Assembly: GCA_000002435.2 (NCBI GenBank)
Contig: CM018791.1
Length of the DNA stretch: 64,000 nucleotides
Origin: Giardia intestinalis
Taxonomy: Eukaryota
Direction: 5' to 3' (one strand)
This document shows positions 1-64,000 of the stretch, in pieces. The notes under the pieces were generated by a model that had not been told where the DNA came from, made no database searches, and worked only from the letters and a program-made list of their open reading frames with translations. Within the stretch, counting starts at the first letter, position 1. The number at the start of each line of letters is the position of its first letter. Made by a program: the position numbers and the translations under genes.

Positions 1-870
1 GTCCACGTCGATACCCTCGAAGAACTGCTTCCACGACCCAGTATCCGAGAATGTAAGCGTATAACGCATTTCGATGAAGGAAGTCTCGTCCTTCGGGTTG
101 AGGATAATCTCTCTCGCAAACTTGGAAAGGGTCTTGAGGAGCTTGTTGTCCCGCTCCGTATCTAGTGCAAAGATTACAGTTGGCCTGCCACGCTCGTGGA
201 TCAAGGCCGCTGCATTGTCCTGTCCCAGTAAGGGAAGAAAGGCGTACCGATGCGAGGCAACGAACTTCTTGATATAATTGACGTTACTGTTCTCCGTCCC
301 CTTGTAGACGATGTGTTCTCCTTCGCGAACAGCAGTCAGCTTCCATTCTTTTGCCTTGAGGAAACCAAAGAAGTGTTCACCCTTGAAATCTGTGAAGTAC
401 GACTCGTAGATCTCCTTATACTCAGGGGCTTCGAGCAGGAAGTAATTGAGAGCACGGACCTTCCGAGACTTCTCAGCGCAATCTTCAACACTGTCACACT
501 TTGTAAGAGTTGGCTCGAGCATGGAGTCGGCCCACTTCATCATCTCGTCCTTCTCGCGTGCCTTTTCATACTTAAAGACAGCGCCGCTGCTCTGCAGGAG
601 CTTGATGGTCGGGTAGCCGTTAACACCGTACTTCCCGCAAATGCTACTGTGGGCTGTGCAGTCAACTTCGGCCACAGGCATTGTCGTGTATTCGTTGGAC
701 ATCTCCTCCCAGGTGGGAGCCAGCTTCTTGCAGTGTCCGCACCACGGAGCGTAGAACTTTACAAAGAGGTTCTTGTGCTTCTCGAGCTCACTATCGAAGT
801 TGTCCTGCGTGAGAACGAGCACCTCCGCGACAGACACTGCGAGGAGAAGAGCGAAGATGGGGGGAATCAT
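1..870 (-). CDS. Protein disulfide isomerase (partial; C-terminal part lies beyond window start)
   Basis: Reverse-strand frame is open from ATG at c(868..870) to the window edge (about 290 codons, no stop), with an in-frame stop just upstream at c(910..912). Translation starts with a hydrophobic signal peptide MIPPIFALLLAVSVA, followed by the thioredoxin active site FYAPWCGHCKKLAP and b-type domain-like sequence. The ORF-track entry 250..2310(+) is antisense to this gene over its first ~650 nt. Confidence 0.75.
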   Translation of the reverse strand, partial: MIPPIFALLLAVSVAEVLVLTQDNFDSELEKHKNLFVKFYAPWCGHCKKLAPTWEEMSNEYTTMPVAEVDCTAHSSICGKYGVNGYPTIKLLQSSGAVFKYEKAREKDEMMKWADSMLEPTLTKCDSVEDCAEKSRKVRALNYFLLEAPEYKEIYESYFTDFKGEHFFGFLKAKEWKLTAVREGEHIVYKGTENSNVNYIKKFVASHRYAFLPLLGQDNAAALIHERGRPTVIFALDTERDNKLLKTLSKFAREIILNPKDETSFIEMRYTLTFSDTGSWKQFFEGIDVD

Positions 871-906
871 ACCACAAGTTTTAAATTGACGCTTCTTTTT
901 TTGATC
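871..906. promoter_or_regulatory. 36-bp divergent intergenic region shared by PDI (-) and pseudouridine synthase (+) start codons
   Basis: The entire sequence between the two ATGs is accacaagttttaaattgacgcttctttttttgatc, which is A/T-rich. The promoter role is inferred from its position only. Confidence 0.4.
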
Positions 907-2310
907 ATGTCAAATGACGGTATACCTGGCTTCGGAAATGGCCTATCTATCACAAAATGTGGCGTAGGCAGTGCAGACGCGTGCGAGGAGCCGGCGCCCA
1001 AGCAATTTCGTCCTAAGCTGGTTCATATCGCTGTGGCCCTAGGGTATGTCGGAACGCGCTACAGTGGCTCCCAATGGCAGGCACCGTCGGCGACACATCC
1101 AGATATTCGCACTGTTGAGGGGGAGATCTACGCTGCGATAGAAGCCGCAGGGATTCTGTACGGACGGGACATCAAATCCATTGGATGGACTCGGTGCTCA
1201 CGCACAGACAGGTCTGTTTCAGCTGCAATGGCGGTGTTTTCGTTCTTTGGTCCTGGGCACCTTGACCTTGTCCAAGCTCTCCAGCCCCATCTCCCCAAGG
1301 ATATTTCTATCTTTGGTACCGTCCGGGTTCCACCCAAGTTTAGCGCCAAAATGGCGTGCACAAGTAGGACCTATGAGTATATGATGCCCCTTGTGTTCCT
1401 CTTACCCAGCTCTCAGGAAGAAGCCTCTGAACCATGTCAAGACGTGCAGGCATTCTTTTCGTACTTGGACAGCCCATACTCTGCCGAGAGCACTGAAACC
1501 GTTAGGGAAGCGTGTTCGCGGTTATATACTGCACAGCGTCATGATATCCTCGACTTCTTGCGATTGGATGACGAGCTGCAGAAGATACGGACTCAGGTTC
1601 GCATCCGTGCTTCACACGATTCACCTGCAGTAATATTTGACACAATGCTTCAGCCCTTCTTGCAGCAGCTAGTAACAACTGCTTTTCTAGCCAAAATACG
1701 AGCGTACCACAACTTTACAGAAGACAATGTGCAGCCGTCTGCCAGCAGCAGAAAGATCCTGTCTTGCTCAGTGTCTCTCTCCGCCGCCTTTGACTCTCAG
1801 ACTGACGCCATAAAGGACAAACCAGCCGCAGAACTGTATACGAAGGTAACCATCTGCGGCCAAGCATTTCTCATGTACCAGATCAGAAGAATGATGGGAG
1901 CTCTTGTGGCTGTTCTTAGGGGATGGATTCCCGCATCCTTCTTATATTTTGCTTTCCAAACGCGCACCAAGCACTTGCGTATATCGACGGCACCTGGTTC
2001 CTATCTTCTACTCAAGCAACCCAACTATGAGCACCTTCTATCGAAGAAGGACTTCACTCAGCATGGTGTGTTTGTCTCTGAAGACGAAAGAATCAAGGAC
2101 TTGGCCGAACGCTTTAAGGTAGAGAACATTTACCCTGAAATAGTGCGACTTCACAAGGACATAATTGCAGAAGGCCGAGTTCAAGCTATTCTTGATGAGA
2201 TGGAACACGAGCTTTGTAAGCATGGAAATGGCTGGGCACAATCCAAGACCCTCTTTTGCGATGACATCCGAACACAGGCAGACATTGTCAGTAGGACGAT
2301 TACAATCTAA
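907..2310 (+). CDS. tRNA pseudouridine synthase, TruA/Pus3(Deg1)-like
   Basis: First ATG of the real gene at 907 (MSNDGIPG...) in the frame of ORF-track 250..2310. TruA-family motifs are present: KLVHIAVALGYVGTRYSGSQWQ (cf. RYxLxIxYDGTxYxGxQxQ) and SRTDRSVSAAMAVFSF (cf. the catalytic GRTDxGVHA region). The ATG is preceded by T/A-rich sequence. Confidence 0.65.
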   Translation: MSNDGIPGFGNGLSITKCGVGSADACEEPAPKQFRPKLVHIAVALGYVGTRYSGSQWQAPSATHPDIRTVEGEIYAAIEAAGILYGRDIKSIGWTRCSRTDRSVSAAMAVFSFFGPGHLDLVQALQPHLPKDISIFGTVRVPPKFSAKMACTSRTYEYMMPLVFLLPSSQEEASEPCQDVQAFFSYLDSPYSAESTETVREACSRLYTAQRHDILDFLRLDDELQKIRTQVRIRASHDSPAVIFDTMLQPFLQQLVTTAFLAKIRAYHNFTEDNVQPSASSRKILSCSVSLSAAFDSQTDAIKDKPAAELYTKVTICGQAFLMYQIRRMMGALVAVLRGWIPASFLYFAFQTRTKHLRISTAPGSYLLLKQPNYEHLLSKKDFTQHGVFVSEDERIKDLAERFKVENIYPEIVRLHKDIIAEGRVQAILDEMEHELCKHGNGWAQSKTLFCDDIRTQADIVSRTITI

Positions 2311-2313
2311 AGA

Positions 2314-2320
2314 AGTAAAA
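2314..2320 (+). promoter_or_regulatory. Putative poly(A) signal AGTAAAA (AGTRAAY-type) 4 nt after the stop, overlapping the next gene's AT-rich initiator
   Basis: The stop TAA is at 2308..2310. It is followed by agaAGTAAAAaattaccATG, and the next ATG is at 2328. Confidence 0.4.
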
Positions 2321-2327
2321 AATTACC

Positions 2328-4325
2328 ATGGTATGGAATAAGCCAGAGCTTCTACAGGAGATCCTCGAGCTTATCCCTCGCGCACGGTACCTCACAATAG
2401 ACTCAGAGTTCTTCTGTGGCCAGGAAATGGCTATGCCCAGCTTTCTTACTCCCGAAGCTTTTTATGAAAGATATCGGGAGCACCATCGGAATCAGTACAT
2501 TGCCCAGCTTGGCATTACTATCGCCATTCCAGATCCATCTATTTCGGCATCCGACTCCATCAATACTCAAATTTATTCTCCAAACAAAGCTTGTGAGAGG
2601 CTTGGACTTCCTCACCTCTTTGACTCTTCCTTCAGGCGTTTCTCGCTGAACACCCGGGTCTCAGAAGTCACTAAATTCTCGGTCGAAACCCTTACTTTTT
2701 TGAAGTCGAACGGCTTCAGCCTCGATAATTGGCTCGATACAGCAGTGGATCTAACCACACACCCCAGGGCTGTGATTGATCAATGCGCACAATTCTGGAC
2801 ACGCATCTTTGCAGCGATAGATTCTGTTCACGGGCCAAAGGGCTTCGGGACCGCTGGAGCAATAGCTCCTGAAGTCTTTCAAGCATTAAATCCAAATGGA
2901 AATCCAAATGGGAGCCAACCGGACAAGAAGGCGTCAAGTGGGATAGCCAAGAAATGCTTACAGGATGCGTGTGGGCTAAGCACTAATTTCCTTGCTCCTG
3001 TGGCACACGCGACAGGGTTTGCTGAGGGCTCTATCCCGCAGGTTTTCTTCACATATACAGCAGGTTGTCTCTATGAAACAGCTGTCTCTATAGATTATAG
3101 CACCCTCTTTGACTATCTTGGCTTTTTCTTGTCTGAGTTCCAGCGTGAGAACGCCAGCTTCAATTCAGATAAGAAACTTGAGTACTACATCACCATCACT
3201 CCTGATAATGGATATCCCTATGCGGTAGTCGCAAACTACGTTGATCTGTTGCGAGAAGATATCGACTCTCTGACTGGAGACTGCTCTCTAGATCTAGAGG
3301 CTAAAGTGCATGCATCTGCTCACTACTACCACCGTAGTAACAAGAGCAATCCAAAAATACTCTTATCCATACGTATTTGGCGCACCCGGGAAGAGGCTCA
3401 GCTTCATACGCACCAAGTGATCCAAAAGATGAAGACTGAGCTCTATGGTCTGCGGGCATTTACTGATGCTGTCTGCAAACATAACGTGCCTCTTGTGCTC
3501 TTTTCTGGCTGCACTGACATTTACTTGACACTGGCGTCTGTCTATGGAGAGCACTATCTTTCTACCTATGCTCAGTTTCTCACCTTAGTTTCCAACACCT
3601 TCCCGCGCTGTTTTGACCTGAAGATCTTTGTAGACTTGCCTCCCATTATCAATCACCTCAAGACCAATCTCTCCTTAGGCTCTCGTTCCTTGTCACAGAT
3701 CTTCAAGATAACATCGTATGGTCTCCAGTCAGCACAGTCAGATGCAGATGATAATAACATGGTGCACGACGCGGGCTACGACAGCTTGATGACAGCTCTT
3801 TCATTTGAATGGGTTCTTGGCCACTTCCTCGCCATAACCGGAACAATCTCCCTCGATGATCACAAGCGTTTGCTCTACAAGGTCTCTTCTATCAAGGTCA
3901 ACAAAGATCTACCCACAACTGATCTTCCATTATTTTTCAATTACTGCTGGGATAAGTTCTACATCCACCAGAGCGCGTTTCCATATTCATTAAAAGATCA
4001 CACTTCTCCAGTTAGTAGTGTTGACACCCATCAGCCAACTCTCACCCAGTATGTCCTCTATCCCGTCAAAGACCTTAGCGTTGTGGTAAAAGCGCTCTAT
4101 CCCCTCTCATCTCACCTCAAAAAAATGTACCCCGACCGTCCTTGTCACTATTATATTGAAAGAGGCAGAGATCATGGCCGTGTGTACATTCCCACAACAC
4201 ACCCCGGTGCTGCCACAATCCTTAATGAGGTCATCAATGCAGAGAGTTCTGGAAGTCAATATTCTTATGTAGACACAAGTATCGCTGAGCTACACACGCT
4301 TCAATATGCTCAGAAGAGCTTCTGA
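2328..4325 (+). CDS. CAF1-family 3'-5' exoribonuclease, PARN-like poly(A) deadenylase
   Basis: ATG at 2328 preceded by aaaaaattacc. N-terminus ELLQEILELIPRARYLTIDSEF matches the DEDD motif-I region of PARN/CAF1 (cf. AIEEADFFAIDGEFSG). HDAGYDSLMTA matches the CAF1 HEAGYDAYxTG motif. Length 665 aa. Confidence 0.65.
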   Translation: MVWNKPELLQEILELIPRARYLTIDSEFFCGQEMAMPSFLTPEAFYERYREHHRNQYIAQLGITIAIPDPSISASDSINTQIYSPNKACERLGLPHLFDSSFRRFSLNTRVSEVTKFSVETLTFLKSNGFSLDNWLDTAVDLTTHPRAVIDQCAQFWTRIFAAIDSVHGPKGFGTAGAIAPEVFQALNPNGNPNGSQPDKKASSGIAKKCLQDACGLSTNFLAPVAHATGFAEGSIPQVFFTYTAGCLYETAVSIDYSTLFDYLGFFLSEFQRENASFNSDKKLEYYITITPDNGYPYAVVANYVDLLREDIDSLTGDCSLDLEAKVHASAHYYHRSNKSNPKILLSIRIWRTREEAQLHTHQVIQKMKTELYGLRAFTDAVCKHNVPLVLFSGCTDIYLTLASVYGEHYLSTYAQFLTLVSNTFPRCFDLKIFVDLPPIINHLKTNLSLGSRSLSQIFKITSYGLQSAQSDADDNNMVHDAGYDSLMTALSFEWVLGHFLAITGTISLDDHKRLLYKVSSIKVNKDLPTTDLPLFFNYCWDKFYIHQSAFPYSLKDHTSPVSSVDTHQPTLTQYVLYPVKDLSVVVKALYPLSSHLKKMYPDRPCHYYIERGRDHGRVYIPTTHPGAATILNEVINAESSGSQYSYVDTSIAELHTLQYAQKSF

Positions 4326-4351
4326 ACAGCATTACAGGGCCAGTTCACAGA

Positions 4352-5290
4352 TCAATGTTCACGAAGCTCCACAGTAGATCCTGGCTTGAGTGCCTCCGCA
4401 CCCGCTATAAGGATTGCGTCACACATCTCACGGCCGAGGAACACTTCTCCCTGATATGTTACTATGATATTAGGACTAAGACCAAGGAAGACATTCCTTC
4501 CGAGTGTATTTCTAGAGCTTCTAGAGTTAGCAGCAGACAACCTTTGGGACATATTTGCCGATGTGGTAGTCATCGAAAGGAGGGTCTGTGCAAAAGCCTC
4601 TCTCATAAACCTGTTGCATGTGACCTTATTAGATCCATGAAAGGTCTTTGGTAGGCAGCAAATGATGTTGTTAGTCTGTGAATTATCCTCTTTTCTCTTT
4701 CTATGACTGAGGGCAGAGATATCATTGATGAGAATCAAGGCGTCTCCGCAGTTATCTGTTCGGCGATGGGGTCTCTGCAAAGCCACTTGTGAGAACTCTG
4801 TGTGCTTGGTAATGTACGCCTCATATGCAGTTATCGACCGGAAGACCTTAGCATTAGGATACCGGAGTTTATAGAATTGGGTGTCGTCCCGGGAAGATGT
4901 GCTAATGATTATGGAAACAGCATCCTCGTAGTTAGACACCGATGTTATGTCTTCAAAGAAGCGCATTTGACTCTCCTCCAGTGCCAAAGGATTCGCAATC
5001 AAAAGTGTTCCGCTCACCGGAGACAGGAAGACAATCATGGGCCTATCCAGGTAGACGAGATATATGTTATCAGTGATCTTTTTAATTACTGCGCTGGTGC
5101 ACTTTAACGATACGTGCGAGCGTGAAAGCCCAAGCAACTTCTTGTTGTATCGTCTACGAGCTGTTAAGTGCGATACAATGAATAAAAGCAATAGAATGCT
5201 GCCTATGACCGCCAAACTTACATAATTACGCCTCGCATACTCCTGTAATTCAGTTGCCAAGCTTTTGCCGGCAAATGGCCAACTTTGCAT
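4352..5290 (-). CDS. Hypothetical type II (signal-anchor) membrane protein, 312 aa
   Basis: First in-frame ATG at c(5288..5290) (MQSWPFAGK...). The ORF-track start at 5383 is a TTG and would overlap the divergent MORN gene. There is a single N-terminal hydrophobic segment LAVIGSILLLLFIVSHL followed by an RRRYNKK positive cluster. No recognisable catalytic motif. Confidence 0.5.
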   Translation of the reverse strand: MQSWPFAGKSLATELQEYARRNYVSLAVIGSILLLLFIVSHLTARRRYNKKLLGLSRSHVSLKCTSAVIKKITDNIYLVYLDRPMIVFLSPVSGTLLIANPLALEESQMRFFEDITSVSNYEDAVSIIISTSSRDDTQFYKLRYPNAKVFRSITAYEAYITKHTEFSQVALQRPHRRTDNCGDALILINDISALSHRKRKEDNSQTNNIICCLPKTFHGSNKVTCNRFMREAFAQTLLSMTTTSANMSQRLSAANSRSSRNTLGRNVFLGLSPNIIVTYQGEVFLGREMCDAILIAGAEALKPGSTVELREH

Positions 5291-5301
5291 TTTAATAGAA
5301 A
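5291..5301. promoter_or_regulatory. 11-bp bidirectional initiator between two divergent start codons
   Basis: 5288..5304 reads CATtttaatagaaaATG. The two start codons on opposite strands are separated by only tttaatagaaa. The arms are near-mirror (cattttaa / ttaaaatg on the other strand). Confidence 0.5.
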
Positions 5302-5838
5302 ATGCCTCCAGCCTCCACAAAGAAGCCAGCCGCGAAGAAGGAAGAACAGAGAGTCGAGGGGCATGGAAAGTTCTGGTTTCCAAATGGTGACATTTATATA
5401 GGGGATTATTACGAGGAAGGACCCATCAGAAAACGCCACGGAAAGGGTCGGTACACTATGCATTGCCAAGAGGACATGGAAGACCCAGAGGTTCCCGAAG
5501 AGATTCGCTCCCAGGACATCCCTGCGCGGCTCCCACAGGACATAGTTGCTCTGGACGGGACGTGGGATGCAGATGCGTTTATTGAAGGAACGGTGCGCTT
5601 TGCCAGTGGCGCATTCTACACTGGAAAGATAGATAGAGAAGGATTTTATGTCAGCGGTGGCCGGTATACTTGGCCGGATGGGAGCTGGTATGAGGGAGAC
5701 ATCTCCCGCAACATACTCCATGGCCACGGGAAGTACTATTCTTCTCACACAGATACAGTGACAGAGGGTGCCTTCCGGAATAATCACGGACCAGGCCTTG
5801 ATGAGCGCTATGCAAGCCTCAATCCATGCCAACCTTAA
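5302..5838 (+). CDS. MORN-repeat protein (178 aa)
   Basis: ATG at 5302 after tttaatagaaa. Repeated MORN-like units are present: YIGDYYEEGPIRKRHGKGRY, YTGKIDREGFYVSGGRYTW, YEGDISRNILHGHGKYY (Y-x-G-x...G-x-G-x-Y pattern). The N-terminus is a basic, Lys-rich stretch. Confidence 0.6.
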   Translation: MPPASTKKPAAKKEEQRVEGHGKFWFPNGDIYIGDYYEEGPIRKRHGKGRYTMHCQEDMEDPEVPEEIRSQDIPARLPQDIVALDGTWDADAFIEGTVRFASGAFYTGKIDREGFYVSGGRYTWPDGSWYEGDISRNILHGHGKYYSSHTDTVTEGAFRNNHGPGLDERYASLNPCQP

Positions 5839-5845
5839 ATGTAAA

Positions 5846-5852
5846 AGTGAAT
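5846..5852 (+). promoter_or_regulatory. Putative poly(A) signal AGTGAAT 8 nt after the MORN gene stop
   Basis: TAAatgtaaaAGTGAATaacgaaaaagc. The giant gene's ATG is at 5888. Confidence 0.45.
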
Positions 5853-5887
5853 AACGAAAAAGCTTGCCAGCTAAGGCCGACTACGCG

Positions 5888-8800
5888 ATGATAGAGGGAA
5901 TTATCGCCTATTTGCAAGGCCTTGTCGACACAGACGAAGACAAGGCGTATCTTGTGAATTACTTTTCGGCCAACGAGTTCCAGTCTCTACTTTCTGGAGC
6001 GACGACCCATACTGTAATAAAACTCACTAATTTCCCGGGAATCGATTTATTTCTACAGAACATCAAGGGCTACCAGTTGTTGTTGTCCTCTTATAAAGGC
6101 GACGCCCGCTATCTACTACTTTTGTTCCATAGCGGCAAGGTCACACACTTTTCCGAGTTCACTCTTTCAACGGTTCACCTACTATTGGATCAGCTCCCTC
6201 TGTCTACGTTTCAATATCTAGACACTATTGCGAGAATCCGATTTCTGCAACAACTGGCTTCCTCATATAACGTAGCATTGAACATTTTCCCCAGCTATCT
6301 TACGCCCCTGTTTATTGAGACTTTTCATAGCACTGTGCTCCTCTTTCTGCGTTACTATCCTTGCGATCCTAAATCTATTTCGGGAAAGGCAGAGGCATTG
6401 CAGGACATCGGTATTAGCCAGCTTACAGTCGAGGGACTGGAGCAAAGCATGGCAGACATTCGTAACCTTGTTGCCGGTACAAGTGAGGCAAAGGCGTCTT
6501 CTCCAGAACCTTTGCAAGTTTCTCTTGGAACGCACCGCGAAGTAGTTCTACTTCTTAGTGTGTACCTTTCTACTGCTCTGGCGTCTTTTCATGCTCTGGC
6601 TTCGGAGATTGCCTACACTTTCTCAACCTATTCACATCTGCCAACGCTTACAGACACACTGTTGTACCTGCACCAGATGATGTCTCGAGTTGCATATGCA
6701 CTGAGCTTCTTAGAGTCCCCTCTCGTTTTAGAACTGCTTCAGTTTGTTCAGTCAGCTCTGGAGGGCGCCAGATTATCTAATCCAAAGCAGCGATCCAAGA
6801 CTCTGACAGATCTCGTCACTGCAGAAAACAATATTATTCTCCATCTGCAGTCGCTGAAGACCGATTTCATCTCCGTCAAGGCCTTACTTCATAGAAACAT
6901 GCGTCTTTTGGATGCTATCGTTCCCTTCATTTCATCTATTCACGACATTCTTTGCCCATTCACTGTACAATTGTCGTGTGAATTGCACATGATATGGCCT
7001 AAGAGAGATACGGTGGTGTCCACAACTTACTTTTACGAACTGCTGCATCAGTTGTTAAATCTTGATTATAAAACCATTCTCCACACAACAGAGACAATGT
7101 ACACTATCGCCAATTCTCTTGATCTTCGTCGGGTGGATGGGAACCCTCTGATTCATGATACTGTCGAGGGTGTGCAGAAAAGACGACCTCACGATCTATC
7201 CCTCTCACCACAGTTTTGTCTTTCCATCATAAAACTATTCGCAAATGACATGGACCTTTGTCTCACAAATCTAATTCTTCTCTTTTGCAATGAGATAATA
7301 GACGGTTCATCCTCAAAAGACGACATGAATACACTTGTATCTGCCCTGTCTTCTCTGGCGTCGTTGACACCAAGTAATGGTCATCGTTTTAGCGCCAGTA
7401 CAACTCTTGACACAGATCTAGATCTTGGCGACCAGTCGAAAGAGCCTGCTGAATCTTCTTCAGGCGTATCTAGAACGGTCGAGGTTCTACAACTCGTACT
7501 TGCTATCACTAAAATTGAGCATAACTCCATGAGAAACTTTGTGTTTATGACAGCTGAACCAGATTTGTTCCAATCCTATATGCAGCCTCCTTTGTCCAAC
7601 AATGGTTCCCATCACGACGGCCCAGACAGTACAGATAGCACAGACAGTATACTTTATGGTCTGCAGATGTCCCACGTGTCCCTTCCCAACCAGTCCTTTT
7701 CGGCATCTGGGTCTGCGTCCACAGAGGCTGTGTTGGGTCATTCACAGAGCCCTCTTTACAGCACCTTAGCAGGACAACTAGCGCCTCAAGGGGCAGACGC
7801 TCTTCATAGATCTGACTGCTTGGCAGCGTGCCGAGCCAAAGAGCCACAGCAACTCACTGCGGATGAGATATTCGATATGAAGGTGGCTGACATACTAGAG
7901 GCACCTATTTACAGGCTGTGCATAACAGAGTTTGCGCCTCGATCTATCGCCTCTCTTTATTTTCTCATTCGGATTGCTCATGCAGCGTACTTCTCTTATT
8001 CGCGGCTCCAGCTCATTTTTGTGCAGCTCTATAGACCTGCTTCTGGTCACAAGGAGACTACTTTTATGCAGGCAGTTCAGCCAGGGTCTTTGCACCTTGA
8101 AGTTACATCCACAGCAGCGTACAAGGCAAACAGCGCGGTTGCGGCAGATATTTGTCTCTATACCATTGCTCTGCGCAACATAGTAGAGGCATCTGGGCCG
8201 ATTGAAATCATTAAGCTGGCTCTCCTTAACTATCATGAGTTCGAAGCCCTTCACCCAAAGGAAGGCAGGCTGTTTCAAACTATTATGAACAGCGATACCT
8301 CTTTCATTCATACTGTTATTTCGTACATCGTACAAAAGTATCTGGTTGACACATCACCAACAGTGGGCCTCTGTGCCTTGTTTGTTGACTCACAAGCCCA
8401 GCAGTTACAATTCTGCAAGGAGATGGAGCTGGCCCGTAGCAAGGTTCTTTCTCTCGACTCATCTTTATGCAGAGAAAAGCCCCTTCAGAGAATCCCAAGT
8501 TCATGTCTCGACAAGTCAGTAGAAGTTCCTAATGGCACTCACTTTGCGCTACTCATGGAACAGATTCTAGAAATGTGCCGTGCACAGCTTATAGAGACCT
8601 TTAAAATCAATTATACCCTTCGTCTGCAGCTGAGCGCGACATCTGCACTCTCTTTTGTGAAGAAAGTCTCGTCATACATTATGTTTATGTTCAAGGGACG
8701 AGCAAGAGAGCTGATTCAATCTTTTTATGACGGAGTGATCAAAGTTGCAGCCGAGACTATTCGGCAGACAGAGGCTTACTTCCATACAGTTTTATGTAAG

Positions 8801-11800
8801 TTTGAGACAAACACATTTGACGAAATACTAGACAATCCCAGGCGCATAACCTTCTTGCCCAAATGGCCACTCTTCATCCGGGGAATCTTGGAAGCTGTGG
8901 CAATCATCAATAGATTCATAACAGCAACGGATCTTTCCATGCATTCGGAGATTCTCACAAACGTTGCCCTTCGAGATGATAAGTTGCGGTACAACATGAA
9001 CAAGTTGGCACTGCTTCATAGCCTAAGCTCAGACATAGGGCTGAAGGCTCTTAAAGCTTGGCTAAAGGATTCATTAGAACACTGTCACCAACTTAAGTGC
9101 TTTGTTCTACGCTTGTCGGAACAGTGTGCGCCATCCATGCTATCATTGTATATGTCGGATACGCTCTTTAATTCTTTAGCAAAGGCCTTACTCAGTCGCG
9201 TGACCGTGACTTATGAAGTTAATGCCCCACAGCATGCTTTGCAATTTGCTTTAGAGCTGGAGCTGCTTGGTCGCTTTGGGATTTTGAGGATTACAGAGCC
9301 TTTTATGTGTCGCTTTCTATTGAAGGAGGATTTTCTTTCGCTAATTGATGTAATCTATACAGAGTTGCAGAATCCCGAGGACCCTCTAGAGACACTACTT
9401 GTTGGAGCTTCGTTCGTGGGAGAGAGTGTCAATACTCCTGAGCACGAGAGACTCTCAGTGGAGTTGCTATCACAATCATTCTCTGGGCCTACCGATTCAA
9501 TCTCTAGCAGTGCCAGTGCTGGAAGCGAACTTCGAAGACCCCTACTCTCCAAGTCTGAACCAGGCCTTGACCATAACTTAGCAGCATTACATGCGTCTTC
9601 ACAGGAGCAAGCAAGACCAAGTAATATCTTATTCGCCAAAGTTTTTATTAGTAACTATGCTTCCATAGTCTCTAGAGTTAAGGTGCTTGTGTCTCTTGTA
9701 CATGAGATTCTTCGCACCCGTAGACGCTATTCGAATATACTATTTGCAAACCCATTTCTCCTATTATTTGCAGGGTCGCATTACATTTTGATAGAAAAGG
9801 AGTTGGAGCTGTTCGCCGCTAAGTTTGATTGGCTTTCCACCGAGTTTCAGGTGACCGCTGAGCGCGTCTACAAGGCCGTCCACAAACTGGACAGCTTTGT
9901 TATTGCCCTTCAGTTCATTATGAAGGGTGTTCTTCGCCCCATTTTTAGAGAGCTTCGCAAACCAGCAGCAATTCAGAGGTCTGGTAATAAGCAATGCTCA
10001 CTTGCAGAACTAGAAACAGGACTCATGAAATATGCCCTTCAGCGAAATCTCTTCGTAGATGCTTCTGTCAATCGTCTTATTGACGCTATCAACCGATGCC
10101 AATCGATTCACGATGAATATTATCCATCTGGAAAGCTAGCTCTACACTACTATTCTCTCTTTGTCTACATTCTAGGTCCACTTAGACAGAGCCAAGTACT
10201 AGACCGAGCCGGAATAACCGACAGCGAAGCAAGAACCATGTTTTCTAATGCACAGAGCTCGCTTCAAGAAGTATACAAGCAAGCTGTTGTTCATCCAACG
10301 GAAGTCCTTACCATTTGTCGCCATGTGCAGATCATGCTTCACGAGGAGCTGTATGCGGTTGTAAAGACCCAGATTTCTCAGGCACTCTTATACCATATTG
10401 AAAAGCTCTCATCTTCGCTGTTACACGTCATTATAAATCCACAGACGGGGCCTGTCATTTTGTTGACGTTAAACAGGACTGCTTCAACATTTACCACCAG
10501 CCCCGATTATACACTGCTGCCAATAATCATATACACTATTATATCTAGCCTTAAAGTTATCCTGAGCTCGGCGATTCATTCTGCGTGCAGCCGAGTGAGA
10601 GCAAATCTGAGCTTGCCAGGGATGGCGGGGGCCTACAAATCGGTAGAGTCAAATCCACTCATTATGCGTTATGAACCTGAGTCCAAAAATCCCTTTGATA
10701 TCTGCAATATAGATGATGATCCTCTTGTGCGTGCCGTCAAACTGGAACACATGTCTCCAGCACCCCACTTAAGATCGAAGTCTGTCACGCCTCTGTCCCG
10801 CTCCAGAGAGCTTCGTGAACAGCTCCTGACATCCCCCTGTCCACGGTCTTTGAGTCAATCGATTGCACGCAGATCTGCTATGTTCGAAGAACTGGCCATC
10901 CTGAGCGCCATACAACACGAGACCGATATTGGGGATAATTCGATAAGTCTTTTGCAAACGTATACCAAAGTAGATAGCGTCATAGTCGAGCAGAATATCG
11001 ACTATGTCGAACTATTAGGTGTGTCCCGAGACACGTATGAGCTTTCGCAAGCCTTGCGAATATATGGCACCTTTCATGAGCTATTGATCTTCGTCAAGAA
11101 GCTTATTCGGTCCTTTGATGCAGCGTCTTCGTCGTTCTCAGTCGCACAAAAGACGTGTCAGCAACAGCTTCTTGCTGGGGCTACTGATGCGACACAAGGT
11201 AACTATCTGGAGGCATATCATGAGATGATTCGGGCAGCTTCACTGTCTAACCGAACCATCGGCACACTGATGGAGGCGCATCCTTTGACTACTTTCTACG
11301 CCAAGAATCCTGTCGGCTCCGTGGTTAAGATAAAAGCCTTACATAACTTCCAGGACACCGGCTACCTATTTAGCCGTCTGTCTCTTCTGGAGAACGACCT
11401 GCACTTGACACTGCAAGCAATAACTCTTCTTGACGTTCTCAGCATTGAGCTGATCAAGCTGAGCGATGCAGCTGCTGGCGTGCTCGACAGCAGAGACGCA
11501 ATCCAGATGATCAAGCATGACCTGGATACCAAGCGGCTCTCGGAGGCCCACAGCTTTCGCCTGAAGCTGATGCTCTTTGTAGAGACGCTCTATGATGTAT
11601 TCAAGCGGCTGTCTCCGGAGCTTGTTCTCAAAATAGAACAGGACGTCTCGTTTGACTACCTTTCTCGCGTGCTTCACGGTATAAAGACCTTTGAAATCCT
11701 CAATAATATAGTTCTTGACTTTGTGCAGGTCTTAGAGCATCTCTTGGAATTCATTCCAGAGCGTGCTTATTATCACGAGAGGCTAGAGCTGCTCTTTCCT

Positions 11801-14800
11801 TTGGATGACATGTTTATCGGAAATATTAATCTTCTCTCTGTTAACATTACTAAGGTAACGAACGATGTGCGAACATTTATTAAAGAAAAGTACCCAAAGT
11901 TCACAGAGTCCATAATTACGCAAATAAAGTACAGCTACGGGGACTGCCAACTACTAAGAAACTATCTTACGGAAGCATCTCCGTGCTCAAATGTTTTCAA
12001 ATCGTTTGGAGAACTGTGGGGACAACGATACCTGGTCCAGCTAAAGCCGTACCTACTTTCCAATATTACTGAGTTTACGTGGGGGAGCACCAATCTGTAT
12101 CGGCAGATGTCTGACTATAACCCCGACGTTCCGTCATGTGACGAGTCCACCAGTTTATTCAATAGTTCTGGCAGCGAGTGCGAAGATAATTGTGACATAG
12201 AGGGGAATGGCTCACGGCAAACACTTATTCACGGATCAGGCAACACCGTGGATGCCGCGACTTCTAGTATCTTGCCATCGACCAAATTCTCTTCGCGCAC
12301 AACGTTTCTAGATGAGGATTCAACAAAGTTGCTGTACAAGCGTGGAAGACACGAGCTCTCCTTGCGCAAAGCTCCTCAGCGATTCCGCGGAGTGTCTCCG
12401 GCTCAACGAGATCCGGAAGAAAGCTACTCGGACACATTTAAGCATGACTTTGAACCACTGGATGCGGCAACAGATGTGCAACCTTACAACTTCTTAAGCA
12501 TAAATATTCGATGCATGCTCGCTGACATCCATAATGTGCACACAAAGGCGCTCAGCGCAGAGTTGATCCACCAGTTCAGGCACGCATTGTTTTCATGTAT
12601 CAAGCCGTTAGGAGAAGAGACCTACTATATTGTAAGCAACGTGTTCAAAGAGGCTCTATGCCTGCCTCAGTTTACAGAAATATGCGTGACTGACACTGAT
12701 ATCGCAAGCATTCTTCCCTCTTCAGAGAACCCCGTCCAGGGTTTATCGCGTAGCAGTCTTAGCCTTCTTCTCAGAAATGAGATCACACACGCTCTCGCAG
12801 ACAGAAGCCTGGGCTCCGCTCTAGGAGGTTCTTCAGATGCCACCGCTTCTAGCCGCCCCACAAAGCCGCTGTGGGTAAGGTTGGTATCGTTCCACACCTT
12901 TCCTAAGGATGACACACGTTTCCTGAGCTCTATTGACTACGATAAATATGTTTATTGCATACAACTTAATGACTCTGATGCCATTCCAACAAACGAGTCT
13001 ATTCAGAAATTTCTCGAGACATACGTGGTATTGCGGAGTTCACCTAATAAGAAAGCGAACCGCATACGGCTCAATAATGTCACCACTATCTCTGAAAGTC
13101 TCTTGTTAATGAATTCTTCAGGCGAATCACACTCTTCAGACAGCAATGACACAGACGATGTGGTGGATCAAGAGCCATATACACAACTATATAAGCTGGC
13201 TATTTGCAATGATGGATCAGCTTGTGCTTCATCGGAGAAGGATGCACACCACAAGGAGACTATTCTGCAGGAACATGGTCTGCACACGATCCCCACCGTC
13301 TTCGGTTCCTACTCTCTTCGCGGATTTATAATTGTCGTCTGGGAGATCACCCAAGTTAATACGCGAGAATATCGCCACCCACCTTTTCTATCCTTTACCA
13401 TGGCGAAGAAGCTCAAGGAGCGACTCTTCGAGAGCATTTTACAATCTAATATTCTCATCCTCCAGCTCAATGAAAAGCTGGAGACATGCACGAAGATTGC
13501 TACCGCGGTTAAAGTTCACGGCTGTCTGGAATTCCTTTCGAAGATACCGGCAGACCAGTATCGCCGCATCCGCGCGGATATCTCGTGCACAAAAGGATTG
13601 CTTGTGCTTTTCACAAGGTTCATCAATCTCATTCTGATCCTCTATAGTTGTTCCTGGAAGATTCTCACCGCAGAAGTAGACTTTTCACTCACTACTCCTG
13701 AAGGACTGATGGCTATAGGAGAGGGTGTATCTCCAGCCTATGAGCAACTCAGAGAGATAGGATCGTCTATCCCAGGGAAGCTCAGTAACCAGATAGCGTC
13801 CATGTCGGCGCTTATGACTGCTATCTACTCGTTGTGGACAGATTATTCTGTTCTCAAAAGGGCCGTGCATGTTCTGCAGACCACCAAATCCAGAATAGAG
13901 GGAATCTCTACATATGATATGACACCCACCGTAGAGCAAGACTCTGTTTTCCTCAATGACTTCTACATCCAAATCCTCACGAACGAGCTTCTGCACAGCA
14001 ACCCTAGTCTGATCAGAAACTCGGGAGAACGCGGGAAATTTACTGCTGGCGGTGTGGAGGGCCTTGATTGTCAACTTCAGGAGAAGATTGATGGAACTTT
14101 TCGAGGAAAGGTGATGATTGGAAAATTTCTATTGACATATCTGCAGCTTTTCTTCTCTTATGCCATGACTATCTCTCTCATGCCATTCCGGCACGAGATT
14201 TCTCACAGGTATTACGAAGTTGCCGGGGAGCTTCTCAGTCTATGCTGCCTGTATAGGGACTTCTTTATACCGCCCCTCAGCACCATGCTGTCCTCTAGAG
14301 TTAAAATCGATCTTTTTACTGAATTGTGCACCACTTGCCTGGAGCCAGCAGATAGTCTAGAAGCACTACCCCTTGGGTGCTATGTTGACACCCTGTTTAC
14401 CCACGAGAACATTGAGTATATTGATAGATACACCTCTGAGGCAAAAGAAACCACCGCTGTGCTGCTCGACTATCATGCACTGCTAACTGAGCATAAGGCC
14501 GTGCTCTCCATTGCGACGTCTAACTATTGGTGCTTCTTCAATGGATTCGAAAATTCTGTGCTTACGCCCATATCTTGCCTCATACTGCTTAGGGAAGAAA
14601 AGGTTCAACATCTTTGCAATCTGATTCTCAAAGTCAAGCATCGTTTGCAGTCCATTGTAACCCGCTTTAACCGCTTCAGGTCGCTCCTCTGCACATCACC
14701 CGAATATCGGTCGCTCCTCGATGTTTATACCAGAACGAATCTGCTGCTGAAACTCCTATCTCTGATGAAGAAATCTGGCCATCAAATCGAGAGCGTGCTC

Positions 14801-17800
14801 AAGGCTGCTCTTCTTATACGTGCAGACGTGCCTGCCCGTCTTTCATCTGAGCAGTGCACTAGAAGATATGCACCAAACTACTTTGATATCGTTGACGAGA
14901 GAGTTTGGGACGCAGGCCACATTCCGCTGCTTTTCAATGTAGATCAATACAAGGCTATCTCAAATACTCATCTTCAACTGACTGCTAAGCCAAGGGTCAG
15001 TGCTGCTGGACATCAGGAGAGTGACCTTACAGTCTCAGGAAGCTTAAGCGTAACAAGCATCCACAGCGGGCCAGATGCATCCGTTGTAACATCTGAGTAT
15101 GATAGGCATCAGGACATGTCTCCGTCAAATTCTTTGGGCAGTGAGCTTCGGGTGGCAGAGCTCCTCGCCATGGCAAAGCCCCGGGCACCTCTAGATAGCC
15201 CATTTGAACCCAATGACTTGAAGGACACACAATTATACAGCACAAACATCTTTCTAAATCAAAGTAATGCAGTAAGGACCGTGCCATGCTATATAAAAGA
15301 CCCCGGTACTAATCTAATCTCAATTCATCCTCTAATCAAGTCGCTCAGCACACAATTTACAGCTCTGGCTCCTCAATCTGCAAGCTCCACAGAGGCCCGC
15401 CCATTCTTGCTTCAGTGCGAAACTTCTTTGTCAGGAGTCGAAGAGAATTATGCGTTTACCAAACACTCCACTATTGCGGCTCCAGACCGTCCACTCTCCA
15501 ATGACCAGTTCAAGCAATACCTATCCGCAGCCCCTGAGACCTCTTTTCCCTACGAAGAGGTCAACAATGTCTATGTGCGATGGCCGAGCATCTTTACCAA
15601 GGTCAATGCTGACCTTTCTTCGTCTGGATCTGGAGTTGTTAGCATCAAGTACACTATAACAGAACTTGAGTCGTTTATTTCAGCGGCTGAAATATCTTTT
15701 GCGGCCTTCTTTGATCGTTGGAGACGCTTCTATCCTCCTCTACTTTCATTGAGTGACGCCGAAATGCTTCAGCTCTATACCTATACCTACGACAAAAACG
15801 TCTTGATGGATGAGTCATATTACGCCCTGCTTACCTCCAACAATCACCTGTACATTGCTCCCTTGGAATTTGAGTCAGAGTTGACGCAAAAGCACTTTGC
15901 ATATTGTAATAAGTTTAGGGAGAAACTATCTATGGCAGAGTTTTATATGCTGCCCAACCATATGCAGGCTATTTTGGGAAAGTTGTTTCCAATCTCACAC
16001 ATGAGTCAAAGCCCTGGCAATGCCAAAGGCATCTATAGATCTCTGACTTACTACAGTAAGCGAACATCTCTGCAGATTCTTGGCTTTGTCTACGGGATGT
16101 CAAGACGGTGCATTCTTGGTACCTTTCTTTCAGATATGTCTGTGCTGTTATTCACTCAGAAAATTGTGTGCTCTGTCGACGTAGATGATAGAATAGATCC
16201 TGTAAGCTGCTCTGAACTGTTTTACACAACGTTGATGCCAAAGTGTACGGATGATTCAGACTTCCATGCCCGCCCGACTATTCCTCTATCAACGTTTGTT
16301 GTTTTGCCGTACATAGATCAAGAGATAAAAGCATCCATCAAGTATCTCTGTGTCACCTATGCGTGTAGGTACAATCTTGTCCAGACAGATTCGTTTATAA
16401 ACTACCTTACCACGACAATCTCCATTGGGCAGGATATCAAGACCCCAGACAACTTTATTTCGGCGCTCTTTAACCCTGATCCAGCCGTGTTTACTTCATT
16501 TGCGAAGCGCTTGCTGGTTTCTATCCTCGATTTGCAGCCTATCTCCAAGCTCAAGGCATTTGTGAAAGAAGAGTTTTTATTAGCCATAGGCCATTTACCG
16601 GATTGCATTATAATTGATTTGATATTGTGTCGATACACCCTTTTAATCTCCAATTATTTATTGAGCTATTCAATCTCCTATAAGGAAGGTCAAGCTGACC
16701 CCACCAAAACCTTCATAGAAATAGTTGATGAGCTTCACTACTATTCCCGTATATTCTTCCAGCACAGGATCCCCTATCTCCGTGTTGTCATTGAGAGTCT
16801 TTTGCAAGGAGCCTTTGCGATATATAGAAATCACCATGGCCTTCTGGATCTCCTACTAAAAGTTGCCCAATCCGTAGAGCAAGCAGTCAATGATCTCAAA
16901 ATCACTCCACTTTCTGTCTTTATTCACGATCGGTGTACGCTGCTCCTGGCCACGACTCCAGACAATGACTTGGTCGGCGATATCCATGACATCTTTTTAA
17001 GGGCCTCATCGCTCCTTCACCTCCACATGATAGAGCAGGCCCACGCCCAAGATACAGCAATTCACGAGCTTGCATGGGCACTTACTGTTCTATTAGGTGA
17101 GGAGCTTGCTAAATCGACAATAGATTCCAGTGCTAGGTGCATACAAATAGACGCGTCTCTTATTCCCGATGTTACTAGCAAACTGCCGCCCGTACAGATA
17201 GATTTCCCGGACACACGTGGCCTTCTTGCTGGCCTTCTTTTCGGTTACATTGAGCGGCTCCCTACGCCCCTCGTTCTGAAGAGTGCTCCTTCTGTGGAAT
17301 ATATAACAAAACCTCCCAGGTGCTGTTCTCTGGGGGGCTCAGTTATTCCAGACCAGTTGCGCAGCTATATGACTAGCACAGATACAGGTCCGCCTGACTT
17401 TGTGCCTGATCTCTACAGAGAACCTGTCGCCAATCACCACCTATATTCGTATGATGATCCTCTGGTACAGTTGTCCACCTCGTCCTTGTGCAGGTTGTCG
17501 TCTTTTCGTCTTCTTGTTAGAGTGGCGTACGCTTTGGAACTGAAAGAGTTTAACTTAATCTGTCCACACCCAGGGCTCTACTGCTCGTGGATTGTTAGGA
17601 ATACAATAGCTGAGTACACGCTTTGCTCCGTTATCAATAAGGTGTATCGCTGGCCAGATCTATACAGCACTGTCTATACTCCCGAGAATGTCCGACTGTC
17701 CATTTACTTCTTCTCTCTCTTGACAGGGCATTACCTGATTGACAATGAGTCCGATTTATATTCTACCACAGCCGCGTTCCTGCAGAAGCAGGTGGGGGAT

Positions 17801-20800
17801 CTTTGGAGGTCTCTCATATGTGGTAATTACATCATTCTTAGGCAGGAATATATGTACAAACTTAACTCACTACTGATCGGCCTTTATACGAGTATTTCAG
17901 AATTTTCAGGCACACCTCTGACAAGAAAGATGTACCGACAGTCCAACAATATAGGGGTCTTGAACGTTGGCCAATCTAGTCGAGCCTTTATTGCTAACAA
18001 TATCAATCTCATGGTTGTTCCTTTTGAATTGCGTCGGACAGATGTCACTGAATTTTCCGCTACATGTCCAACTGTTATAGGGCCTCTTTCCCGAGTGCTT
18101 GTATTCGGCACGACACCACTAAAGGACACGCGTTATGCGGACTATATTATTGACTGCCTTTTTCCTCCTTCATCGGGCTTAGCTAGATCTAAACTTGTTG
18201 ACAGATACGCATTAGTGGATGAAGCAAGAAAGAGAAGTACCGATGTGACCAGGCCCTCACTCACTGAAGCCTTCAATCTTCTTCCAGTTTCAATATTTGA
18301 GTATTTAGATAAGGCTGATTCTGAGAAGGACCAGTGCTCACCTAGTAGCAAAGCAGCTCTTGATCCGCACACTGAGCGCAACATGGATGTTACGCTTTTT
18401 ACACTATTTGCTCTGTATAATTGCATGGCAGTGTACTGCAAGGTCAAACCAGATTGCAGCGTAATTGACGAGCTGTGCACTTCTCTTGCACAGAAGATTG
18501 TCAGAGTCCTTAGTGTCTTTCATCGGCTTATGGCAACGCCTCCAGATTCCGGACTTCTTGGTGCTGCGACAGTTTTGAGCAGACCAATCATGGAGCTGTG
18601 CATAGCCATCTCCCTGAACCTCATGCGGATGCAGTGTACTGCGGAGCATATTGAAGATGAAGCTTTATCTCTTCTAGCCCTGCTAACTCCAGCTGGAAGC
18701 ACATCGCTGAGCAAACGAATGCTTAATCGTCTGTCATCAGATGCCACCACTCTGGAAAGGGACGAAGCGTTTCTTCGCCTTCTGAAGAGACTATTCCAGA
18801 ATAGCGACGCTCATCTCACTCCATTTGGCAAGGCTGTATGTGCTCATCCACTGGCGGCATTTCTCATGCTAACAAATTACGCCGACACAAGTCTTCTCAA
18901 TGATTTAAGTCTGCCACAAGCCCATCCATGCTATTCTATAGTCGCTCTCACTTCTAATCCCTTTGTCCAAATTGGCTACGCCAGACTTTTGCGTCCATAT
19001 TCTCCGCAGATTGATCGCCTCCAACACGTTTACAGTGTAGCCGATGTTCCTATTGTTGCTCTTATCAGTAAGGTACATAGAGATATGTGCCGCTCTCCCG
19101 CTGTCAAGATACAGGACGAATCTGCGCCTCTGCCGCCAGGACAGCTTAGACATGCTTTGTTTCAGAAATACATCCTGTGCGAGGAGATCCGAGCAGATGG
19201 AAGCGTTGACGTGAAGGTTAACTATCTGTATATCTCTCTCATCTATAGAAGGTTGTTGCAGCTGGCTCAGTTAACAGGTCCACCTGAGATTGTGCTGTCT
19301 GGACAAGTAGTTCTGTTTATCTTAATGATCTATAAGCTCGCTCGGATGCTTTCTTTCAACTTTAGATACATTCTTGTAACAAATGCCTCGAATTCTAACA
19401 CCCTTTATTTGATGACGGAAATAGCCGCGTCTGTCTCGTGCGAAATTGAAGCTAAACCATACTACAGCCCGAATTTCTATATGTGTAAGCAACTCAAACA
19501 GTTGTCTGCTCCTACTCCATGCCCCAAGTACGAAGCCACTGAGCAGCTTGAGCAAATAATTCACCAACGTTATGCACAAGAGAGCACATCGAACCAAGGA
19601 GGTTGCTTGTCCAGTATTCTATCTCCTCTTGCTTCTCGTCGCGCTGTAGCTACACCAGTAATGTCTCAGCCAGAGCCTCCTCGTACGCAGCTAAGAAAAT
19701 CTGGCTTGCAGACTGTGCACCTTCACAACTCAGACCTCAGCGCTGATACGCCGTCCAGCGAGACGTCTAGTTTTACTGACCAGTCCCAGACTGTTGCACA
19801 TCAGCTTCCTTTTGATGCAGCCGGGGGGACGCGTAGGTTTAAACAGTTAGTTGGTACACGGTTGATGAGCTCGCAGCCAGGAGGCTTTGCTTTTTCCTCG
19901 AAAACTGATAACAGCATTGGAGCAGGCGCAGAAAGAAAGCGTAGCTTCCGAAGTAGCTCTGCTTCGGTGATATCCGGCTTCAAGTCGTCAGCAAGAAGTT
20001 TGTCTCGCGGTATAACAAACCAAAGCGTTGATAGGTCGTCGCACTCCATGAAGCGTAAAAGGTCTGCAAGCACAGGGCATCTTTCGTCTTTTGCTAAAGA
20101 AGTCGAGGGAGATACTAGTTTATTATTGAAGACCAAAGATGCAGGGCTGACGTCTTGGTCTGTCCAAAGTGTGTGTCTTGAGTTTCCACGTCGATTCTTT
20201 ACGCGGTTTGCGCCAAAGATCCTTGAGGCCACTAATCAGAACGCAATGGGTAGCGTTAGCTTCTATGACACGCTGACTGGGGAACGGCTTTCTGACATTA
20301 GCGAAGGAAATCATAGAAGGAGCTTGGAACTAACTTTAGAAGATTCTATTGCTAATCTGTATACTCACGATCCGCTTGCAGATTCACAGTCAGCTATTGA
20401 AAAAGAGCAGAATAATACGTTTTCTCAACATGGCAGCCACATGCTAGTTGAGCAATCCAATGGCGCCTTCAATCTGAGTCTTCTCAGAATAGAGTCAAGC
20501 GCTAGAAGAACCTTTGCAAGCCGGATTTTAACGAGCCAAAATGCTGAGACAGATGACTGTCCGCAACTACTTACTTTCACAAATAGTGCCGCCAGGGCCT
20601 ATGATCCTATCTCCCCGGAAGAAGCTACGGTGTTGAACTTTATAGCAGGCCGCCAAGGTCCTCTCTTTATGCCCACTAAGTCTGCAGGTATCAGCAGAGT
20701 TCGTTATATAGCTGTCGGAAGTATCTCGTCAGCGGAGACCATTATGGGCTGGAAGGACTTTACTCCTCAAGTGACGGATGGGCCATATAACAGAATAGCA

Positions 20801-23800
20801 TACCCTGGCAGCAGTGCTTTTTCATTAGATATAGATACTCTCATTACTTGTCTGCCAATTGTTATTTATACTCGTGAAAAGGCAGTCTGGCCGATTTCCA
20901 TACAGGCTCTAACGATCCCTGATGCACTCAACTCTCTAGTGTCTCTTCGACTCTTTCTCACGGATTCCTTACATAATCGGATTTATGGAGAGCAGAATAT
21001 AGAACGGGGACTTTCGAGAGCTCAGCAAGAAGTCTCTCGTGCCGTCACACGACTAGCAAACTCACACCACGTACCCATAATATTACCTCCTCAACCAGGC
21101 ACATTTATCGCTGCACGTGGTGGTGCTCTCCAAGCAGGCAATGAGTCACAAACAAATGAAGGCGCGCATAAAGCAGGCAGTTTAAGTATGAACGTCTATG
21201 GCGGCTCTGTTGTTACCTCGACGGCTGCAGCATCTCATCTCTTTCATGCGCTGACATGCTATGATACTACGAAGAACACATTCCCGTATCTATTTGAGGT
21301 CTACAATGAAACTGTTCTTCAGCACGTATCAGATTGCCTTTGGGCCTATCTCATCCTTCCTCTTCTTCACGAGATATTCATTGTTAACAATCGCAAAAAG
21401 CATTCTAATGATTCCAGCGATATGAGACTGTTTCAAACGCGACACTATGAGTCTTTCGTCGATTACCTTCGGCTGGAATTAGCGGAAATAATCACGCATT
21501 ACACAAATTCTCTCTCTAAGTACCATGTTCTACATGAGAACAAAAGCACATTTATTCTTGTCAATCTCAACACAATTTTTTGCCTGCATCAATCCGAACT
21601 TTACGAACTGTCTAAGATTACACCAAGCACCACTAAACACGAGGCAACCCAGATGTTGCGGGCAGCCCGCTCAGCAATCTCGTCAAGTGACGAGCGGAGA
21701 GCAGACATACTGAAGAATGTTGTGTTCTCGGTTGCATGCTCTGTTTTCAGATATATGTGCACCAAGGCTGCAGTTTCTCCAAAGACATTCGACAAGCTTA
21801 TCAATTACATGCAAATCATTCCTAGCTACAGCATAAACGATCCACTGGAGAAGGTTCTTGCAGAAGCCAATTTAGCCACGAACTACTCTGATTTGCCGGA
21901 AAAATCTGTAACAAAACTCACTTATAATCCCATTAACGATGCATTTAATATGCGTGTAATGGCTCATGTCAACAGAGCGTTGCGCGAACTTTTCCTTTTA
22001 TATCGAGTGGATCCCCCTGCGTCCACAATTAAACAAGATGAAGCCAAGCAGCTGTCTGGCGCAGCTTCCAAAGAGAAAGAGACACGATTTTCTCCATCAG
22101 ATGATTCCCTAGATGACATCCACAAGTTTGAGGACACAGACCTTGAGGTGCACACCAAGGACAGGCGTCCTTCCTATAAGGTTGACTATGAATTAAAGTA
22201 TGAAGTTTCAAACTTCTTTTATGGAGGGCTTTATGGACCCTATCCGTTGATCAATTCTCGCTTCTCACCAGAGCTTCTTTCTTTTGTCCCGTACTGCTTT
22301 CAGGACACGCTGCGGGATGGACATGTCACTAGCTTACCCAAGGAAGCACTTCCTCATGCGCATTTACTAAACAGGATGAAGCGCGCTAAAGGGAGCAGCA
22401 TCTTTCTTGAGAGCTATAAGGCTCCGATTCCTCAATTTCTTAGTTGTGCCTCTGTACTACGTAGTAGAGTGTTGAGCTTCGTGCTGAGCACCACTCAAGC
22501 TTCTTCCGATCCTGTTTTGTTATGTGCTGGAGACTACGAGGCCGATTTGCTTTATCACTGTGGGATAACATCCATCCACCCCGATGAAAACATCTATGGG
22601 TCAACGTCTCATAGTTATCTGATTATGTCCATCGTCGATGAAGACATTCTTTACTCTATTGTCGACTTGACCGAGCACATTTGCAGTCATCACAGTTATG
22701 TCTCATTAATAGGACTTATCATTGTCGTTTCTCAGCAGTTTGTGCAAACAGCTAGGGATTTGCAGTACCTCTACTCGCTCGCACAAACCCTGCCGTCCAT
22801 GATTCATCCCAGAGTCCTCTTGCTTGTTTTTCTCCCGCATAATTTCCTGGAAGCTACACCCTGTCTCCCTTATCGCTACGAAGCGCTGTATGTCCATCCG
22901 CCAACAAGTACCCAGTTGCTTACTGTTGCATCTTACGATCTAATCTATTCAATCGCAGAATCTGACATCGCTTCACGAGACAGTAGGCTTCCACTGAAAT
23001 TCCTGGCAACCTTTGAACCACGTCTCAAGTACGCCAGTTTGCTCACAAAGCAATTACAGGCTGTATTCAGAGACTCCCTTCTCACGCAAAAGGTCCTTGC
23101 GATGGCCTCGAAGCTGATGCTAGATGGGACATTCTTGAATGCACATTCGTTAAGGGTGCCCTCGTGCAGCAATCTTTTGGGGGATATCTTTCTTTTGTCT
23201 GTTAACATAGTCCTGGTGATGCAGAACTATGGTGAAATAGAAGATGCTTCGTTCAAGGAGGCACTACTAGCTGTTATTTATCGATATGTCGTTTCGCCGT
23301 CCCCACGTGACGTTCTGCCGTACTACGATTTTGATGCAGTACCACACACCCTCACTACCATGCCTGCAGATTTTGTCGAGTACGCTGTCAGACTCCTACA
23401 ACCCGGACGGATGTTGCTGGAGTTCTTGCTCCTGGGTGCAGAGAGCTTGGAAAGCGAGTATATCTATACCGCAGTTCTTTCGTCTCTGCGAAGCACTCAG
23501 GTTGCAATTGTAACAGAGGCACAGACCAATGAGTTAGTGGCATCAAACACTCACCTTCTAAGGGTCGGAAAAAGGCCACTTGTCCCTGTATATGCTTCAG
23601 CATCAGCTACATCTGACCTACCAAATTATGGTCAAGCTCTTGTACGTGGTGGCGACCTGCTTCTCTGTAGTGAGGCATATAACGCATCATCCTTCGCTGT
23701 TCACCTGGAGCACTTTGTCTCAACCCGCTGCGTCCGCATGATCCGGCTTTATGCCACGGACAGCGGATCATATATGAAAAGCCTCAAATATGGCCTTCAC

Positions 23801-26800
23801 CTGTTTATGCTGCGCCAAAACTTGCACACGTCCCAACAGGCTGTGATAGTAGATTGCATAAACGATAAGTCTGCAATGGAGATAATTGAGCGAGCAATTT
23901 ACCTCTGTGTGTACACCAAGTCAGTGGTGGCAGATAAGGACAAGCCAATCAAGCATATTGTGCTGCTACTTTCGAGCCAGCAAGCAACTCCTATGCATAC
24001 CTCTTCTGGGCTCGGAGAGAGCGCATCCTGTATTGAGGTCCTAAACACATCTGCCCGTGGAGAAGCTGCTTCTAATGATAGGGATCTCAGGAACCTAATT
24101 TTAGCACTAGCTACGCCGTATGCTGAAATATTCAGCGCCTTGCCTCAAAGGCTCCGAACAGACTTTATACAACGAACTGGTCTTCATAGTTCGCGAGACA
24201 TCCATAATCTGCTATTGTCTGTATTCGTCCTAGTTGTAACGACCCCGGCAACCCTGGACTTTTCTCTCTCTCAAACCAATGTCGTCCCCTTTGGTCTTGA
24301 AGATTATCCCAAAGCCTTAGGGATCAACACACGATTGTCCCTCCAGCTTTCCTTTAATTTGGTAGACAAGCCTACTGAGAAGTTACAGATTAGACAGAGG
24401 GCGTCTGAAGTCTCAGAGTACACTGAGGCTCGCCTTGGGAACAACGGACATGCAGGCTACTTTGCATTCTTATTAGCAGGGTCACATGATAATATAGCGC
24501 TTTGTGCAAGCATCCTAGCCACGGAATTCCCGGTAATGATTCAGTGGGCACAGACCCGTCTGGGTGCCGTCTTTGCAGGGCGAAGCCACGGGTTCCTGCT
24601 GAAGGATCATCTACCAGTTATCAAGGTCACAAAGGGCTCACTGGAGGAGTACCTGTCATCACTTATGTCCACCAATGTTATTGACATAGCCACGTTCTTC
24701 TATGAGGCCCTTAGGCTGACCGGCTCTCCTCAGCCCACAGCATACAGTATCGTGATATTTACGCATTTCGTTCTTCAGGAATTTAAATACAGGCTTGCAC
24801 GCTTCGTTGACTCACTTGATCAAATATGCTGTAATCTGCAAACGGCCCAAAATCTTAGCTCAGCCTCTACTAAAGAACTTAACAGCGTAAAGAAGCAGTC
24901 CGACATTGAAACACAGCAAGTCGAGGAGATTGCAAAAGAGCTGAAGCAAGCAGACACAGACATCACACAAATGATCAAGAGGCTGGTGTATAATCAGCGG
25001 CTCTTTAAAAACCGCCAGCGCAAAATAGCCACCTTGACTGCTGAAAGTAACAGATTGCAGAAGCTTATCAGTCAGGCCCTTCCTAGACTGAAGACTGCAG
25101 TTAATGCGGTGAATAAGCTGACAAAAGATGTTGTGGGCGGAATAAAGGTCCTGAAGCAGCCGCCCTCAAGCCTCCGAAGAATAATTGACTGCCTAGCTAT
25201 ATTGATGCATGCGCCCCTATCCAAAATATCTCACGACATACTCCAGGTGACTCTTCCCCTAGTCTCACCTGACTTGATGGACGACGAGCTCGCCCTGCAG
25301 CGCATATACGATCGTGAATCGAACAAAGCATCGCGTCCGCTGCTCTTCTTTATCGGCCAGGAAGTTATTAGTCAGGTTCGCCGAAGAGCTCCTGTCCCAG
25401 ACGACTCAGAGCTGGATGATATGCAGGTAGCAATCAACGCAGATATCGCGATGATGGAAAACCTTAGATTGGTTAGCTACAGCGACTATACCAAGCAGGT
25501 TGAAGATGAGTGCTGCAGAAAGGCTTCGGACGCGCCTCAAGACGCTTCCTCTCAGCTCAGAGCTGCCAAGGACGCCTTTGTGGTAAAAGACCTCGGTAAG
25601 CTGCTCTCCGACGTTCATGGAGCTTCTCTACTTGGGAGCACATTTCATGGGTCGGCTTTTAAGAAGCAGATGTCTCTTGAACTCAGCTTTGCGGAGCGGC
25701 CTGATATTTATATAGGCAGGAAGATTACCGATCCTTATCTAACGGCAAACGATCTTCGCATGAACATCCCAAAGATTCTATCGAATGTTGACATGCTCCG
25801 GAGTGCGTCACACATCTTCAGCTTCTCTGAGCTAGGTAACGATATTTTGCATGTCCTACACCCGTTTAACTACGAAGAAATATACAATTACGTACTTGCC
25901 CACGGAGCATTTGTTAGCGACCTTACCAGGCCTATTGAACTAGAGACCAAGGGGAGACGGTCAGAGAAGAAATCAACTTACAACCTATATACCACATACC
26001 GATATTCGTGCATGGTAAGGGACCAGTGTGTCATCAGCTCTGCTCCTGTTCTTGTGAACTTCCACGATGGAACAACACTAGAAGAGAGCAGTGCATCATC
26101 CAATGCCATAAACGTGACATTCTATGCGCCCAAGGATTCGTTTGATGAGCTACAATACTTCCTGCAAGCAACAGCCTTTTCTGAGCGGATTTGCAGGTTT
26201 GATCCGACGGTTCTAACAGACGAACAGATAGAGCTGCTGGAACCGTACCTGGCACAGCCTGATTTTAATTACTATTCTGCAGGGAAGATTTCTCAACTTT
26301 GCCAAAGCATGATCGAGTGGCTCAATGCAGTCGTTTCTTACTACAAGTTGGCGTGTGCGCTCCACCCTGTTTATCAGCGCAACGAGTTTGTGCGTTCATT
26401 CATCAACAACTTTACTGCAGAATCAGACAATCTCGCTGTAATGATCCATCAAGATGAGGAAGCAATTGTCGCGATGCGCAACAGAAAAAAAGAGCTTGTC
26501 AAGGAGCAAGATAGGCTAGGGGCTCGCGCCAAAGATACCCTAACTCACGAGCGATATTCGCAACATATCAAATCAGAAATGACGGAAAAGTATGACACAT
26601 GGCTGACAAACTTTCAAACAATGTGCGGTGAACTGAGCAGTCTACTGATCGATGCTGTTGTGTACTCCACTTTTGTCTGTGGGGGGTTCACGGTATGCAG
26701 TTCGTTCAAGCGTGCACTGCAGGAGTCTCGAGCGTCTCAATTTTGCAAGGCCACAGTTCCTTTATCCGACACCGAAAAGCATCTTTTCTCTCAATACGGA

Positions 26801-29800
26801 AATACGATTGTATATGGGGATACTCAGCATGGAACAGAAACCTCTATGACACCGCACGCTCACAAGAAGTCGACCATCAACTATCTGCTAAACATAAGCA
26901 ATGCAGCGCAGTCATTCGTAAGTCATTACATAGACAGCCAAAGACATACAAAAGCACGGCCATGCGATCCGGAGCAGTTTTCGCTAGATGTCGCAGATGC
27001 TTCAGACGATGATGCCTTAGACAAGTTCAGTGAGCAGGTGGCAGAGAGTGACTCCGCTGCAGTCTTGGCTCAGGGGCTTCACACTGACTATGCTATATCC
27101 CTGACGACGGATGTGCTTGCTATCGCTCACAGTACCGGAATCTCTCTACCGAAGACGTATCATATTTTCGTCGAAGGGGATATGTTTACCTCCTTTGGCC
27201 TAACATATGGATTTGTAACACAAATAAGGCCTCTTACAGACATCTTTCTCAAGCAAGACTTCTATCCTCGAGTTGATGTCACAGATAGCTCCGACGGCTA
27301 TCTGCACACAGGTCTTCTTGGGCTTATTTTGCACTATCCCCTTGCATTCTATGCCATGGGAATAACAAAAGAAGAAATTCTGCAGCTATCGGCACTCTTC
27401 ACATGCCCATTGGTCCCCCTGGTTTGGGATCCTCGTGGACACTTTGAAGAATTCCTTATCAACCTCAAGGAATATAGCCACATATGTAGCCAGAAAATAC
27501 GAAAACTGGTGAACTCCAGCTACCTCTTGTCTCCTGACCAGCTTCGTCAGATTTACCACCGGCTAGAGGAACCAGAACTAGTAGTGTACGATTCCTTACC
27601 TGAATTCCTTGATTCCTTGTTATCAGACTGTCCGTCAAATAGGGCCATAGGACACAGCTACTCCAACCTCACGGTTGCATACATTACGCCAGATGATTTG
27701 TTAGGGAAGACTCAACACAGCAATATGACACTATCATCAGTTCTTTCACAGCTTGTCATGACATCGGCTATACGGGGTGTACGCCACCGAGTGATCTTAG
27801 TCCTCAGAGGTCATAGTCTGCATGCTATCCGCGACCAAGCACTTGATTCCTTTATCAGTGCAGACGCCAGTGGTATTTTCGCACACTACGAATTTTCTTA
27901 TCAACTGCACTACCAACTTGCTCGCTCAGTGGGACTCTCGTGTAAGGCCCCCTGCCTTTACCGGAACATCTTAACCGATGCTAGTGCAGATCTTCTAGAA
28001 GCATTTCTGGATTATGTATTCTGCTTTACTCTATACATGCGAGCTGATAGCACAGTCAATAAAGAGGATTACATCGCGGTGCTTGTTTCTGCCAAGCAGA
28101 ACGTTCTACTGGCCGGACAAAAAGTGGAGTCCATTCTTGACAACGTGGAAGTCGTCATCCGGAACTTTGCTAACATAGAACATACCTATAACATAATTCA
28201 GCAGGTCCTCTGCGGGCATTCATTCACCGTTAAGCTTTCTGATGGAGGGGACATCGGTGTTGACAACCTAACCGAAAGGTCTCTGTCAGAGAGTGGTCTG
28301 GAGGTGACGCAGATAAGCGTTCCGCTCTCAAATCGCTATCAGGAGACTACAGTGACACGAGAAATGCTTTCAAAGTTGGCATTTCTCTATTCATTATTCT
28401 ACGACAAATCTACAACGGACTTGATCAATTACCAGCTATACAAAACAGTCTCTCTACATATTATGCAGGACCTGCTAGCGCCCCTGAACCTACGCACATA
28501 CTTCCTCGTAATCTCGCTCTACGGTGCCCACTACCAATACAAAAGTGTGCACCCGGGTATTATCAATCTTCTCATCGTATTGCTCTGTGAGCTGGACAAA
28601 CGTACAGACATATTTTTTGACCCTTTACAATCATCCAGCGGTACAGCCCACCTCGAGCTAAGATCCTCTGGGCCAAGTATGTCAACGTCAGCAACTGAGA
28701 GCGTTATAACTAGCAGTGGAGAGTCATCGGACAGTGAAGTCTTGGCTGATAAGTTGTACTTCGTCACAGGCAGGCTCCTCACAATGTTATCAAGCTTGCC
28801 GTTACTTGACGCACTAAGACACGAATTCAAGCTTACTGGCACCAACATTAACTTTTGGAAGTGGTACATCACCTACTTTGTGGGCAAATGCAGCAGTGCA
28901 CAGGCATCTGAGGGCGCATCTAAGGGGTATCTTGATCGTGACAAAATCCTCTATCCAAGCAGCTATCAAGACGTGGTTGCAAAGATCGCTGTTAGCTTTG
29001 GTGGTGGTGCCGTTCTAAGGGAATCGCTTGCAGACTATATAGATATTATAACCTTCTGCTTATTTAGTATCGGCGTCAAAAATTACGAAGAGATCTGCAA
29101 TCAGAGAGTGTCTAATAATAATAATAACAACAAGAGTCAGTTCAGTCCTCGCCTAAATTCGACACAGGGGGTCTTCATGAATTGGCTGATACACTCTTTG
29201 GACATTTTGTCTAGGCAACTCACGGACAATGGCTGTGTAAAGAACTTCCTCTATAAACGGAAGTCGCCAATTGGTCTTTTCCTCAACGACTCGTATGGAG
29301 TGGGGATAGAGGCGACTATCTATAGAGAGATTAACTACTTCTTCAAGCGCAACAACATGCTGAGACTGACACAGAAGCGGCATGCTTCAAGTGGCTCTCA
29401 TGTTACTGAGCAGGCATACATTAGTATCGACGAAACAAATCAGGATCCTCACCAGTGCAACATTTCCACATTTGTGCTTCCATCTTCATTGCACATAGGC
29501 AGGACCTTCTCTCTTGAGACGCTAGTCCATATATGGAAGTGTCTATCGATCTATGAATACCGGACCTCTGTAGACCAGTCTGTCTTTGATTGCTTTGTGC
29601 AGGCCAACGAAGCTACAAGGAGGACATATTCCTTGACAGAAATCACACTTCTTCCTCGCAGCTGGCCAGCTGCCGTGCGAAACGAAATTATGAGCCGCAT
29701 CAGTGACTATTCCACAGGTAAGTGCATGACAGGGAAGAGGAGTGCCGGGGAGTCATCTGCAAACAGCGAGAGTATCTGCTACAGAAGCAACGGAAACAAT

Positions 29801-30373
29801 CTAATTCTCATTGACTATGATGCAAAGGAGCTCGAGAATATGCACGCTTCCTTGCATTTGCCTTATACACATGCACGGTCTCTGCGACGGCAACCCTTGC
29901 TGCCCAGTACTCTCGCAGAAATAGTGTTTAACAGCGCACAGCTCATCAAGAGCAACATTTACGAAGGCGTCACTCAGAGCAATACGCTTAGGCGCTTGGT
30001 TGAGAGTCAAACATTCGCGCGAAATGTGGACACGATTCTGGTATGCGTCATGCTGATAGCATTTCGTGTTAGCAAGTTCCGGAGACTTTGGCATCTTGGC
30101 AGAGAAATACAGGTGTGCATGGAAAGGATGGGGTCTAGCCTTATCCTAGCGCTCAACAGTAATGCCATCAAACCAGTGGCAGAGAGCACAACAATCATGT
30201 GGGCTATAGCCTCTATGTATCTGCAGCAAACTTACCCAGAGGCTTGTCTCACCGTCATGCATACTTGCGTAAAAGTCACAATAAAAGTCACAATAGCAGA
30301 TGAGGCATTCGAGGTCCCAAAACAGGAGTTCACAGCGCTCGAGAGTCTGATTTTTCTTCTCCGGTGCATGTAA
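5888..30373 (+). CDS. Giant (~8,160 aa) dynein heavy chain-like protein with degenerate AAA P-loops (pseudo-dynein)
   Basis: A single uninterrupted reading frame of 24.5 kb; that it is coding is essentially certain at this length in a ~48% GC background. The real ATG is at 5888 (the track start at 5864 is TTG). Three groups of motifs resemble dynein heavy chain. First, FSGTPLTRKMYRQ (about aa 4010; cf. the AAA1 TPLTDRCY block), followed by a degenerate stretch where the GPAGTGKT P-loop would be. Second, a stalk CC1-like segment ...LPRLKTAVNAVNKLTKDVVGGIKVLKQPPSSLRRIIDCLAILM (cf. AV..A.NAVKSIKK...L..PPAAVKLV.EAVC.LL). Third, an MTBD/CC2-like segment GKISQLCQSMIEWLNAVVSYYKLACALHP (cf. AAGPLCKWV.A...Y..V) and TWLTNFQTMCGELSSLLIDAVVYSTFVCGGF (cf. 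RW....F..L.GD.LL.AAF..Y.G.F). I found no intact GxxxxGK[ST] Walker A. The family assignment is inference from these motif-level matches only. Confidence 0.55.
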   Translation: MIEGIIAYLQGLVDTDEDKAYLVNYFSANEFQSLLSGATTHTVIKLTNFPGIDLFLQNIKGYQLLLSSYKGDARYLLLLFHSGKVTHFSEFTLSTVHLLLDQLPLSTFQYLDTIARIRFLQQLASSYNVALNIFPSYLTPLFIETFHSTVLLFLRYYPCDPKSISGKAEALQDIGISQLTVEGLEQSMADIRNLVAGTSEAKASSPEPLQVSLGTHREVVLLLSVYLSTALASFHALASEIAYTFSTYSHLPTLTDTLLYLHQMMSRVAYALSFLESPLVLELLQFVQSALEGARLSNPKQRSKTLTDLVTAENNIILHLQSLKTDFISVKALLHRNMRLLDAIVPFISSIHDILCPFTVQLSCELHMIWPKRDTVVSTTYFYELLHQLLNLDYKTILHTTETMYTIANSLDLRRVDGNPLIHDTVEGVQKRRPHDLSLSPQFCLSIIKLFANDMDLCLTNLILLFCNEIIDGSSSKDDMNTLVSALSSLASLTPSNGHRFSASTTLDTDLDLGDQSKEPAESSSGVSRTVEVLQLVLAITKIEHNSMRNFVFMTAEPDLFQSYMQPPLSNNGSHHDGPDSTDSTDSILYGLQMSHVSLPNQSFSASGSASTEAVLGHSQSPLYSTLAGQLAPQGADALHRSDCLAACRAKEPQQLTADEIFDMKVADILEAPIYRLCITEFAPRSIASLYFLIRIAHAAYFSYSRLQLIFVQLYRPASGHKETTFMQAVQPGSLHLEVTSTAAYKANSAVAADICLYTIALRNIVEASGPIEIIKLALLNYHEFEALHPKEGRLFQTIMNSDTSFIHTVISYIVQKYLVDTSPTVGLCALFVDSQAQQLQFCKEMELARSKVLSLDSSLCREKPLQRIPSSCLDKSVEVPNGTHFALLMEQILEMCRAQLIETFKINYTLRLQLSATSALSFVKKVSSYIMFMFKGRARELIQSFYDGVIKVAAETIRQTEAYFHTVLCKFETNTFDEILDNPRRITFLPKWPLFIRGILEAVAIINRFITATDLSMHSEILTNVALRDDKLRYNMNKLALLHSLSSDIGLKALKAWLKDSLEHCHQLKCFVLRLSEQCAPSMLSLYMSDTLFNSLAKALLSRVTVTYEVNAPQHALQFALELELLGRFGILRITEPFMCRFLLKEDFLSLIDVIYTELQNPEDPLETLLVGASFVGESVNTPEHERLSVELLSQSFSGPTDSISSSASAGSELRRPLLSKSEPGLDHNLAALHASSQEQARPSNILFAKVFISNYASIVSRVKVLVSLVHEILRTRRRYSNILFANPFLLLFAGSHYILIEKELELFAAKFDWLSTEFQVTAERVYKAVHKLDSFVIALQFIMKGVLRPIFRELRKPAAIQRSGNKQCSLAELETGLMKYALQRNLFVDASVNRLIDAINRCQSIHDEYYPSGKLALHYYSLFVYILGPLRQSQVLDRAGITDSEARTMFSNAQSSLQEVYKQAVVHPTEVLTICRHVQIMLHEELYAVVKTQISQALLYHIEKLSSSLLHVIINPQTGPVILLTLNRTASTFTTSPDYTLLPIIIYTIISSLKVILSSAIHSACSRVRANLSLPGMAGAYKSVESNPLIMRYEPESKNPFDICNIDDDPLVRAVKLEHMSPAPHLRSKSVTPLSRSRELREQLLTSPCPRSLSQSIARRSAMFEELAILSAIQHETDIGDNSISLLQTYTKVDSVIVEQNIDYVELLGVSRDTYELSQALRIYGTFHELLIFVKKLIRSFDAASSSFSVAQKTCQQQLLAGATDATQGNYLEAYHEMIRAASLSNRTIGTLMEAHPLTTFYAKNPVGSVVKIKALHNFQDTGYLFSRLSLLENDLHLTLQAITLLDVLSIELIKLSDAAAGVLDSRDAIQMIKHDLDTKRLSEAHSFRLKLMLFVETLYDVFKRLSPELVLKIEQDVSFDYLSRVLHGIKTFEILNNIVLDFVQVLEHLLEFIPERAYYHERLELLFPLDDMFIGNINLLSVNITKVTNDVRTFIKEKYPKFTESIITQIKYSYGDCQLLRNYLTEASPCSNVFKSFGELWGQRYLVQLKPYLLSNITEFTWGSTNLYRQMSDYNPDVPSCDESTSLFNSSGSECEDNCDIEGNGSRQTLIHGSGNTVDAATSSILPSTKFSSRTTFLDEDSTKLLYKRGRHELSLRKAPQRFRGVSPAQRDPEESYSDTFKHDFEPLDAATDVQPYNFLSINIRCMLADIHNVHTKALSAELIHQFRHALFSCIKPLGEETYYIVSNVFKEALCLPQFTEICVTDTDIASILPSSENPVQGLSRSSLSLLLRNEITHALADRSLGSALGGSSDATASSRPTKPLWVRLVSFHTFPKDDTRFLSSIDYDKYVYCIQLNDSDAIPTNESIQKFLETYVVLRSSPNKKANRIRLNNVTTISESLLLMNSSGESHSSDSNDTDDVVDQEPYTQLYKLAICNDGSACASSEKDAHHKETILQEHGLHTIPTVFGSYSLRGFIIVVWEITQVNTREYRHPPFLSFTMAKKLKERLFESILQSNILILQLNEKLETCTKIATAVKVHGCLEFLSKIPADQYRRIRADISCTKGLLVLFTRFINLILILYSCSWKILTAEVDFSLTTPEGLMAIGEGVSPAYEQLREIGSSIPGKLSNQIASMSALMTAIYSLWTDYSVLKRAVHVLQTTKSRIEGISTYDMTPTVEQDSVFLNDFYIQILTNELLHSNPSLIRNSGERGKFTAGGVEGLDCQLQEKIDGTFRGKVMIGKFLLTYLQLFFSYAMTISLMPFRHEISHRYYEVAGELLSLCCLYRDFFIPPLSTMLSSRVKIDLFTELCTTCLEPADSLEALPLGCYVDTLFTHENIEYIDRYTSEAKETTAVLLDYHALLTEHKAVLSIATSNYWCFFNGFENSVLTPISCLILLREEKVQHLCNLILKVKHRLQSIVTRFNRFRSLLCTSPEYRSLLDVYTRTNLLLKLLSLMKKSGHQIESVLKAALLIRADVPARLSSEQCTRRYAPNYFDIVDERVWDAGHIPLLFNVDQYKAISNTHLQLTAKPRVSAAGHQESDLTVSGSLSVTSIHSGPDASVVTSEYDRHQDMSPSNSLGSELRVAELLAMAKPRAPLDSPFEPNDLKDTQLYSTNIFLNQSNAVRTVPCYIKDPGTNLISIHPLIKSLSTQFTALAPQSASSTEARPFLLQCETSLSGVEENYAFTKHSTIAAPDRPLSNDQFKQYLSAAPETSFPYEEVNNVYVRWPSIFTKVNADLSSSGSGVVSIKYTITELESFISAAEISFAAFFDRWRRFYPPLLSLSDAEMLQLYTYTYDKNVLMDESYYALLTSNNHLYIAPLEFESELTQKHFAYCNKFREKLSMAEFYMLPNHMQAILGKLFPISHMSQSPGNAKGIYRSLTYYSKRTSLQILGFVYGMSRRCILGTFLSDMSVLLFTQKIVCSVDVDDRIDPVSCSELFYTTLMPKCTDDSDFHARPTIPLSTFVVLPYIDQEIKASIKYLCVTYACRYNLVQTDSFINYLTTTISIGQDIKTPDNFISALFNPDPAVFTSFAKRLLVSILDLQPISKLKAFVKEEFLLAIGHLPDCIIIDLILCRYTLLISNYLLSYSISYKEGQADPTKTFIEIVDELHYYSRIFFQHRIPYLRVVIESLLQGAFAIYRNHHGLLDLLLKVAQSVEQAVNDLKITPLSVFIHDRCTLLLATTPDNDLVGDIHDIFLRASSLLHLHMIEQAHAQDTAIHELAWALTVLLGEELAKSTIDSSARCIQIDASLIPDVTSKLPPVQIDFPDTRGLLAGLLFGYIERLPTPLVLKSAPSVEYITKPPRCCSLGGSVIPDQLRSYMTSTDTGPPDFVPDLYREPVANHHLYSYDDPLVQLSTSSLCRLSSFRLLVRVAYALELKEFNLICPHPGLYCSWIVRNTIAEYTLCSVINKVYRWPDLYSTVYTPENVRLSIYFFSLLTGHYLIDNESDLYSTTAAFLQKQVGDLWRSLICGNYIILRQEYMYKLNSLLIGLYTSISEFSGTPLTRKMYRQSNNIGVLNVGQSSRAFIANNINLMVVPFELRRTDVTEFSATCPTVIGPLSRVLVFGTTPLKDTRYADYIIDCLFPPSSGLARSKLVDRYALVDEARKRSTDVTRPSLTEAFNLLPVSIFEYLDKADSEKDQCSPSSKAALDPHTERNMDVTLFTLFALYNCMAVYCKVKPDCSVIDELCTSLAQKIVRVLSVFHRLMATPPDSGLLGAATVLSRPIMELCIAISLNLMRMQCTAEHIEDEALSLLALLTPAGSTSLSKRMLNRLSSDATTLERDEAFLRLLKRLFQNSDAHLTPFGKAVCAHPLAAFLMLTNYADTSLLNDLSLPQAHPCYSIVALTSNPFVQIGYARLLRPYSPQIDRLQHVYSVADVPIVALISKVHRDMCRSPAVKIQDESAPLPPGQLRHALFQKYILCEEIRADGSVDVKVNYLYISLIYRRLLQLAQLTGPPEIVLSGQVVLFILMIYKLARMLSFNFRYILVTNASNSNTLYLMTEIAASVSCEIEAKPYYSPNFYMCKQLKQLSAPTPCPKYEATEQLEQIIHQRYAQESTSNQGGCLSSILSPLASRRAVATPVMSQPEPPRTQLRKSGLQTVHLHNSDLSADTPSSETSSFTDQSQTVAHQLPFDAAGGTRRFKQLVGTRLMSSQPGGFAFSSKTDNSIGAGAERKRSFRSSSASVISGFKSSARSLSRGITNQSVDRSSHSMKRKRSASTGHLSSFAKEVEGDTSLLLKTKDAGLTSWSVQSVCLEFPRRFFTRFAPKILEATNQNAMGSVSFYDTLTGERLSDISEGNHRRSLELTLEDSIANLYTHDPLADSQSAIEKEQNNTFSQHGSHMLVEQSNGAFNLSLLRIESSARRTFASRILTSQNAETDDCPQLLTFTNSAARAYDPISPEEATVLNFIAGRQGPLFMPTKSAGISRVRYIAVGSISSAETIMGWKDFTPQVTDGPYNRIAYPGSSAFSLDIDTLITCLPIVIYTREKAVWPISIQALTIPDALNSLVSLRLFLTDSLHNRIYGEQNIERGLSRAQQEVSRAVTRLANSHHVPIILPPQPGTFIAARGGALQAGNESQTNEGAHKAGSLSMNVYGGSVVTSTAAASHLFHALTCYDTTKNTFPYLFEVYNETVLQHVSDCLWAYLILPLLHEIFIVNNRKKHSNDSSDMRLFQTRHYESFVDYLRLELAEIITHYTNSLSKYHVLHENKSTFILVNLNTIFCLHQSELYELSKITPSTTKHEATQMLRAARSAISSSDERRADILKNVVFSVACSVFRYMCTKAAVSPKTFDKLINYMQIIPSYSINDPLEKVLAEANLATNYSDLPEKSVTKLTYNPINDAFNMRVMAHVNRALRELFLLYRVDPPASTIKQDEAKQLSGAASKEKETRFSPSDDSLDDIHKFEDTDLEVHTKDRRPSYKVDYELKYEVSNFFYGGLYGPYPLINSRFSPELLSFVPYCFQDTLRDGHVTSLPKEALPHAHLLNRMKRAKGSSIFLESYKAPIPQFLSCASVLRSRVLSFVLSTTQASSDPVLLCAGDYEADLLYHCGITSIHPDENIYGSTSHSYLIMSIVDEDILYSIVDLTEHICSHHSYVSLIGLIIVVSQQFVQTARDLQYLYSLAQTLPSMIHPRVLLLVFLPHNFLEATPCLPYRYEALYVHPPTSTQLLTVASYDLIYSIAESDIASRDSRLPLKFLATFEPRLKYASLLTKQLQAVFRDSLLTQKVLAMASKLMLDGTFLNAHSLRVPSCSNLLGDIFLLSVNIVLVMQNYGEIEDASFKEALLAVIYRYVVSPSPRDVLPYYDFDAVPHTLTTMPADFVEYAVRLLQPGRMLLEFLLLGAESLESEYIYTAVLSSLRSTQVAIVTEAQTNELVASNTHLLRVGKRPLVPVYASASATSDLPNYGQALVRGGDLLLCSEAYNASSFAVHLEHFVSTRCVRMIRLYATDSGSYMKSLKYGLHLFMLRQNLHTSQQAVIVDCINDKSAMEIIERAIYLCVYTKSVVADKDKPIKHIVLLLSSQQATPMHTSSGLGESASCIEVLNTSARGEAASNDRDLRNLILALATPYAEIFSALPQRLRTDFIQRTGLHSSRDIHNLLLSVFVLVVTTPATLDFSLSQTNVVPFGLEDYPKALGINTRLSLQLSFNLVDKPTEKLQIRQRASEVSEYTEARLGNNGHAGYFAFLLAGSHDNIALCASILATEFPVMIQWAQTRLGAVFAGRSHGFLLKDHLPVIKVTKGSLEEYLSSLMSTNVIDIATFFYEALRLTGSPQPTAYSIVIFTHFVLQEFKYRLARFVDSLDQICCNLQTAQNLSSASTKELNSVKKQSDIETQQVEEIAKELKQADTDITQMIKRLVYNQRLFKNRQRKIATLTAESNRLQKLISQALPRLKTAVNAVNKLTKDVVGGIKVLKQPPSSLRRIIDCLAILMHAPLSKISHDILQVTLPLVSPDLMDDELALQRIYDRESNKASRPLLFFIGQEVISQVRRRAPVPDDSELDDMQVAINADIAMMENLRLVSYSDYTKQVEDECCRKASDAPQDASSQLRAAKDAFVVKDLGKLLSDVHGASLLGSTFHGSAFKKQMSLELSFAERPDIYIGRKITDPYLTANDLRMNIPKILSNVDMLRSASHIFSFSELGNDILHVLHPFNYEEIYNYVLAHGAFVSDLTRPIELETKGRRSEKKSTYNLYTTYRYSCMVRDQCVISSAPVLVNFHDGTTLEESSASSNAINVTFYAPKDSFDELQYFLQATAFSERICRFDPTVLTDEQIELLEPYLAQPDFNYYSAGKISQLCQSMIEWLNAVVSYYKLACALHPVYQRNEFVRSFINNFTAESDNLAVMIHQDEEAIVAMRNRKKELVKEQDRLGARAKDTLTHERYSQHIKSEMTEKYDTWLTNFQTMCGELSSLLIDAVVYSTFVCGGFTVCSSFKRALQESRASQFCKATVPLSDTEKHLFSQYGNTIVYGDTQHGTETSMTPHAHKKSTINYLLNISNAAQSFVSHYIDSQRHTKARPCDPEQFSLDVADASDDDALDKFSEQVAESDSAAVLAQGLHTDYAISLTTDVLAIAHSTGISLPKTYHIFVEGDMFTSFGLTYGFVTQIRPLTDIFLKQDFYPRVDVTDSSDGYLHTGLLGLILHYPLAFYAMGITKEEILQLSALFTCPLVPLVWDPRGHFEEFLINLKEYSHICSQKIRKLVNSSYLLSPDQLRQIYHRLEEPELVVYDSLPEFLDSLLSDCPSNRAIGHSYSNLTVAYITPDDLLGKTQHSNMTLSSVLSQLVMTSAIRGVRHRVILVLRGHSLHAIRDQALDSFISADASGIFAHYEFSYQLHYQLARSVGLSCKAPCLYRNILTDASADLLEAFLDYVFCFTLYMRADSTVNKEDYIAVLVSAKQNVLLAGQKVESILDNVEVVIRNFANIEHTYNIIQQVLCGHSFTVKLSDGGDIGVDNLTERSLSESGLEVTQISVPLSNRYQETTVTREMLSKLAFLYSLFYDKSTTDLINYQLYKTVSLHIMQDLLAPLNLRTYFLVISLYGAHYQYKSVHPGIINLLIVLLCELDKRTDIFFDPLQSSSGTAHLELRSSGPSMSTSATESVITSSGESSDSEVLADKLYFVTGRLLTMLSSLPLLDALRHEFKLTGTNINFWKWYITYFVGKCSSAQASEGASKGYLDRDKILYPSSYQDVVAKIAVSFGGGAVLRESLADYIDIITFCLFSIGVKNYEEICNQRVSNNNNNNKSQFSPRLNSTQGVFMNWLIHSLDILSRQLTDNGCVKNFLYKRKSPIGLFLNDSYGVGIEATIYREINYFFKRNNMLRLTQKRHASSGSHVTEQAYISIDETNQDPHQCNISTFVLPSSLHIGRTFSLETLVHIWKCLSIYEYRTSVDQSVFDCFVQANEATRRTYSLTEITLLPRSWPAAVRNEIMSRISDYSTGKCMTGKRSAGESSANSESICYRSNGNNLILIDYDAKELENMHASLHLPYTHARSLRRQPLLPSTLAEIVFNSAQLIKSNIYEGVTQSNTLRRLVESQTFARNVDTILVCVMLIAFRVSKFRRLWHLGREIQVCMERMGSSLILALNSNAIKPVAESTTIMWAIASMYLQQTYPEACLTVMHTCVKVTIKVTIADEAFEVPKQEFTALESLIFLLRCM
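29115..29135 (+). repeat. (AAT)4(AAC)2 trinucleotide run encoding NNNNNN inside the giant gene
   Basis: aataataataataacaacaag translates to N6K in frame. Confidence 0.5.
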
Positions 30374-30381
30374 AGTAAAAC
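30374..30381 (+). promoter_or_regulatory. Putative poly(A) signal AGTAAAAC immediately after the giant gene stop
   Basis: catgTAAAGTAAAACaaaaacaattttactg. The AdhE ATG is 47 nt downstream. Confidence 0.45.
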
Positions 30382-30427
30382 AAAAACAATTTTACTGTAG
30401 TTTGAACATTCTTAATTTTAATTCTCG

Positions 30428-33094
30428 ATGTCGTTGTCGGACTTTGACTACGGCCAGGAGCTCGTTGAGACCCCAGAGGAGCTCAACGCCCTCTTTGAGA
30501 AAGTGGAGGAGGCAGCCCATGCGTTCCGCCAGCTTGACCAGGCGCAGGTCGACAAGATCTTCTATGCCGCCGCTTTCGCAGCCTCGAACCAGCGTATCCC
30601 CTTGGCAAAGATGGCCTACGAGGAGACGAATATGGGTGTCGTCGAGGACAAGGTCATTAAGAACATGTTTGGGTCGGAATATGTGTATAACAAGTACAAG
30701 AACATGAAGACCGCTGGGATTATCGAGGAAGACAAGGCGGGCAATACAATTACTGTTGCAGACCCTCTTGGCATCCTCGCTGGTATTGTGCCCACCACAA
30801 ACCCGACGTCCACTGCCATCTTCAAGTGCCTTATAGCGCTCAAGACGAGGAACTGCATCATCTTCTCTCCGCATCACAGGGCCGTCAAGTCAACCATCCA
30901 CGCGGCACGCATTGTCCGTGACGCCGCCGTCAAAGCTGGAGCACCTCCCAATTGCATTGCCTGGATTACGAAGCCTTCCGTTCCCCTTGCGAAGGCTCTC
31001 ATGGGGCACCCCAAGACTAGCTGTGTCCTCGCTACTGGCGGCCCCGGCATGGTCACTTCGGCCTATAGCTCCGGCAACCCCTCCATTGGTGTCGGTCCGG
31101 GTAATGTCCCTGCGCTCATTGACGAGACGTGTGACTACAAGACCGCCGTGAACCAGGTTATCAATAGCAAGTCGTTCGACAATGGCGTCGTCTGCGCTTC
31201 AGAACAAGCCATCGTCTGTGTCACGAAGGAGATCTACGACAAGTGCATCGAGGAGCTCAAGTTCCGCGGCGCCTACGTCATGACGGAGGACGAGAAGCAG
31301 CGTGTCAACAAGCTGATCCTGCCACTGAACGAGGCCACTGGGAAACATCAGCTCAACGCCGACATAGTCGGACGCCCTGCCCGCGACATCGCTGCAAAGG
31401 CAGGCGTCGTCGTTCCTGCGGACTGCAAGTGCCGCTGCATCGTGGGAACCTTCACAGAGGTGCGCCACGACGAGGCGATGTCCTGCGAAAAGCTCTCCCC
31501 AGTTTTGGGTATCTGTTGGGCTGAGACATTCGAGAAGGCCGTCGACATTTGCGGACAGATGATCGATATGGCTGGGGCAGGCCACACAGCTGCGATTCAC
31601 ACAGCGCCCCACAGACGCGACCGCATTGAGTACTTCACGCACCACATCAGGGCTGGCCGCATTGTCGTTAACTCTCCGAGCACGTTTGGAGGTATCGGCG
31701 ATCTCTACAACTTTGCGATCGATCCCACCATGACTATCGGCTGTGGCTCATATGGCAAGAACTCCGTCTCTGAGAACGTCGGGCCGAAGCACCTTCTCAA
31801 CTATAAGAAGGTGGCCATTGTGAGGCGCAATCCGCTCTGGTTCAAGGTTCCGCAGGTGATGCACGTCGGTGAGGGCGCTCTTGCTAAGGCTGCTGCGGAC
31901 CTCATCTCCCGCGGGCTCTCCAGGGCTTATATCATCACTGGAAAGGTCATGCACGATCTTGGGTTCACGGACAAGATCATCAGCCCCCTTACTGCAGGCA
32001 ACGTTACTGTCAAGGTCTTCACAGACGTCCTGCCGGACCCTGACCTTGGGACCTGCTATAGGAGCCTTGCAGAGGTCAGGGATTTCCAACCGGACATGAT
32101 TATCGCTCTTGGCGGTGGCTCTGCGATGGATCTGGCGAAGATGGTTAGGCTTCTGTATGAGCATCCGAAGGTAGACTTTGCCGGGCTTGCGCAGCGCTTC
32201 ATGGACATCCGCAAGCGCATCTACGAGTATCCCGAGTGCCTGGATCTTCGCACAGCGAAAACGTTCAGTGTCGCAATCCCGACGACTTCTGGAACAGGCT
32301 CTGAGGTGACCCCGTTCTCTGTCATCACGGACGAGAAGGAGCACGTCAAGTATCCCCTTGCGGACTACCAGCTCATGACGCACATGGCTGTCATTGATCC
32401 AGAGCTTGTCCTGACCGTTCCTGCATCACTTGCTTCCTGGACGGGCGTCGACGCCCTAACTCACGCTATTGAGTCGTACGTGTCCGTTATGGCGACTGAG
32501 TACACCATGCCCCTCTCTCTCCAAGCAATCAAGACAGTCTTCGAGAACCTCGAGAAATCTGTCGTCAGCAGGTGCCCGACTGCTCGCGGAAATGTGCATC
32601 AGGCTGCGACCATCGCCGGCATTGCGTTTGCCAACGCTTTCCTGGGTATCTGCCACTCCTGCGCCCACAAGCTCGGCCAAAAGTATCACATTCCGCACGG
32701 GCTTGCTAACGCAATAATGCTCCCACACGTCATCAGGTACAACGCAGTCGACGATCCCGTCAAGATCGCCACGTTTCCGCAGTACCTCTACCCTGTTGCT
32801 CTCGAGCGCTACGCTGAGATAGCCGACTACTGCGGGTTCACGAACAAGAATGACGGGAAGAGTGTCAAGGAGAAGACGGAGATCCTCATTAAGAAGATCT
32901 ACGACCTCTATGAGAAGGTAGGGATTGACGCGAAGATCAGTGCGTGCAAGGAGGCTCCTGTTGAGGCAGACTTCTTCGCCGAGGAGAACCTGGACTATCT
33001 CGCATACCACGCCTTTGACGACCAGTGCACCGGTGCCAATCCGCGCTACCCGCTGATCGAGGACTTCAAGGAGCTCTTCCGTGCGGCCTGGTAA
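30428..33094 (+). CDS. adhE: Bifunctional acetaldehyde-CoA/alcohol dehydrogenase (AdhE)
   Basis: 888 aa. The N-terminal aldehyde dehydrogenase domain carries ...ITVADPLGILAGIVPTTNPTSTAIFK... and ...FDNGVVCASEQAIV... The C-terminal half is an iron-containing alcohol dehydrogenase with GGGSAMDLAK, the GxxHxxAHxxG-like block CHSCAHKLGQKYHIPHGLANA, and PRYPLIEDFKELF. ATG at 30428 lies after ttaattttaattctcg. Confidence 0.9.
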   Translation: MSLSDFDYGQELVETPEELNALFEKVEEAAHAFRQLDQAQVDKIFYAAAFAASNQRIPLAKMAYEETNMGVVEDKVIKNMFGSEYVYNKYKNMKTAGIIEEDKAGNTITVADPLGILAGIVPTTNPTSTAIFKCLIALKTRNCIIFSPHHRAVKSTIHAARIVRDAAVKAGAPPNCIAWITKPSVPLAKALMGHPKTSCVLATGGPGMVTSAYSSGNPSIGVGPGNVPALIDETCDYKTAVNQVINSKSFDNGVVCASEQAIVCVTKEIYDKCIEELKFRGAYVMTEDEKQRVNKLILPLNEATGKHQLNADIVGRPARDIAAKAGVVVPADCKCRCIVGTFTEVRHDEAMSCEKLSPVLGICWAETFEKAVDICGQMIDMAGAGHTAAIHTAPHRRDRIEYFTHHIRAGRIVVNSPSTFGGIGDLYNFAIDPTMTIGCGSYGKNSVSENVGPKHLLNYKKVAIVRRNPLWFKVPQVMHVGEGALAKAAADLISRGLSRAYIITGKVMHDLGFTDKIISPLTAGNVTVKVFTDVLPDPDLGTCYRSLAEVRDFQPDMIIALGGGSAMDLAKMVRLLYEHPKVDFAGLAQRFMDIRKRIYEYPECLDLRTAKTFSVAIPTTSGTGSEVTPFSVITDEKEHVKYPLADYQLMTHMAVIDPELVLTVPASLASWTGVDALTHAIESYVSVMATEYTMPLSLQAIKTVFENLEKSVVSRCPTARGNVHQAATIAGIAFANAFLGICHSCAHKLGQKYHIPHGLANAIMLPHVIRYNAVDDPVKIATFPQYLYPVALERYAEIADYCGFTNKNDGKSVKEKTEILIKKIYDLYEKVGIDAKISACKEAPVEADFFAEENLDYLAYHAFDDQCTGANPRYPLIEDFKELFRAAW

Positions 33095-33137
33095 TTAGTA
33101 GGTAAATTGAGTGAGTTTGTCTACCGACCCCGCAAAA

Positions 33138-35264
33138 ATGGATAGCGAGCATGCCACTCGGCGGTGTCTCTCCGAGTGTCTAGGGACCAGTATCCACATG
33201 AGTCCTATCGCCACTTTGCTCTTCAGTAGCTCGTCATTGGTCAATTCTTTGATCGCAGGACTATTCACAGAGTGGGATGGAAAGGATCCTATGATGTTGA
33301 ATGAGGCTACCATGAAGCTTCTGGGCACGTTGACCACTAATCGTGAGCCGCTTTTCAGCTCAACGCCCAAGGGTGAGCTAGGTCTTCTTCTCTGTAAGGC
33401 GGCGCTCTTGATGGTGAAAGAAAGGGACTTCTATGTTGCCTATGCGCTCGTATCGGCTATTTGGCGATCGCTTCAATGCACACACGAGCAAGAGACTTCT
33501 GGCGTATCTGTTTGTAAAGGAAGACTTGCATACTATAGAACCCTGGAGGCATTTCTGAGCGCATTCTGTTATCTAGAACTAGACGAATATACTATTGTTC
33601 CTTACTCGCTTGGTCAATTAGCTCAAAGGCAGTGCCTACTGACGTTCACCCACTTCTTAGAGTACCTCACAGATGGACCAATTCAGCTCAACGAACTTAT
33701 TCAGCTGCTCCATGTGCAGCTATACTCAGCAGTTATGTTCGGTCATCTGGATATGTTACATGAGTGCTATATCGTCACATTGTGTTTGTACTGTTTAGTG
33801 CTGGATCTGTTATTGCAATTAAATCTATTGTCCATTTCAGACACGAGCCAATCTGACAGAAGTTGCAACAATTATACAAGTGCAAAACTTAAGCATCTGT
33901 ATTTACAGACAAACAAAGATAGAAGAGTGTTTGATGAAGAAACTGCTACAACAATAACAGCCTTGTTAAGCGACATTGATGAGACGTTACGAGGACAGTC
34001 GAAGGATAAAAGTGAGTGCTCCCAGGGGGAGACCCTTTTAAACCAAACTAGAGGGGACTGTGCAGTGAAAACCCGTGAGCTACTTGCTAACTATAAGTCA
34101 AGTCATGTAGCAGAAGCCATATATACGTTAGATCAATCGCTTGAGAATAGGCGCCCATATAACATATTTGGAACATCCGGAATTACTATAGCCCAATTAT
34201 ATATCGGAGTCGCACTTCTGCGAAGCCTTATTGAAAGTAGCTTCGGAATAAGCACTCATTTGGCAAACGCCACGTTGCGTGACAAACCTTGTAACAAGAT
34301 GTGTGAGCAAATCTCTGATCTCGCATCATTCTTTCTGCAGGTATCTGAAGAAATTCCTCTACACATTGGAACCGTCTGCTCCCTCAGGCCATGCCAATCC
34401 CTCGATCAACGGATTGACAGGCCAAAGCCTGAGAGCATACGGCCTTATCTTGCCATGCTCAATCGATGTAGCAAAGGGCTCGGCAAGGAACTACAAGTTC
34501 CTCCTCTGTTGAATGCCTCCATGATCAAGTCTCTTTGTGCAGTCATGTGCTCCTGTCTGATGCTGCTCTTGGTTCCTGCCAATGCGGAGTCGACAAGTAT
34601 CCAGTTGGAAAGCGTTATAGACTCACTTAGTATGCTCAGCACTCACTGTACGAATGAGCTCCTGGTAATCTACACGTCTTTGGAGATCTTAAACGCGTTT
34701 ATCGTGTCCAATTGCTCAACACTCCTACTGCATGACATTTCGGAGAGTGTAGGGGCACCAGACGATTTCCAGCTGTCTACTTTTAAAGACACAGCCAAGC
34801 TATCGATAAAACGAATATCATCGAGCCCAAACAGTCAGTACGATTCTCATCTGAATAAGATCTGCGACCAGGTGCCAAAGAAGAGCTTCTGTGACGACAT
34901 TGACGGGTGGGTAGAAGCCATCGTGGACATCATGTATACTATCTCCAGGCAATCTATATCGCTGACCGCGGAGCTTGTCTCTCTGCTACAACGACTCTGC
35001 AGGCGTGAAAGCCTCACGATCTTGCGTCTTCTATGCTCCAACGACGACAGGAGGCTCCAGATAATCAAATACTTGCGGTACTTATGGTTCTTAGCTCAGA
35101 GTTATCGAGATAAAGTCCTGTGCATGCATCAGCGTCTTCAGGGCTACAGCTACGCTGCGCACACGCTGCCACTCATAAGCAACTCCCTTCTGCAGCGCAC
35201 AAGGAGCTTTTTTCCTCTTCAGAGTGTGCTCCTCGATCTGTATGTGATAAGCCTAGAATGGTAG
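33138..35264 (+). CDS. Hypothetical protein (708 aa), mostly alpha-helical, no recognisable domain
   Basis: Long ORF with the first ATG at 33138 (the track start 33111 is GTG), in context ccgcaaaaATGg. Its 3' end overlaps the convergent gene by 12 bp. Confidence 0.45.
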   Translation: MDSEHATRRCLSECLGTSIHMSPIATLLFSSSSLVNSLIAGLFTEWDGKDPMMLNEATMKLLGTLTTNREPLFSSTPKGELGLLLCKAALLMVKERDFYVAYALVSAIWRSLQCTHEQETSGVSVCKGRLAYYRTLEAFLSAFCYLELDEYTIVPYSLGQLAQRQCLLTFTHFLEYLTDGPIQLNELIQLLHVQLYSAVMFGHLDMLHECYIVTLCLYCLVLDLLLQLNLLSISDTSQSDRSCNNYTSAKLKHLYLQTNKDRRVFDEETATTITALLSDIDETLRGQSKDKSECSQGETLLNQTRGDCAVKTRELLANYKSSHVAEAIYTLDQSLENRRPYNIFGTSGITIAQLYIGVALLRSLIESSFGISTHLANATLRDKPCNKMCEQISDLASFFLQVSEEIPLHIGTVCSLRPCQSLDQRIDRPKPESIRPYLAMLNRCSKGLGKELQVPPLLNASMIKSLCAVMCSCLMLLLVPANAESTSIQLESVIDSLSMLSTHCTNELLVIYTSLEILNAFIVSNCSTLLLHDISESVGAPDDFQLSTFKDTAKLSIKRISSSPNSQYDSHLNKICDQVPKKSFCDDIDGWVEAIVDIMYTISRQSISLTAELVSLLQRLCRRESLTILRLLCSNDDRRLQIIKYLRYLWFLAQSYRDKVLCMHQRLQGYSYAAHTLPLISNSLLQRTRSFFPLQSVLLDLYVISLEW

Positions 35265-38200
35265 GTATATCTTAGACTCTTCTACACAGTCCAGTATGTC
35301 CAAGATCTCTGTAGATACGTTCCCACTGATGCTCATCTGGCCAGTGTCATTTAATTCGATAGTGTTCCGCTTTATGAGCAGTTTATTGCCATGCTCGACT
35401 TGTAGTATGGAGTTGCTGAACGCCTTTCGGAGGGCCTGTCTGCGCTCGTCGCTATTGTCATAGCGGTTCAGAAGTATCAGCTCTGCGGAGTCGTCATACG
35501 GATGTGTCGATTCCACATCTAAGGAGATATCATCATCAATTTTAACAGAAAAGTATCCTCGAGCGATGCTCATCTTGCGATCAATCTTGTTAAATACGAG
35601 GTTTCGACATACGGGAAACTTAACCTTTGGAACCTGATCATGTAGCGAAAAAGCGATGGTTTCTCCAGTTGTAAATAGTAGGCTGTTGCCAAAGTCTGCA
35701 AAGTGTCCGCTTGAGAGATGCACCTGATGTGACTTCTTGGAGGTTGTGACAATGTACTTTTTAAATCTGCCGCGTAGGATGTCTGCCATGTCCTGAAGCT
35801 GCATAATGGGCTCATCGAGAAGAAAGATAAGGTCACACGCGCATACGACTGAGTCAGATAGAGTAGTAGACGTCAGTATTCGGTATGCCTTCTCGCTCTT
35901 CTCCAACTTCATAGTTTCTTCGCAGTGCATCTCAGTGGAGTTGGCATCTGATAACTTGTTGATCGTGGCTGTCTCCTTCTTCTCGGCGATGATTGTCTTA
36001 ATGGATGCAGTGAACTCCTGAACCTGACGATGCCTTGCCATGCAGATGTTGTTGAGATGAGAAAGCGGTATGTCAAGGAATGGTAGGTTGGTTCCAGAGC
36101 GTGTCGAGATAGAACTGGGAAGTGGTGTATCGTCCTTTAAATGGAGGGTATTGGAGACGGGTATGTTGGGCTTAGAGACTTTAATCTCTGGTTCTTCTTT
36201 AACCGAGAGTATTGCCTTCTGTGACTTTTGGCACACAGATCCATAATTTTGTAGAAACAACAACCCATACTGATCTTGCTTACCCTCAAAGTTCTGGTCC
36301 TCATCCGTCTCTGTTAGTGTCCGATATGTTAGATGTAGCTCATCTGTCACTGAGTTATAGACTATGGCTACATCCTTTAAGAAAGCTGTTATCAAGAGTA
36401 TGAACAAGTCCTTTAGTCGTTGTTGGAACGCTATGCTCTGGGTCCCTATATCTTTTAAGGCATCAGGACTGGATCCAGGTGCCTTAGGGCCACTAGATGG
36501 TATCTGGGTAGCTTGCGCTGCAAAGGCGTTGGCATCAGCCAGGAATGTAAGGTAAGGGAGCATGCAGCCTTCTTGTTCTACAGCAGGAGATTCTATGCCG
36601 AAATAGAGATTAGGGGGGACCGCAATGCTATGTTTGGTAAGTACACTTGCTCGCAGGTCCATAGAGGATGGAGCCGGAATCTCTACGCCACCAACCTTGA
36701 CGATTGGACTGCGTCTGATATTCTTACTTCGATAGCCATTAGCATCGTATCCTATGGAGAGATAATGGACGAGAACAGATATGAACGTCATGTCAAAGCG
36801 GATATGGGGAGGTGACTCCAACGTAATGTCTTTGTAGGCATCTGTGGGAGGTATAAAGACATGAGTATCGGACATTCCTAAGATGGTGCGCAGTAGAGAG
36901 AGGCTGAATTCCAAATCTATCACAGGATCTAAGGTCTTAGTCACGGGATTGAAATATTTTGAAACTACTACGCCAAGAATCAAGCTTACGTTAGTTGTGA
37001 CATATCTTTCCTTTGCCTCTGGGGACAGAGCAGCTCCATCTGCTGCATCAGACTGATGAGACTTTTGGGGTCTTTGATCAGTAGTTGAGTCAGCGAGCTG
37101 TTTTTGATAAGCTTCTCTATCCATGATTGTTAATTGCGGGGTTGAAATTTTGGTTAGATGAGCGACCGATTTCCCCTGGCTTTTAAGAAGAATGAGGGAC
37201 AAGAGCTTGTAGCCTGGAGAGCCTCTGGCAATCTTTGGTAAGTACGGACGGATAGATGTCAGCACAATAATGTTTGCGGGGTTAGATGCAAAGCCTCCAG
37301 AGAATAAGAGCTGCCTTCCGGGACCAGACAGAAAGTAGGGGTCTGGAGTCAGTATGAATAATGGAAAGGGTAGGGGCACATCAAGTTGCTGTGCTCTCGA
37401 AGTAATATAAAATTCTGGGGTGATGATACCATCCATTCCAATGGTGCGTAGATAAGATACGTAGTAGAGAAAGACTTGCTCATCCATCAAGAGACAAATC
37501 TTGTAGCTGAGACGCTGCTCTTCTGCATCGGCTCGTTGATCGTTAGATTCAGCAACCGGCTTAGGTGTATATGTTTTTAGTGCAGTGCTAAGCAATGCTA
37601 AGACGTTAGTAAAGCCAGTGATACCATCGCAGACGAACATAGTCTTAGAATACCGCTGTATAGATTGCATAGATTGCGAACCGAAATCTGTTAACGGTGT
37701 GAAGGCACGTTCTAGAAGTTTAAGCATAGCGTGTGAGTCTAGCAGAGGAAAGTTTAGGATGCTCCTCGGAACATTCAAAGGGGTTGAAAAGCAAACCTCT
37801 CCTTTAAGATAGCGGCTGCTTAAGGGAAGATCCAGAGCGACTGAACGCTCCAAAGATTGATATGCGCCTCTATTCTGAAGTATGTCTAAGCTCTTATGGC
37901 GACATGTCGGCATGCAAACGATCTTATTTGTCGAAGGAGGCAGCTGGAGAGACCAGAAGTATTCATCTGCATTGATTCTGTGGTAACTTCCCAAGATAGA
38001 TTGCGTCACTGAGATGACGTTTATCTCCTCAGGTGATTGGATGAAGGAAGAATTGAATAGTCGCTCAAGCTTGAGGTAATCTAAGAGGATGAAGTCCAGA
38101 ACTGGCTGATGACCTTTCATATCAAGACATAAATTGAAGAAAACATTCAACACAGTAGCGTGGAGCGCGGGAACAAGATTGGTGGGTATAAATGTCTTGA

Positions 38201-38429
38201 TCTCCTTTCTGCTCAAAATATACAGGCAGGCACCTGCGTGTTCCAAGGCAGCCGATGTGAGGAGTATTGCGCTGATGTTATCGATGTGGTCATCATACAC
38301 TCGGAGATATGTCTCGTAGGGTGCAGCCAGGCCACAGTCGACAAGAAGAAGAGTGTCGTTTATGGTCAGCAGATACGCATGCACCCCAGTTTCTTCTACG
38401 TCGAAAAGCGGCTGCAGCTCGCATTCCAT
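35253..38429 (-). CDS. CPSF-100 (CPSF2)-like metallo-beta-lactamase/beta-CASP family protein with degenerate His motif
   Basis: N-terminus: GVHAYLLTINDTLLLVDCGLAAPYETYLRVYDDHIDNISAILLTSAALEHAGACLY. This parallels CPSF2 ALCYLLQVDEFRFLLDCGW...IDAVLLSHPDPLHLGALPY, including loss of the HxHxDH motif. The 1058-aa length is longer than metazoan CPSF100, and INTS9-like is an alternative. ATG at c(38427..38429) follows aaaattataaaagg (reverse strand). Confidence 0.5.
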   Translation of the reverse strand: MECELQPLFDVEETGVHAYLLTINDTLLLVDCGLAAPYETYLRVYDDHIDNISAILLTSAALEHAGACLYILSRKEIKTFIPTNLVPALHATVLNVFFNLCLDMKGHQPVLDFILLDYLKLERLFNSSFIQSPEEINVISVTQSILGSYHRINADEYFWSLQLPPSTNKIVCMPTCRHKSLDILQNRGAYQSLERSVALDLPLSSRYLKGEVCFSTPLNVPRSILNFPLLDSHAMLKLLERAFTPLTDFGSQSMQSIQRYSKTMFVCDGITGFTNVLALLSTALKTYTPKPVAESNDQRADAEEQRLSYKICLLMDEQVFLYYVSYLRTIGMDGIITPEFYITSRAQQLDVPLPFPLFILTPDPYFLSGPGRQLLFSGGFASNPANIIVLTSIRPYLPKIARGSPGYKLLSLILLKSQGKSVAHLTKISTPQLTIMDREAYQKQLADSTTDQRPQKSHQSDAADGAALSPEAKERYVTTNVSLILGVVVSKYFNPVTKTLDPVIDLEFSLSLLRTILGMSDTHVFIPPTDAYKDITLESPPHIRFDMTFISVLVHYLSIGYDANGYRSKNIRRSPIVKVGGVEIPAPSSMDLRASVLTKHSIAVPPNLYFGIESPAVEQEGCMLPYLTFLADANAFAAQATQIPSSGPKAPGSSPDALKDIGTQSIAFQQRLKDLFILLITAFLKDVAIVYNSVTDELHLTYRTLTETDEDQNFEGKQDQYGLLFLQNYGSVCQKSQKAILSVKEEPEIKVSKPNIPVSNTLHLKDDTPLPSSISTRSGTNLPFLDIPLSHLNNICMARHRQVQEFTASIKTIIAEKKETATINKLSDANSTEMHCEETMKLEKSEKAYRILTSTTLSDSVVCACDLIFLLDEPIMQLQDMADILRGRFKKYIVTTSKKSHQVHLSSGHFADFGNSLLFTTGETIAFSLHDQVPKVKFPVCRNLVFNKIDRKMSIARGYFSVKIDDDISLDVESTHPYDDSAELILLNRYDNSDERRQALRKAFSNSILQVEHGNKLLIKRNTIELNDTGQMSISGNVSTEILDILDCVEESKIYLPF

Positions 38430-38537
38430 CCCTGCTGAGTCCTTTTATAATTTTAGCTTCAACAGGAGTAGCTAAGAGAAACCTGCATGTTTACTTCTGG
38501 ATCAAAGCAGCAAACAGGATGAGCTTTGTCACATCGT

Positions 38538-39626
38538 TCACCTTCTGCGGACAATAGGCTTGTTCGTGCTGCGAGGCAGAGCTCTCACGGGTGCACGCTT
38601 CGATTGGGTCGGCTTGGTGATCGCACGAGCGGTGGGGCGGGCTACAGCAGAGCGGCTAGCATTGCCAGTCACAGAGCTCCTCGATTGGACCGTCTTCTTG
38701 GGAGCCGTCCTGGAGCGGGACGTTGAGGCCGTCTTGCTAGATGACCTAACCACTGTCCTGAGCGGTGTTTGGCTGCGGCTGTTTGGCATGTTGCATTTCC
38801 TCTGCGCATTGTGTGCACTGTTGTGCATGTTGCTCTTGGCCTTGCCACAGTTGGAGGCGCTACGAGCGTTGCAGCTTGTCTTTCGTCCCGACGCATTGCG
38901 GACTACTGTCTGCCTGTAGTACGTGCATCCATCTCTCTCGAGAGTTGTGGGGCAGTTTGTCGGCGGGAGAGCAGTGCAGTAATCGCAGTCTGTTGTTCCA
39001 CAGAGGTAGATTCCGGTGTAGGTGTCAGGCGCAGCTGTGCAAACGAGATCGGTGTTGCACTGGACATGAATCTCCATCATGTAAGGCAGGTCGAAGAGAT
39101 CTGCCGGAACGTCGCCAGTCAGCTCGTTGCAGTCAAGGTGGAGCTCCTTGAGGAATTGGAGTTCGTTGACGCAGGTGGGGATGGGACCAGTGAGAGCATT
39201 AATACTCATGTACCAAAACATCATGTGGGTTAAATCACAGATGCACTCGGGAATGTCACCCGTCAGCCCAGCGTTGTTAATTTGCAGGTACTGCATTGAG
39301 GTGAGGGCACAAAGATCCGTCGGGATCGGGCCCGCAAGGTCATTATTATTAAGGTACAGCGACCTCAAAAGTGGGAAGCAGCCTATGTCGGCAGGGAGGG
39401 CACCAGTGAGCCCCATGTCAGAGAGGTCGATCCCAATAACGTTATTGTTAGAGTCGCATGTGATGCCGGTCCAGCTACAGTAAGACACGTCGGGCGTAAG
39501 CCAGTTATTCGACTTCCAATTAGCACCATCCAGGGCATCGTACAAATTGGTCAGGGCCTCCTCCTCGGTGGCAGGGCAAGCGGCGCGAGCAAGACCAAGA
39601 AGTCCTAGAACAAGGGCTGCGATCAT
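38538..39626 (-). CDS. Secreted plant-type leucine-rich-repeat protein with basic Ser/Arg/Thr/Lys-rich C-terminal tail (362 aa)
   Basis: Signal peptide MIAALVLGLLGLARAA. An LRRNT-like segment LTNLYDALDGANW...CSWTGITCD is followed by about 6 plant-specific LRRs (LxxLxLxxNxLTGxIPxx). A Cys-rich cap follows, then about 110 aa of highly basic S/R/T/K-rich low-complexity tail. I recall Giardia annotations of this type being called 'leucine-rich repeat protein 1 virus receptor protein'; that is from memory and unverified. Confidence 0.7.
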   Translation of the reverse strand: MIAALVLGLLGLARAACPATEEEALTNLYDALDGANWKSNNWLTPDVSYCSWTGITCDSNNNVIGIDLSDMGLTGALPADIGCFPLLRSLYLNNNDLAGPIPTDLCALTSMQYLQINNAGLTGDIPECICDLTHMMFWYMSINALTGPIPTCVNELQFLKELHLDCNELTGDVPADLFDLPYMMEIHVQCNTDLVCTAAPDTYTGIYLCGTTDCDYCTALPPTNCPTTLERDGCTYYRQTVVRNASGRKTSCNARSASNCGKAKSNMHNSAHNAQRKCNMPNSRSQTPLRTVVRSSSKTASTSRSRTAPKKTVQSRSSVTGNASRSAVARPTARAITKPTQSKRAPVRALPRSTNKPIVRRR

Positions 39627-39916
39627 TTTATTTTCCCAGCCACTGTTGAGCTGCTGTTATCTGTTGACCTCTACAGCATCAGTCTACTGTTTCTTTTTAG
39701 TTCATATCTTAAGTTAAGGTTTTCTCGTTCACAGTCACTATTTGTCAGAACCCATGCTCTCATCAAAGTGGGTTGTAGATGCTTTTGGCTCTGTGTTCCT
39801 CTTGTGACTCTGGTACTTAGAAACACCTTGTGGTTCTAAGGTTCACAGTTGTGCTTCAAGGCCCAAGGGGTATCCTTTATAGTGGACTAAGACATCTGTG
39901 GAGTAGTAAACCACCA

Positions 39917-39949
39917 TCCTTTGAGACTTCTTTGAGATTTCTTTGAGAC
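39917..39949. repeat. Three tandem copies of an 11-bp unit (tcctttgagac / ttctttgagat / ttctttgagac)
   Basis: Read directly at 39917..39949, inside the unusually long 523-bp intergenic region upstream of the SNF2 gene. Confidence 0.6.
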
Positions 39950-40035
39950 TTTTTCGTGTCACATCGATCACATCCCATGTTTGCCATAGAGCGCACAGCT
40001 GTGTGAATTGGCGGCCAAAAGAAAAATGGCTTTGC

Positions 40036-40064
40036 TTCTCTTTCTACTGCTTCTTTCTACTGCC
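40036..40064. repeat. Direct repeat ttctctttctactgc / ttctttctactgcc (2 copies)
   Basis: Read directly. It overlaps an 18-codon hydrophobic micro-ORF (MALLLFLLLLSTAFVALV) starting at 40026. Confidence 0.5.
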
Positions 40065-40149
40065 TTCGTCGCACTTGTATAGCCTCTGGAGATGACTTTT
40101 GAGAGGATCATTAATAAACTGTCATAAATCATAATTTATAAGGTCCCAT

Positions 40150-43100
40150 ATGAAAACTTCGCTTGCGGATCTTCTGCGAAAGCCACTTCTACGGCATGCA
40201 TTTGATCCCCACGAGCGAGGCAGCAATTTATCCGGAGACCGGGACAGGCAAGGAACGGTAGACCATGGTCAGAATCACGCTCATTGTGTGCAGACCCACC
40301 ATTCATCACCCAGCTCTGCAAGCGGGGAATGCATAAAAATGGAGCCCGCTCAGAGCCATAAAAATCAAGTGGATCCTGAGGACCGGCTGCAGCCGCGCTC
40401 AGATGGTCCAAAACCGCCACAGTCTCAAGAAGCCGGTGTATGCCTTACTTATCAATTGCCATACCTTTCATTTGGAAAAAGAATGATAAAGGTGTTTCCA
40501 AATCTCAACATTACTAACGCTCACCGTGAATTCATGGTTCTCTACGAATTTGACTATCGATTGACAGAATTTTCGCTCATAACGTACCTGACCCAAAAGA
40601 GACGAGCATTCCTCAGCGAAGTGGACCTTTATGCAGAAACAGACTTGGGATCTCCTGAGGATGTGGAGGCATCCCAGTATCTAATCCTTGCCAATCTGAT
40701 TTCTAGGCCAAGGTTGCGAGGGTTTTATCGACCGCTGAATTCTTACTATGCTGTTAACTGTCTCCTTTACCACGATCCACAGCCAGCTAAGACCCTCAAG
40801 ACGTCGTTTCTTCAAAGCCTACAGCAGCAGTCGTTACTTAACATGCGATTTGCTGCTGAGAAGCGGGAAATGGCTGCTACCCTTAAGCAGAAAATGCTTT
40901 CTTTGACAACCGGGAACTTCAAACTCTCGATTGTTTGTAGACATGAATCGCCCTTGATAGGGAAAATATTTGGCTCTGGCCTACAGAAATACATGCTTCC
41001 TAGATCCCAAATACTGACCACTACTGGAAAGCAAGGGTCCTCGGGAGTTAACAAATATTCAAATCTGCCAGACTTTGCCTTCAAAACGTATACTGATGAC
41101 ATGATCAATAGCCTAATTTACATGTACTTGCGCCAGTTTGAAAACGTGTATACATTAGAAGATGCCCGGCAAAAGCGGATTTTCCTGCCACCTGTCTTTT
41201 TGACGTTACTGTTGGAGATAACACGCTATGAGCTGCATGTCATGTCGCGATTGGGGGTGGATCCCACCGTGACCCTCGAGACTACAACAAATAGGAGTAC
41301 TGTGGAAGCCCATGAGATCTCAGCAATGCTGGACTCTATTCTCGCTCGAACTAACCCCTCAGACATAGACCCAGCATGCACTGTCAATTACAGCTACCTT
41401 TTCAAGACCGATTCTTTTGCCGAGTCCGGTTCAGCAGAAGCCCAGGAGGCACTAGAGACACTTATAGAGTCACATCCCGGCTTTACAGAGCGGCATAAGG
41501 CGCTGCTTTATCAAGCAGAGCTCGGGCTGAAGTTGATAGAGTATATCTTGAAGAATACTGGGTACGAGAACAATCTTCACTTTGAGCAGCGGCTGTACGA
41601 CCAAGTCCACATCCAATATCCCATAGAACTCACCACACAGCCTGTATCCATTCAGCATGGTCGATTAAAGAACTACCAGCTGGACGGTGTGAAATTCCTC
41701 GTGTCTTTGTACCGCTCGAGCAATGCCAATCTACAAGATCTTCAAACTGGGACAGGAAGCTCTGGCTGTCTTCTTGCAGATGACATGGGTTGTGGGAAAA
41801 CAGCGCAATCCATAGCCTTTCTGGCGTACTTATCAGACAATCGCATATCTACCGGGATGCACTTGATAATATCCCCACTGGCTGTGTCTGACAGTTGGGC
41901 CACTGAGTTTCAGACATGGTTCCCCAACTTCTCTATTCTTCTCTACAAAGGTGACCAGGAGCAAAGAGCAAAGTATCGGCGACATATCCTGACACTATCC
42001 AAAGGCAACATCAGCGTGTTAACGGATTACGGCGGGCCAGCAATCAAGGATAAGGATTCTCGAACAGCATCTGGCTCAGCTGGGTATTCTTCAGGCGATT
42101 CCGGCAAGTCCACAAATCAAATCCTCTCAAATATTAATGCAATCGTAACGACCTATGAGTACGCCATCAAAGATCGGAGCTTTTTCAGGCAGATTGACTT
42201 TGACGTCGTTATTGTTGATGAAGCGTCAAGAGTTAAGAATGCACGGGGAAAGCTCATAGACGTACTAAAGAAGAGTATCAATTGTAGGTTTAGAATCCTG
42301 CTCAGTGGAACACCTATACAGAATAACCTTCGGGAGTTATTCACCCTGTTAGGTCTGATTCATCCTGCCGTATTTTGCGATTATGATCGCTTTGAAAGCA
42401 TATTTGGCCAAGTGTTCTCACTGGCACATACTGGACGTAACTCAGACCTACACCATGCACACCATGGCTACCATGGCTTCAGAAGACGTGCAAGCACTGA
42501 TAGCGCGCAGCTGGAGGTATCCGACATGAGAACAGGTGCTTCTCCCTCTCTCAGCTCTGTCCAAATGCAAAGCATGCAAAGCATATCTACTACAACTTCT
42601 CAAGCTGTGGGGCGCCGAAGCAAGCGCCAATGCGGATCTACTGCAGTCACCTTTGCAGATGACCTTGGTGAAGATGAGCTAGACAGCAGCTACTCTTACT
42701 CAAACAAGGACAGCAGCGAAGACGAAAATGATAATGATTCAGAGCTGAGCCGGGTTTCTTCTGTGCCCACAGAGATGATGGTTCCGATAGGGTCCACTGC
42801 TAGCTTAATTGGTGCAAAAACAGCTTCTTCCTTACCAGAACTAACTCAGGATCTGCCCCAAAACGCTCCCATTACAAAGGACAACATTGCAGAGGTCGCC
42901 ATACAACTGGCTGAGAACATCGATAAGATATCTGGCCTGACAAACTCACAGAAGACATTCATCGTTGAGAGACTTCACGGTATTTTGAAACCATTTCTTC
43001 TGCGGCGTGTTAAGACTGAGGTTCTTGCACAACTGCCTCCAAAAGAAGAGATTATTATCCGTGTCCCGCTGTCCGCGTTTCAGCTATTTTTTTATAATTT

Positions 43101-46100
43101 GGCGATAGCGAACGGGCGAGCCATGACTAATCCAGACTTAGCATCCTCCCTGCCAGCAAACTTCATTCGCAACCTTGACATCTACTTACGATGTGTTTGT
43201 AATCATCCATTTACCGCACTCGAGCATGATAAGCTCCAGTTGCTTTATAACTTTTATCTGATGAAAGCCAAATCATTTAGTGCTAGGCACAAAGCAGAAA
43301 ATACTGACTTTTATAGGCAGTATGGGGGAGCAAAGGAGGAGGCATCGAAGGACGCTACTGCTTCAATGCCTCCTAATAACTTTAATGTTCTGGAAAATAT
43401 GTATGTTAACGACCAAATATGGCGTGTCTCAGGAAAGCTAGAGCTTCTAGATAACATTCTTGCAAAGTTGCACAAGACAAGCCATCGGGTGCTCATCTTC
43501 AGTCAATTTAAAAAGGTCCTCGACGTCCTTTCTAGTTATTTGCATTATCGCCAGTACAAGTTTGTGCGCTTTGATGGCAGTGTCAAAGACGTAGACCGTA
43601 ATAGCATGATTCGGGGGTACAATAGGGAAGATAGCAAAGACTTTGTCTTCCTCCTCAGTACACGTGCGGCATCTCACGGACTAAATCTCCAAACAGCAGA
43701 TACAGTCATTATCTTTGATTGTGACTACAATGGCACGTATGATCAGCAGGCTCAGGATCGGTGCTATAGGCTTGGACAGGTCAACCCCGTAAAAGTGTTC
43801 AAGCTCTATTCAAATACGGCGATTGAAAGTAAAATGTTGTCGGTGGCGACGTCAAAACTCAGCCTGGCCACGATTGTGATGGACGCGGGCACATACACCA
43901 CCAACGCAGGTGATAAGACCGACGGTACGGCTGGCGCAACAGTGACCGGGGGTGGAGCGCGCAAGAAAACAAAGATGTCAACGCAGGAGTATATCCTCGA
44001 GGTTCTTAGTGCCAACTCTGTCGTTCCAGATGACGTTCACATACCGACCTCCGAAGAAATCAATCGGTATCTGGCTAGAAACGATATGGAGTTTCAAGCC
44101 TTTCAAATGCATGACATTGAGACGTCCCTGTACTGGCGGAAAAGAAACTTTGACGAGGACGTCCCTCGGCTGGATCCAGAGATTCCATCTGTTTTTTCTG
44201 AGCAGAAGGACCAGATTTACGAAGAGATGCGAGAGATGAATCTCTTGGAAGATAAGCAGGAGGTTGTAATGCCTAACATGCAGATTCCTTCAGCAGAGAG
44301 CGGCGGTAAGAGAAGCCATTCTGCTGGTGCTGATTCTAACAGCACTACCAGCGATTATGACGAAGACGACAGCCTAGACGAGGGATTGCTTGCTTCAGAA
44401 ACAGATACCGGGGGGTCACAGCAGCGGAAGTTAGTGCCCAAGGTACTCAAGAAGACACAGTCTATTAAGAAATCCATGAGCCGGTCTCTCACGGCACAAG
44501 ACCTGTCTGAGTCTGCAGTTTTCAGTTTGTGCATGCAAGTGGACAAGTCTCTACGAGACGATCCCGCCTTCCGTAACTCGATAGTCCTCAGCTCTACAAT
44601 TATCCAGAAGACATCCGTTGTTCTGACTCCTGTCGTAGATACCCCTATAGCCTGCTTTTTAATCGACCATGGACACTCAAGTGGTGTCCTGTTTCTTGTC
44701 TCGACAATGGTCGGGATGGCAGATCTATTGCGCCGCGAGGATGCATATAACAACTTAGGGGCTTGCGTAACACAGTACGTATCGTCAAATCTTTCTAGTT
44801 TGTTTGCATGTTTCTCTCGACAGAGCTTGGTTAAGCAATCTGCTGAATCGGTAAGTCTTGCACAGCACCTTTCTTCGCTGGTCATGGCCCCGGGCTTTTC
44901 ATCACCAGGCAACGCTGGCTCTGGGAGCTGGGACTCATATTTGTTTTTGACCGGTAGCGAATCTATTTTGCAGACAGCATACACGTTTCCACTGGCACAG
45001 CAGGGCCATCCTCTCTCTACGTATCAACTACTTTTCACGAAAGCAGCACTATTCATCATGGCCCTGAAGCTTGAACGGGACGTGTTCCACAACGATCTAC
45101 TCTCCTATCTTACAACTGATCTAACTAATGCCAAAAAATACACCGGGATATCCTATTCCAGTCTGTTATTTTATTTCTCATCTGGATTGGCTGTTGCGGT
45201 GGAGGAGCAGTCTCTTTGTGCTCCAGATCTCCTGTATAGTAAGCCTTCATCTGAGAGTGCTGTTCTAAACGAATCAGCCGATACAACCTCTTTATTCTTG
45301 CGATCAGATCGAGCATACACGGATGTTTATATTAAGCTGGAGTCTCTGCCGCAGCTCTCTGGAGATATCGATGTAATAAGGAGAGGGTATGCCTGGTACA
45401 ATGGTCTATCACAGTCACAGAGAGACCAACAACCGTCCTATCTACAATACTTATGTAATGTCATAGACCATTGCCGTGTAGGCGCTGCTTCACAAGATCA
45501 ATTGGACCCCCTGCCAATTTATGTGCGAATAACGACTAATACAGAGAGGCTGCGCTACCTGTACTCTTCTGCACGCAGCAGTGGGGTAACCACAGATGTT
45601 CTTCGTTTACTTTATGCGACTGTCTCATTCCACCTGCGCATAATGGCCATCTTCAACTATCTGATTCATCTGATTGATCCTCTTTGTGCTCACCCCAGTG
45701 AGGACAGCGTTGACGTTTCTTCTACTGTCGCAGGTGACTCTGAACCCGAATCCGGAAAGGAAGACTCTAGTAAGGCGTTACTCACTTATCGGATTCTCTC
45801 CCAATTTTGGATACTACCAAGCAAAACAGAGCTACCATCTTATTACCACGCTATCCCTTATCCGCGATCACTTGCTTACATATACTACAAACTGATAACG
45901 CTGTCATATTTATCCCTGCATGAATTCGTAGCAGATATGCGTCAGAGTTTTAAAAACTGCCTGCAATTCAATGAGCGAAGCTCAGCTTTTTGTGAGCATG
46001 CTAAGGTGTGCAATGAGCTCACTTTCCAGCAAATCTCTCAGCACTTCCAGTACTGTAATGCAAGTAGTGTAATATCTTGGTTTACCGCCTATGAACGGCG

Positions 46101-46389
46101 TCTCAGCGTAGTGAAGAAGGGATACACTCTGTTATCTACCTTTGTAGGTTGCGGCATATATGAGTTGCTGAGCCTCCCGATCACAGAGGGCCCTGGGCCC
46201 TTCCATCTTGAGATGGATGGAGAAAAGTGCAAAGGGCTTATACTCTCCTACGGGTCTGGTGCAGATATGGCTGGGTTGTGTGCCTATGATATCTTACGGT
46301 ACGCCATAGCTGCAGCTAAGGAGGGTGAAAGCGGCACAGGAAGTACTGTTACATACCCAGACGCCTCTGTCCGTCACGTCAAGAAGTAG
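40150..46389 (+). CDS. SNF2-family chromatin-remodelling ATPase with C-terminal bromodomain (Snf2/Brm-like), 2079 aa
   Basis: Helicase motifs are present: I LADDMGCGKTAQSIAFLAYL, II VIVDEASRVKN, III LLSGTPIQNNLRELFTLL, IV-VI VLIFSQF...RFDGSV...LLSTRAASHGLNLQTADTVIIFDCDYN...DQQAQDRCYRLGQ. The C-terminal bromodomain-like block is LPSYYHAIPYPRSLAYIYYKL...FVADMRQSFKNCLQFN. An unusually long low-complexity insertion of about 400 aa lies between ATPase lobes 1 and 2. Confidence 0.8.
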   Translation: MKTSLADLLRKPLLRHAFDPHERGSNLSGDRDRQGTVDHGQNHAHCVQTHHSSPSSASGECIKMEPAQSHKNQVDPEDRLQPRSDGPKPPQSQEAGVCLTYQLPYLSFGKRMIKVFPNLNITNAHREFMVLYEFDYRLTEFSLITYLTQKRRAFLSEVDLYAETDLGSPEDVEASQYLILANLISRPRLRGFYRPLNSYYAVNCLLYHDPQPAKTLKTSFLQSLQQQSLLNMRFAAEKREMAATLKQKMLSLTTGNFKLSIVCRHESPLIGKIFGSGLQKYMLPRSQILTTTGKQGSSGVNKYSNLPDFAFKTYTDDMINSLIYMYLRQFENVYTLEDARQKRIFLPPVFLTLLLEITRYELHVMSRLGVDPTVTLETTTNRSTVEAHEISAMLDSILARTNPSDIDPACTVNYSYLFKTDSFAESGSAEAQEALETLIESHPGFTERHKALLYQAELGLKLIEYILKNTGYENNLHFEQRLYDQVHIQYPIELTTQPVSIQHGRLKNYQLDGVKFLVSLYRSSNANLQDLQTGTGSSGCLLADDMGCGKTAQSIAFLAYLSDNRISTGMHLIISPLAVSDSWATEFQTWFPNFSILLYKGDQEQRAKYRRHILTLSKGNISVLTDYGGPAIKDKDSRTASGSAGYSSGDSGKSTNQILSNINAIVTTYEYAIKDRSFFRQIDFDVVIVDEASRVKNARGKLIDVLKKSINCRFRILLSGTPIQNNLRELFTLLGLIHPAVFCDYDRFESIFGQVFSLAHTGRNSDLHHAHHGYHGFRRRASTDSAQLEVSDMRTGASPSLSSVQMQSMQSISTTTSQAVGRRSKRQCGSTAVTFADDLGEDELDSSYSYSNKDSSEDENDNDSELSRVSSVPTEMMVPIGSTASLIGAKTASSLPELTQDLPQNAPITKDNIAEVAIQLAENIDKISGLTNSQKTFIVERLHGILKPFLLRRVKTEVLAQLPPKEEIIIRVPLSAFQLFFYNLAIANGRAMTNPDLASSLPANFIRNLDIYLRCVCNHPFTALEHDKLQLLYNFYLMKAKSFSARHKAENTDFYRQYGGAKEEASKDATASMPPNNFNVLENMYVNDQIWRVSGKLELLDNILAKLHKTSHRVLIFSQFKKVLDVLSSYLHYRQYKFVRFDGSVKDVDRNSMIRGYNREDSKDFVFLLSTRAASHGLNLQTADTVIIFDCDYNGTYDQQAQDRCYRLGQVNPVKVFKLYSNTAIESKMLSVATSKLSLATIVMDAGTYTTNAGDKTDGTAGATVTGGGARKKTKMSTQEYILEVLSANSVVPDDVHIPTSEEINRYLARNDMEFQAFQMHDIETSLYWRKRNFDEDVPRLDPEIPSVFSEQKDQIYEEMREMNLLEDKQEVVMPNMQIPSAESGGKRSHSAGADSNSTTSDYDEDDSLDEGLLASETDTGGSQQRKLVPKVLKKTQSIKKSMSRSLTAQDLSESAVFSLCMQVDKSLRDDPAFRNSIVLSSTIIQKTSVVLTPVVDTPIACFLIDHGHSSGVLFLVSTMVGMADLLRREDAYNNLGACVTQYVSSNLSSLFACFSRQSLVKQSAESVSLAQHLSSLVMAPGFSSPGNAGSGSWDSYLFLTGSESILQTAYTFPLAQQGHPLSTYQLLFTKAALFIMALKLERDVFHNDLLSYLTTDLTNAKKYTGISYSSLLFYFSSGLAVAVEEQSLCAPDLLYSKPSSESAVLNESADTTSLFLRSDRAYTDVYIKLESLPQLSGDIDVIRRGYAWYNGLSQSQRDQQPSYLQYLCNVIDHCRVGAASQDQLDPLPIYVRITTNTERLRYLYSSARSSGVTTDVLRLLYATVSFHLRIMAIFNYLIHLIDPLCAHPSEDSVDVSSTVAGDSEPESGKEDSSKALLTYRILSQFWILPSKTELPSYYHAIPYPRSLAYIYYKLITLSYLSLHEFVADMRQSFKNCLQFNERSSAFCEHAKVCNELTFQQISQHFQYCNASSVISWFTAYERRLSVVKKGYTLLSTFVGCGIYELLSLPITEGPGPFHLEMDGEKCKGLILSYGSGADMAGLCAYDILRYAIAAAKEGESGTGSTVTYPDASVRHVKK

Positions 46390-46440
46390 TGTTAGGTTTT
46401 GTTGTAGCCAAAATGCTGCAGCCAATGAAGCCGCTGATGG

Positions 46441-46887
46441 TCACGTTGCGGCCTCAGATGGCGTAAACTTCGTGACTTTCTTGGCGACCTCTGCCTTTAC
46501 CCATTCCAGCGCTTCAAAGGGAGATGCGATCTTTTTCTGGATCTTTGCGTACGAGTCCTGCAGTGGAGGACATATGAACACACGGTACAAGAGAAGCGCA
46601 CACGAAAAGTCATGTTGACCCAACCAGTAGAAGTATAGTGACTTAAACAGTTCATAGTAGGGAACCCATAAGAAAAACTGATCAAGGACATACTCCGCTG
46701 CCATAGAGAGAGCGAAGGCTATCCAGAAGGCACTTGCGTCCTGAATTCTCGCTGCCAGATCCGTGGGCATTTCATCGTCTTCCTGATATTCATTGCACAG
46801 CAGGCGGATGAGACAGTATGACTTGTACGCAGGAACTGCCAGAAAAATTAATCCTCGGACGGCTCTTACGACGGAAGGTAAATCCAT
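46441..46887 (-). CDS. REEP/Yop1/HVA22 (TB2/DP1) family ER membrane-shaping protein (148 aa)
   Basis: Real ATG at c(46885..46887) (MDLPSVV...). The track start at 46989 is upstream and would overlap the divergent gene. Family motifs are present: LIFLAVPAYKSYCLI (cf. YPAYxSxKAI) and WVPYYELFKSLYFYWLGQHDFSCALLLY (cf. WxPFYxxxKxxFxxWLxxPxxxGAxxLY). Confidence 0.55.
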   Translation of the reverse strand: MDLPSVVRAVRGLIFLAVPAYKSYCLIRLLCNEYQEDDEMPTDLAARIQDASAFWIAFALSMAAEYVLDQFFLWVPYYELFKSLYFYWLGQHDFSCALLLYRVFICPPLQDSYAKIQKKIASPFEALEWVKAEVAKKVTKFTPSEAAT

Positions 46888-46930
46888 TTTTGTGGTGGAT
46901 TTTAATTTTTCATGTCTACGTATACCATCT
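46888..46930. promoter_or_regulatory. 43-bp divergent intergenic region between REEP-like (-) and hypothetical (+) genes
   Basis: The sequence ttttgtggtggattttaatttttcatgtctacgtataccatct lies between c(46885..46887) ATG and the 46931 ATG. Confidence 0.4.
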
Positions 46931-49003
46931 ATGGAGTCCCCACGTGACCTGAGGCGGCTGTGGGACTGCATTTTGGCCATGGGGGACAATGATGTTTACT
47001 ATTCCGAGGCTTGCACAGGCCTTATTGTCACAAGTTTTTATGGAGAGAAGTTGCAGATGGTACTAAAATATCTACGAGACAAGTTCTTTTCTTACACCTG
47101 GTCTACCTTGGAGTCCTTCAGCCAGGATGACTCCGCCCATACCAGGATCACAGCCCTTAAAGGTATCATTAAGTATTCCCGAACCGTATGCTCATCAATG
47201 AGCTTTATTCATTCACATTATTGCAAGGAGCTCCTTGTTGATTTACTTACTCCTGAGGCCAAGGATGCCTCGTTTAGCTATAACAGCAAGGACCTTCTAA
47301 GTCCCATTTACAACCGTCTTTGCACCCTCCGTGAACTGTATTGTCCTAGTGCATTACGGGGAGCCAGTGTGCAAAGACCCAACCTTTATATTGAAGGCAT
47401 TCGTGTAGCAACAACGCCAATCAAGGAGGTTCTTCTTCTCTATAGCGAGCTCTCACCAAATCACAAAGAGGAAGTCCAGGAGATGGTAGAGGGAGCGCTC
47501 TTATTTGATGCGGACAGGTACTTATTGGACTTCACAGAGTTTGTATCTGTACAATTGAACGCACCCTTAGGTTGCCATGCAGTGGAGCTCTTTCATCGCT
47601 TGTCCATCTTTGAAGAGGAAATGCTATCTGCGCTGCATCAGATACTTCCAGTGGAATCCAAATTCGATCCAGCGCAGACCCTGGCTCGAGTGTGCAATGC
47701 CGCTATCTGTCTAGGCGTGAAAATGCATCCCGAAAGACACTGGGAAGGCATAAGAATTATTGTAGATAAACTAGTAAAAGAAGAGATTCCTGTATGCAGT
47801 ACAATGGTGTCATTTATGGATCATACCATCCTTGCCTTCATAATGAACAAACGACACAGAGAGTTTGTGGATATCATGACTAACATAGTATGCAGAGGAC
47901 TTACTGCCGCCAACGACGTACAGTGCCTCTTTAGATCTCTATTCAGAGTAGACACTTTGACCAATCATACGGGTGTACACTACGCAAAGCTCTTGGACAC
48001 AATCCATAATAGATTAAATAGTGTTATCAGCAATGGAAGCTGCTCCATCAAGGAACAAATAGGACTATATGCAGCAGCGTTTATCAACTTCCACCATGTG
48101 AGGGGAGAGATGGAAGCCCTGACAAAGATCATGCCTCACAAACCATTATTCTTTTGCAAACTGTTTGAAGAACGGATATTGTTGGATCTCTTTTCACGTA
48201 TGACTGCACTGCGACTGGGGTTAACCTTCATGGATCAACATCTTGACAAACTATCCTATATTCTGGCCGAGCTGGAGCTGTTCACGGTGCTAGCATCCAT
48301 ATTTACGCCATGCCTTACTCAGCTGTATGCATACGTGCTTACCATTTCAACAGGGTGTAGAGAGGCACGTCAGATTGAAGCGAAATCGAAAGCTTTGTAT
48401 GCTTTTGTCACGACATCAGGGTGGAAGAGCTCGATGCCAAAGATAGCTGGGCTAATAGCTACATTGGTCCAGCCAGTAACATCCAGTAATGTTGAGATAG
48501 GATTTTCGAATATTCGCTTGCCAGAGACAGTAAAGACAGCCCTCTGTGAGGCCAGATTTGCCGCCATAAATGTCGGAGCCGATGACAGGCTGAGAGTGGT
48601 CCGCGAAGATTGCCTTCGCAAACTAACAAGAAACAGTTGTGACACAGATTGCTTAAATCAATTGGTAAGTGCAGGTTACTTTTATGTATCAATATCTCCA
48701 GAAGATATGAACTTCCCATTGAAGCTCACAGATTCCTTAAGCAACAGAACCAGAAGCGATAACAATACCAATAGCAATAGCGGTAACAAGGAACCAAAGA
48801 AACTGGAGATCATGGCACGCCTGTCGCGGATGGTGAAGACATCAGGAAGGATCTCTGTTGAAGATCTGGTAAATGCTTGCCATGAACACTATAAAGCAAC
48901 CAGTACCATTACCAAAAGCGAAATATCAGACATAGTTCAGCGTCTCACTGAGTCTGACGTACTAGAGTGGACGGGAGAGAAGATGCTGCAATGGCATGAT
49001 TAA
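46931..49003 (+). CDS. Hypothetical protein (690 aa); Asn/Ser-rich linker and C-terminal winged-helix-like region
   Basis: First ATG at 46931 (MESPRDLRR...) after taatttttcatgtctacgtataccatct. The track start 46793 is TTG. No confident domain is visible. Low-complexity NRTRSDNNTNSNSGNKEP lies near the C-terminus. Confidence 0.45.
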   Translation: MESPRDLRRLWDCILAMGDNDVYYSEACTGLIVTSFYGEKLQMVLKYLRDKFFSYTWSTLESFSQDDSAHTRITALKGIIKYSRTVCSSMSFIHSHYCKELLVDLLTPEAKDASFSYNSKDLLSPIYNRLCTLRELYCPSALRGASVQRPNLYIEGIRVATTPIKEVLLLYSELSPNHKEEVQEMVEGALLFDADRYLLDFTEFVSVQLNAPLGCHAVELFHRLSIFEEEMLSALHQILPVESKFDPAQTLARVCNAAICLGVKMHPERHWEGIRIIVDKLVKEEIPVCSTMVSFMDHTILAFIMNKRHREFVDIMTNIVCRGLTAANDVQCLFRSLFRVDTLTNHTGVHYAKLLDTIHNRLNSVISNGSCSIKEQIGLYAAAFINFHHVRGEMEALTKIMPHKPLFFCKLFEERILLDLFSRMTALRLGLTFMDQHLDKLSYILAELELFTVLASIFTPCLTQLYAYVLTISTGCREARQIEAKSKALYAFVTTSGWKSSMPKIAGLIATLVQPVTSSNVEIGFSNIRLPETVKTALCEARFAAINVGADDRLRVVREDCLRKLTRNSCDTDCLNQLVSAGYFYVSISPEDMNFPLKLTDSLSNRTRSDNNTNSNSGNKEPKKLEIMARLSRMVKTSGRISVEDLVNACHEHYKATSTITKSEISDIVQRLTESDVLEWTGEKMLQWHD

Positions 49004-50745
49004 GAATTTGAAAACTCTTGAGGCTCTTGTGGTTTGCTGACGCTGTTATGTCGCTCAACAGCGATGAGGCACACAAAAAGAAAAGTAATGGCCATAAAGA
49101 ACACCCCCAAAACAATCCCATACAGCTTGAAGTTGGGCCCGAATATATTGCTTATTATAATCTCGTCTATGGGATATACCTTTCCACAGGCTCTAGTGTT
49201 GTTCATGAGCTGGTAATATACCATGCTAGCCTGTGAGTTCAAATTACTTATTATAGTTTGACACAAATCACTGGTTGTGGCCGTGGTGGAAGAAGATGAA
49301 ATTAAACATCTCATGCTCGCAAAGAGTGACTCAGTTTGCTTCTGTAAAGGCATGAGAACTGTGATGTTTTCTTTTTCGATACTCTCAAAGAAAATATCCT
49401 GAAAAATCTTACGATTCGGGGCGAAGATTAGCCGGATGTGAGTGCAATCAGTACCTATGGCGCTGTTTTCACGCAGGATAGTGTTAGACGCGTTAAACAT
49501 CAACATGAAGGATGTCACAGTAACAGACGCTGTGTCCCAGTCGACCAGTTCAACAATGTTGACAAGGTACCTAGCTATATCTATGGAGCCGCCGCCTAGG
49601 TGCATTGCCAAAATAAAGTCAGAGATAAGTGATGACTGAAATAGTTCTTCGGCGACTCTCAGCGTCGTCTTTCCCTTGTGAATCATCGATATGCATGTCG
49701 AGCAGTTGTATACAAGCACCCCTTTGCCGTCTACCAAGTTTAGTGCAACTGGGGACACGAATCGCGCGGGCTCTAATGGGCTCTTAAAACCAAATATCAG
49801 AAGCTCTGGCGACAAGGAGTAAATGGGCACATTGTCATGAGTCTTAGTGAAGGGACAGGCTGCAGAGATGGTCCTAGATATGTAGACAGAGATAGTCTTT
49901 GTTGATATTACCACTCGAACATTGGAGAAGCAATCATAGTAGTTAACCGTGCGTAAGCCGAAAAGCCGATTAGTCAAGATTGCATACTTGTTTCCAAGAG
50001 AAATGTTGAAGGTCATGTACAGGAAAACAAACGGACTGCTAACAAGAGAGTAGTAGTTGGAGGTGCACTCATCTTCACAATGAAAAGTAACCAGCGCATC
50101 GGTCAGGATAGAAGACGTGGGCTTGATAGATTTCTGCAAGAACTTTCTGAGCTTGTTGGTGGAGCTGTCCAGATATATGAGGGTGAGGTGATGGTCTATG
50201 ATTGCACTCATAGGTATCATGGAGCACTTGTAAGACGGGTGCAGCTGGGCAAGAAACACAACTCGGGACTTCTCCATGAGGATATCGAGAGTTTGGTCGT
50301 TGGAAAAACAATCCCGATAATTATAACTGTCGACCTTCAACGTCATAATCTGTCGGGACGCAAGTAGCTGAGAAGTAGCGCTCGAGACAGATATATGAAC
50401 GCCTGACTTGTAGGAGACATCACACAAATTGCGGTGTGAGTCGTCATCGTGCCATGAGAAGAAATCAATAAGCATAGTATCGTTGTACGAATCCAGCATT
50501 ACCAAAATTTGATCACGATTCGACGTCAGGAAGTGGAGAAGGATCTCTCCCTGAAAGCTTGCACAAAGGGGATTTTCAAGATTAGGACTGAATCCTTGCA
50601 AAACGAAAAGACACGAACCATAGATCGCGGTTCCATTCATCAGACTTTGAAGACACACCCCCAGATCTTGCTTAAGGAAGTCATCAGGGTATGCTATCTC
50701 TGTGTCATAATTATGAAGGGAGACCAGCATGAGCAAGAAGAGCAT
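49000..50745 (-). CDS. Hypothetical type I membrane glycoprotein (signal peptide, N-glycosylation-sequon-rich ectodomain, C-terminal TM), 581 aa
   Basis: N-terminal MLFLLMLVSLH. Many N-x-S/T sequons. A C-terminal hydrophobic helix LYGIVLGVFFMAITFLFVCLIAV is followed by a short tail. The internal AMHLGGGSID resembles the ACR4 (DLGGGSTQ) motif of GDA1/CD39 NTPDases, but the other apyrase-conserved regions are not clearly present. Confidence 0.5.
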   Translation of the reverse strand: MLFLLMLVSLHNYDTEIAYPDDFLKQDLGVCLQSLMNGTAIYGSCLFVLQGFSPNLENPLCASFQGEILLHFLTSNRDQILVMLDSYNDTMLIDFFSWHDDDSHRNLCDVSYKSGVHISVSSATSQLLASRQIMTLKVDSYNYRDCFSNDQTLDILMEKSRVVFLAQLHPSYKCSMIPMSAIIDHHLTLIYLDSSTNKLRKFLQKSIKPTSSILTDALVTFHCEDECTSNYYSLVSSPFVFLYMTFNISLGNKYAILTNRLFGLRTVNYYDCFSNVRVVISTKTISVYISRTISAACPFTKTHDNVPIYSLSPELLIFGFKSPLEPARFVSPVALNLVDGKGVLVYNCSTCISMIHKGKTTLRVAEELFQSSLISDFILAMHLGGGSIDIARYLVNIVELVDWDTASVTVTSFMLMFNASNTILRENSAIGTDCTHIRLIFAPNRKIFQDIFFESIEKENITVLMPLQKQTESLFASMRCLISSSSTTATTSDLCQTIISNLNSQASMVYYQLMNNTRACGKVYPIDEIIISNIFGPNFKLYGIVLGVFFMAITFLFVCLIAVERHNSVSKPQEPQEFSNS

Positions 50746-50816
50746 TTTTCATGCTAGGACAAGCTGGCTCTTACAGAAAAAGGAAAATCTGAACTTTAAA
50801 ATCTTAAAAATCGTGC

Positions 50817-51221
50817 ATGGAAAAAGAGATCGACTATGCAGCTCTTGAGCAGCGCGCTAAGGAGCTTTATGCTCAAATCCAGGACGTGAACGTTCCAGAT
50901 AGATTTAAAAACCCTTCCAATTTTTCCACACAAAAGGTCAGTCTCGACAACTCAGCACCACTGATTGCGAACGGATCCCAGAGCCTTTCGGCCACGGCGA
51001 CAGAATCTAGAAAGTCAAATGCATCCATGTTTTATACTACTTCTAACAGCGAGTATGGAGACTTCACACCCTCCATAGTTGAGATGCCCACGCAGTGGAA
51101 TGGGAACAAAATTATCGTGAGTCGTCAGCAAAATAATGTCGTCTATCGATACGACGGATTCAACACCGAGGTCGACAAGAATAGATACATGGACCCTTAC
51201 GTCACTATCCGCCGCAAGTAA
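50817..51221 (+). CDS. Hypothetical small protein (134 aa)
   Basis: ATG at 50817 after aaaatcttaaaaatcgtgc. It is followed by agttttaaaataaac directly after the stop. No domain recognised. Confidence 0.35.
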   Translation: MEKEIDYAALEQRAKELYAQIQDVNVPDRFKNPSNFSTQKVSLDNSAPLIANGSQSLSATATESRKSNASMFYTTSNSEYGDFTPSIVEMPTQWNGNKIIVSRQQNNVVYRYDGFNTEVDKNRYMDPYVTIRRK

Positions 51222-51269
51222 TCAGTTTTAAAATAAACATTTCTTTGTCACGTTTTAAAGGCGCCACAG

Positions 51270-54200
51270 ATGATGACCTCTATGCGCCAGCTGGGCAAGA
51301 ATAGACACTATAGAACGCAATCTCCGGTCTCTGTGGGCTTCGACTTCGGAGACACTATCCCTGAGTTGACGTTCCGGGCGACAGATTGGCTCTTCGCTCA
51401 CCTTCCAGCTTGTGCAGGCCACTCTCAGATGGTGTGCCCCGGAGCCATGCTGGTTGGAAATATGACTGAAAAGCAACTCAGTAAGCTTCGACGGACCATT
51501 TTTGTCTTCCAGGCAGACGGGGTCCTGTTCTCGAGTATTGAGGTTGTGCTTGCAGATGAGCATTTAGATGTCTTGGGATTCTGGCACCTAGAAAGCACTA
51601 GTGATTTACTGGTTGTCTATAAACAAGGGCTTGCACGCGTTTTTACCCTTAAAGGCTGGAGGCTACGAGAATTGCGTCTCTTCAAGAACCCGAAGACACA
51701 GACGTCTGTTCTTGCGGCGAGCTTCGCCAAGGACTCCTTTATTGCTCTGTTTAATGAAGGCACTCTAGTGTTCTACGAGAACCTCGCTGGAGCCATATTT
51801 TCCTCCAAGCAACCGCGCTCCCGCTCCATACGGCCGCCAATCCTGTCAACCATATTTGCTGGCGGGGCCCCGCAAGCAAATGATGTAGCGTTTTTGCGCC
51901 TGGTCAATGGCTCTGAAGAGTCTATGGACACAAAGTTTGTTATTCTAGCTACTACCCCTGAAAGCGACCCTGATCCACGTTTGATATTCTTCCCTTTAAA
52001 TACACAATCTATTGAGTCGTATTGTTACACTAGTTCAGAGCTTTGTAAAGCCGTTCAGCTGAGCCCCGGTTCCGTTCTCTTCACGAATGCCGTATTACAC
52101 CACAGTTGCGACTGTGTTATAGTGATTGATGAGTACTCATTGTCTTTGGTCGTGATTAACATATTGTCTCTGCGCAAGGACTTTGCCACAGGTGCCCCAC
52201 GACTCCAGCTTTTCTTTTCGGTGCCATCCGCTGGAGAAAGGTCCATTCAGGTCAACCGAGCAGCAGGTCTTTCGGGGCTCCACAGCTCTGCTTTCCTCTG
52301 TTCTTTCTGTGATATTTTGCCTTGCTATTATGATAACTATGGCGGTGACGGTGAAATACGCATCATAATTCCGACCTCTGCTCGCGATCCGAAGGAGGTT
52401 CGCCTGGAGAGCTTGGAAGCTTCCAGTGTATTTTATATGGAAGGGTTATTGAGTGGGTTGCTCTACAAACAAGATGACCCCGATGAAGCTGCCACAATGC
52501 ACTTTGTTCGACTTAACCAAGATCTTTATAATATTGAGACTAGCGCCGAGAACCACCCTGGGGCACTTTTATATCAAATCTCTACGCAGCTACGCAATGC
52601 CAAACAACATGGTTCGAGCTATGATGTCAAGGAAGTCTCATCAAACATGTTACTCCAGATTCTTGAGCCCCAAATGAACGTGGCAGTCACAAGTGTCTTA
52701 CATGCTATTTCATCCATCGATGATTGCAAGCAACAAATGGAATACTTGAGTGCAGCAGCTTTAGGGAAGCTCTTCCTCAAGGCAGACGAGTTCCTGAGCA
52801 TAACGGAGCAGTATGATGACACGCGTCGCCGTCTGCGTGTGCTTGGGGACTTCAATCGACATACTGTTGGTGGAGCGCTGCCTGCCGAAGACTTTTTCGG
52901 CAGATATGCGGTCCACACCTTAGTGGGATACTACTCGTCCCGCGGAGATCATGAGCGTGCGCTACGGACTACTCTCTATTTCTATAATAATAGCGAGGAA
53001 GCCATCAATCTCACATTTACCGTTCTCATGCGCCTTGCGGTTGACTATTTTCTCAATCCTGCTTACTTAAAGCAAGACGAGAGGAACATCATTAAGGTGC
53101 TCGACATCAATCTGGGACGCTTCCCCACTGTGACCGGAATCTATAGAAAATTGATTGACTTTCTGGTCTCTTTAGAGTGTTATCCGCGAAACGAACTGAT
53201 ACTGACTCTGATCGATAAGGAGCCTGCGATCTACGATCGTATAGCATTACTCCTCACAACCAGGAACTATAGAAAGGCAGCAGAGCTTTGCCTACAATGT
53301 GGAGTTGCAAGCTCTTTGACACACCTCGGCTATATGCTCTGCAGAGACAAGGATATAGGGGGCTACGACATGAATGCAGCACTCACCGTATTTCTTAGGA
53401 TGTTCTCGCAACAGCAATCGCCTCAGGATCACTCAATTCAGACAAGCCTTTTCACCTGTCTCCTTCACATGATGATCACAGTCCTGGAAGCAGAACGGAA
53501 TCTACCACAATTGTCCACCTCTGAGCAGAGCACTGCCCTCACCCCTGCGTGGGTTAACTATGAGTTCTTTATTAAGCTATCCAAGTCACTGTCGCTGGAA
53601 ACGGAAACCACACTGGTAATGCTTACAGCACTGTTCCACAGCTCTGCCTTTGGTGGTGACTGCAATACTATTATAGATGCTTTGCACACCCACGCCACTC
53701 CGCCACGCGCATACCAAGTCACATGCGACAATCTATTGCGTGCCAAGAGGTTTATTACATGCTTTATGGATGACGATGTCGTGGAAGCTAAGGACAAAAG
53801 CAAGAAGTCTAAGGAGAGAGCGCGTGGTGGTGTAGATCCAAATAGCTCTAGCAGCCAACTAAAGTCCGTCACAGAGGTAATGAATGACACTGGAAGACAG
53901 ATTTTTAGGCATTCTTTTGCTATGCTTGCAGGTGATGTTGGAAGCGACTCTGCGAGCAAAAGTACTAAAAAGTTTTCTATTACTGATCTTCCTAAAGCCA
54001 GAGAGCTCAAAAAGCACATTACAGGTGACTTCAAGAAGGACGTCTCAGCCGAACTAGTGTATTTGTCTGTCTGTGAGGGCTTTGTTATGGCAGCGTCTAA
54101 AGAAAATGCACAGTCACCTATCAATGTAAAGACTATGAGGCTGCTTATGGATGCCTTGCACGAGTTCTGCACATCAATAATTCCCAGTAAGGTTCTTGCT

Positions 54201-54467
54201 GTCATTGCATACCCTCTTCTTACCGTAATAGAACAAACCCTTTCAACAGAAGTGCATATCACACAGTCTAATATCTACAGAGAGTTGTATGGATTGCTCG
54301 ATCCTGTCTCCAGAGCCAGGGCTGCATTGCGGTCTGGCAAGGCAGATGAGCTTGCTGCTGCGCTAGAGAGTGTTGGATTAGCAGACATGGAGCCCTTCAG
54401 CATAGCCTCCATGTCACTGTCAGCAGAGCTACAGGCAGTAATAATGAAGGCGCGCTCTCTTAAGTAG
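51270..54467 (+). CDS. Hypothetical 1065-aa protein: beta-rich N-terminal region followed by long alpha-helical solenoid (tethering/coat-like architecture)
   Basis: ATG at 51270. N-terminal ~350 aa have alternating hydrophobic strands (VFQADGVLFSSIEVVLADEHLDVLGFWHLE...), followed by helical repeats. An AGTAAAC poly(A)-type motif lies 4 nt after the stop. Confidence 0.5.
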   Translation: MMTSMRQLGKNRHYRTQSPVSVGFDFGDTIPELTFRATDWLFAHLPACAGHSQMVCPGAMLVGNMTEKQLSKLRRTIFVFQADGVLFSSIEVVLADEHLDVLGFWHLESTSDLLVVYKQGLARVFTLKGWRLRELRLFKNPKTQTSVLAASFAKDSFIALFNEGTLVFYENLAGAIFSSKQPRSRSIRPPILSTIFAGGAPQANDVAFLRLVNGSEESMDTKFVILATTPESDPDPRLIFFPLNTQSIESYCYTSSELCKAVQLSPGSVLFTNAVLHHSCDCVIVIDEYSLSLVVINILSLRKDFATGAPRLQLFFSVPSAGERSIQVNRAAGLSGLHSSAFLCSFCDILPCYYDNYGGDGEIRIIIPTSARDPKEVRLESLEASSVFYMEGLLSGLLYKQDDPDEAATMHFVRLNQDLYNIETSAENHPGALLYQISTQLRNAKQHGSSYDVKEVSSNMLLQILEPQMNVAVTSVLHAISSIDDCKQQMEYLSAAALGKLFLKADEFLSITEQYDDTRRRLRVLGDFNRHTVGGALPAEDFFGRYAVHTLVGYYSSRGDHERALRTTLYFYNNSEEAINLTFTVLMRLAVDYFLNPAYLKQDERNIIKVLDINLGRFPTVTGIYRKLIDFLVSLECYPRNELILTLIDKEPAIYDRIALLLTTRNYRKAAELCLQCGVASSLTHLGYMLCRDKDIGGYDMNAALTVFLRMFSQQQSPQDHSIQTSLFTCLLHMMITVLEAERNLPQLSTSEQSTALTPAWVNYEFFIKLSKSLSLETETTLVMLTALFHSSAFGGDCNTIIDALHTHATPPRAYQVTCDNLLRAKRFITCFMDDDVVEAKDKSKKSKERARGGVDPNSSSSQLKSVTEVMNDTGRQIFRHSFAMLAGDVGSDSASKSTKKFSITDLPKARELKKHITGDFKKDVSAELVYLSVCEGFVMAASKENAQSPINVKTMRLLMDALHEFCTSIIPSKVLAVIAYPLLTVIEQTLSTEVHITQSNIYRELYGLLDPVSRARAALRSGKADELAAALESVGLADMEPFSIASMSLSAELQAVIMKARSLK

Positions 54468-54470
54468 CCT

Positions 54471-54477
54471 AGTAAAC
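54471..54477 (+). promoter_or_regulatory. Putative poly(A) signal AGTAAAC 4 nt after the stop
   Basis: ttaagTAGcctAGTAAACtactc. Confidence 0.45.
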
Positions 54478-54690
54478 TACTCTTTCCCCCAATCCGCCAT
54501 AAGCTGAGCTTCACGCAAAGCCATGGAGTGGCAAGAATCTTAAAAGCTATGGAGCACAGGACTTCACGGGAATCTAGAACCTTATCCTGGAGCTCTTGTC
54601 TTTCCCCGCCTGTAGCCGTACTGTCGGGTTCTACCTCTGGTAAATTTACCCACTATCAAAATTCTTTGTGGGCGCTGAGAATCCTGGTAG

Positions 54691-55392
54691 ATGCTGAGCC
54701 GCCTACAGAAGAATGGCCAGTTAGTCACTGATAGGCCAAATCAGACACATGACGCAGTTGTTCTGTTACAAAGGAAGGTGACTGATTTGTCGCAGATCCT
54801 TTCACAGGTCATGGGGCAGCTGGAAGTCCAAAGCGACGAGATCTCCCGCTTGAAAGAACGATGCTCAGTAATGGAAGGTTGCAACAAAGATCTCCAGGCA
54901 CGTGCAGATGTGTCGGAAAGAACTGCAGAGAAATTGCAAAAGGCTGTCTTGAGGGTAACAAAGGGCCTAACTGAGGTGGCCAACTCTACGTTTATTCCCT
55001 CTTCTGGCGCACCTGACCCAACAACGAATGGAGACCGCAGGCCACTGCTTCAGTCTAATCCATCAACAACGTTAGGTGCCGGCACCAAACGCGCTGCCTC
55101 CGGCAGATCATCTACTCAAAAATCACGAAGGTCTGTTTCAATAGATGAAGTTCCTAGCGTAGAAAACGAAAGAATGGGTCTAAACCATGGACCAGATGCT
55201 CCTGTACCCAGCAACCTACGGAGCCAGACCCTCAAGCTATCTCATCTAAACACAACCGCAGCACCACCTGCACAGGGAACCAATCAAAGCACCGCAAAAG
55301 GGCCGCCATCTTATGCCAGCGTCGTTCAGAATATCAATACGCGCCATGTAACAGCTGACGGCAGAGTCCTTGAGCGGATAAAGCTAATTTAG
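54691..55392 (+). CDS. Coiled-coil hypothetical protein (233 aa) with S/T/P-rich C-terminal half
   Basis: ATG at 54691 immediately follows an in-frame TAG. The N-terminal heptad-like segment is VTDLSQILSQVMGQLEVQSDEISRLKERCSVMEG...AEKLQKAVLRV. The start-codon context is not AT-rich, so the true start is uncertain. Confidence 0.35.
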   Translation: MLSRLQKNGQLVTDRPNQTHDAVVLLQRKVTDLSQILSQVMGQLEVQSDEISRLKERCSVMEGCNKDLQARADVSERTAEKLQKAVLRVTKGLTEVANSTFIPSSGAPDPTTNGDRRPLLQSNPSTTLGAGTKRAASGRSSTQKSRRSVSIDEVPSVENERMGLNHGPDAPVPSNLRSQTLKLSHLNTTAAPPAQGTNQSTAKGPPSYASVVQNINTRHVTADGRVLERIKLI

Positions 55393-55559
55393 TTTGATAA
55401 TAATTTAATCTGGTAAGTTTCAGTGTTTGCCATATGCAGTCGATAGTAGCGGTCTATAAATATAGACACAGATGCCTTGCAGCTTACGCTTCCGTATCTC
55501 ATATAGCCGAACTGAGAACAAACTCTTTGAATCAAAGTTTTGGCCACAAATCTGTATTT

Positions 55560-56693
55560 CTATTCATATATGAAGCACCCTCGTGAGGCATTATCTGGTG
55601 CCGAGTCTCTGGTTAGGTCACTCTGCGTACCCTCGAGCTTTTCTGAAGAGCACTCCCACCTGTCTGCAAAGATAGAAACAGATTCGAAAGCATCGTCGTC
55701 ATATGGGCTGCAGGAGATCTTCCTGTCAGAGCACCTGTCATTGGCTTCTTCCCTCTTCTGTCTGGCAGACTTCAAATGGGCGTATCTGGATTGCCTACGG
55801 GATATGTGGAGCTCTAACGCTTCTTGTTCACACTTAAAGCAGCTCCATTTTAGAATTATAAACAGCAGCCTAAGTGGGCCCGGGGATTTGTAGAACGAGT
55901 GAACATTCCACAAAAGCATGCACTTATAAAGAGGAATTTCCCAAAGGAAGCAGTCGCCTATGCGCTTCTCATCTGATGTTCTAGCGAAGATGTCTGGTGG
56001 AGGAAGTGGGGTGGTCACACACTTTGTGAGGGATGGAGAAGGGACCAGTCCGACTGGTCCGGACATATAAATGTCCTCGGTGATACCTGGGTATGGTCTA
56101 ATTCCGTGGCAACTGAGTGCAAGGGCGATAGAAGACGGCTCTATTGTTGAGTTTATCACGCGCTCTGTACTGTTTTCTTGACATATCTTCACAGACACGT
56201 CATGCAAAGAAGACAGTGAGCTATAAGAAACAAAAATAGACAACCTGACTGTGTACCTCTGCTCTGGTTGCACTTCTGTGCCACGCTTTTCTGTGAGCTC
56301 GTTGATGCTCCCCATTAGCTCTAGACACTCTAAGAAGGTGCTATTCGGCCTGGAGTGATGGTACGATCCATAGACAGTAATGTATAGTAAGAAGTCCGCT
56401 GTCCTAAGATAATCTAAGAGGTCAGACAAGGCATCCTTCATGGTGGCGAGGTTCTTGGATCGTGAATCAGAAGATGTGTTGGGGGAAAACAGACCGTAGA
56501 GAACAAGTGAGAGGCACTGAATTCTAAACGAAACAAAGAGGCGGACGTGTTGGAGAAGACAACATGGGAATAAATCGTAATTGTGCTGAAAACTGGATCT
56601 TCCAGTGCCATCTGCCACAATGACAATGTGTTGGGGTAGCTCCGTGGGCAGTTGACGCCGGATAAACTCTGTTAGCATGGAACCAACCCCCAT
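55560..56693 (-). CDS. Hypothetical protein; N-terminus weakly resembles cis-prenyltransferase (UPPS/NgBR) fold
   Basis: 377-aa ORF. PQHIVIVADGTGRSSF resembles the cis-IPTase HxAxIxDGNRR block, and LLYITVYGS resembles LTVYAFS. These are weak matches. The last ~110 codons overlap an ORF on the opposite strand (55540..55893). Confidence 0.35.
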   Translation of the reverse strand: MGVGSMLTEFIRRQLPTELPQHIVIVADGTGRSSFQHNYDLFPCCLLQHVRLFVSFRIQCLSLVLYGLFSPNTSSDSRSKNLATMKDALSDLLDYLRTADFLLYITVYGSYHHSRPNSTFLECLELMGSINELTEKRGTEVQPEQRYTVRLSIFVSYSSLSSLHDVSVKICQENSTERVINSTIEPSSIALALSCHGIRPYPGITEDIYMSGPVGLVPSPSLTKCVTTPLPPPDIFARTSDEKRIGDCFLWEIPLYKCMLLWNVHSFYKSPGPLRLLFIILKWSCFKCEQEALELHISRRQSRYAHLKSARQKREEANDRCSDRKISCSPYDDDAFESVSIFADRWECSSEKLEGTQSDLTRDSAPDNASRGCFIYE

Positions 56694-56729
56694 TTCAGCA
56701 AGTCGCGTGTCCAGTCCAGAACGGGTTTT

Positions 56730-59700
56730 TCATAAATATTTCCCCATCATCTCCTGCAACATAGGGTCTGAAAATTTGCCATAGAGCAGTGAAAGCGCTC
56801 GGTTGAGCACACGGCTTGTTGATCTGTGACCCATGAGGTTTAGGTTTAAGGACTCACAGATAGATATAATTACATTAAGCTCTTCTATTGAAAAATTAGT
56901 ATCAATCCCAAGGCATGCTTCGCACATGGAGATGACATCTGCGTATACTTGGATAAAGAAGGGGTCGGCAATGTTAGGGTAGAAACGTTCTACAATTGCC
57001 ACAAACGCCTTGTAAATGGCTGAATCACGCCAGACGTGCCTACAGTCATTACAGCTATAGTTTGTAATCAAGTCAGCTGATGCATGAAGAATGGGGGTGT
57101 CTATGGACGCCTCTATCTCATCTTCAACAGATGGCTGGCCGTCTAAACGCTGCGTGATAAGTCCAGAGAAAGCAGATAGGCATGGAGCTACTGTGGTAAG
57201 CGCAGTGATGTCGGAGACATATGTATTTAGCTCCACAAGGCACTCTTGGGCATAGTTGTTAGTATATGTTGGACAAATGGAGTCCGTGCTCATATATTTG
57301 TAAAGTTCTATGGCTCTTCCAGCCCCGAATTTGATATTCTTCTCTACCGACTGATCATAGATGGGAATGTTCTGCTGAGGTATCCCAAATTGTTCCAACG
57401 AGTTCGTGGCGTCTGTTTTACTTGTGCATAATTGAGTAGCAGATGAAGGATGCTCTAGCGTATTGCTTATGTGAAGATAGGAGTGTGCTGCATACATAGT
57501 TGTACACTTAGACCAGGGGGAGCTAGTCAGTATTTTGTCCTGAGTGACAGAGTGAAGAAAAACATGAAGTGGATTAGAGTAGAGATTGATTGCTAAAGAA
57601 CATGGATAGCTAGTGTTTGCTTTCTGAGTGTTTAATAGGATTCCTTTGAGGGCCAAAAGGGAGAATTGAATTGCATTTGAATCACTAGGATTGCTTGTTT
57701 TCAAAGAAATGGAAACCTTTTCTAATAAACAACCAACAAGAGTAGAGTATTCGAGCATGCAGTGTGTCCTTAGCTTGCTCAGCAATCGCTTCCACCACTC
57801 CACATGTATGCTGTGGAGTTGTGAAGAGTCGGAGAACGAAGGTGTGTTGATATCTGACGCGATTGTAAGTAGATTGATGTGTAGTAGACGTGTATACCGA
57901 TGGTACAGAAGTACAAGCTTGTGGTTGAGGCGCAGGAGTCTGGCCTCATATAGACATGCACACATGTCTTTAGGGCGAGGGTGGCACAGATTGATGGCCA
58001 GCTGAGATAAATCAACCGTTAAGTCAAGTTGTCGTTGAAGTAGCATGTCAAAAGCCGCAAACGTTACCTTAGTAGACCATCCCTCAGCACTGGAACAATA
58101 TGAAGGAATGACGGAGTATCGCCAAGATCTGGACAGGTGGCAAATTTCGTCGATGTCTTTAAGGTAAAACGTATAGCTCGGCTGTGGGATGCACTTAAGA
58201 AGACCGGTAAGATCTATAGTGGACTGCATTGGAAAGTTAATAGATCCACTTATCGGGCGGCTCAAATAAGTTAGCTCAAGAGAGAGACTAGCACAGTCAC
58301 TTTCTAAAGACTTTTGCTCCAGGTCCTTTGCTTCAATCATGGGAGTAAACTGAGATGTGAGTTTAGAAGACATTGACTTTTTGCTTACCACAGAAGTCAC
58401 ACTACTATCAAGATCCGCTGCTTGCTTCTGTTTCTTCCTTTTTCTCTGGAATTGTGAAAGCAAGACCTTCCGCTGTGAGACGAGGGTGTCGATAGATAAT
58501 TCTTTGTGCCTAGGTCCTGAGCGTTTCTGAGGTGGCTGCTCGTCTAGTTCATCAAAGGCTGTTGTATCTGCCACGCTGGTGGTAACGGTACTTGTTAGGA
58601 AATTATCAGGAGAATCATTGACACTGTGCACTTCCGAGTGCAGTGCATTGAGATCGGTAAGTGTTGGCGGCGCAACGACAATAGGAGGAATGCTCGGCTC
58701 ACCAGGACTACGGGGTTCGTCTGTGTAGTCAGTCTGGCAAGTGTGCATAGCACTGGGAATGCGTGCAGGATTGGCAAGACGCCGAGAGGTGCTAAGGTTG
58801 GTAGCGGATACATCCTGGTGAGTATGGGGAGACGGGGTGCTATCTGTGGCCTTTGAAGTAGTTCTTGCAAGTGTGCTTGCCCCAGATTTCGGGTCGTTCA
58901 AAGCTAGCGTTATAAGTGACGAAAGAAGTGAAGTAGGGTGCAATGAATCCATACCCACGTCCGGGTAGTTTTCCTTATTAAGACCGGTCCACCCGCAAAG
59001 GGCCTCAACATCTAACTTTGGGGCTTCAGGTAGGCCTGCTATTTGTCTAACACGTGTATGCATATATACGCTAGCCAATTCAGCATATGAAATAAAGCCA
59101 AAGGGAGTATCTGCGTAGCCTCCAGACCCACTCATAGGAGATATAACATATTCCAACATACGATCTATCGTCGTTCGAGCCGCATGCATATCTGTTAGTA
59201 TTTGCTCCTTGCTTAGGTCAACTAATGACAAGGCCATGTAGTGAAGAAGATACTGTGCCTGCGACTGGTATTTAGAAATGTAGCTGGATACCGGAGGGAG
59301 CTTCGAAAACTGCTTTAGTGCATAGTAGGCTTGAAAATTACAGACCTGAAATGGTAACAGTGCAGAGTAGGCAATGTACATGGATCCATAAGATGGTAAT
59401 GCGACAATAACAAGTTGTGCTGTGCTTAGAGAGAAGGGCTGGATGAAGAGTAGATAGTTGGCGTGCACTAGAAGGATAAACTTATGTAAGGTAGCAGTGA
59501 CATACTCGTAGTTAAAGAGATAAGTAGAGTCGCGTTCTGCTGGTAAAGTCTTTTCATGTGGAGCATTAGCTTGAAACGCTGTCCTAGGTGCATCTTCCGT
59601 CACCTTTTGTAACGGAGTAGCAAGAGAAAATGTGAATATAGATGCAGTGAGGCACGCGCATATCTTAATCATGGTACAGCCTAGAGAGTGGCACGAAAAG

Positions 59701-60569
59701 ATCGCTATAGGCTGTGGGGTAGTCACCAGATCTATCAAGACACTCTTGCACTGTATGGACCCTCTGCTAGGGAACGGGTGCACCTTGTAGCGTGCTGGAA
59801 TGGTGACGGGAAGGCGCCTGATCTCGTTCAATTGATTATTGTACCAGCGATAGAGCCGAAGGACCAGCAGTTGGGTAGACCCTCGGGCATCGAGTTGTCC
59901 CAGCAACCGAGCGTACATGTGTCTCATGCCGTTTACGTCTATGTACTTATTTGCAGCAGTAGGTAGTTCAATAATAAGCACATAGGGTGGAGAACCTTGA
60001 ACATGCAGAGCCTCCCCAAAGATGTGGAGTGAATCAGCCACCGGCCGAATGATAAGTTGCTGAGTTTGCAAGCGGGTGCGCTTAATGAACAGCTTGGTAA
60101 GGACAGGAATATACGTCAATAGCAAAAGATATGAAGAGTCTCCCGGAAAGCATACGTCAGCAGGACTCCGAAGGCGAATGGAGGCGGTGAGTCCTTGCTG
60201 TTTAAGGTTAGTGACCGTTATGGTATACTGATATCGTGCACCCCAATCACGAGTAACAGTTGAAATGGCAAGAAGATGCCCATTGGGAGAAATAGCTGCT
60301 GAAAGTATGCGGCTCGTGGAAGGAAGAGAGGATAAAAGGGTAGCGCTCTTATTATGCTGGTGATCGTGTAATAAGATCTCTGAGAAAATACAGCGCTGAT
60401 TTTGCAGACGGCAAATAATTTCTCGAACCAAAAGAAATCTGGGTGAAGTCTCGGTGCCGACATCAAGAACACATGGTCCAGAGTGAACTCCAATCACCCG
60501 GAGATTTGCAGGACCCTCTGTGGTCCCTGAAGAACGAGGGAAGAGGCGTTCACGCGTTATCGTTAACAT
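56730..60569 (-). CDS. Hypothetical 1279-aa protein
   Basis: Uninterrupted 3.8-kb ORF. ATG at c(60567..60569) follows aaatttttaaagaagag (reverse strand). The central S/T/P/K-rich disordered region includes a KRKKQKQ basic cluster (possible NLS). No recognisable enzymatic motif. Confidence 0.5.
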   Translation of the reverse strand: MLTITRERLFPRSSGTTEGPANLRVIGVHSGPCVLDVGTETSPRFLLVREIICRLQNQRCIFSEILLHDHQHNKSATLLSSLPSTSRILSAAISPNGHLLAISTVTRDWGARYQYTITVTNLKQQGLTASIRLRSPADVCFPGDSSYLLLLTYIPVLTKLFIKRTRLQTQQLIIRPVADSLHIFGEALHVQGSPPYVLIIELPTAANKYIDVNGMRHMYARLLGQLDARGSTQLLVLRLYRWYNNQLNEIRRLPVTIPARYKVHPFPSRGSIQCKSVLIDLVTTPQPIAIFSCHSLGCTMIKICACLTASIFTFSLATPLQKVTEDAPRTAFQANAPHEKTLPAERDSTYLFNYEYVTATLHKFILLVHANYLLFIQPFSLSTAQLVIVALPSYGSMYIAYSALLPFQVCNFQAYYALKQFSKLPPVSSYISKYQSQAQYLLHYMALSLVDLSKEQILTDMHAARTTIDRMLEYVISPMSGSGGYADTPFGFISYAELASVYMHTRVRQIAGLPEAPKLDVEALCGWTGLNKENYPDVGMDSLHPTSLLSSLITLALNDPKSGASTLARTTSKATDSTPSPHTHQDVSATNLSTSRRLANPARIPSAMHTCQTDYTDEPRSPGEPSIPPIVVAPPTLTDLNALHSEVHSVNDSPDNFLTSTVTTSVADTTAFDELDEQPPQKRSGPRHKELSIDTLVSQRKVLLSQFQRKRKKQKQAADLDSSVTSVVSKKSMSSKLTSQFTPMIEAKDLEQKSLESDCASLSLELTYLSRPISGSINFPMQSTIDLTGLLKCIPQPSYTFYLKDIDEICHLSRSWRYSVIPSYCSSAEGWSTKVTFAAFDMLLQRQLDLTVDLSQLAINLCHPRPKDMCACLYEARLLRLNHKLVLLYHRYTRLLHINLLTIASDINTPSFSDSSQLHSIHVEWWKRLLSKLRTHCMLEYSTLVGCLLEKVSISLKTSNPSDSNAIQFSLLALKGILLNTQKANTSYPCSLAINLYSNPLHVFLHSVTQDKILTSSPWSKCTTMYAAHSYLHISNTLEHPSSATQLCTSKTDATNSLEQFGIPQQNIPIYDQSVEKNIKFGAGRAIELYKYMSTDSICPTYTNNYAQECLVELNTYVSDITALTTVAPCLSAFSGLITQRLDGQPSVEDEIEASIDTPILHASADLITNYSCNDCRHVWRDSAIYKAFVAIVERFYPNIADPFFIQVYADVISMCEACLGIDTNFSIEELNVIISICESLNLNLMGHRSTSRVLNRALSLLYGKFSDPMLQEMMGKYL

Positions 60570-60950
60570 CCTCTTCTTTAAAAATTTGTGCTACTCTACT
60601 CTACCCTATCGTTCTCAGGTAATTAATGATATCATAAAAAACAGAGAGACTTGTTAGTCGTGCACTCTACATAAGCTCAAGCCTAGAATTTAACAGATGT
60701 TTCACGGAGTAGAATGGAACTAATTATATTTGGGATTGATGTTTTATAGGTCTCCTGCTCTTTTTAGAGTTGCACTAAGCTGACGAGGTTTCCTCTTTCT
60801 TTGCTTATGGTTCATGCTTTTCTGACGCTGATTGGATTTGCTTGCAGGTTATTACTGAGCTCTACTACTGTTTCCGCTTCAAGTGAACTTTCTGCCGGCC
60901 GCGTTATACAGTATCATTGAAGATTTGTTATAACAACTATAACTCAAAAA

Positions 60951-61835
60951 ATGACGTCTGCGCCGCAGCCCTCGGGCCTCTTCGACCCGGCGCCCCGGCC
61001 CACGGCGGCGGGGGACGGACGCCCGCCCGCGGCAGCCGCGCCCTCGTTCGTCCTCGCCGGCGACCCCGAGGGCCTCGCAGGCGCGTTCCTCCGCGTCGTC
61101 CACCAGGCGCTCGTCCTCGGGCGGCTCGAGGCCCTCCTCGACGGCCCCCCGCCCGCCGGAGACGCCCCGCAGCTCTGGGCCGGGCTCCTCCGCGCCGCGC
61201 TCGCCGGGGCGGGGACGCTCGACCTGGGGCCTCTTGCCGCGCAGCTCGGGCCGCTCCCAGACCCCGGGGCGCTCCCGGCGCTCGTCCGCTCCCTCCCGGC
61301 CCCCGTCTGCGCCGCGCTCTTCGGGCTCCCCGGGCCCTGCCCCGCGTGCGGCGCGCCCTCCCAGCCCGGGGCGAGCGCCGTCCTCGCGCCCGGAGAGGCC
61401 CTCGCCGCAGGGGCCCGGCGGGTCGGCCTCCGCTGCGAGAGCTGCACCCGCCCAGACGCCCTCCCGCTCGCCCGGCCGCCCCTCCTCCGCGCCGTCGCCG
61501 TCCCCCCGGGCTTCGCGGGCCCCGTCCCCCTCCGGCTCCCCGGCGACCTCTTCCTCGGGGCCGTCGTCACCCGCGCCCGCGCCGGCCACGCGCTCTCGGT
61601 CTTCGTCAACCCCGCCTTCGCCCAGGGCCGGAGCGACCTCGTCCGGGACCGCCGCTTCGTCCTCTACGCGCCCCCGGCCGCCGAGCTCCGCGCCCAGCCC
61701 GGGAGCCGCGCCGCCGAGCTCACGTACCTCCGCTACCGGAAGGTCCAGGCGTACCTCGAGCGCCCCGCCGCCGCCCGCGAGGCCGCCTCCTTCGGGGCGC
61801 CCCGCTTCGTCTTCTACTTCGACGGAGACGTTCTG
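60951..61835 (+). other. Extreme-GC compositional island (roughly 80% G+C by eye, GC3 near 100%) embedded in ~45-50% GC DNA, coincident with the 5' part of the CDS
   Basis: The codon-periodic G/C third positions start exactly at the ATG (60951) and end near 61835. All six frames lack stops across it. The boundaries are sharp, about 10-20 nt each. Confidence 0.8.
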
Positions 61836-63437
61836 CACCCAGACATTAGGAAGCGCTTTAATGCGCTAGCCTCTGATACTGACCTGATTGCGATTAATCC
61901 ATCACTATCTGCTCCACATCAGCCTCCAACCCTTTCGCAGCCACACACGCTATCCTCCCCCAAGGAGCCAGAAACTGTTGATGTCACACTTAAAGTCGGT
62001 GGTGCTACCAAGCAAACTCTAGCTGAACAGCAGCACACTCTTGCCTCTCCGTCCCTAGATTCGAGACCGCCTTTGAGTACACTTTCTTTGCACAAATCTA
62101 GCCAACTAGTTGGTGAATCGACTCCTTGGAAAGAAACCAAGACGATCTTATTGCGCCCAGACTTTGTTCAGGAAAGGAAAACATCGTGTTCAGATGAATT
62201 TCGTGAGCACATGGGCATATACATTCTGATTATTGTTCTAGCAGTTATAGTTCTTGTTCTCTTCATCCTCGTGATTGTTCTCTATTCCAGATTGATTAAT
62301 TTGACTGTTCGCAATCTACTTGTCACAAATTTCACGGCAATAGGTGTCCAGTCACGCTTAGACATCCCCAACCCAGCGCAGTTCACGTGCCCAAGTGGGA
62401 TTCAAGACGTGAACGCAGTAAGATACTGTGAGCAGATGGCTCCTGATGCAACCGTTGGCCTCTATGCACCAACTGTTCGAACCGGTACATTCAATTCTAA
62501 GCAGTACAATGTGACCAACCTCTACTATTCTAATATCTTCCTTCTTAACTTTACTCAGATAGCCCCTCTGAATGTCTCCGAACTCATAGCACAGAATATT
62601 ATGACAAATGACGTCACATATAGTACAGAACTTGTCCAGGAAGGGACAGCAGAGTTCCGGACCGGCCAGGTTAGTGTCCAAGGCTTTAGAAGTGCAGATT
62701 TCACCAACACAACGCTGAATTTCAGTCTTACGAGCCTTTCTGCTCTTCATGTGCGTGGCATCTCCTCGCCAAGCTCTGTGACTCCGTCGACTATAGGAAC
62801 TGTCAATGCCGGCAAACTAGTGTTGGCTCAAAAAGATCCAATCACTCCAATCACCACCTTCAGTATAATAGGAGACGTCAATGTGTCACGCCTCGTTGGA
62901 GGCTCTACAACAATCGGACAGCAGGCACTAGAATGGGTGTTTCAGAACGTATCCGCTTCCAAGCTAGTTACCACACCCGTAACAACGACAGTCAAGACAA
63001 TCAATGGAATGGATACTCCTGTCACATTAGATATAAACCTCAATGATGCTTTGTCCGTGAAGACTCTCACTCTTCTTAAGTCGGGTACGTCGGCATCGAT
63101 CCAAATATCTGCTGCATTTACCATCAGTAAGGCTTCTGTATACAATTGCACTACAGCCTTGCTGACAATTCCTAGTGCCACAGCGACTCCGCCCAACACG
63201 GGAACTGGTTTGTATATCAAGAGCCTCTCTGATAAACCGTTTCCTCAGATATCTGCTCTGGTTGTGGGGAATATTCGGATTGACAATGGGGGGATATGCA
63301 ACGCCAATGACCCTCCGGCATCTACGACGCGGACATGCATGATATCAAGCGCAGGCAGCAGCAATATCGGGTCTATGTCTGCCACGACAGTCACTTCTAC
63401 TGGGCAGTTGAAGAGCTCTTTCTGCCAATGCACATGA
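60951..63437 (+). CDS. Chimeric-composition membrane protein (828 aa): ~295-codon extreme-GC N-terminal segment fused in frame to normal-composition TM helix plus N-glycosylation-sequon-rich beta-type ectodomain
   Basis: ATG at 60951 after host-style taactcaaaaa. Codons 1 to ~295 are almost exclusively G/C-ending; I saw only about 10 A/T-ending codons by eye. This gives an Ala/Pro/Arg/Leu/Gly-rich protein with CPAC...(28 aa)...CESC. The composition switches abruptly near 61835. A TM helix follows (MGIYILIIVLAVIVLVLFILVIVLY, nt ~62211..62290), then a 380-aa Thr/Ser/Asn-rich domain ending ...FCQCT. Confidence 0.6.
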   Translation: MTSAPQPSGLFDPAPRPTAAGDGRPPAAAAPSFVLAGDPEGLAGAFLRVVHQALVLGRLEALLDGPPPAGDAPQLWAGLLRAALAGAGTLDLGPLAAQLGPLPDPGALPALVRSLPAPVCAALFGLPGPCPACGAPSQPGASAVLAPGEALAAGARRVGLRCESCTRPDALPLARPPLLRAVAVPPGFAGPVPLRLPGDLFLGAVVTRARAGHALSVFVNPAFAQGRSDLVRDRRFVLYAPPAAELRAQPGSRAAELTYLRYRKVQAYLERPAAAREAASFGAPRFVFYFDGDVLHPDIRKRFNALASDTDLIAINPSLSAPHQPPTLSQPHTLSSPKEPETVDVTLKVGGATKQTLAEQQHTLASPSLDSRPPLSTLSLHKSSQLVGESTPWKETKTILLRPDFVQERKTSCSDEFREHMGIYILIIVLAVIVLVLFILVIVLYSRLINLTVRNLLVTNFTAIGVQSRLDIPNPAQFTCPSGIQDVNAVRYCEQMAPDATVGLYAPTVRTGTFNSKQYNVTNLYYSNIFLLNFTQIAPLNVSELIAQNIMTNDVTYSTELVQEGTAEFRTGQVSVQGFRSADFTNTTLNFSLTSLSALHVRGISSPSSVTPSTIGTVNAGKLVLAQKDPITPITTFSIIGDVNVSRLVGGSTTIGQQALEWVFQNVSASKLVTTPVTTTVKTINGMDTPVTLDINLNDALSVKTLTLLKSGTSASIQISAAFTISKASVYNCTTALLTIPSATATPPNTGTGLYIKSLSDKPFPQISALVVGNIRIDNGGICNANDPPASTTRTCMISSAGSSNIGSMSATTVTSTGQLKSSFCQCT

Positions 63438-63465
63438 GGGTTGAAAAGCATCATATGGTTTCCAT

Positions 63466-64000
63466 TTACATATCTTGTAACCTGTAGATTGCGGATACAA
63501 AGGCAACAAAAAGGGTGTGCGGGAGTCTGTGTTTTGACGTGAATTCAGGATGGTACTGGGTGGCCATGAAGAAGGGGTGTGCTTCTGTTGGTAACTCCAC
63601 AGCCATAGGAAGTTGGTTGGTGAAGTCCATACCACTTATTATCAGTCCGTGCTCAGTCAAGGTATCAATGTACTGGGTGTTGACGGCGAACGAGTGCCAG
63701 TGACGCTCCTTCACCTGAGGATACTTGTTGTAGCACTCGGATAGCATTGTGTTTGACTTAACTGACACCAGAAGGTCGCCCAGTCGCATAGTGCTATACT
63801 TTGCGGTGGTACCCGGATTGGCCGCGTTCTGCTGCTTGTGGAGAGGTTTGATTTGCCCGGTCTCAAGCATCTCACTAATGGGAATAATGAGTTTGTGCGG
63901 AGTGTCAGGGTCCATTTCCGTCGAGTTTGCATGGCTGAGACCACATACATTTCTCGCAAACTCGCACACCATCATCTGGAAGCCAAGACAGAGACCAAGT
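63466..64000 (-). CDS. CTP synthase, C-terminal glutamine amidotransferase domain (partial; 5' part beyond window end)
   Basis: Reverse-strand frame is open to the window edge. Translation ...LGLCLGFQMMVCEFARNVCGLSHANSTEMDP...KYSTMRLG...ERHWHSFAVN...LTEHGLIISGMD...HPFFMATQYHPEFTS...PLFVAFVSA matches the class-I GATase part of CTP synthase (GICLGMQ, MRLG, ERHRHRYEVN, QFHPEF). Confidence 0.85.
   Translation of the reverse strand, partial: LGLCLGFQMMVCEFARNVCGLSHANSTEMDPDTPHKLIIPISEMLETGQIKPLHKQQNAANPGTTAKYSTMRLGDLLVSVKSNTMLSECYNKYPQVKERHWHSFAVNTQYIDTLTEHGLIISGMDFTNQLPMAVELPTEAHPFFMATQYHPEFTSKHRLPHTLFVAFVSAIYRLQDM

What the first reader, a model, noticed from the sequence alone, without database searches (positions are those of the whole stretch)
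5888..30373. 24.5-kb single-exon gene encoding an ~8,160-aa dynein heavy chain-like protein that lacks intact P-loops
It is one of the largest uninterrupted ORFs one can expect in any genome. It carries motif-level similarity to the dynein heavy chain motor: a TPLT(R)KxYR block, a stalk coiled coil ending in LKQPPSSLRRIIDCLAILM, and an MTBD/CC2 return strand (LCQSMIEWLNAV... and TWLTNFQTMCGELSSLLIDAVVYSTFVCGGF). It is almost twice the length of canonical dyneins, and I could not find any GxxxxGK[ST] Walker A. That would make it a catalytically dead pseudo-dynein with a large extra N-terminal region of about 4,000 aa. Such proteins (cf. DNHD1-type) are poorly understood, and this one would be exceptionally large.
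Basis: partly seen in the sequence, partly recalled or inferred. Interest (0 to 1): 0.65.

Follow-up and report, generated by a model that had tools for sequence, protein, structure and literature searches.

The report
Giant dead dynein relic in Giardia
Giardia keeps, under strong purifying selection, an 8,161-residue protein whose only recognisable part is a dynein microtubule-binding stalk with a 303-residue insertion at its tip. It looks like a motor protein that lost its ATP-binding loops and probably now serves as a static microtubule-binding scaffold.

Summary
The ORF is real. It runs from ATG 5888 to TAA 30373 on the + strand (8,161 aa) in Giardia intestinalis WB, directly upstream of ADHE. 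Independent assemblies reproduce it. Syntenic orthologues of 8,167 aa (assemblage B) and 8,149 aa (E) are intact, and dN/dS is 0.09-0.12 in the sampled N- and C-terminal parts.

Only aa ~6283-6962 is recognisably dynein: CC1, the MTBD and CC2 (PDB phmmer E=1e-10; own profile of 12 dyneins, 69.6 bits). The stalk length is canonical, with CC2 exactly 94 residues between the two invariant Trp. A conserved 303-aa insertion sits at the flap of the MTBD.

No tail, linker or AAA module, and no Walker A, is detectable by Pfam, PDB, custom HMMs or hhalign.

The nearest relatives are P-loop-less, stalk-bearing giants from other Fornicata (Hexamita, Chilomastix, Aduncisulcus, Carpediemonas). The Carpediemonas protein still has an outer-arm gamma/DNAH5-type tail.

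Best reading: a hyper-divergent, non-motor derivative of a dynein heavy chain that acts as an ATP-independent microtubule-binding scaffold. The extra length seems spread along the chain, not concentrated in a 4,000-aa N-terminal addition. It is a new variant of the known "non-motile dynein" kind (DNHD1, DNAHX).

The parts
5888..30373 (+). Complete ORF of the giant protein (8,161 aa plus TAA stop)
   Evidence: define the ORF. An 8,161-residue product is called in independent Logan assemblies. Orthologues are 8,167 aa (assemblage B) and 8,149 aa (assemblage E). dN/dS is 0.086-0.118 over the C-terminal 3,315 codons and 0.106 over the N-terminal 2,814 codons.
30374..30379 (+). AGTAAA, the Giardia-type polyadenylation signal, directly after the stop codon
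   Evidence: Read from the sequence. That this hexamer is the Giardia poly(A) signal is from established knowledge, not tested here.
11282..11881 (+). aa 1799-1998: most conserved block of the N-terminal part; helix-rich composition, function unknown
   Evidence: 96% identity between assemblages A and E, with dN/dS 0.03. It has the lowest Ser/Thr/Pro/Gly/Asn/Gln content of the protein. No family match.
13445..13681 (+). aa 2520-2598: best non-stalk match to the Hexamita inflata homologue (its aa 1789-1868)
   Evidence: phmmer i-E 7e-4 with Z=1. It is part of a collinear chain of weak matches, permutation p=0.004.
Present, but not supported as AAA1.
   Evidence: The motif is located. The full-length and AAA1-specific dynein profiles give no hit here. 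No P-loop follows it.
19685..20887 (+). aa ~4600-5000: compositionally biased stretch that evolves fast where orthologue data exist (aa 4846 onward); probably a disordered expansion
   Evidence: 45% Ser/Thr/Pro/Gly/Asn/Gln and 24% hydrophobic residues. In aa 4846-5127, A-B identity is 58-63% and dN/dS is 0.19-0.29, the highest in the sampled part.
24734..24775 (+). aa 6283-6296: PTAYSIVIFTHF, matching the TPxSYLxFLxxF motif of the last AAA4 small-domain helix that runs into CC1
   Evidence: Sequence comparison. The motif lies 143 residues before the MTBD 'PP', against 141 in canonical dyneins. The AF2 helix starts at aa 6283.
24776..25159 (+). aa 6297-6424: stalk coiled-coil strand CC1
   Evidence: PDB phmmer. 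Own dynein HMM positions 2964-3090, i-E 1e-10. hhalign probability 91%. AF2 pLDDT is 75-97.
25160..25225 (+). aa 6425-6446: first MTBD helix, PPSSLRRIIDCLAILM, carrying the [KR]R.xDC signature of outer-arm gamma/DNAH5-type dyneins
25226..26134 (+). aa 6447-6749: 303-aa insertion at the flap position of the MTBD, bracketed by beta strands HDILQVTLP and AINVTFYAP
   Evidence: The insertion falls between dynein HMM positions 3090 and 3091. AF2 predicts strands at aa 6451-6457 and 6740-6746. A-B identity is 79-87%. It is partly shared with Hexamita, and smaller insertions occupy the same site in Chilomastix and Carpediemonas. It has no family or PDB match.
26135..26377 (+). aa 6750-6830: remaining MTBD helices (DEQIELLEPYLAQPDFNY...; LCQSMIEWLNAVVSYY)
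   Evidence: Own HMM i-E 2.4e-24, 69.6 bits. hhalign probability 97.8%. A-B identity is 87%. AF2 pLDDT is 86-97.
26378..26602 (+). aa 6831-6905: stalk coiled-coil strand CC2. The span from the invariant Trp 6811 to the invariant Trp 6905 is 94 residues, exactly as in canonical dyneins.
26603..26773 (+). aa 6906-6962: first helix of the AAA5 large domain (LTNFQTMCGELSSLLIDAVVYSTFVCGGF matching ...L.GD.LL.AAF..Y.GPF)
   Evidence: The alignments to DNAH1 and to the dynein HMM extend to aa 6962.
27413..27481 (+). aa 7176-7198: VPLVWDPRGHFEEFL, a candidate remnant of the AAA5 'PLLIDPQGQAxxWI' motif
   Evidence: It is the top hhalign hit of the post-stalk region and is collinear with dynein, but E=0.38, so it is not significant alone. 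It is invariant in assemblages A, B and E.

Best explanation
The ORF encodes a real, selectively maintained 8,161-aa protein that descends from a dynein heavy chain. The ancestor was probably an outer-arm gamma (Chlamydomonas naming)/DNAH5-type paralogue that lost its ATPase sites early in the Fornicata lineage.

Only the microtubule-binding stalk has stayed under dynein-like constraint. CC1 and CC2 keep canonical lengths, and the MTBD is the best conserved part of the protein. Every P-loop is gone, and the tail, linker and AAA ring have diverged beyond recognition and expanded by about 3,300 residues.

The protein therefore most likely does not move. It would work as an ATP-independent microtubule-binding arm on a very large scaffold. 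The stalk holds the MTBD at the canonical distance from the body. The conserved 303-aa domain grown out of the flap could supply a second contact, either to the neighbouring protofilament or to a partner. In axonemal dyneins the flap itself, or LC1 bound to it, is that second contact (PMC10205576, PMC8500839). The rest of the chain would anchor the protein to an axonemal or other Giardia microtubule structure.

Shown: the ORF, its conservation, the stalk homology and geometry, the flap insertion, and the absence of P-loops and of detectable AAA, linker or tail similarity.

Inferred: descent of the whole chain from a dynein, microtubule binding, lack of motility, the scaffold or cross-linker role, and the cellular location.
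For: Real gene:
- The ORF is intact in independent assemblies and in assemblages A, B and E (8,161, 8,167 and 8,149 aa).
- dN/dS is 0.09-0.12, like the neighbouring genes at 0.03-0.10.

Dynein stalk:
- PDB phmmer hits are dyneins only, with best E=1e-10.
- There are 126 representative-library hits, all on the stalk, and 74 of the 76 tested carry PF12777.
- Own profile: 69.6 bits (i-E 2.4e-24) and 24.4 bits (i-E 1e-10). hhalign probabilities are 97.8% and 91.4%.
- AF2 with a stalk MSA gives pLDDT 80-97 for CC1, the MTBD and CC2.

Canonical geometry:
- The Trp-to-Trp span of CC2 is 94 residues, as in 6 canonical dyneins.
- CC1 is 143 residues against 141.

Similarity continues into the ring on both sides of the stalk:
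- PTAYSIVIFTHF matches the AAA4S motif TPKSYLSFLSGF.
- The alignment runs into the first AAA5 helix.
- There is a collinear PLVWDPRGH match to PLLIDPQGQ.

The stalk, including the insertion, is the most conserved sampled region (79-87% A-B identity against a mean of 73%).

No Walker A.

Bridging relatives:
- The Walker-A-less stalk proteins among the long hits are all from Fornicata.
- Carpediemonas KAG9393405.1 keeps DHC_N1 (E=6e-68), DHC_N2 and MT but shows no AAA hit. Its tail is of outer-arm gamma/DNAH5 type (7kzm_C, E=9e-61).
- The Hexamita homologue has a canonical overall size (4,871 aa) and shows weak collinearity with the Giardia protein along its length (p=0.004).
- The MTBD signature [KR]R.xDC plus the flap hairpin is shared with outer-arm gamma/DNAH5-class dyneins.
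Against: - Outside aa ~6283-6962 there is no statistically significant similarity to any dynein. Descent of the other ~7,500 residues from tail, linker and AAA ring rests on flank motifs, weak collinearity with Hexamita, and analogy with the Carpediemonas protein.
- Orthology among the five Fornicata proteins is not demonstrated. The neighbour-joining tree of the stalk was saturated and unresolved, with 0% bootstrap for the group. Apart from one short Aduncisulcus-Carpediemonas match, pairwise similarity among them is confined to the stalk. Collinearity tests other than Giardia-Hexamita were not significant.
- The p=0.004 collinearity result would be only marginal after correction for the 13 pairs later tested.
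- AF2 without an alignment failed for the post-stalk region (pLDDT 36), so nothing is known about an AAA-like fold.
- No expression, localisation or binding data were found.
- Loss of the Walker A motif does not formally exclude nucleotide binding by other means.
- aa 2817-4845 could not be compared between assemblages.
Confidence: 0.6

Rival explanations
1. Stalk transplant: the protein is an unrelated giant, lineage-specific cytoskeletal protein. It acquired, or retains, only a dynein stalk/MTBD cassette, and the remaining ~7,500 residues never were a dynein tail, linker or AAA ring.
For: No tail, linker or AAA similarity was found by Pfam, PDB, custom HMMs, block HMMs or hhalign. The protein is nearly twice the length of any canonical dynein. 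The N-terminal 2,500 aa have no relative in the word-indexed database.
Against: - The similarity does not stop at the coiled coil. It runs into the AAA4S helix and the first AAA5 helix at the canonical distances.
- The Hexamita homologue has dynein-like overall dimensions, with the stalk at the canonical relative position.
- Carpediemonas has a P-loop-less protein with a bona fide dynein tail and linker plus the same kind of stalk.
- No free-standing dynein stalk cassette was seen among the long hits. All are either canonical dyneins or these Fornicata proteins.
Confidence: 0.15
2. Regulatory or assembly partner like DNAHX or DNHD1: a non-motile heavy chain that pairs with an active axonemal dynein heavy chain. 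It would lock, inhibit, transport or dock that partner, rather than acting as a structural cross-link in its own right.
For: It shares three features with the non-motile dynein described in the DNAHX preprint (10.1101/2025.01.18.633724): degenerate ATP sites, insertions in the stalk/MTBD, and an outer-arm-type ancestry. The Carpediemonas relative keeps an outer-arm gamma-type tail, the part that mediates heavy-chain pairing.
Against: In Giardia no tail similarity remains. The MTBD is the best conserved part of the protein. In DNAHX the stalk insertions vary in length between species and are thought to abolish microtubule binding, whereas here the insertion is itself conserved. According to that preprint, DNAHX is absent from protists.
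Confidence: 0.2
3. Still an active motor that binds and hydrolyses ATP through non-canonical sites that simple motif and profile searches miss.
For: The stalk length and the CC1/CC2 pairing needed for ring-to-MTBD communication are precisely conserved.
Against: No Walker A, strict or relaxed, is present in assemblages A, B or E or in Hexamita. The only near-motif next to the stalk, GAVFAGRS at aa 6226, loses its first Gly in B and E. No AAA profile matches at all.
Confidence: 0.04
4. Artefact or pseudogene: a chance or mis-assembled ORF, or a decaying gene.
For: One Logan assembly (SRR13990248) has a 1-bp deletion in a G5 run.
Against: The sequence is identical in contigs from 20 or more runs. 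The ORFs are intact and syntenic in three assemblages at dS 0.6-1.9, with dN/dS about 0.1. A poly(A) signal follows the stop codon.
Confidence: 0.01

Closest known systems
Hexamita inflata 'conserved hypothetical protein' (UniRef name 'Dynein heavy chain'), 4,871 aa (P0034)
   Same: It is the best non-Giardia hit (E=3.8e-19). It has the same MTBD signature, shares part of the flap insertion, has no Walker A and no Pfam family, and is weakly collinear along the chain.
   Different: It is 3,290 residues shorter. Its flap insertion is about 160 aa rather than 303 aa, and its CC2 span is 97 rather than 94 residues. Identity outside the stalk is not significant.
Carpediemonas membranifera KAG9393405.1 'Dynein heavy chain N-terminal region 1', 4,562 aa (P0051); also Aduncisulcus GKT34396.1 and a Chilomastix cuspidata transcript
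   Same: They are Fornicata proteins with a dynein stalk, no Walker A and no Pfam AAA hit. They carry the same [KR]R.xDC MTBD helix, and Carpediemonas and Chilomastix have an insertion at the same flap site. CC2 is 94 residues in Carpediemonas and Aduncisulcus.
   Different: Carpediemonas still has a recognisable outer-arm gamma-type tail and linker; Giardia has neither. Orthology with the Giardia protein is not shown.
Outer-arm dynein gamma heavy chain (Chlamydomonas) / DNAH5 class
   Same: The MTBD helix signature and a flap hairpin at the site of the insertion are shared. The gamma MTBD is among the best PDB matches (6l4p_B E=4.8e-9, 7kzm_C E=1.1e-7).
   Different: Canonical members are about 4,500 aa, carry Walker A motifs (2-3 in the outer-arm-type sequences checked), a full set of Pfam dynein domains and a short flap that binds LC1. 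None of this is detectable here except the stalk.
DNHD1 and DNAHX (degenerate or non-motile animal dynein heavy chains)
   Same: They are heavy chains with a poorly conserved AAA1 site and insertions through the motor, including the stalk/MTBD. They are thought to be non-motile (10.1101/2025.01.18.633724).
   Different: They keep a recognisable six-AAA motor (DNAHX was solved by cryo-EM as a dynein motor). They are around dynein size (DNHD1 about 4,750 aa, from memory). Their MTBD insertions are disordered and variable. DNAHX is reported to be absent from protists. No specific relationship to the Giardia protein was found.

Membership tests
Dynein heavy chain | Antiparallel coiled-coil stalk (CC1/CC2) with a globular microtubule-binding domain at its tip | tested here: met
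   PDB phmmer E=1e-10. 126 representative hits, all on the stalk. Own HMM scores of 24.4 and 69.6 bits. hhalign probabilities of 91% and 98%. AF2 pLDDT of 80-97 for these parts. The Pfam PF12777 match itself is below its gathering score (16.5 against 24 bits).
Dynein heavy chain | Canonical stalk length and register between the ring and the MTBD | tested here: met
   The span between the two invariant Trp is 94 residues, as in 6 canonical dyneins. The AAA4S motif to the MTBD 'PP' is 143 residues against 141.
Dynein heavy chain | Six concatenated AAA+ modules recognisable by sequence (Pfam AAA_6/7/8/9, AAA_5, lids, Dynein_heavy/Dynein_C) | tested here: not met
   No Pfam hit, even with 1,000-aa pieces at E<=10. 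Nothing with the full-length or block HMMs at --max. Nothing with PDB phmmer. hhalign is not significant.
Dynein heavy chain | AAA+ ring fold, independent of sequence | tested here: inconclusive
   AF2 without an alignment gave pLDDT 36 for aa 6962-8161, and the fold search on it was meaningless. Only flank motifs are seen: PTAY...F (AAA4S), the first AAA5 helix, and PLVWDPRGH.
Dynein heavy chain | Walker A (GPAGTGKT) in AAA1, plus further P-loops in AAA2-4 | tested here: not met
   No G....GK[ST] or [AG]....GK[STQ] in the whole protein or in the sampled B and E orthologue parts. Canonical dyneins in the same test have 2-4.
Dynein heavy chain | Tail (DHC_N1) and linker (DHC_N2) | tested here: not met
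   No hit with Pfam, the own HMM, the linker block HMM or PDB. No homologue of aa 1-2500 in the word-indexed database.
Non-motile / degenerate dynein heavy chains (DNHD1, DNAHX) | Loss of the catalytic AAA1 motifs, and insertions in the stalk/MTBD | tested here: met
   No Walker A. A 303-aa insertion in the MTBD. The family features are taken from 10.1101/2025.01.18.633724.
Non-motile / degenerate dynein heavy chains (DNHD1, DNAHX) | Common descent with DNHD1 or DNAHX | not tested
   No DNHD1 or DNAHX sequence was compared. The preprint reports DNAHX to be absent from protists. The resemblance is functional and architectural only.
Outer-arm dynein gamma / DNAH5 class | Class-specific MTBD helix ([KR]R.xDC) and flap hairpin | tested here: met
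   Motif survey of all hits. A signature-bearing canonical dynein, P0038, is of outer-arm gamma type (7kzm_C, 1,193 bits).
Outer-arm dynein gamma / DNAH5 class | Phylogenetic placement inside the class, and a class-specific tail | tested here: inconclusive
   The neighbour-joining tree of the stalk is saturated and unresolved. No tail similarity remains in Giardia. The tail of the possibly related Carpediemonas protein is of this class.

The most novel reading that the evidence does not exclude
Fornicata carry a lineage of 'fossil' dynein heavy chains in which the motor was abandoned and the stalk was kept as a precision microtubule-binding arm. In Giardia this has grown into an 8,161-aa structural protein. 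Its flap has become a new 300-residue microtubule-lattice-reading or partner-binding domain. The protein would build or cross-link one of Giardia's special microtubule arrays, such as the long cytoplasmic axoneme segments, the ventral disc, the median body or the funis. That would be a dynein turned into a static architectural element rather than a regulator of other dyneins.
Probability: 0.3. Interest if true: 0.75.

Novelty: new variant of a known kind. Interest (0 to 1): 0.6.

Why it matters
Non-motile dynein heavy chains (DNHD1, DNAHX) have only recently been taken seriously. This protein would be the most extreme case so far: everything except the stalk has drifted beyond recognition, yet all sampled parts of the 24.5-kb gene are under purifying selection.

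It gives a natural experiment on which parts of a dynein are needed for a purely microtubule-binding role. The stalk length is conserved to the residue, and the flap has expanded into a domain.

It points to a possible series of intermediates across Fornicata, from Carpediemonas through Hexamita to Giardia, for studying how a motor is converted into a scaffold.

It also nominates a concrete, taggable candidate for the unidentified large densities on Giardia microtubule structures. Practically, it shows that Pfam-based dynein inventories miss such proteins.

Tried and rejected
- **Pfam.** Searches on halves and on ten overlapping 1,000-aa pieces gave only a sub-threshold MT hit and coiled-coil noise.
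- **PDB sequence searches.** aa 1-4500, 3801-6259, 6951-8161 and the 303-aa insertion gave nothing meaningful at E<=10.
- **Self-comparison.** No internal duplication, so the protein is not two dyneins in tandem.
- **Word-indexed homologue searches.** The C-terminal half returned only one Dysnectes dynein. Hexamita P0034 returned only itself. aa 1-2500 returned nothing, and the aa 1-4500 query timed out. The giant itself is not in that collection.
- **AlphaFold2.** The run without an alignment on aa 6962-8161 gave pLDDT 36 and was unusable, and its Foldseek search was meaningless.
- **JGI metagenome scan** with a Giardia + Hexamita MTBD alignment gave no relative.
- **Neighbour-joining tree of the stalk.** Distances are saturated and there is no support for any grouping. 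An earlier Biopython version timed out.
- **Intermediate-sequence chaining among the five Fornicata proteins.** Apart from one short Aduncisulcus-Carpediemonas match, similarity is confined to the stalk. Collinearity is significant only for Giardia-Hexamita.
- **The TPLT block as AAA1** was rejected.
- **GAVFAGRS (aa 6226) as a degenerate AAA4 P-loop** was rejected. It sits in the wrong position, about 70 aa before CC1 instead of about 330. Its first Gly is not conserved in B and E.
- **Literature.** Searches for the accession, the length or a description of this protein found nothing specific. Kollmar 2016 (PMC5100056) mentions an orphan diplomonad dynein whose tail aligns to no class. I could not establish whether that is this gene.


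Full report
**Where we are.** The window is from Giardia intestinalis WB (assemblage A). The ORFs at 30428-33094 and 40150-46389 are exact matches to ADHE (XP_001710238 / KAE8303176) and SNF2 (XP_001710245). The ORF at 2328-4325 is the CAF1 ribonuclease XP_001710230 / KAE8303172. The packing of long intron-less ORFs on both strands fits that genome.

**The observation.**
- The ORF runs from ATG 5888 to TAA 30371-30373, giving 8,161 aa with no internal stop. The nearest upstream in-frame stop is at 5852.
- AGTAAA, the Giardia poly(A) signal (established knowledge), follows the stop directly.
There is no strict or relaxed Walker A.

**Is it a real gene?**
- Logan assemblies of other sequencing runs carry the identical 3' 9.9 kb, and gene callers give an 8,161-residue product there. 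One contig type occurs in 20 or more samples.
- One run shows a 1-bp deletion in a G5 homopolymer, most simply a read or assembly error.
- Using the ADHE and CAF1 orthologues as handles, I recovered the syntenic gene in assemblage B (8,167 aa) and in assemblage E strain P15 (8,149 aa; ACVC01000106.1, 6239..30688).
- Nei-Gojobori dN/dS over the last 3,315 codons is 0.086 for A-B (dS 1.94, 73% identity) and 0.118 for A-E (dS 0.62, 86% identity). Over the first 2,814 codons it is 0.106 for A-E.
- The four neighbouring genes give 0.03-0.10.
- So the N- and C-terminal thirds are under ordinary purifying selection. aa 2817-4845 could not be sampled. The artefact and pseudogene readings are excluded.

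**What is recognisable.**
- Pfam finds no family above threshold. This holds even when the protein is cut into ten 1,000-aa pieces and E<=10 is allowed. The only dynein signal is PF12777 (MT stalk) at 16.5 bits, below its 24-bit cut-off.
- phmmer against PDB sequences returns 28 chains at E<=0.01. Nearly all are named dynein heavy chains, and the one named otherwise is a 4,730-residue chain. The best are DNAH1 (E=1e-10) and the Chlamydomonas outer-arm gamma MTBD (6l4p_B, E=4.8e-9). They align only to aa ~6259-6449 and ~6749-6980.
- An exhaustive HMMER scan of 1.84 billion cluster representatives with aa 5900-7099 gives 126 hits at E<=1e-3, again aligned only to those two stretches. 74 of the 76 short hits carry PF12777.
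- A profile I built from 12 canonical full-length dyneins hits aa 6317-6446 (24.4 bits) and aa 6750-6962 (69.6 bits, i-E 2.4e-24). It hits nothing else at --max with domain E<=10.
- Block profiles for the linker and each AAA large domain find nothing.
- hhalign with an A/B/E profile gives 97.8% and 91.4% probability for the stalk and nothing significant elsewhere.
- PDB phmmer of aa 1-4500, 3801-6259 and 6951-8161 at E<=10 finds no dynein.
- There is no internal duplication.

**Anatomy of the stalk.**
- The two matched stretches abut in the dynein profile (positions 3090/3091). The 303 residues between them (aa 6447-6749) are therefore an insertion inside the MTBD.
- The insertion lies right after the helix PPSSLRRIIDCLAILM. 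This is the variable 'flap' loop of axonemal dyneins, which is a second microtubule contact in DNAH7 and the LC1-binding element in outer-arm gamma (PMC10205576, PMC8500839).
- AF2 with a 78-row alignment (Giardia, Hexamita and 76 dynein stalk fragments) models three parts at pLDDT 80-97: CC1 as one helix from aa 6283, the MTBD helices, and CC2 as one helix over aa 6803-6951.
- In that model two beta strands (aa 6451-6457 and 6740-6746) bracket the insertion. The insertion itself and everything beyond aa ~6932 are low confidence.
- Foldseek then returns dynein heavy chains and stalk crystal structures. This is not independent of the alignment used.
- The insertion is as conserved as the MTBD among assemblages (79-87% A-B identity against a mean of 73%), and parts of it align with Hexamita. 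It behaves like a functional domain, not a spacer. It matches no known family.

**Geometry.**
- From the invariant Trp of the last MTBD helix to the invariant Trp at the stalk base is 94 residues in Giardia. The same count holds in six canonical dyneins of different classes and in the Carpediemonas and Aduncisulcus proteins; Hexamita has 97.
- From the AAA4S motif TPxSY to the MTBD 'PP' is 141 residues in canonical dyneins and 143 in Giardia. In Giardia the motif reads PTAYSIVIFTHF, against TPKSYLSFLSGF.
- Downstream, the alignment continues into the first AAA5 helix (…LIDAVVYSTFVCGGF).
- The best post-stalk hhalign hit is collinear: VPLVWDPRGHFEEFL against the AAA5 motif PLLIDPQGQAxxWI. It is invariant in A, B and E, but at E=0.38 it is only a hint.
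- The stalk therefore sits in remnants of AAA4S and AAA5L rather than being a bare cassette.

**Relatives.**
- After two short Giardia fragments, the best hit is a 4,871-aa Hexamita inflata protein (E=3.8e-19), named 'Dynein heavy chain' by UniRef.
- It has no Pfam family and no Walker A. It shares the edges and parts of the flap insertion.
- It gives a collinear chain of weak matches along the Giardia protein: permutation p=0.004 for this first-tested pair, marginal if corrected for the 13 pairs tested later.
- The anchors suggest the Giardia excess of 3,290 residues is spread out. The largest block, about 1,500 aa, lies between aa ~4550 and 6340, which includes a fast-evolving Ser/Thr/Pro-rich stretch.
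- Three further long hits without any Walker A come from Chilomastix cuspidata, Aduncisulcus paluster and Carpediemonas membranifera. All are Fornicata, like Giardia and Hexamita.
- The Carpediemonas protein (KAG9393405.1, 4,562 aa) has DHC_N1 (E=6e-68), DHC_N2 and MT but no AAA hit. Its tail is of outer-arm gamma/DNAH5 type (7kzm_C, E=9e-61, against E=9e-22 for the beta chain).
- Giardia and three of these proteins (Hexamita, Chilomastix, Carpediemonas) share the MTBD helix signature [KR]R.xDC; Aduncisulcus has APSLVRRTFDC, which the motif survey did not list. Canonical dyneins with the signature, such as P0038, are of outer-arm gamma/DNAH5 type.
- Orthology of the five is not proven. Apart from one short Aduncisulcus-Carpediemonas match, they share only the stalk pairwise, and my distance tree was saturated.

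**Interpretation.**
- The most economical reading is a dynein heavy chain that lost ATPase function. The Carpediemonas form shows that such P-loop-less dyneins with an intact tail exist in this lineage. In diplomonads everything but the stalk diverged beyond recognition, and Giardia added about 3,300 residues.
- What selection has kept dynein-like is exactly the microtubule-binding arm: its length to the residue, the MTBD, and a new conserved domain at the flap.
- I therefore propose an ATP-independent microtubule-binding or cross-linking scaffold. Microtubule binding, non-motility, the role of the insertion and the cellular site are inferences.
- The rivals are a stalk transplanted into an unrelated giant, a DNAHX-like partner or regulator of active dyneins, and a cryptic active motor. 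They are weighed in the rival-explanations section.

- The ORF, the stalk motifs and the missing P-loops are right.
- The TPLT 'AAA1' block is a chance match.
- The 'extra 4,000-aa N-terminus' is not what the Hexamita collinearity suggests.
- 'Dynein motor' is shown only for the stalk and its flanks.
- DNHD1 is an analogue, not a shown relative.

**Novelty.**
- The gene has been in the Giardia genome records since 2007. Its accession is presumably KAE8303175, which I infer from the neighbouring accessions; I did not look it up.
- I found no paper describing it. Kollmar 2016 mentions an orphan diplomonad dynein with an unalignable tail, which may or may not be this gene.
- Degenerate, non-motile dynein heavy chains are a known kind. 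This is a much more extreme variant, with a new MTBD domain and a possible lineage-wide series of intermediates.

Noticed in passing
window 5302-5838 (+): A 178-aa ORF with a MORN repeat (PF02493, E=1.9e-7) ends 50 nt before the giant's start codon. It is conserved at the same place in assemblage E (L015 5666-6205). MORN proteins are often cytoskeleton-associated (from memory); a functional link with the giant is possible but was not tested.
   Followed up: partly
window 60000-62000: G+C rises to 0.606, against about 0.46 elsewhere. Three ORFs of more than 300 aa overlap on both strands (60879-61838 -, 60917-61849 +, 60951-63437 +). The 828-aa ORF has no Pfam match.
   Followed up: partly
P0039 (3,309-aa dynein from the representative library): This otherwise canonical dynein seems to carry two intein-like insertions. 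One follows the AAA2 P-loop (GPSGAGK|CLARGTKVLM...LVTHN|T). The other lies inside the conserved RKYxPxGW..PYEF block (GF|CFPETDHQ...IQHN|CIPYEF).
   Followed up: no
L007 (Logan SRR13990248), about 1.2 kb upstream of the giant's stop codon: A single-base deletion in a GGGGG run splits the 3' end of the gene in this one assembly. Eight other contigs are identical to the window. It is probably a sequencing or assembly error.
   Followed up: yes
window 11282-11881 (aa 1799-1998 of the giant): This is the most conserved block of the sampled N-terminal part (96% A-E identity, dN/dS 0.03). It is hydrophobic and charge-rich and has no family match. It could be a key interaction site, or the remnant of the tail-linker junction.
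   Followed up: partly
window 33111-35264, 46793-49003, 49000-50745, 51270-54467, 56730-60569: Several long neighbouring ORFs (581-1,279 aa) have no Pfam family at all. Two of them were compared across assemblages: the 717-aa ORF has orthologues of 707-708 aa, and the 1,058-aa metallo-beta-lactamase-like ORF has orthologues of 1,052-1,058 aa.
   Followed up: partly
Protein collections behind the search tools: The 8,161-aa protein and its full-length Giardia orthologues are absent from the searchable protein collections. Only two short fragments (127 and 69 aa) were found, so proteins of this size may be systematically missed by such searches.
   Followed up: no

Follow-up and report, generated by a model that had tools for sequence, protein, structure and literature searches.

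The cysteine quartet of a GC-rich Giardia gene probably forms the fingers zinc site of a diverged, catalytically dead USP-type fold

The window, that is the whole 64-kb stretch of Giardia intestinalis DNA analysed here, contains long intron-free open reading frames, with genes for CAF1, a bifunctional AdhE, a cullin-like protein, an LRR protein, a cis-prenyltransferase and CTP synthase. One uninterrupted ORF of 8169 codons at 5864-30373 (+), listed mechanically with a TTG start, dwarfs its neighbours. In the ORF list of the window the cysteine motif that is the subject of this work falls into a reading frame near the 3' end of the stretch, the ATG of which is preceded by an A-rich stretch (ctcaaaaaATG). 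The features of this locus are the following:

60951..63437, plus strand: complete ORF of 828 aa, with orthologues in assemblage B (P0001) and assemblage E (P0002) and a syntenic orthologue in G. muris
60951..61830, unstranded: GC block of 880 nt, 81% GC (0.78-0.845 in 200-nt windows), GC3 0.96
60951..61877, plus strand: predicted USP-like (peptidase C19 fold) pseudo-protease domain, aa 1-309
61308..61310, plus strand: C120, a fifth, non-conserved Cys in the helix before the first knuckle
61338..61349, plus strand: first putative zinc knuckle, C130-P-A-C133, invariant in 9/9 sequences and aligned to 'ECSQCG' of USPL1
61434..61445, plus strand: second putative zinc knuckle, C162-E-S-C165, invariant in 9/9 sequences and aligned to 'PCNNCN' of USPL1
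61878..62210, plus strand: Pro/Ser-rich low-complexity linker, aa 310-420
62211..62285, plus strand: single transmembrane helix, aa 421-445 (MGIYILIIVLAVIVLVLFILVIVLY), from Kyte-Doolittle hydropathy
62286..63434, plus strand: Thr/Ser/Asn-rich ectodomain, aa 446-828

The encoded product would be a type II membrane protein in which a cytosolic USP-like domain is followed by the linker, the transmembrane helix and the ectodomain. Residues 421-445 are the sole stretch with a 19-residue Kyte-Doolittle mean above 1.8 (maximum 3.99), and the scan of the 828-aa protein revealed no hydrophobic N-terminus. N-x-S/T sequons do not occur in aa 1-420, whereas aa 446-828 contain ten of them. We infer an N-in/C-out topology that places the USP-like domain in the cytosol. 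The linker carries a juxtamembrane cysteine, C413 (nt 62187-62189), and the Cys clusters found in this region of the paralogues are possible palmitoylation sites. In the ectodomain a conserved motif, NLTVRNLLVTN, follows the membrane helix and a CxC is present at the C-terminus; Cys clusters just before the transmembrane helix, a post-membrane 'N-x-T-L-V-V-x-N-L-V-V' and the C-terminal CxC are found family-wide. Pfam returned no match to the ectodomain of the window protein or of its homologues, and AF2 modelled this part (aa 446-828, seven sequences) with a pLDDT of 32. The region (62286-63434) is rich in Thr, Ser, Asn, Leu and Val and has a repetitive 'xLxVxN'-like pattern.

Around the motif the protein reads ...LPGPCPACGAPSQPGASAVLAPGEALAAGARRVGLRCESCTRPDA.... 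A sequence-only reading had described two CxxC pairs about 28 residues apart and had considered them functional, not a product of chance. Position and spacing are correct: C133 and C162 are separated by exactly 28 residues. The additional statement that these four cysteines are the only ones in the segment does not hold in view of C120, which brings the number in the N-terminal 293 aa to five. Random placement of five cysteines in 293 residues produces at least two CxxC pairs with p = 0.0014, and two such pairs 10-50 residues apart with p = 0.00017. C120 varies in the family alignment of nine sequences, whereas C130, C133, C162 and C165 are invariant, so that the proposed check for conservation in homologues came out in favour of the quartet, and its functional nature is borne out by both lines of evidence. 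The second knuckle is kept as RCESCT in the truncated assemblage B orthologue, and the G. muris orthologue retains all four cysteines in a finger loop shortened to CQAC-x10-CPTC. The first knuckle is preceded by 'LF-x5', like the finger entry 'LFxG...CxxC' of USPs.

The family itself was delineated in several searches. With the C-terminal half of the protein as query, orthologues were found in the assemblage B isolate GS_B (P0001, which begins within the GC-rich domain as 'AQRVGVRCESCT...') and in the assemblage E isolate P15 (P0002). A word-index protein search with the N-domain yielded no homologue and missed even the known orthologue P0001; the same kind of search with the family profile retrieved only P0012, a fragment of the LCAT paralogue, and missed P0001 again. 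These negative results are an artefact, because Ala/Pro-rich low-complexity candidates saturated the index. An exhaustive HMMER search gave nine matches. P0003 is the WB paralogue GL50803_3564 (E 1e-43), P0011 clusters with the 2125-aa 'putative LCAT' of WB (P0025), and P0006 and P0007 are GMRT_13203 and GMRT_13193 from G. muris. P0005, P0008 and P0009 are Logan-only proteins from a single run (SRR31929897) of a compact-genome relative, P0004 is a further Logan-only match, and P0010 is a fragment of 105 aa. GMRT_13193 is the syntenic orthologue of the window gene, since it is followed by CTP synthase and EMP24 as in Giardia duodenalis. The window protein and eight homologues, at 24-36% identity, form the alignment, in which F11, G37, D38, G41, W76, L95, P116, C130, C133, C162, C165, A204, R247, T258, L260 and G282 are invariant. 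Within the data searched, members occur only in Giardia and the close relative, and a profile scan of all ORFs in the window detected no second one. We found no paper on GL50803_3564. In an HMM-based inventory of the Giardia ubiquitin pathway other USPs are present and the members of this family are absent (PMC7029713).

Structure prediction, proposed earlier as a check on the motif, gave a confident, compact fold. The N-domain was modelled as one continuous USP (peptidase C19-like) fold of ~280 aa with the right-hand thumb-palm-fingers arrangement, and its whole-domain structural matches are USPs. These relatives with the USP catalytic-domain fold (C19; Pfam UCH, PF00443) include USP35 (5txk), USP1 (9hnw), USP7 (2f1z) and USP28 (6heh). 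The folded core begins near aa 30 and extends to aa 309, model confidence is low for aa 1-21, and pLDDT values near the knuckles are 73-87; the assignment to the USPs rests on this predicted structure, which was built from only nine sequences. Both model and alignment to USPL1 place the knuckles inside the continuous domain, at the structural zinc site of the fingers subdomain, and in the family alignment USP-like conserved motifs lie on both sides of them. The family profile 'LFsselkCsaCg...aCpvCk' matches USPL1 'FSWDFECSQCG...PCNNCN' weakly (E 0.6) and covers both knuckles. In USPL1 and several other USPs, Zn2+ is held by four cysteines in the fingers (PMC8983731).

Primary sequence comparison is far less telling. 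With PF00443, neither the window protein (E <= 1) nor the nine N-domains (E <= 10) nor the eight full-length homologues (E <= 0.01) gave a match; no significant USP or zinc-ribbon family was found by Pfam for the window protein, its N-domain or any homologue. Comparison by hhalign with USP2, USP7 and a Giardia USP remained non-significant, and a PDB sequence search with the single N-domain returned noise only. Profile-profile alignment with USP7 alone or with a three-sequence USP alignment produced weak local matches only, one in the His-box region and one between the first helix and the QQD-box helix, the latter probably spurious. The former pairs 'LGAVVTRAR..AGHALSVFVNP' weakly with the USP7 His box 'ILHAVLVHSG..GGHYVVYLNP'. 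The USP7 and USP2 query sequences are 100% identical to the PDB chains.

Based on the structural model, the quartet very probably corresponds to the fingers zinc site of a highly diverged, catalytically dead USP-type fold that most likely has a non-catalytic binding or scaffold role in a Giardia type II membrane protein. The zinc-binding site proposed earlier is thus well supported as a four-Cys site, given the confident compact fold and the preservation of the quartet in every homologue, and the four cysteines would actually bind zinc. What does not stand is the classification as a free-standing zinc ribbon or treble clef, as the site is embedded in the USP fold.

A self-contained zinc-ribbon or treble-clef module with nucleic acid or a protein as its binding partner is accordingly a very unlikely explanation. 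It would agree with two CxxC knuckles some 30 residues apart, with faint Pfam matches of single members to DZR_2 (E 0.036), Zn_ribbon_GRF_2 (E 0.07) and zf-ChsH2 (E 0.084), and with a faint LIM-domain alignment (E 0.42). The scan for Pfam zinc-ribbon families suggested along with the motif delivered, however, nothing but non-significant matches (E 0.036 to 2.3), each in one of the nine members and none in the window protein. Furthermore, the knuckles were modelled within a single domain that matches USPs overall and are flanked on both sides by USP-like motifs. They are not autonomous, and the idea of a nucleic-acid-binding module gives way to that of a structural site within the larger fold.

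The USP-type fold raises the question of catalysis. USPs carry their nucleophilic cysteine on the first helix of the thumb, which precedes the fingers in the sequence. Residues 1-119 of the window protein, the thumb region, are devoid of cysteine, the nine-sequence alignment contains no conserved Cys column N-terminal to the fingers, and no Cys, His or Ser beyond the zinc ligands is invariant in the family. In the weak His-box alignment Ala215 occupies the position of USP7 His464, for which other members have Y, T, N, A, S or V, and the strand equivalent to 'WxxFDD' reads 'FVLYAP'. As far as the position-by-position equivalence with the catalytic triad can be inferred from such alignments, the Cys-His-Asp/Asn triad appears lost, and this loss would rule out a function as thiol isopeptidase.

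That the domain is nevertheless an active, unconventional deubiquitinase or Ubl protease, with non-canonical catalytic residues and the zinc site in its usual finger role, appears scarcely probable. The fold as such would be compatible with activity, and His214 lies just one position off the weakly aligned catalytic histidine. There is also a precedent: according to a preprint, USP53 and USP54 were long mis-called inactive and have been found active, which calls for caution with pseudo-enzyme assignments (bioRxiv 10.1101/2024.07.07.602376). Unlike the domain studied here, USP53/54 retain the triad. His214, moreover, is unique to the window orthologue, and the missing thumb cysteine and the lack of further invariant Cys, His or Ser residues speak against an alternative active site.

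We also give little credence to the CxxC pairs acting as a redox-active or disulfide-forming thiol switch instead of a metal site. CxxC is the thioredoxin-type redox motif as well, and Giardia is a microaerophilic organism with unusual thiol chemistry. On the other hand, a two-knuckle, four-Cys layout is found at the zinc position of USP folds (PMC8983731), the probable location of the domain is cytosolic, and a thioredoxin-like fold was not predicted.

The preferred interpretation, a pseudo-USP with a structural zinc site, can be set against known systems. The CxxC...CxxC site of the fingers is found in many but not all USPs and is present as a motif in the Giardia domain. Its loop comprises 28 residues here and 10 in the G. 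muris orthologue, as compared to ~50 residues from the first knuckle to the CCRC pair in USP2. Unlike USPs, the Giardia domain shows no sequence similarity to PF00443 that could be detected, lacks conservation at the catalytic Cys, His and Asp/Asn positions, and forms part of a type II membrane protein whose ectodomain is large. USPL1, an atypical SUMO-specific USP (PDB 7p99, 7zju), aligns at both knuckles, non-significantly (E 0.6-0.8). It keeps its Cys-His-Asp triad and is an active, soluble nuclear SUMO protease, whereas the Giardia protein has no conserved triad and is probably membrane-anchored. The pseudo-ubiquitin-hydrolase domain of Pan2 (4q8g, 4xr7) and Sad1/USP39 (4msx, 6ah0) likewise have the USP fold without a catalytic triad. 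There is no orthology to these proteins, and the Giardia family is set in a different, membrane-anchored cellular context; neither the exonuclease domain of Pan2 nor the ZnF-UBP domain of Sad1 is present in any family member, the architecture of which is N-domain, transmembrane helix and ectodomain. USP30 in the mitochondrial outer membrane and USP19 in the ER expose a USP-fold domain on the cytosolic face via a single transmembrane helix; both are active enzymes with next to nothing on the lumenal or extracellular side. USP30 is also among the structural matches to the Giardia model. In contrast to USP30 and USP19, the Giardia USP-like domain appears catalytically dead and is coupled to a sequon-rich ectodomain of ~380 aa.

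By analogy with Pan2 and Sad1/USP39 in their complexes, the pseudo-USP would most likely work without catalysis, as a module for binding or as a scaffold, at the cytosolic side of the membrane. The role of the quartet itself is most likely structural: bound at the fingertips, zinc would connect the two finger hairpins and serve the folding and stability of the domain. In genuine USPs the zinc-bearing fingers are part of the surface that grips the ubiquitin-like ligand, and the pseudo-USP may function as a reader for ubiquitin or one of the ubiquitin-like proteins.

The domain is encoded in DNA of exceptional composition. The GC block spans the region from the ATG to about codon 293 and ends ~15 codons short of the modelled domain end, in a window with a GC content of 47%; the PacBio reference genome of WB has 46.3% (PMC7000408). 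Its codon periodicity is strong (GC1/GC2/GC3 = 0.85/0.62/0.96) and the homologues align in the same frame. ORFs in other frames or on the antisense strand of the block are by-products of GC richness and are ruled out by periodicity and homology. The probability that the motif arose by chance in GC-rich non-coding or horizontally acquired DNA is negligible: the 81% GC block is open in all six frames and the first word-index search lacked a homologue, but the latter was a saturation artefact, GC3 far exceeds GC2, the chance probability of the pairs is at most 0.0014, the quartet is invariant in homologues from at least three genomes, and a syntenic G. muris orthologue exists.

An acquired origin of the domain, as originally envisaged, is likewise rejected. 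The WB paralogue GL50803_3564 has the same domain at a GC content of 0.46. In G. muris the N-domain of GMRT_13193 (L003 8001-8750) is already richer in GC than the rest of its gene, though to a lesser degree than in the window (GC 0.67 versus 0.47; GC3 0.68), and in assemblages A, B and E alike the 3' edge of the block lies at the 'FYFDG' codons. We conclude that the GC enrichment is of old date, specific to the lineage and restricted to the domain, and that a compositional process, not horizontal transfer, brought it about. Synonymous divergence (NG86 dS) between the window gene and assemblage B is 0.106 in the block versus 1.46-1.58 elsewhere in the gene, i.e. ~14-fold lower; for assemblage E the corresponding values are 0.086 versus 0.54-0.70. 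The dN/dS ratio of the block rises to ~0.64 against assemblage B, and of the 12 differences from that assemblage at third positions, 8 are C<->G transversions. This suggests a long-standing fixation bias in favour of GC, either GC-biased gene conversion or selection for GC. Such a pattern would be expected from continual removal of A/T alleles and less from sequence-specific constraint. A search of positions 60000-64000 against Rfam at E <= 1 found no RNA family, and the block is thus not an rRNA-like element. Besides the gene with the GC island, only AdhE (30428-33094, +) stands out in composition within the window, with a GC content of 0.56 and a GC3 of 0.72 versus ~0.5 elsewhere, a deviation far milder than that of the GC island.

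The block also coincides with gaps in existing data. Draft contigs of GS_B (AHHH01000104) and P15 (ACVC01000107) end inside it, and a short-read Logan contig with the neighbouring gene (SRR26410999) stops ~27 nt into it, at about position 60977 of the window; a second Logan contig has the same layout and 21 further places were grouped as similar. Because contigs break off in the GC block, short-read and draft assemblies systematically lose the N-terminal domain of the gene, and this accounts for the lack of the full-length protein in the protein collections searched. The paper on the WB PacBio genome makes no mention of GC-rich gaps (PMC7000408).

The quartet is a known structural element, the finger zinc site of USPs, in a previously unannotated family. 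Since such a zinc motif is nothing unusual in a USP fold, interest shifts from the motif to the family and the GC island. The assignment offers a fold and a testable role for a set of 'hypothetical proteins', namely the product of the window gene, GL50803_3564, the 2125-aa 'LCAT' fusion and GMRT_13193/13203, which neither Pfam nor the HMM-based ubiquitin inventory of Giardia recognised as USP-related (PMC7029713), and would give the few known non-catalytic USP folds a membrane-anchored counterpart. It is tempting to go further, although the following proposal as a whole is rather unlikely to be correct in every part. A diplomonad-restricted, single-pass family with a zinc-stabilised, dead USP-like head could read ubiquitin or a Ubl from its tether in the membrane and in this way connect a large ectodomain, on the surface or in a lumen, with the ubiquitin system. 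Here, the head would reside in an 81% GC island that has been kept since before the split of G. muris and G. intestinalis by a GC-favouring fixation bias, the strength of which would account both for the ~14-fold reduction in synonymous divergence and for the absence of the domain from draft and short-read assemblies and from the protein collections searched.

Two additional observations concern the family at large. F11 (60981-60983) is invariant within an N-terminal (M/L)-F-(D/E/x) motif that every member has ahead of the folded domain and that could be a docking peptide or another linear motif. In the paralogue P0011/P0025 an LCAT-type alpha/beta hydrolase is fused N-terminally to the cassette of pseudo-USP, transmembrane helix and ectodomain, and in SRR31929897 two family members in tandem (L005 10001-12571 and 13433-15643) have a separate LCAT gene (L005 20085-22571) within a few kb, an arrangement that may reflect a history of gene fusion.
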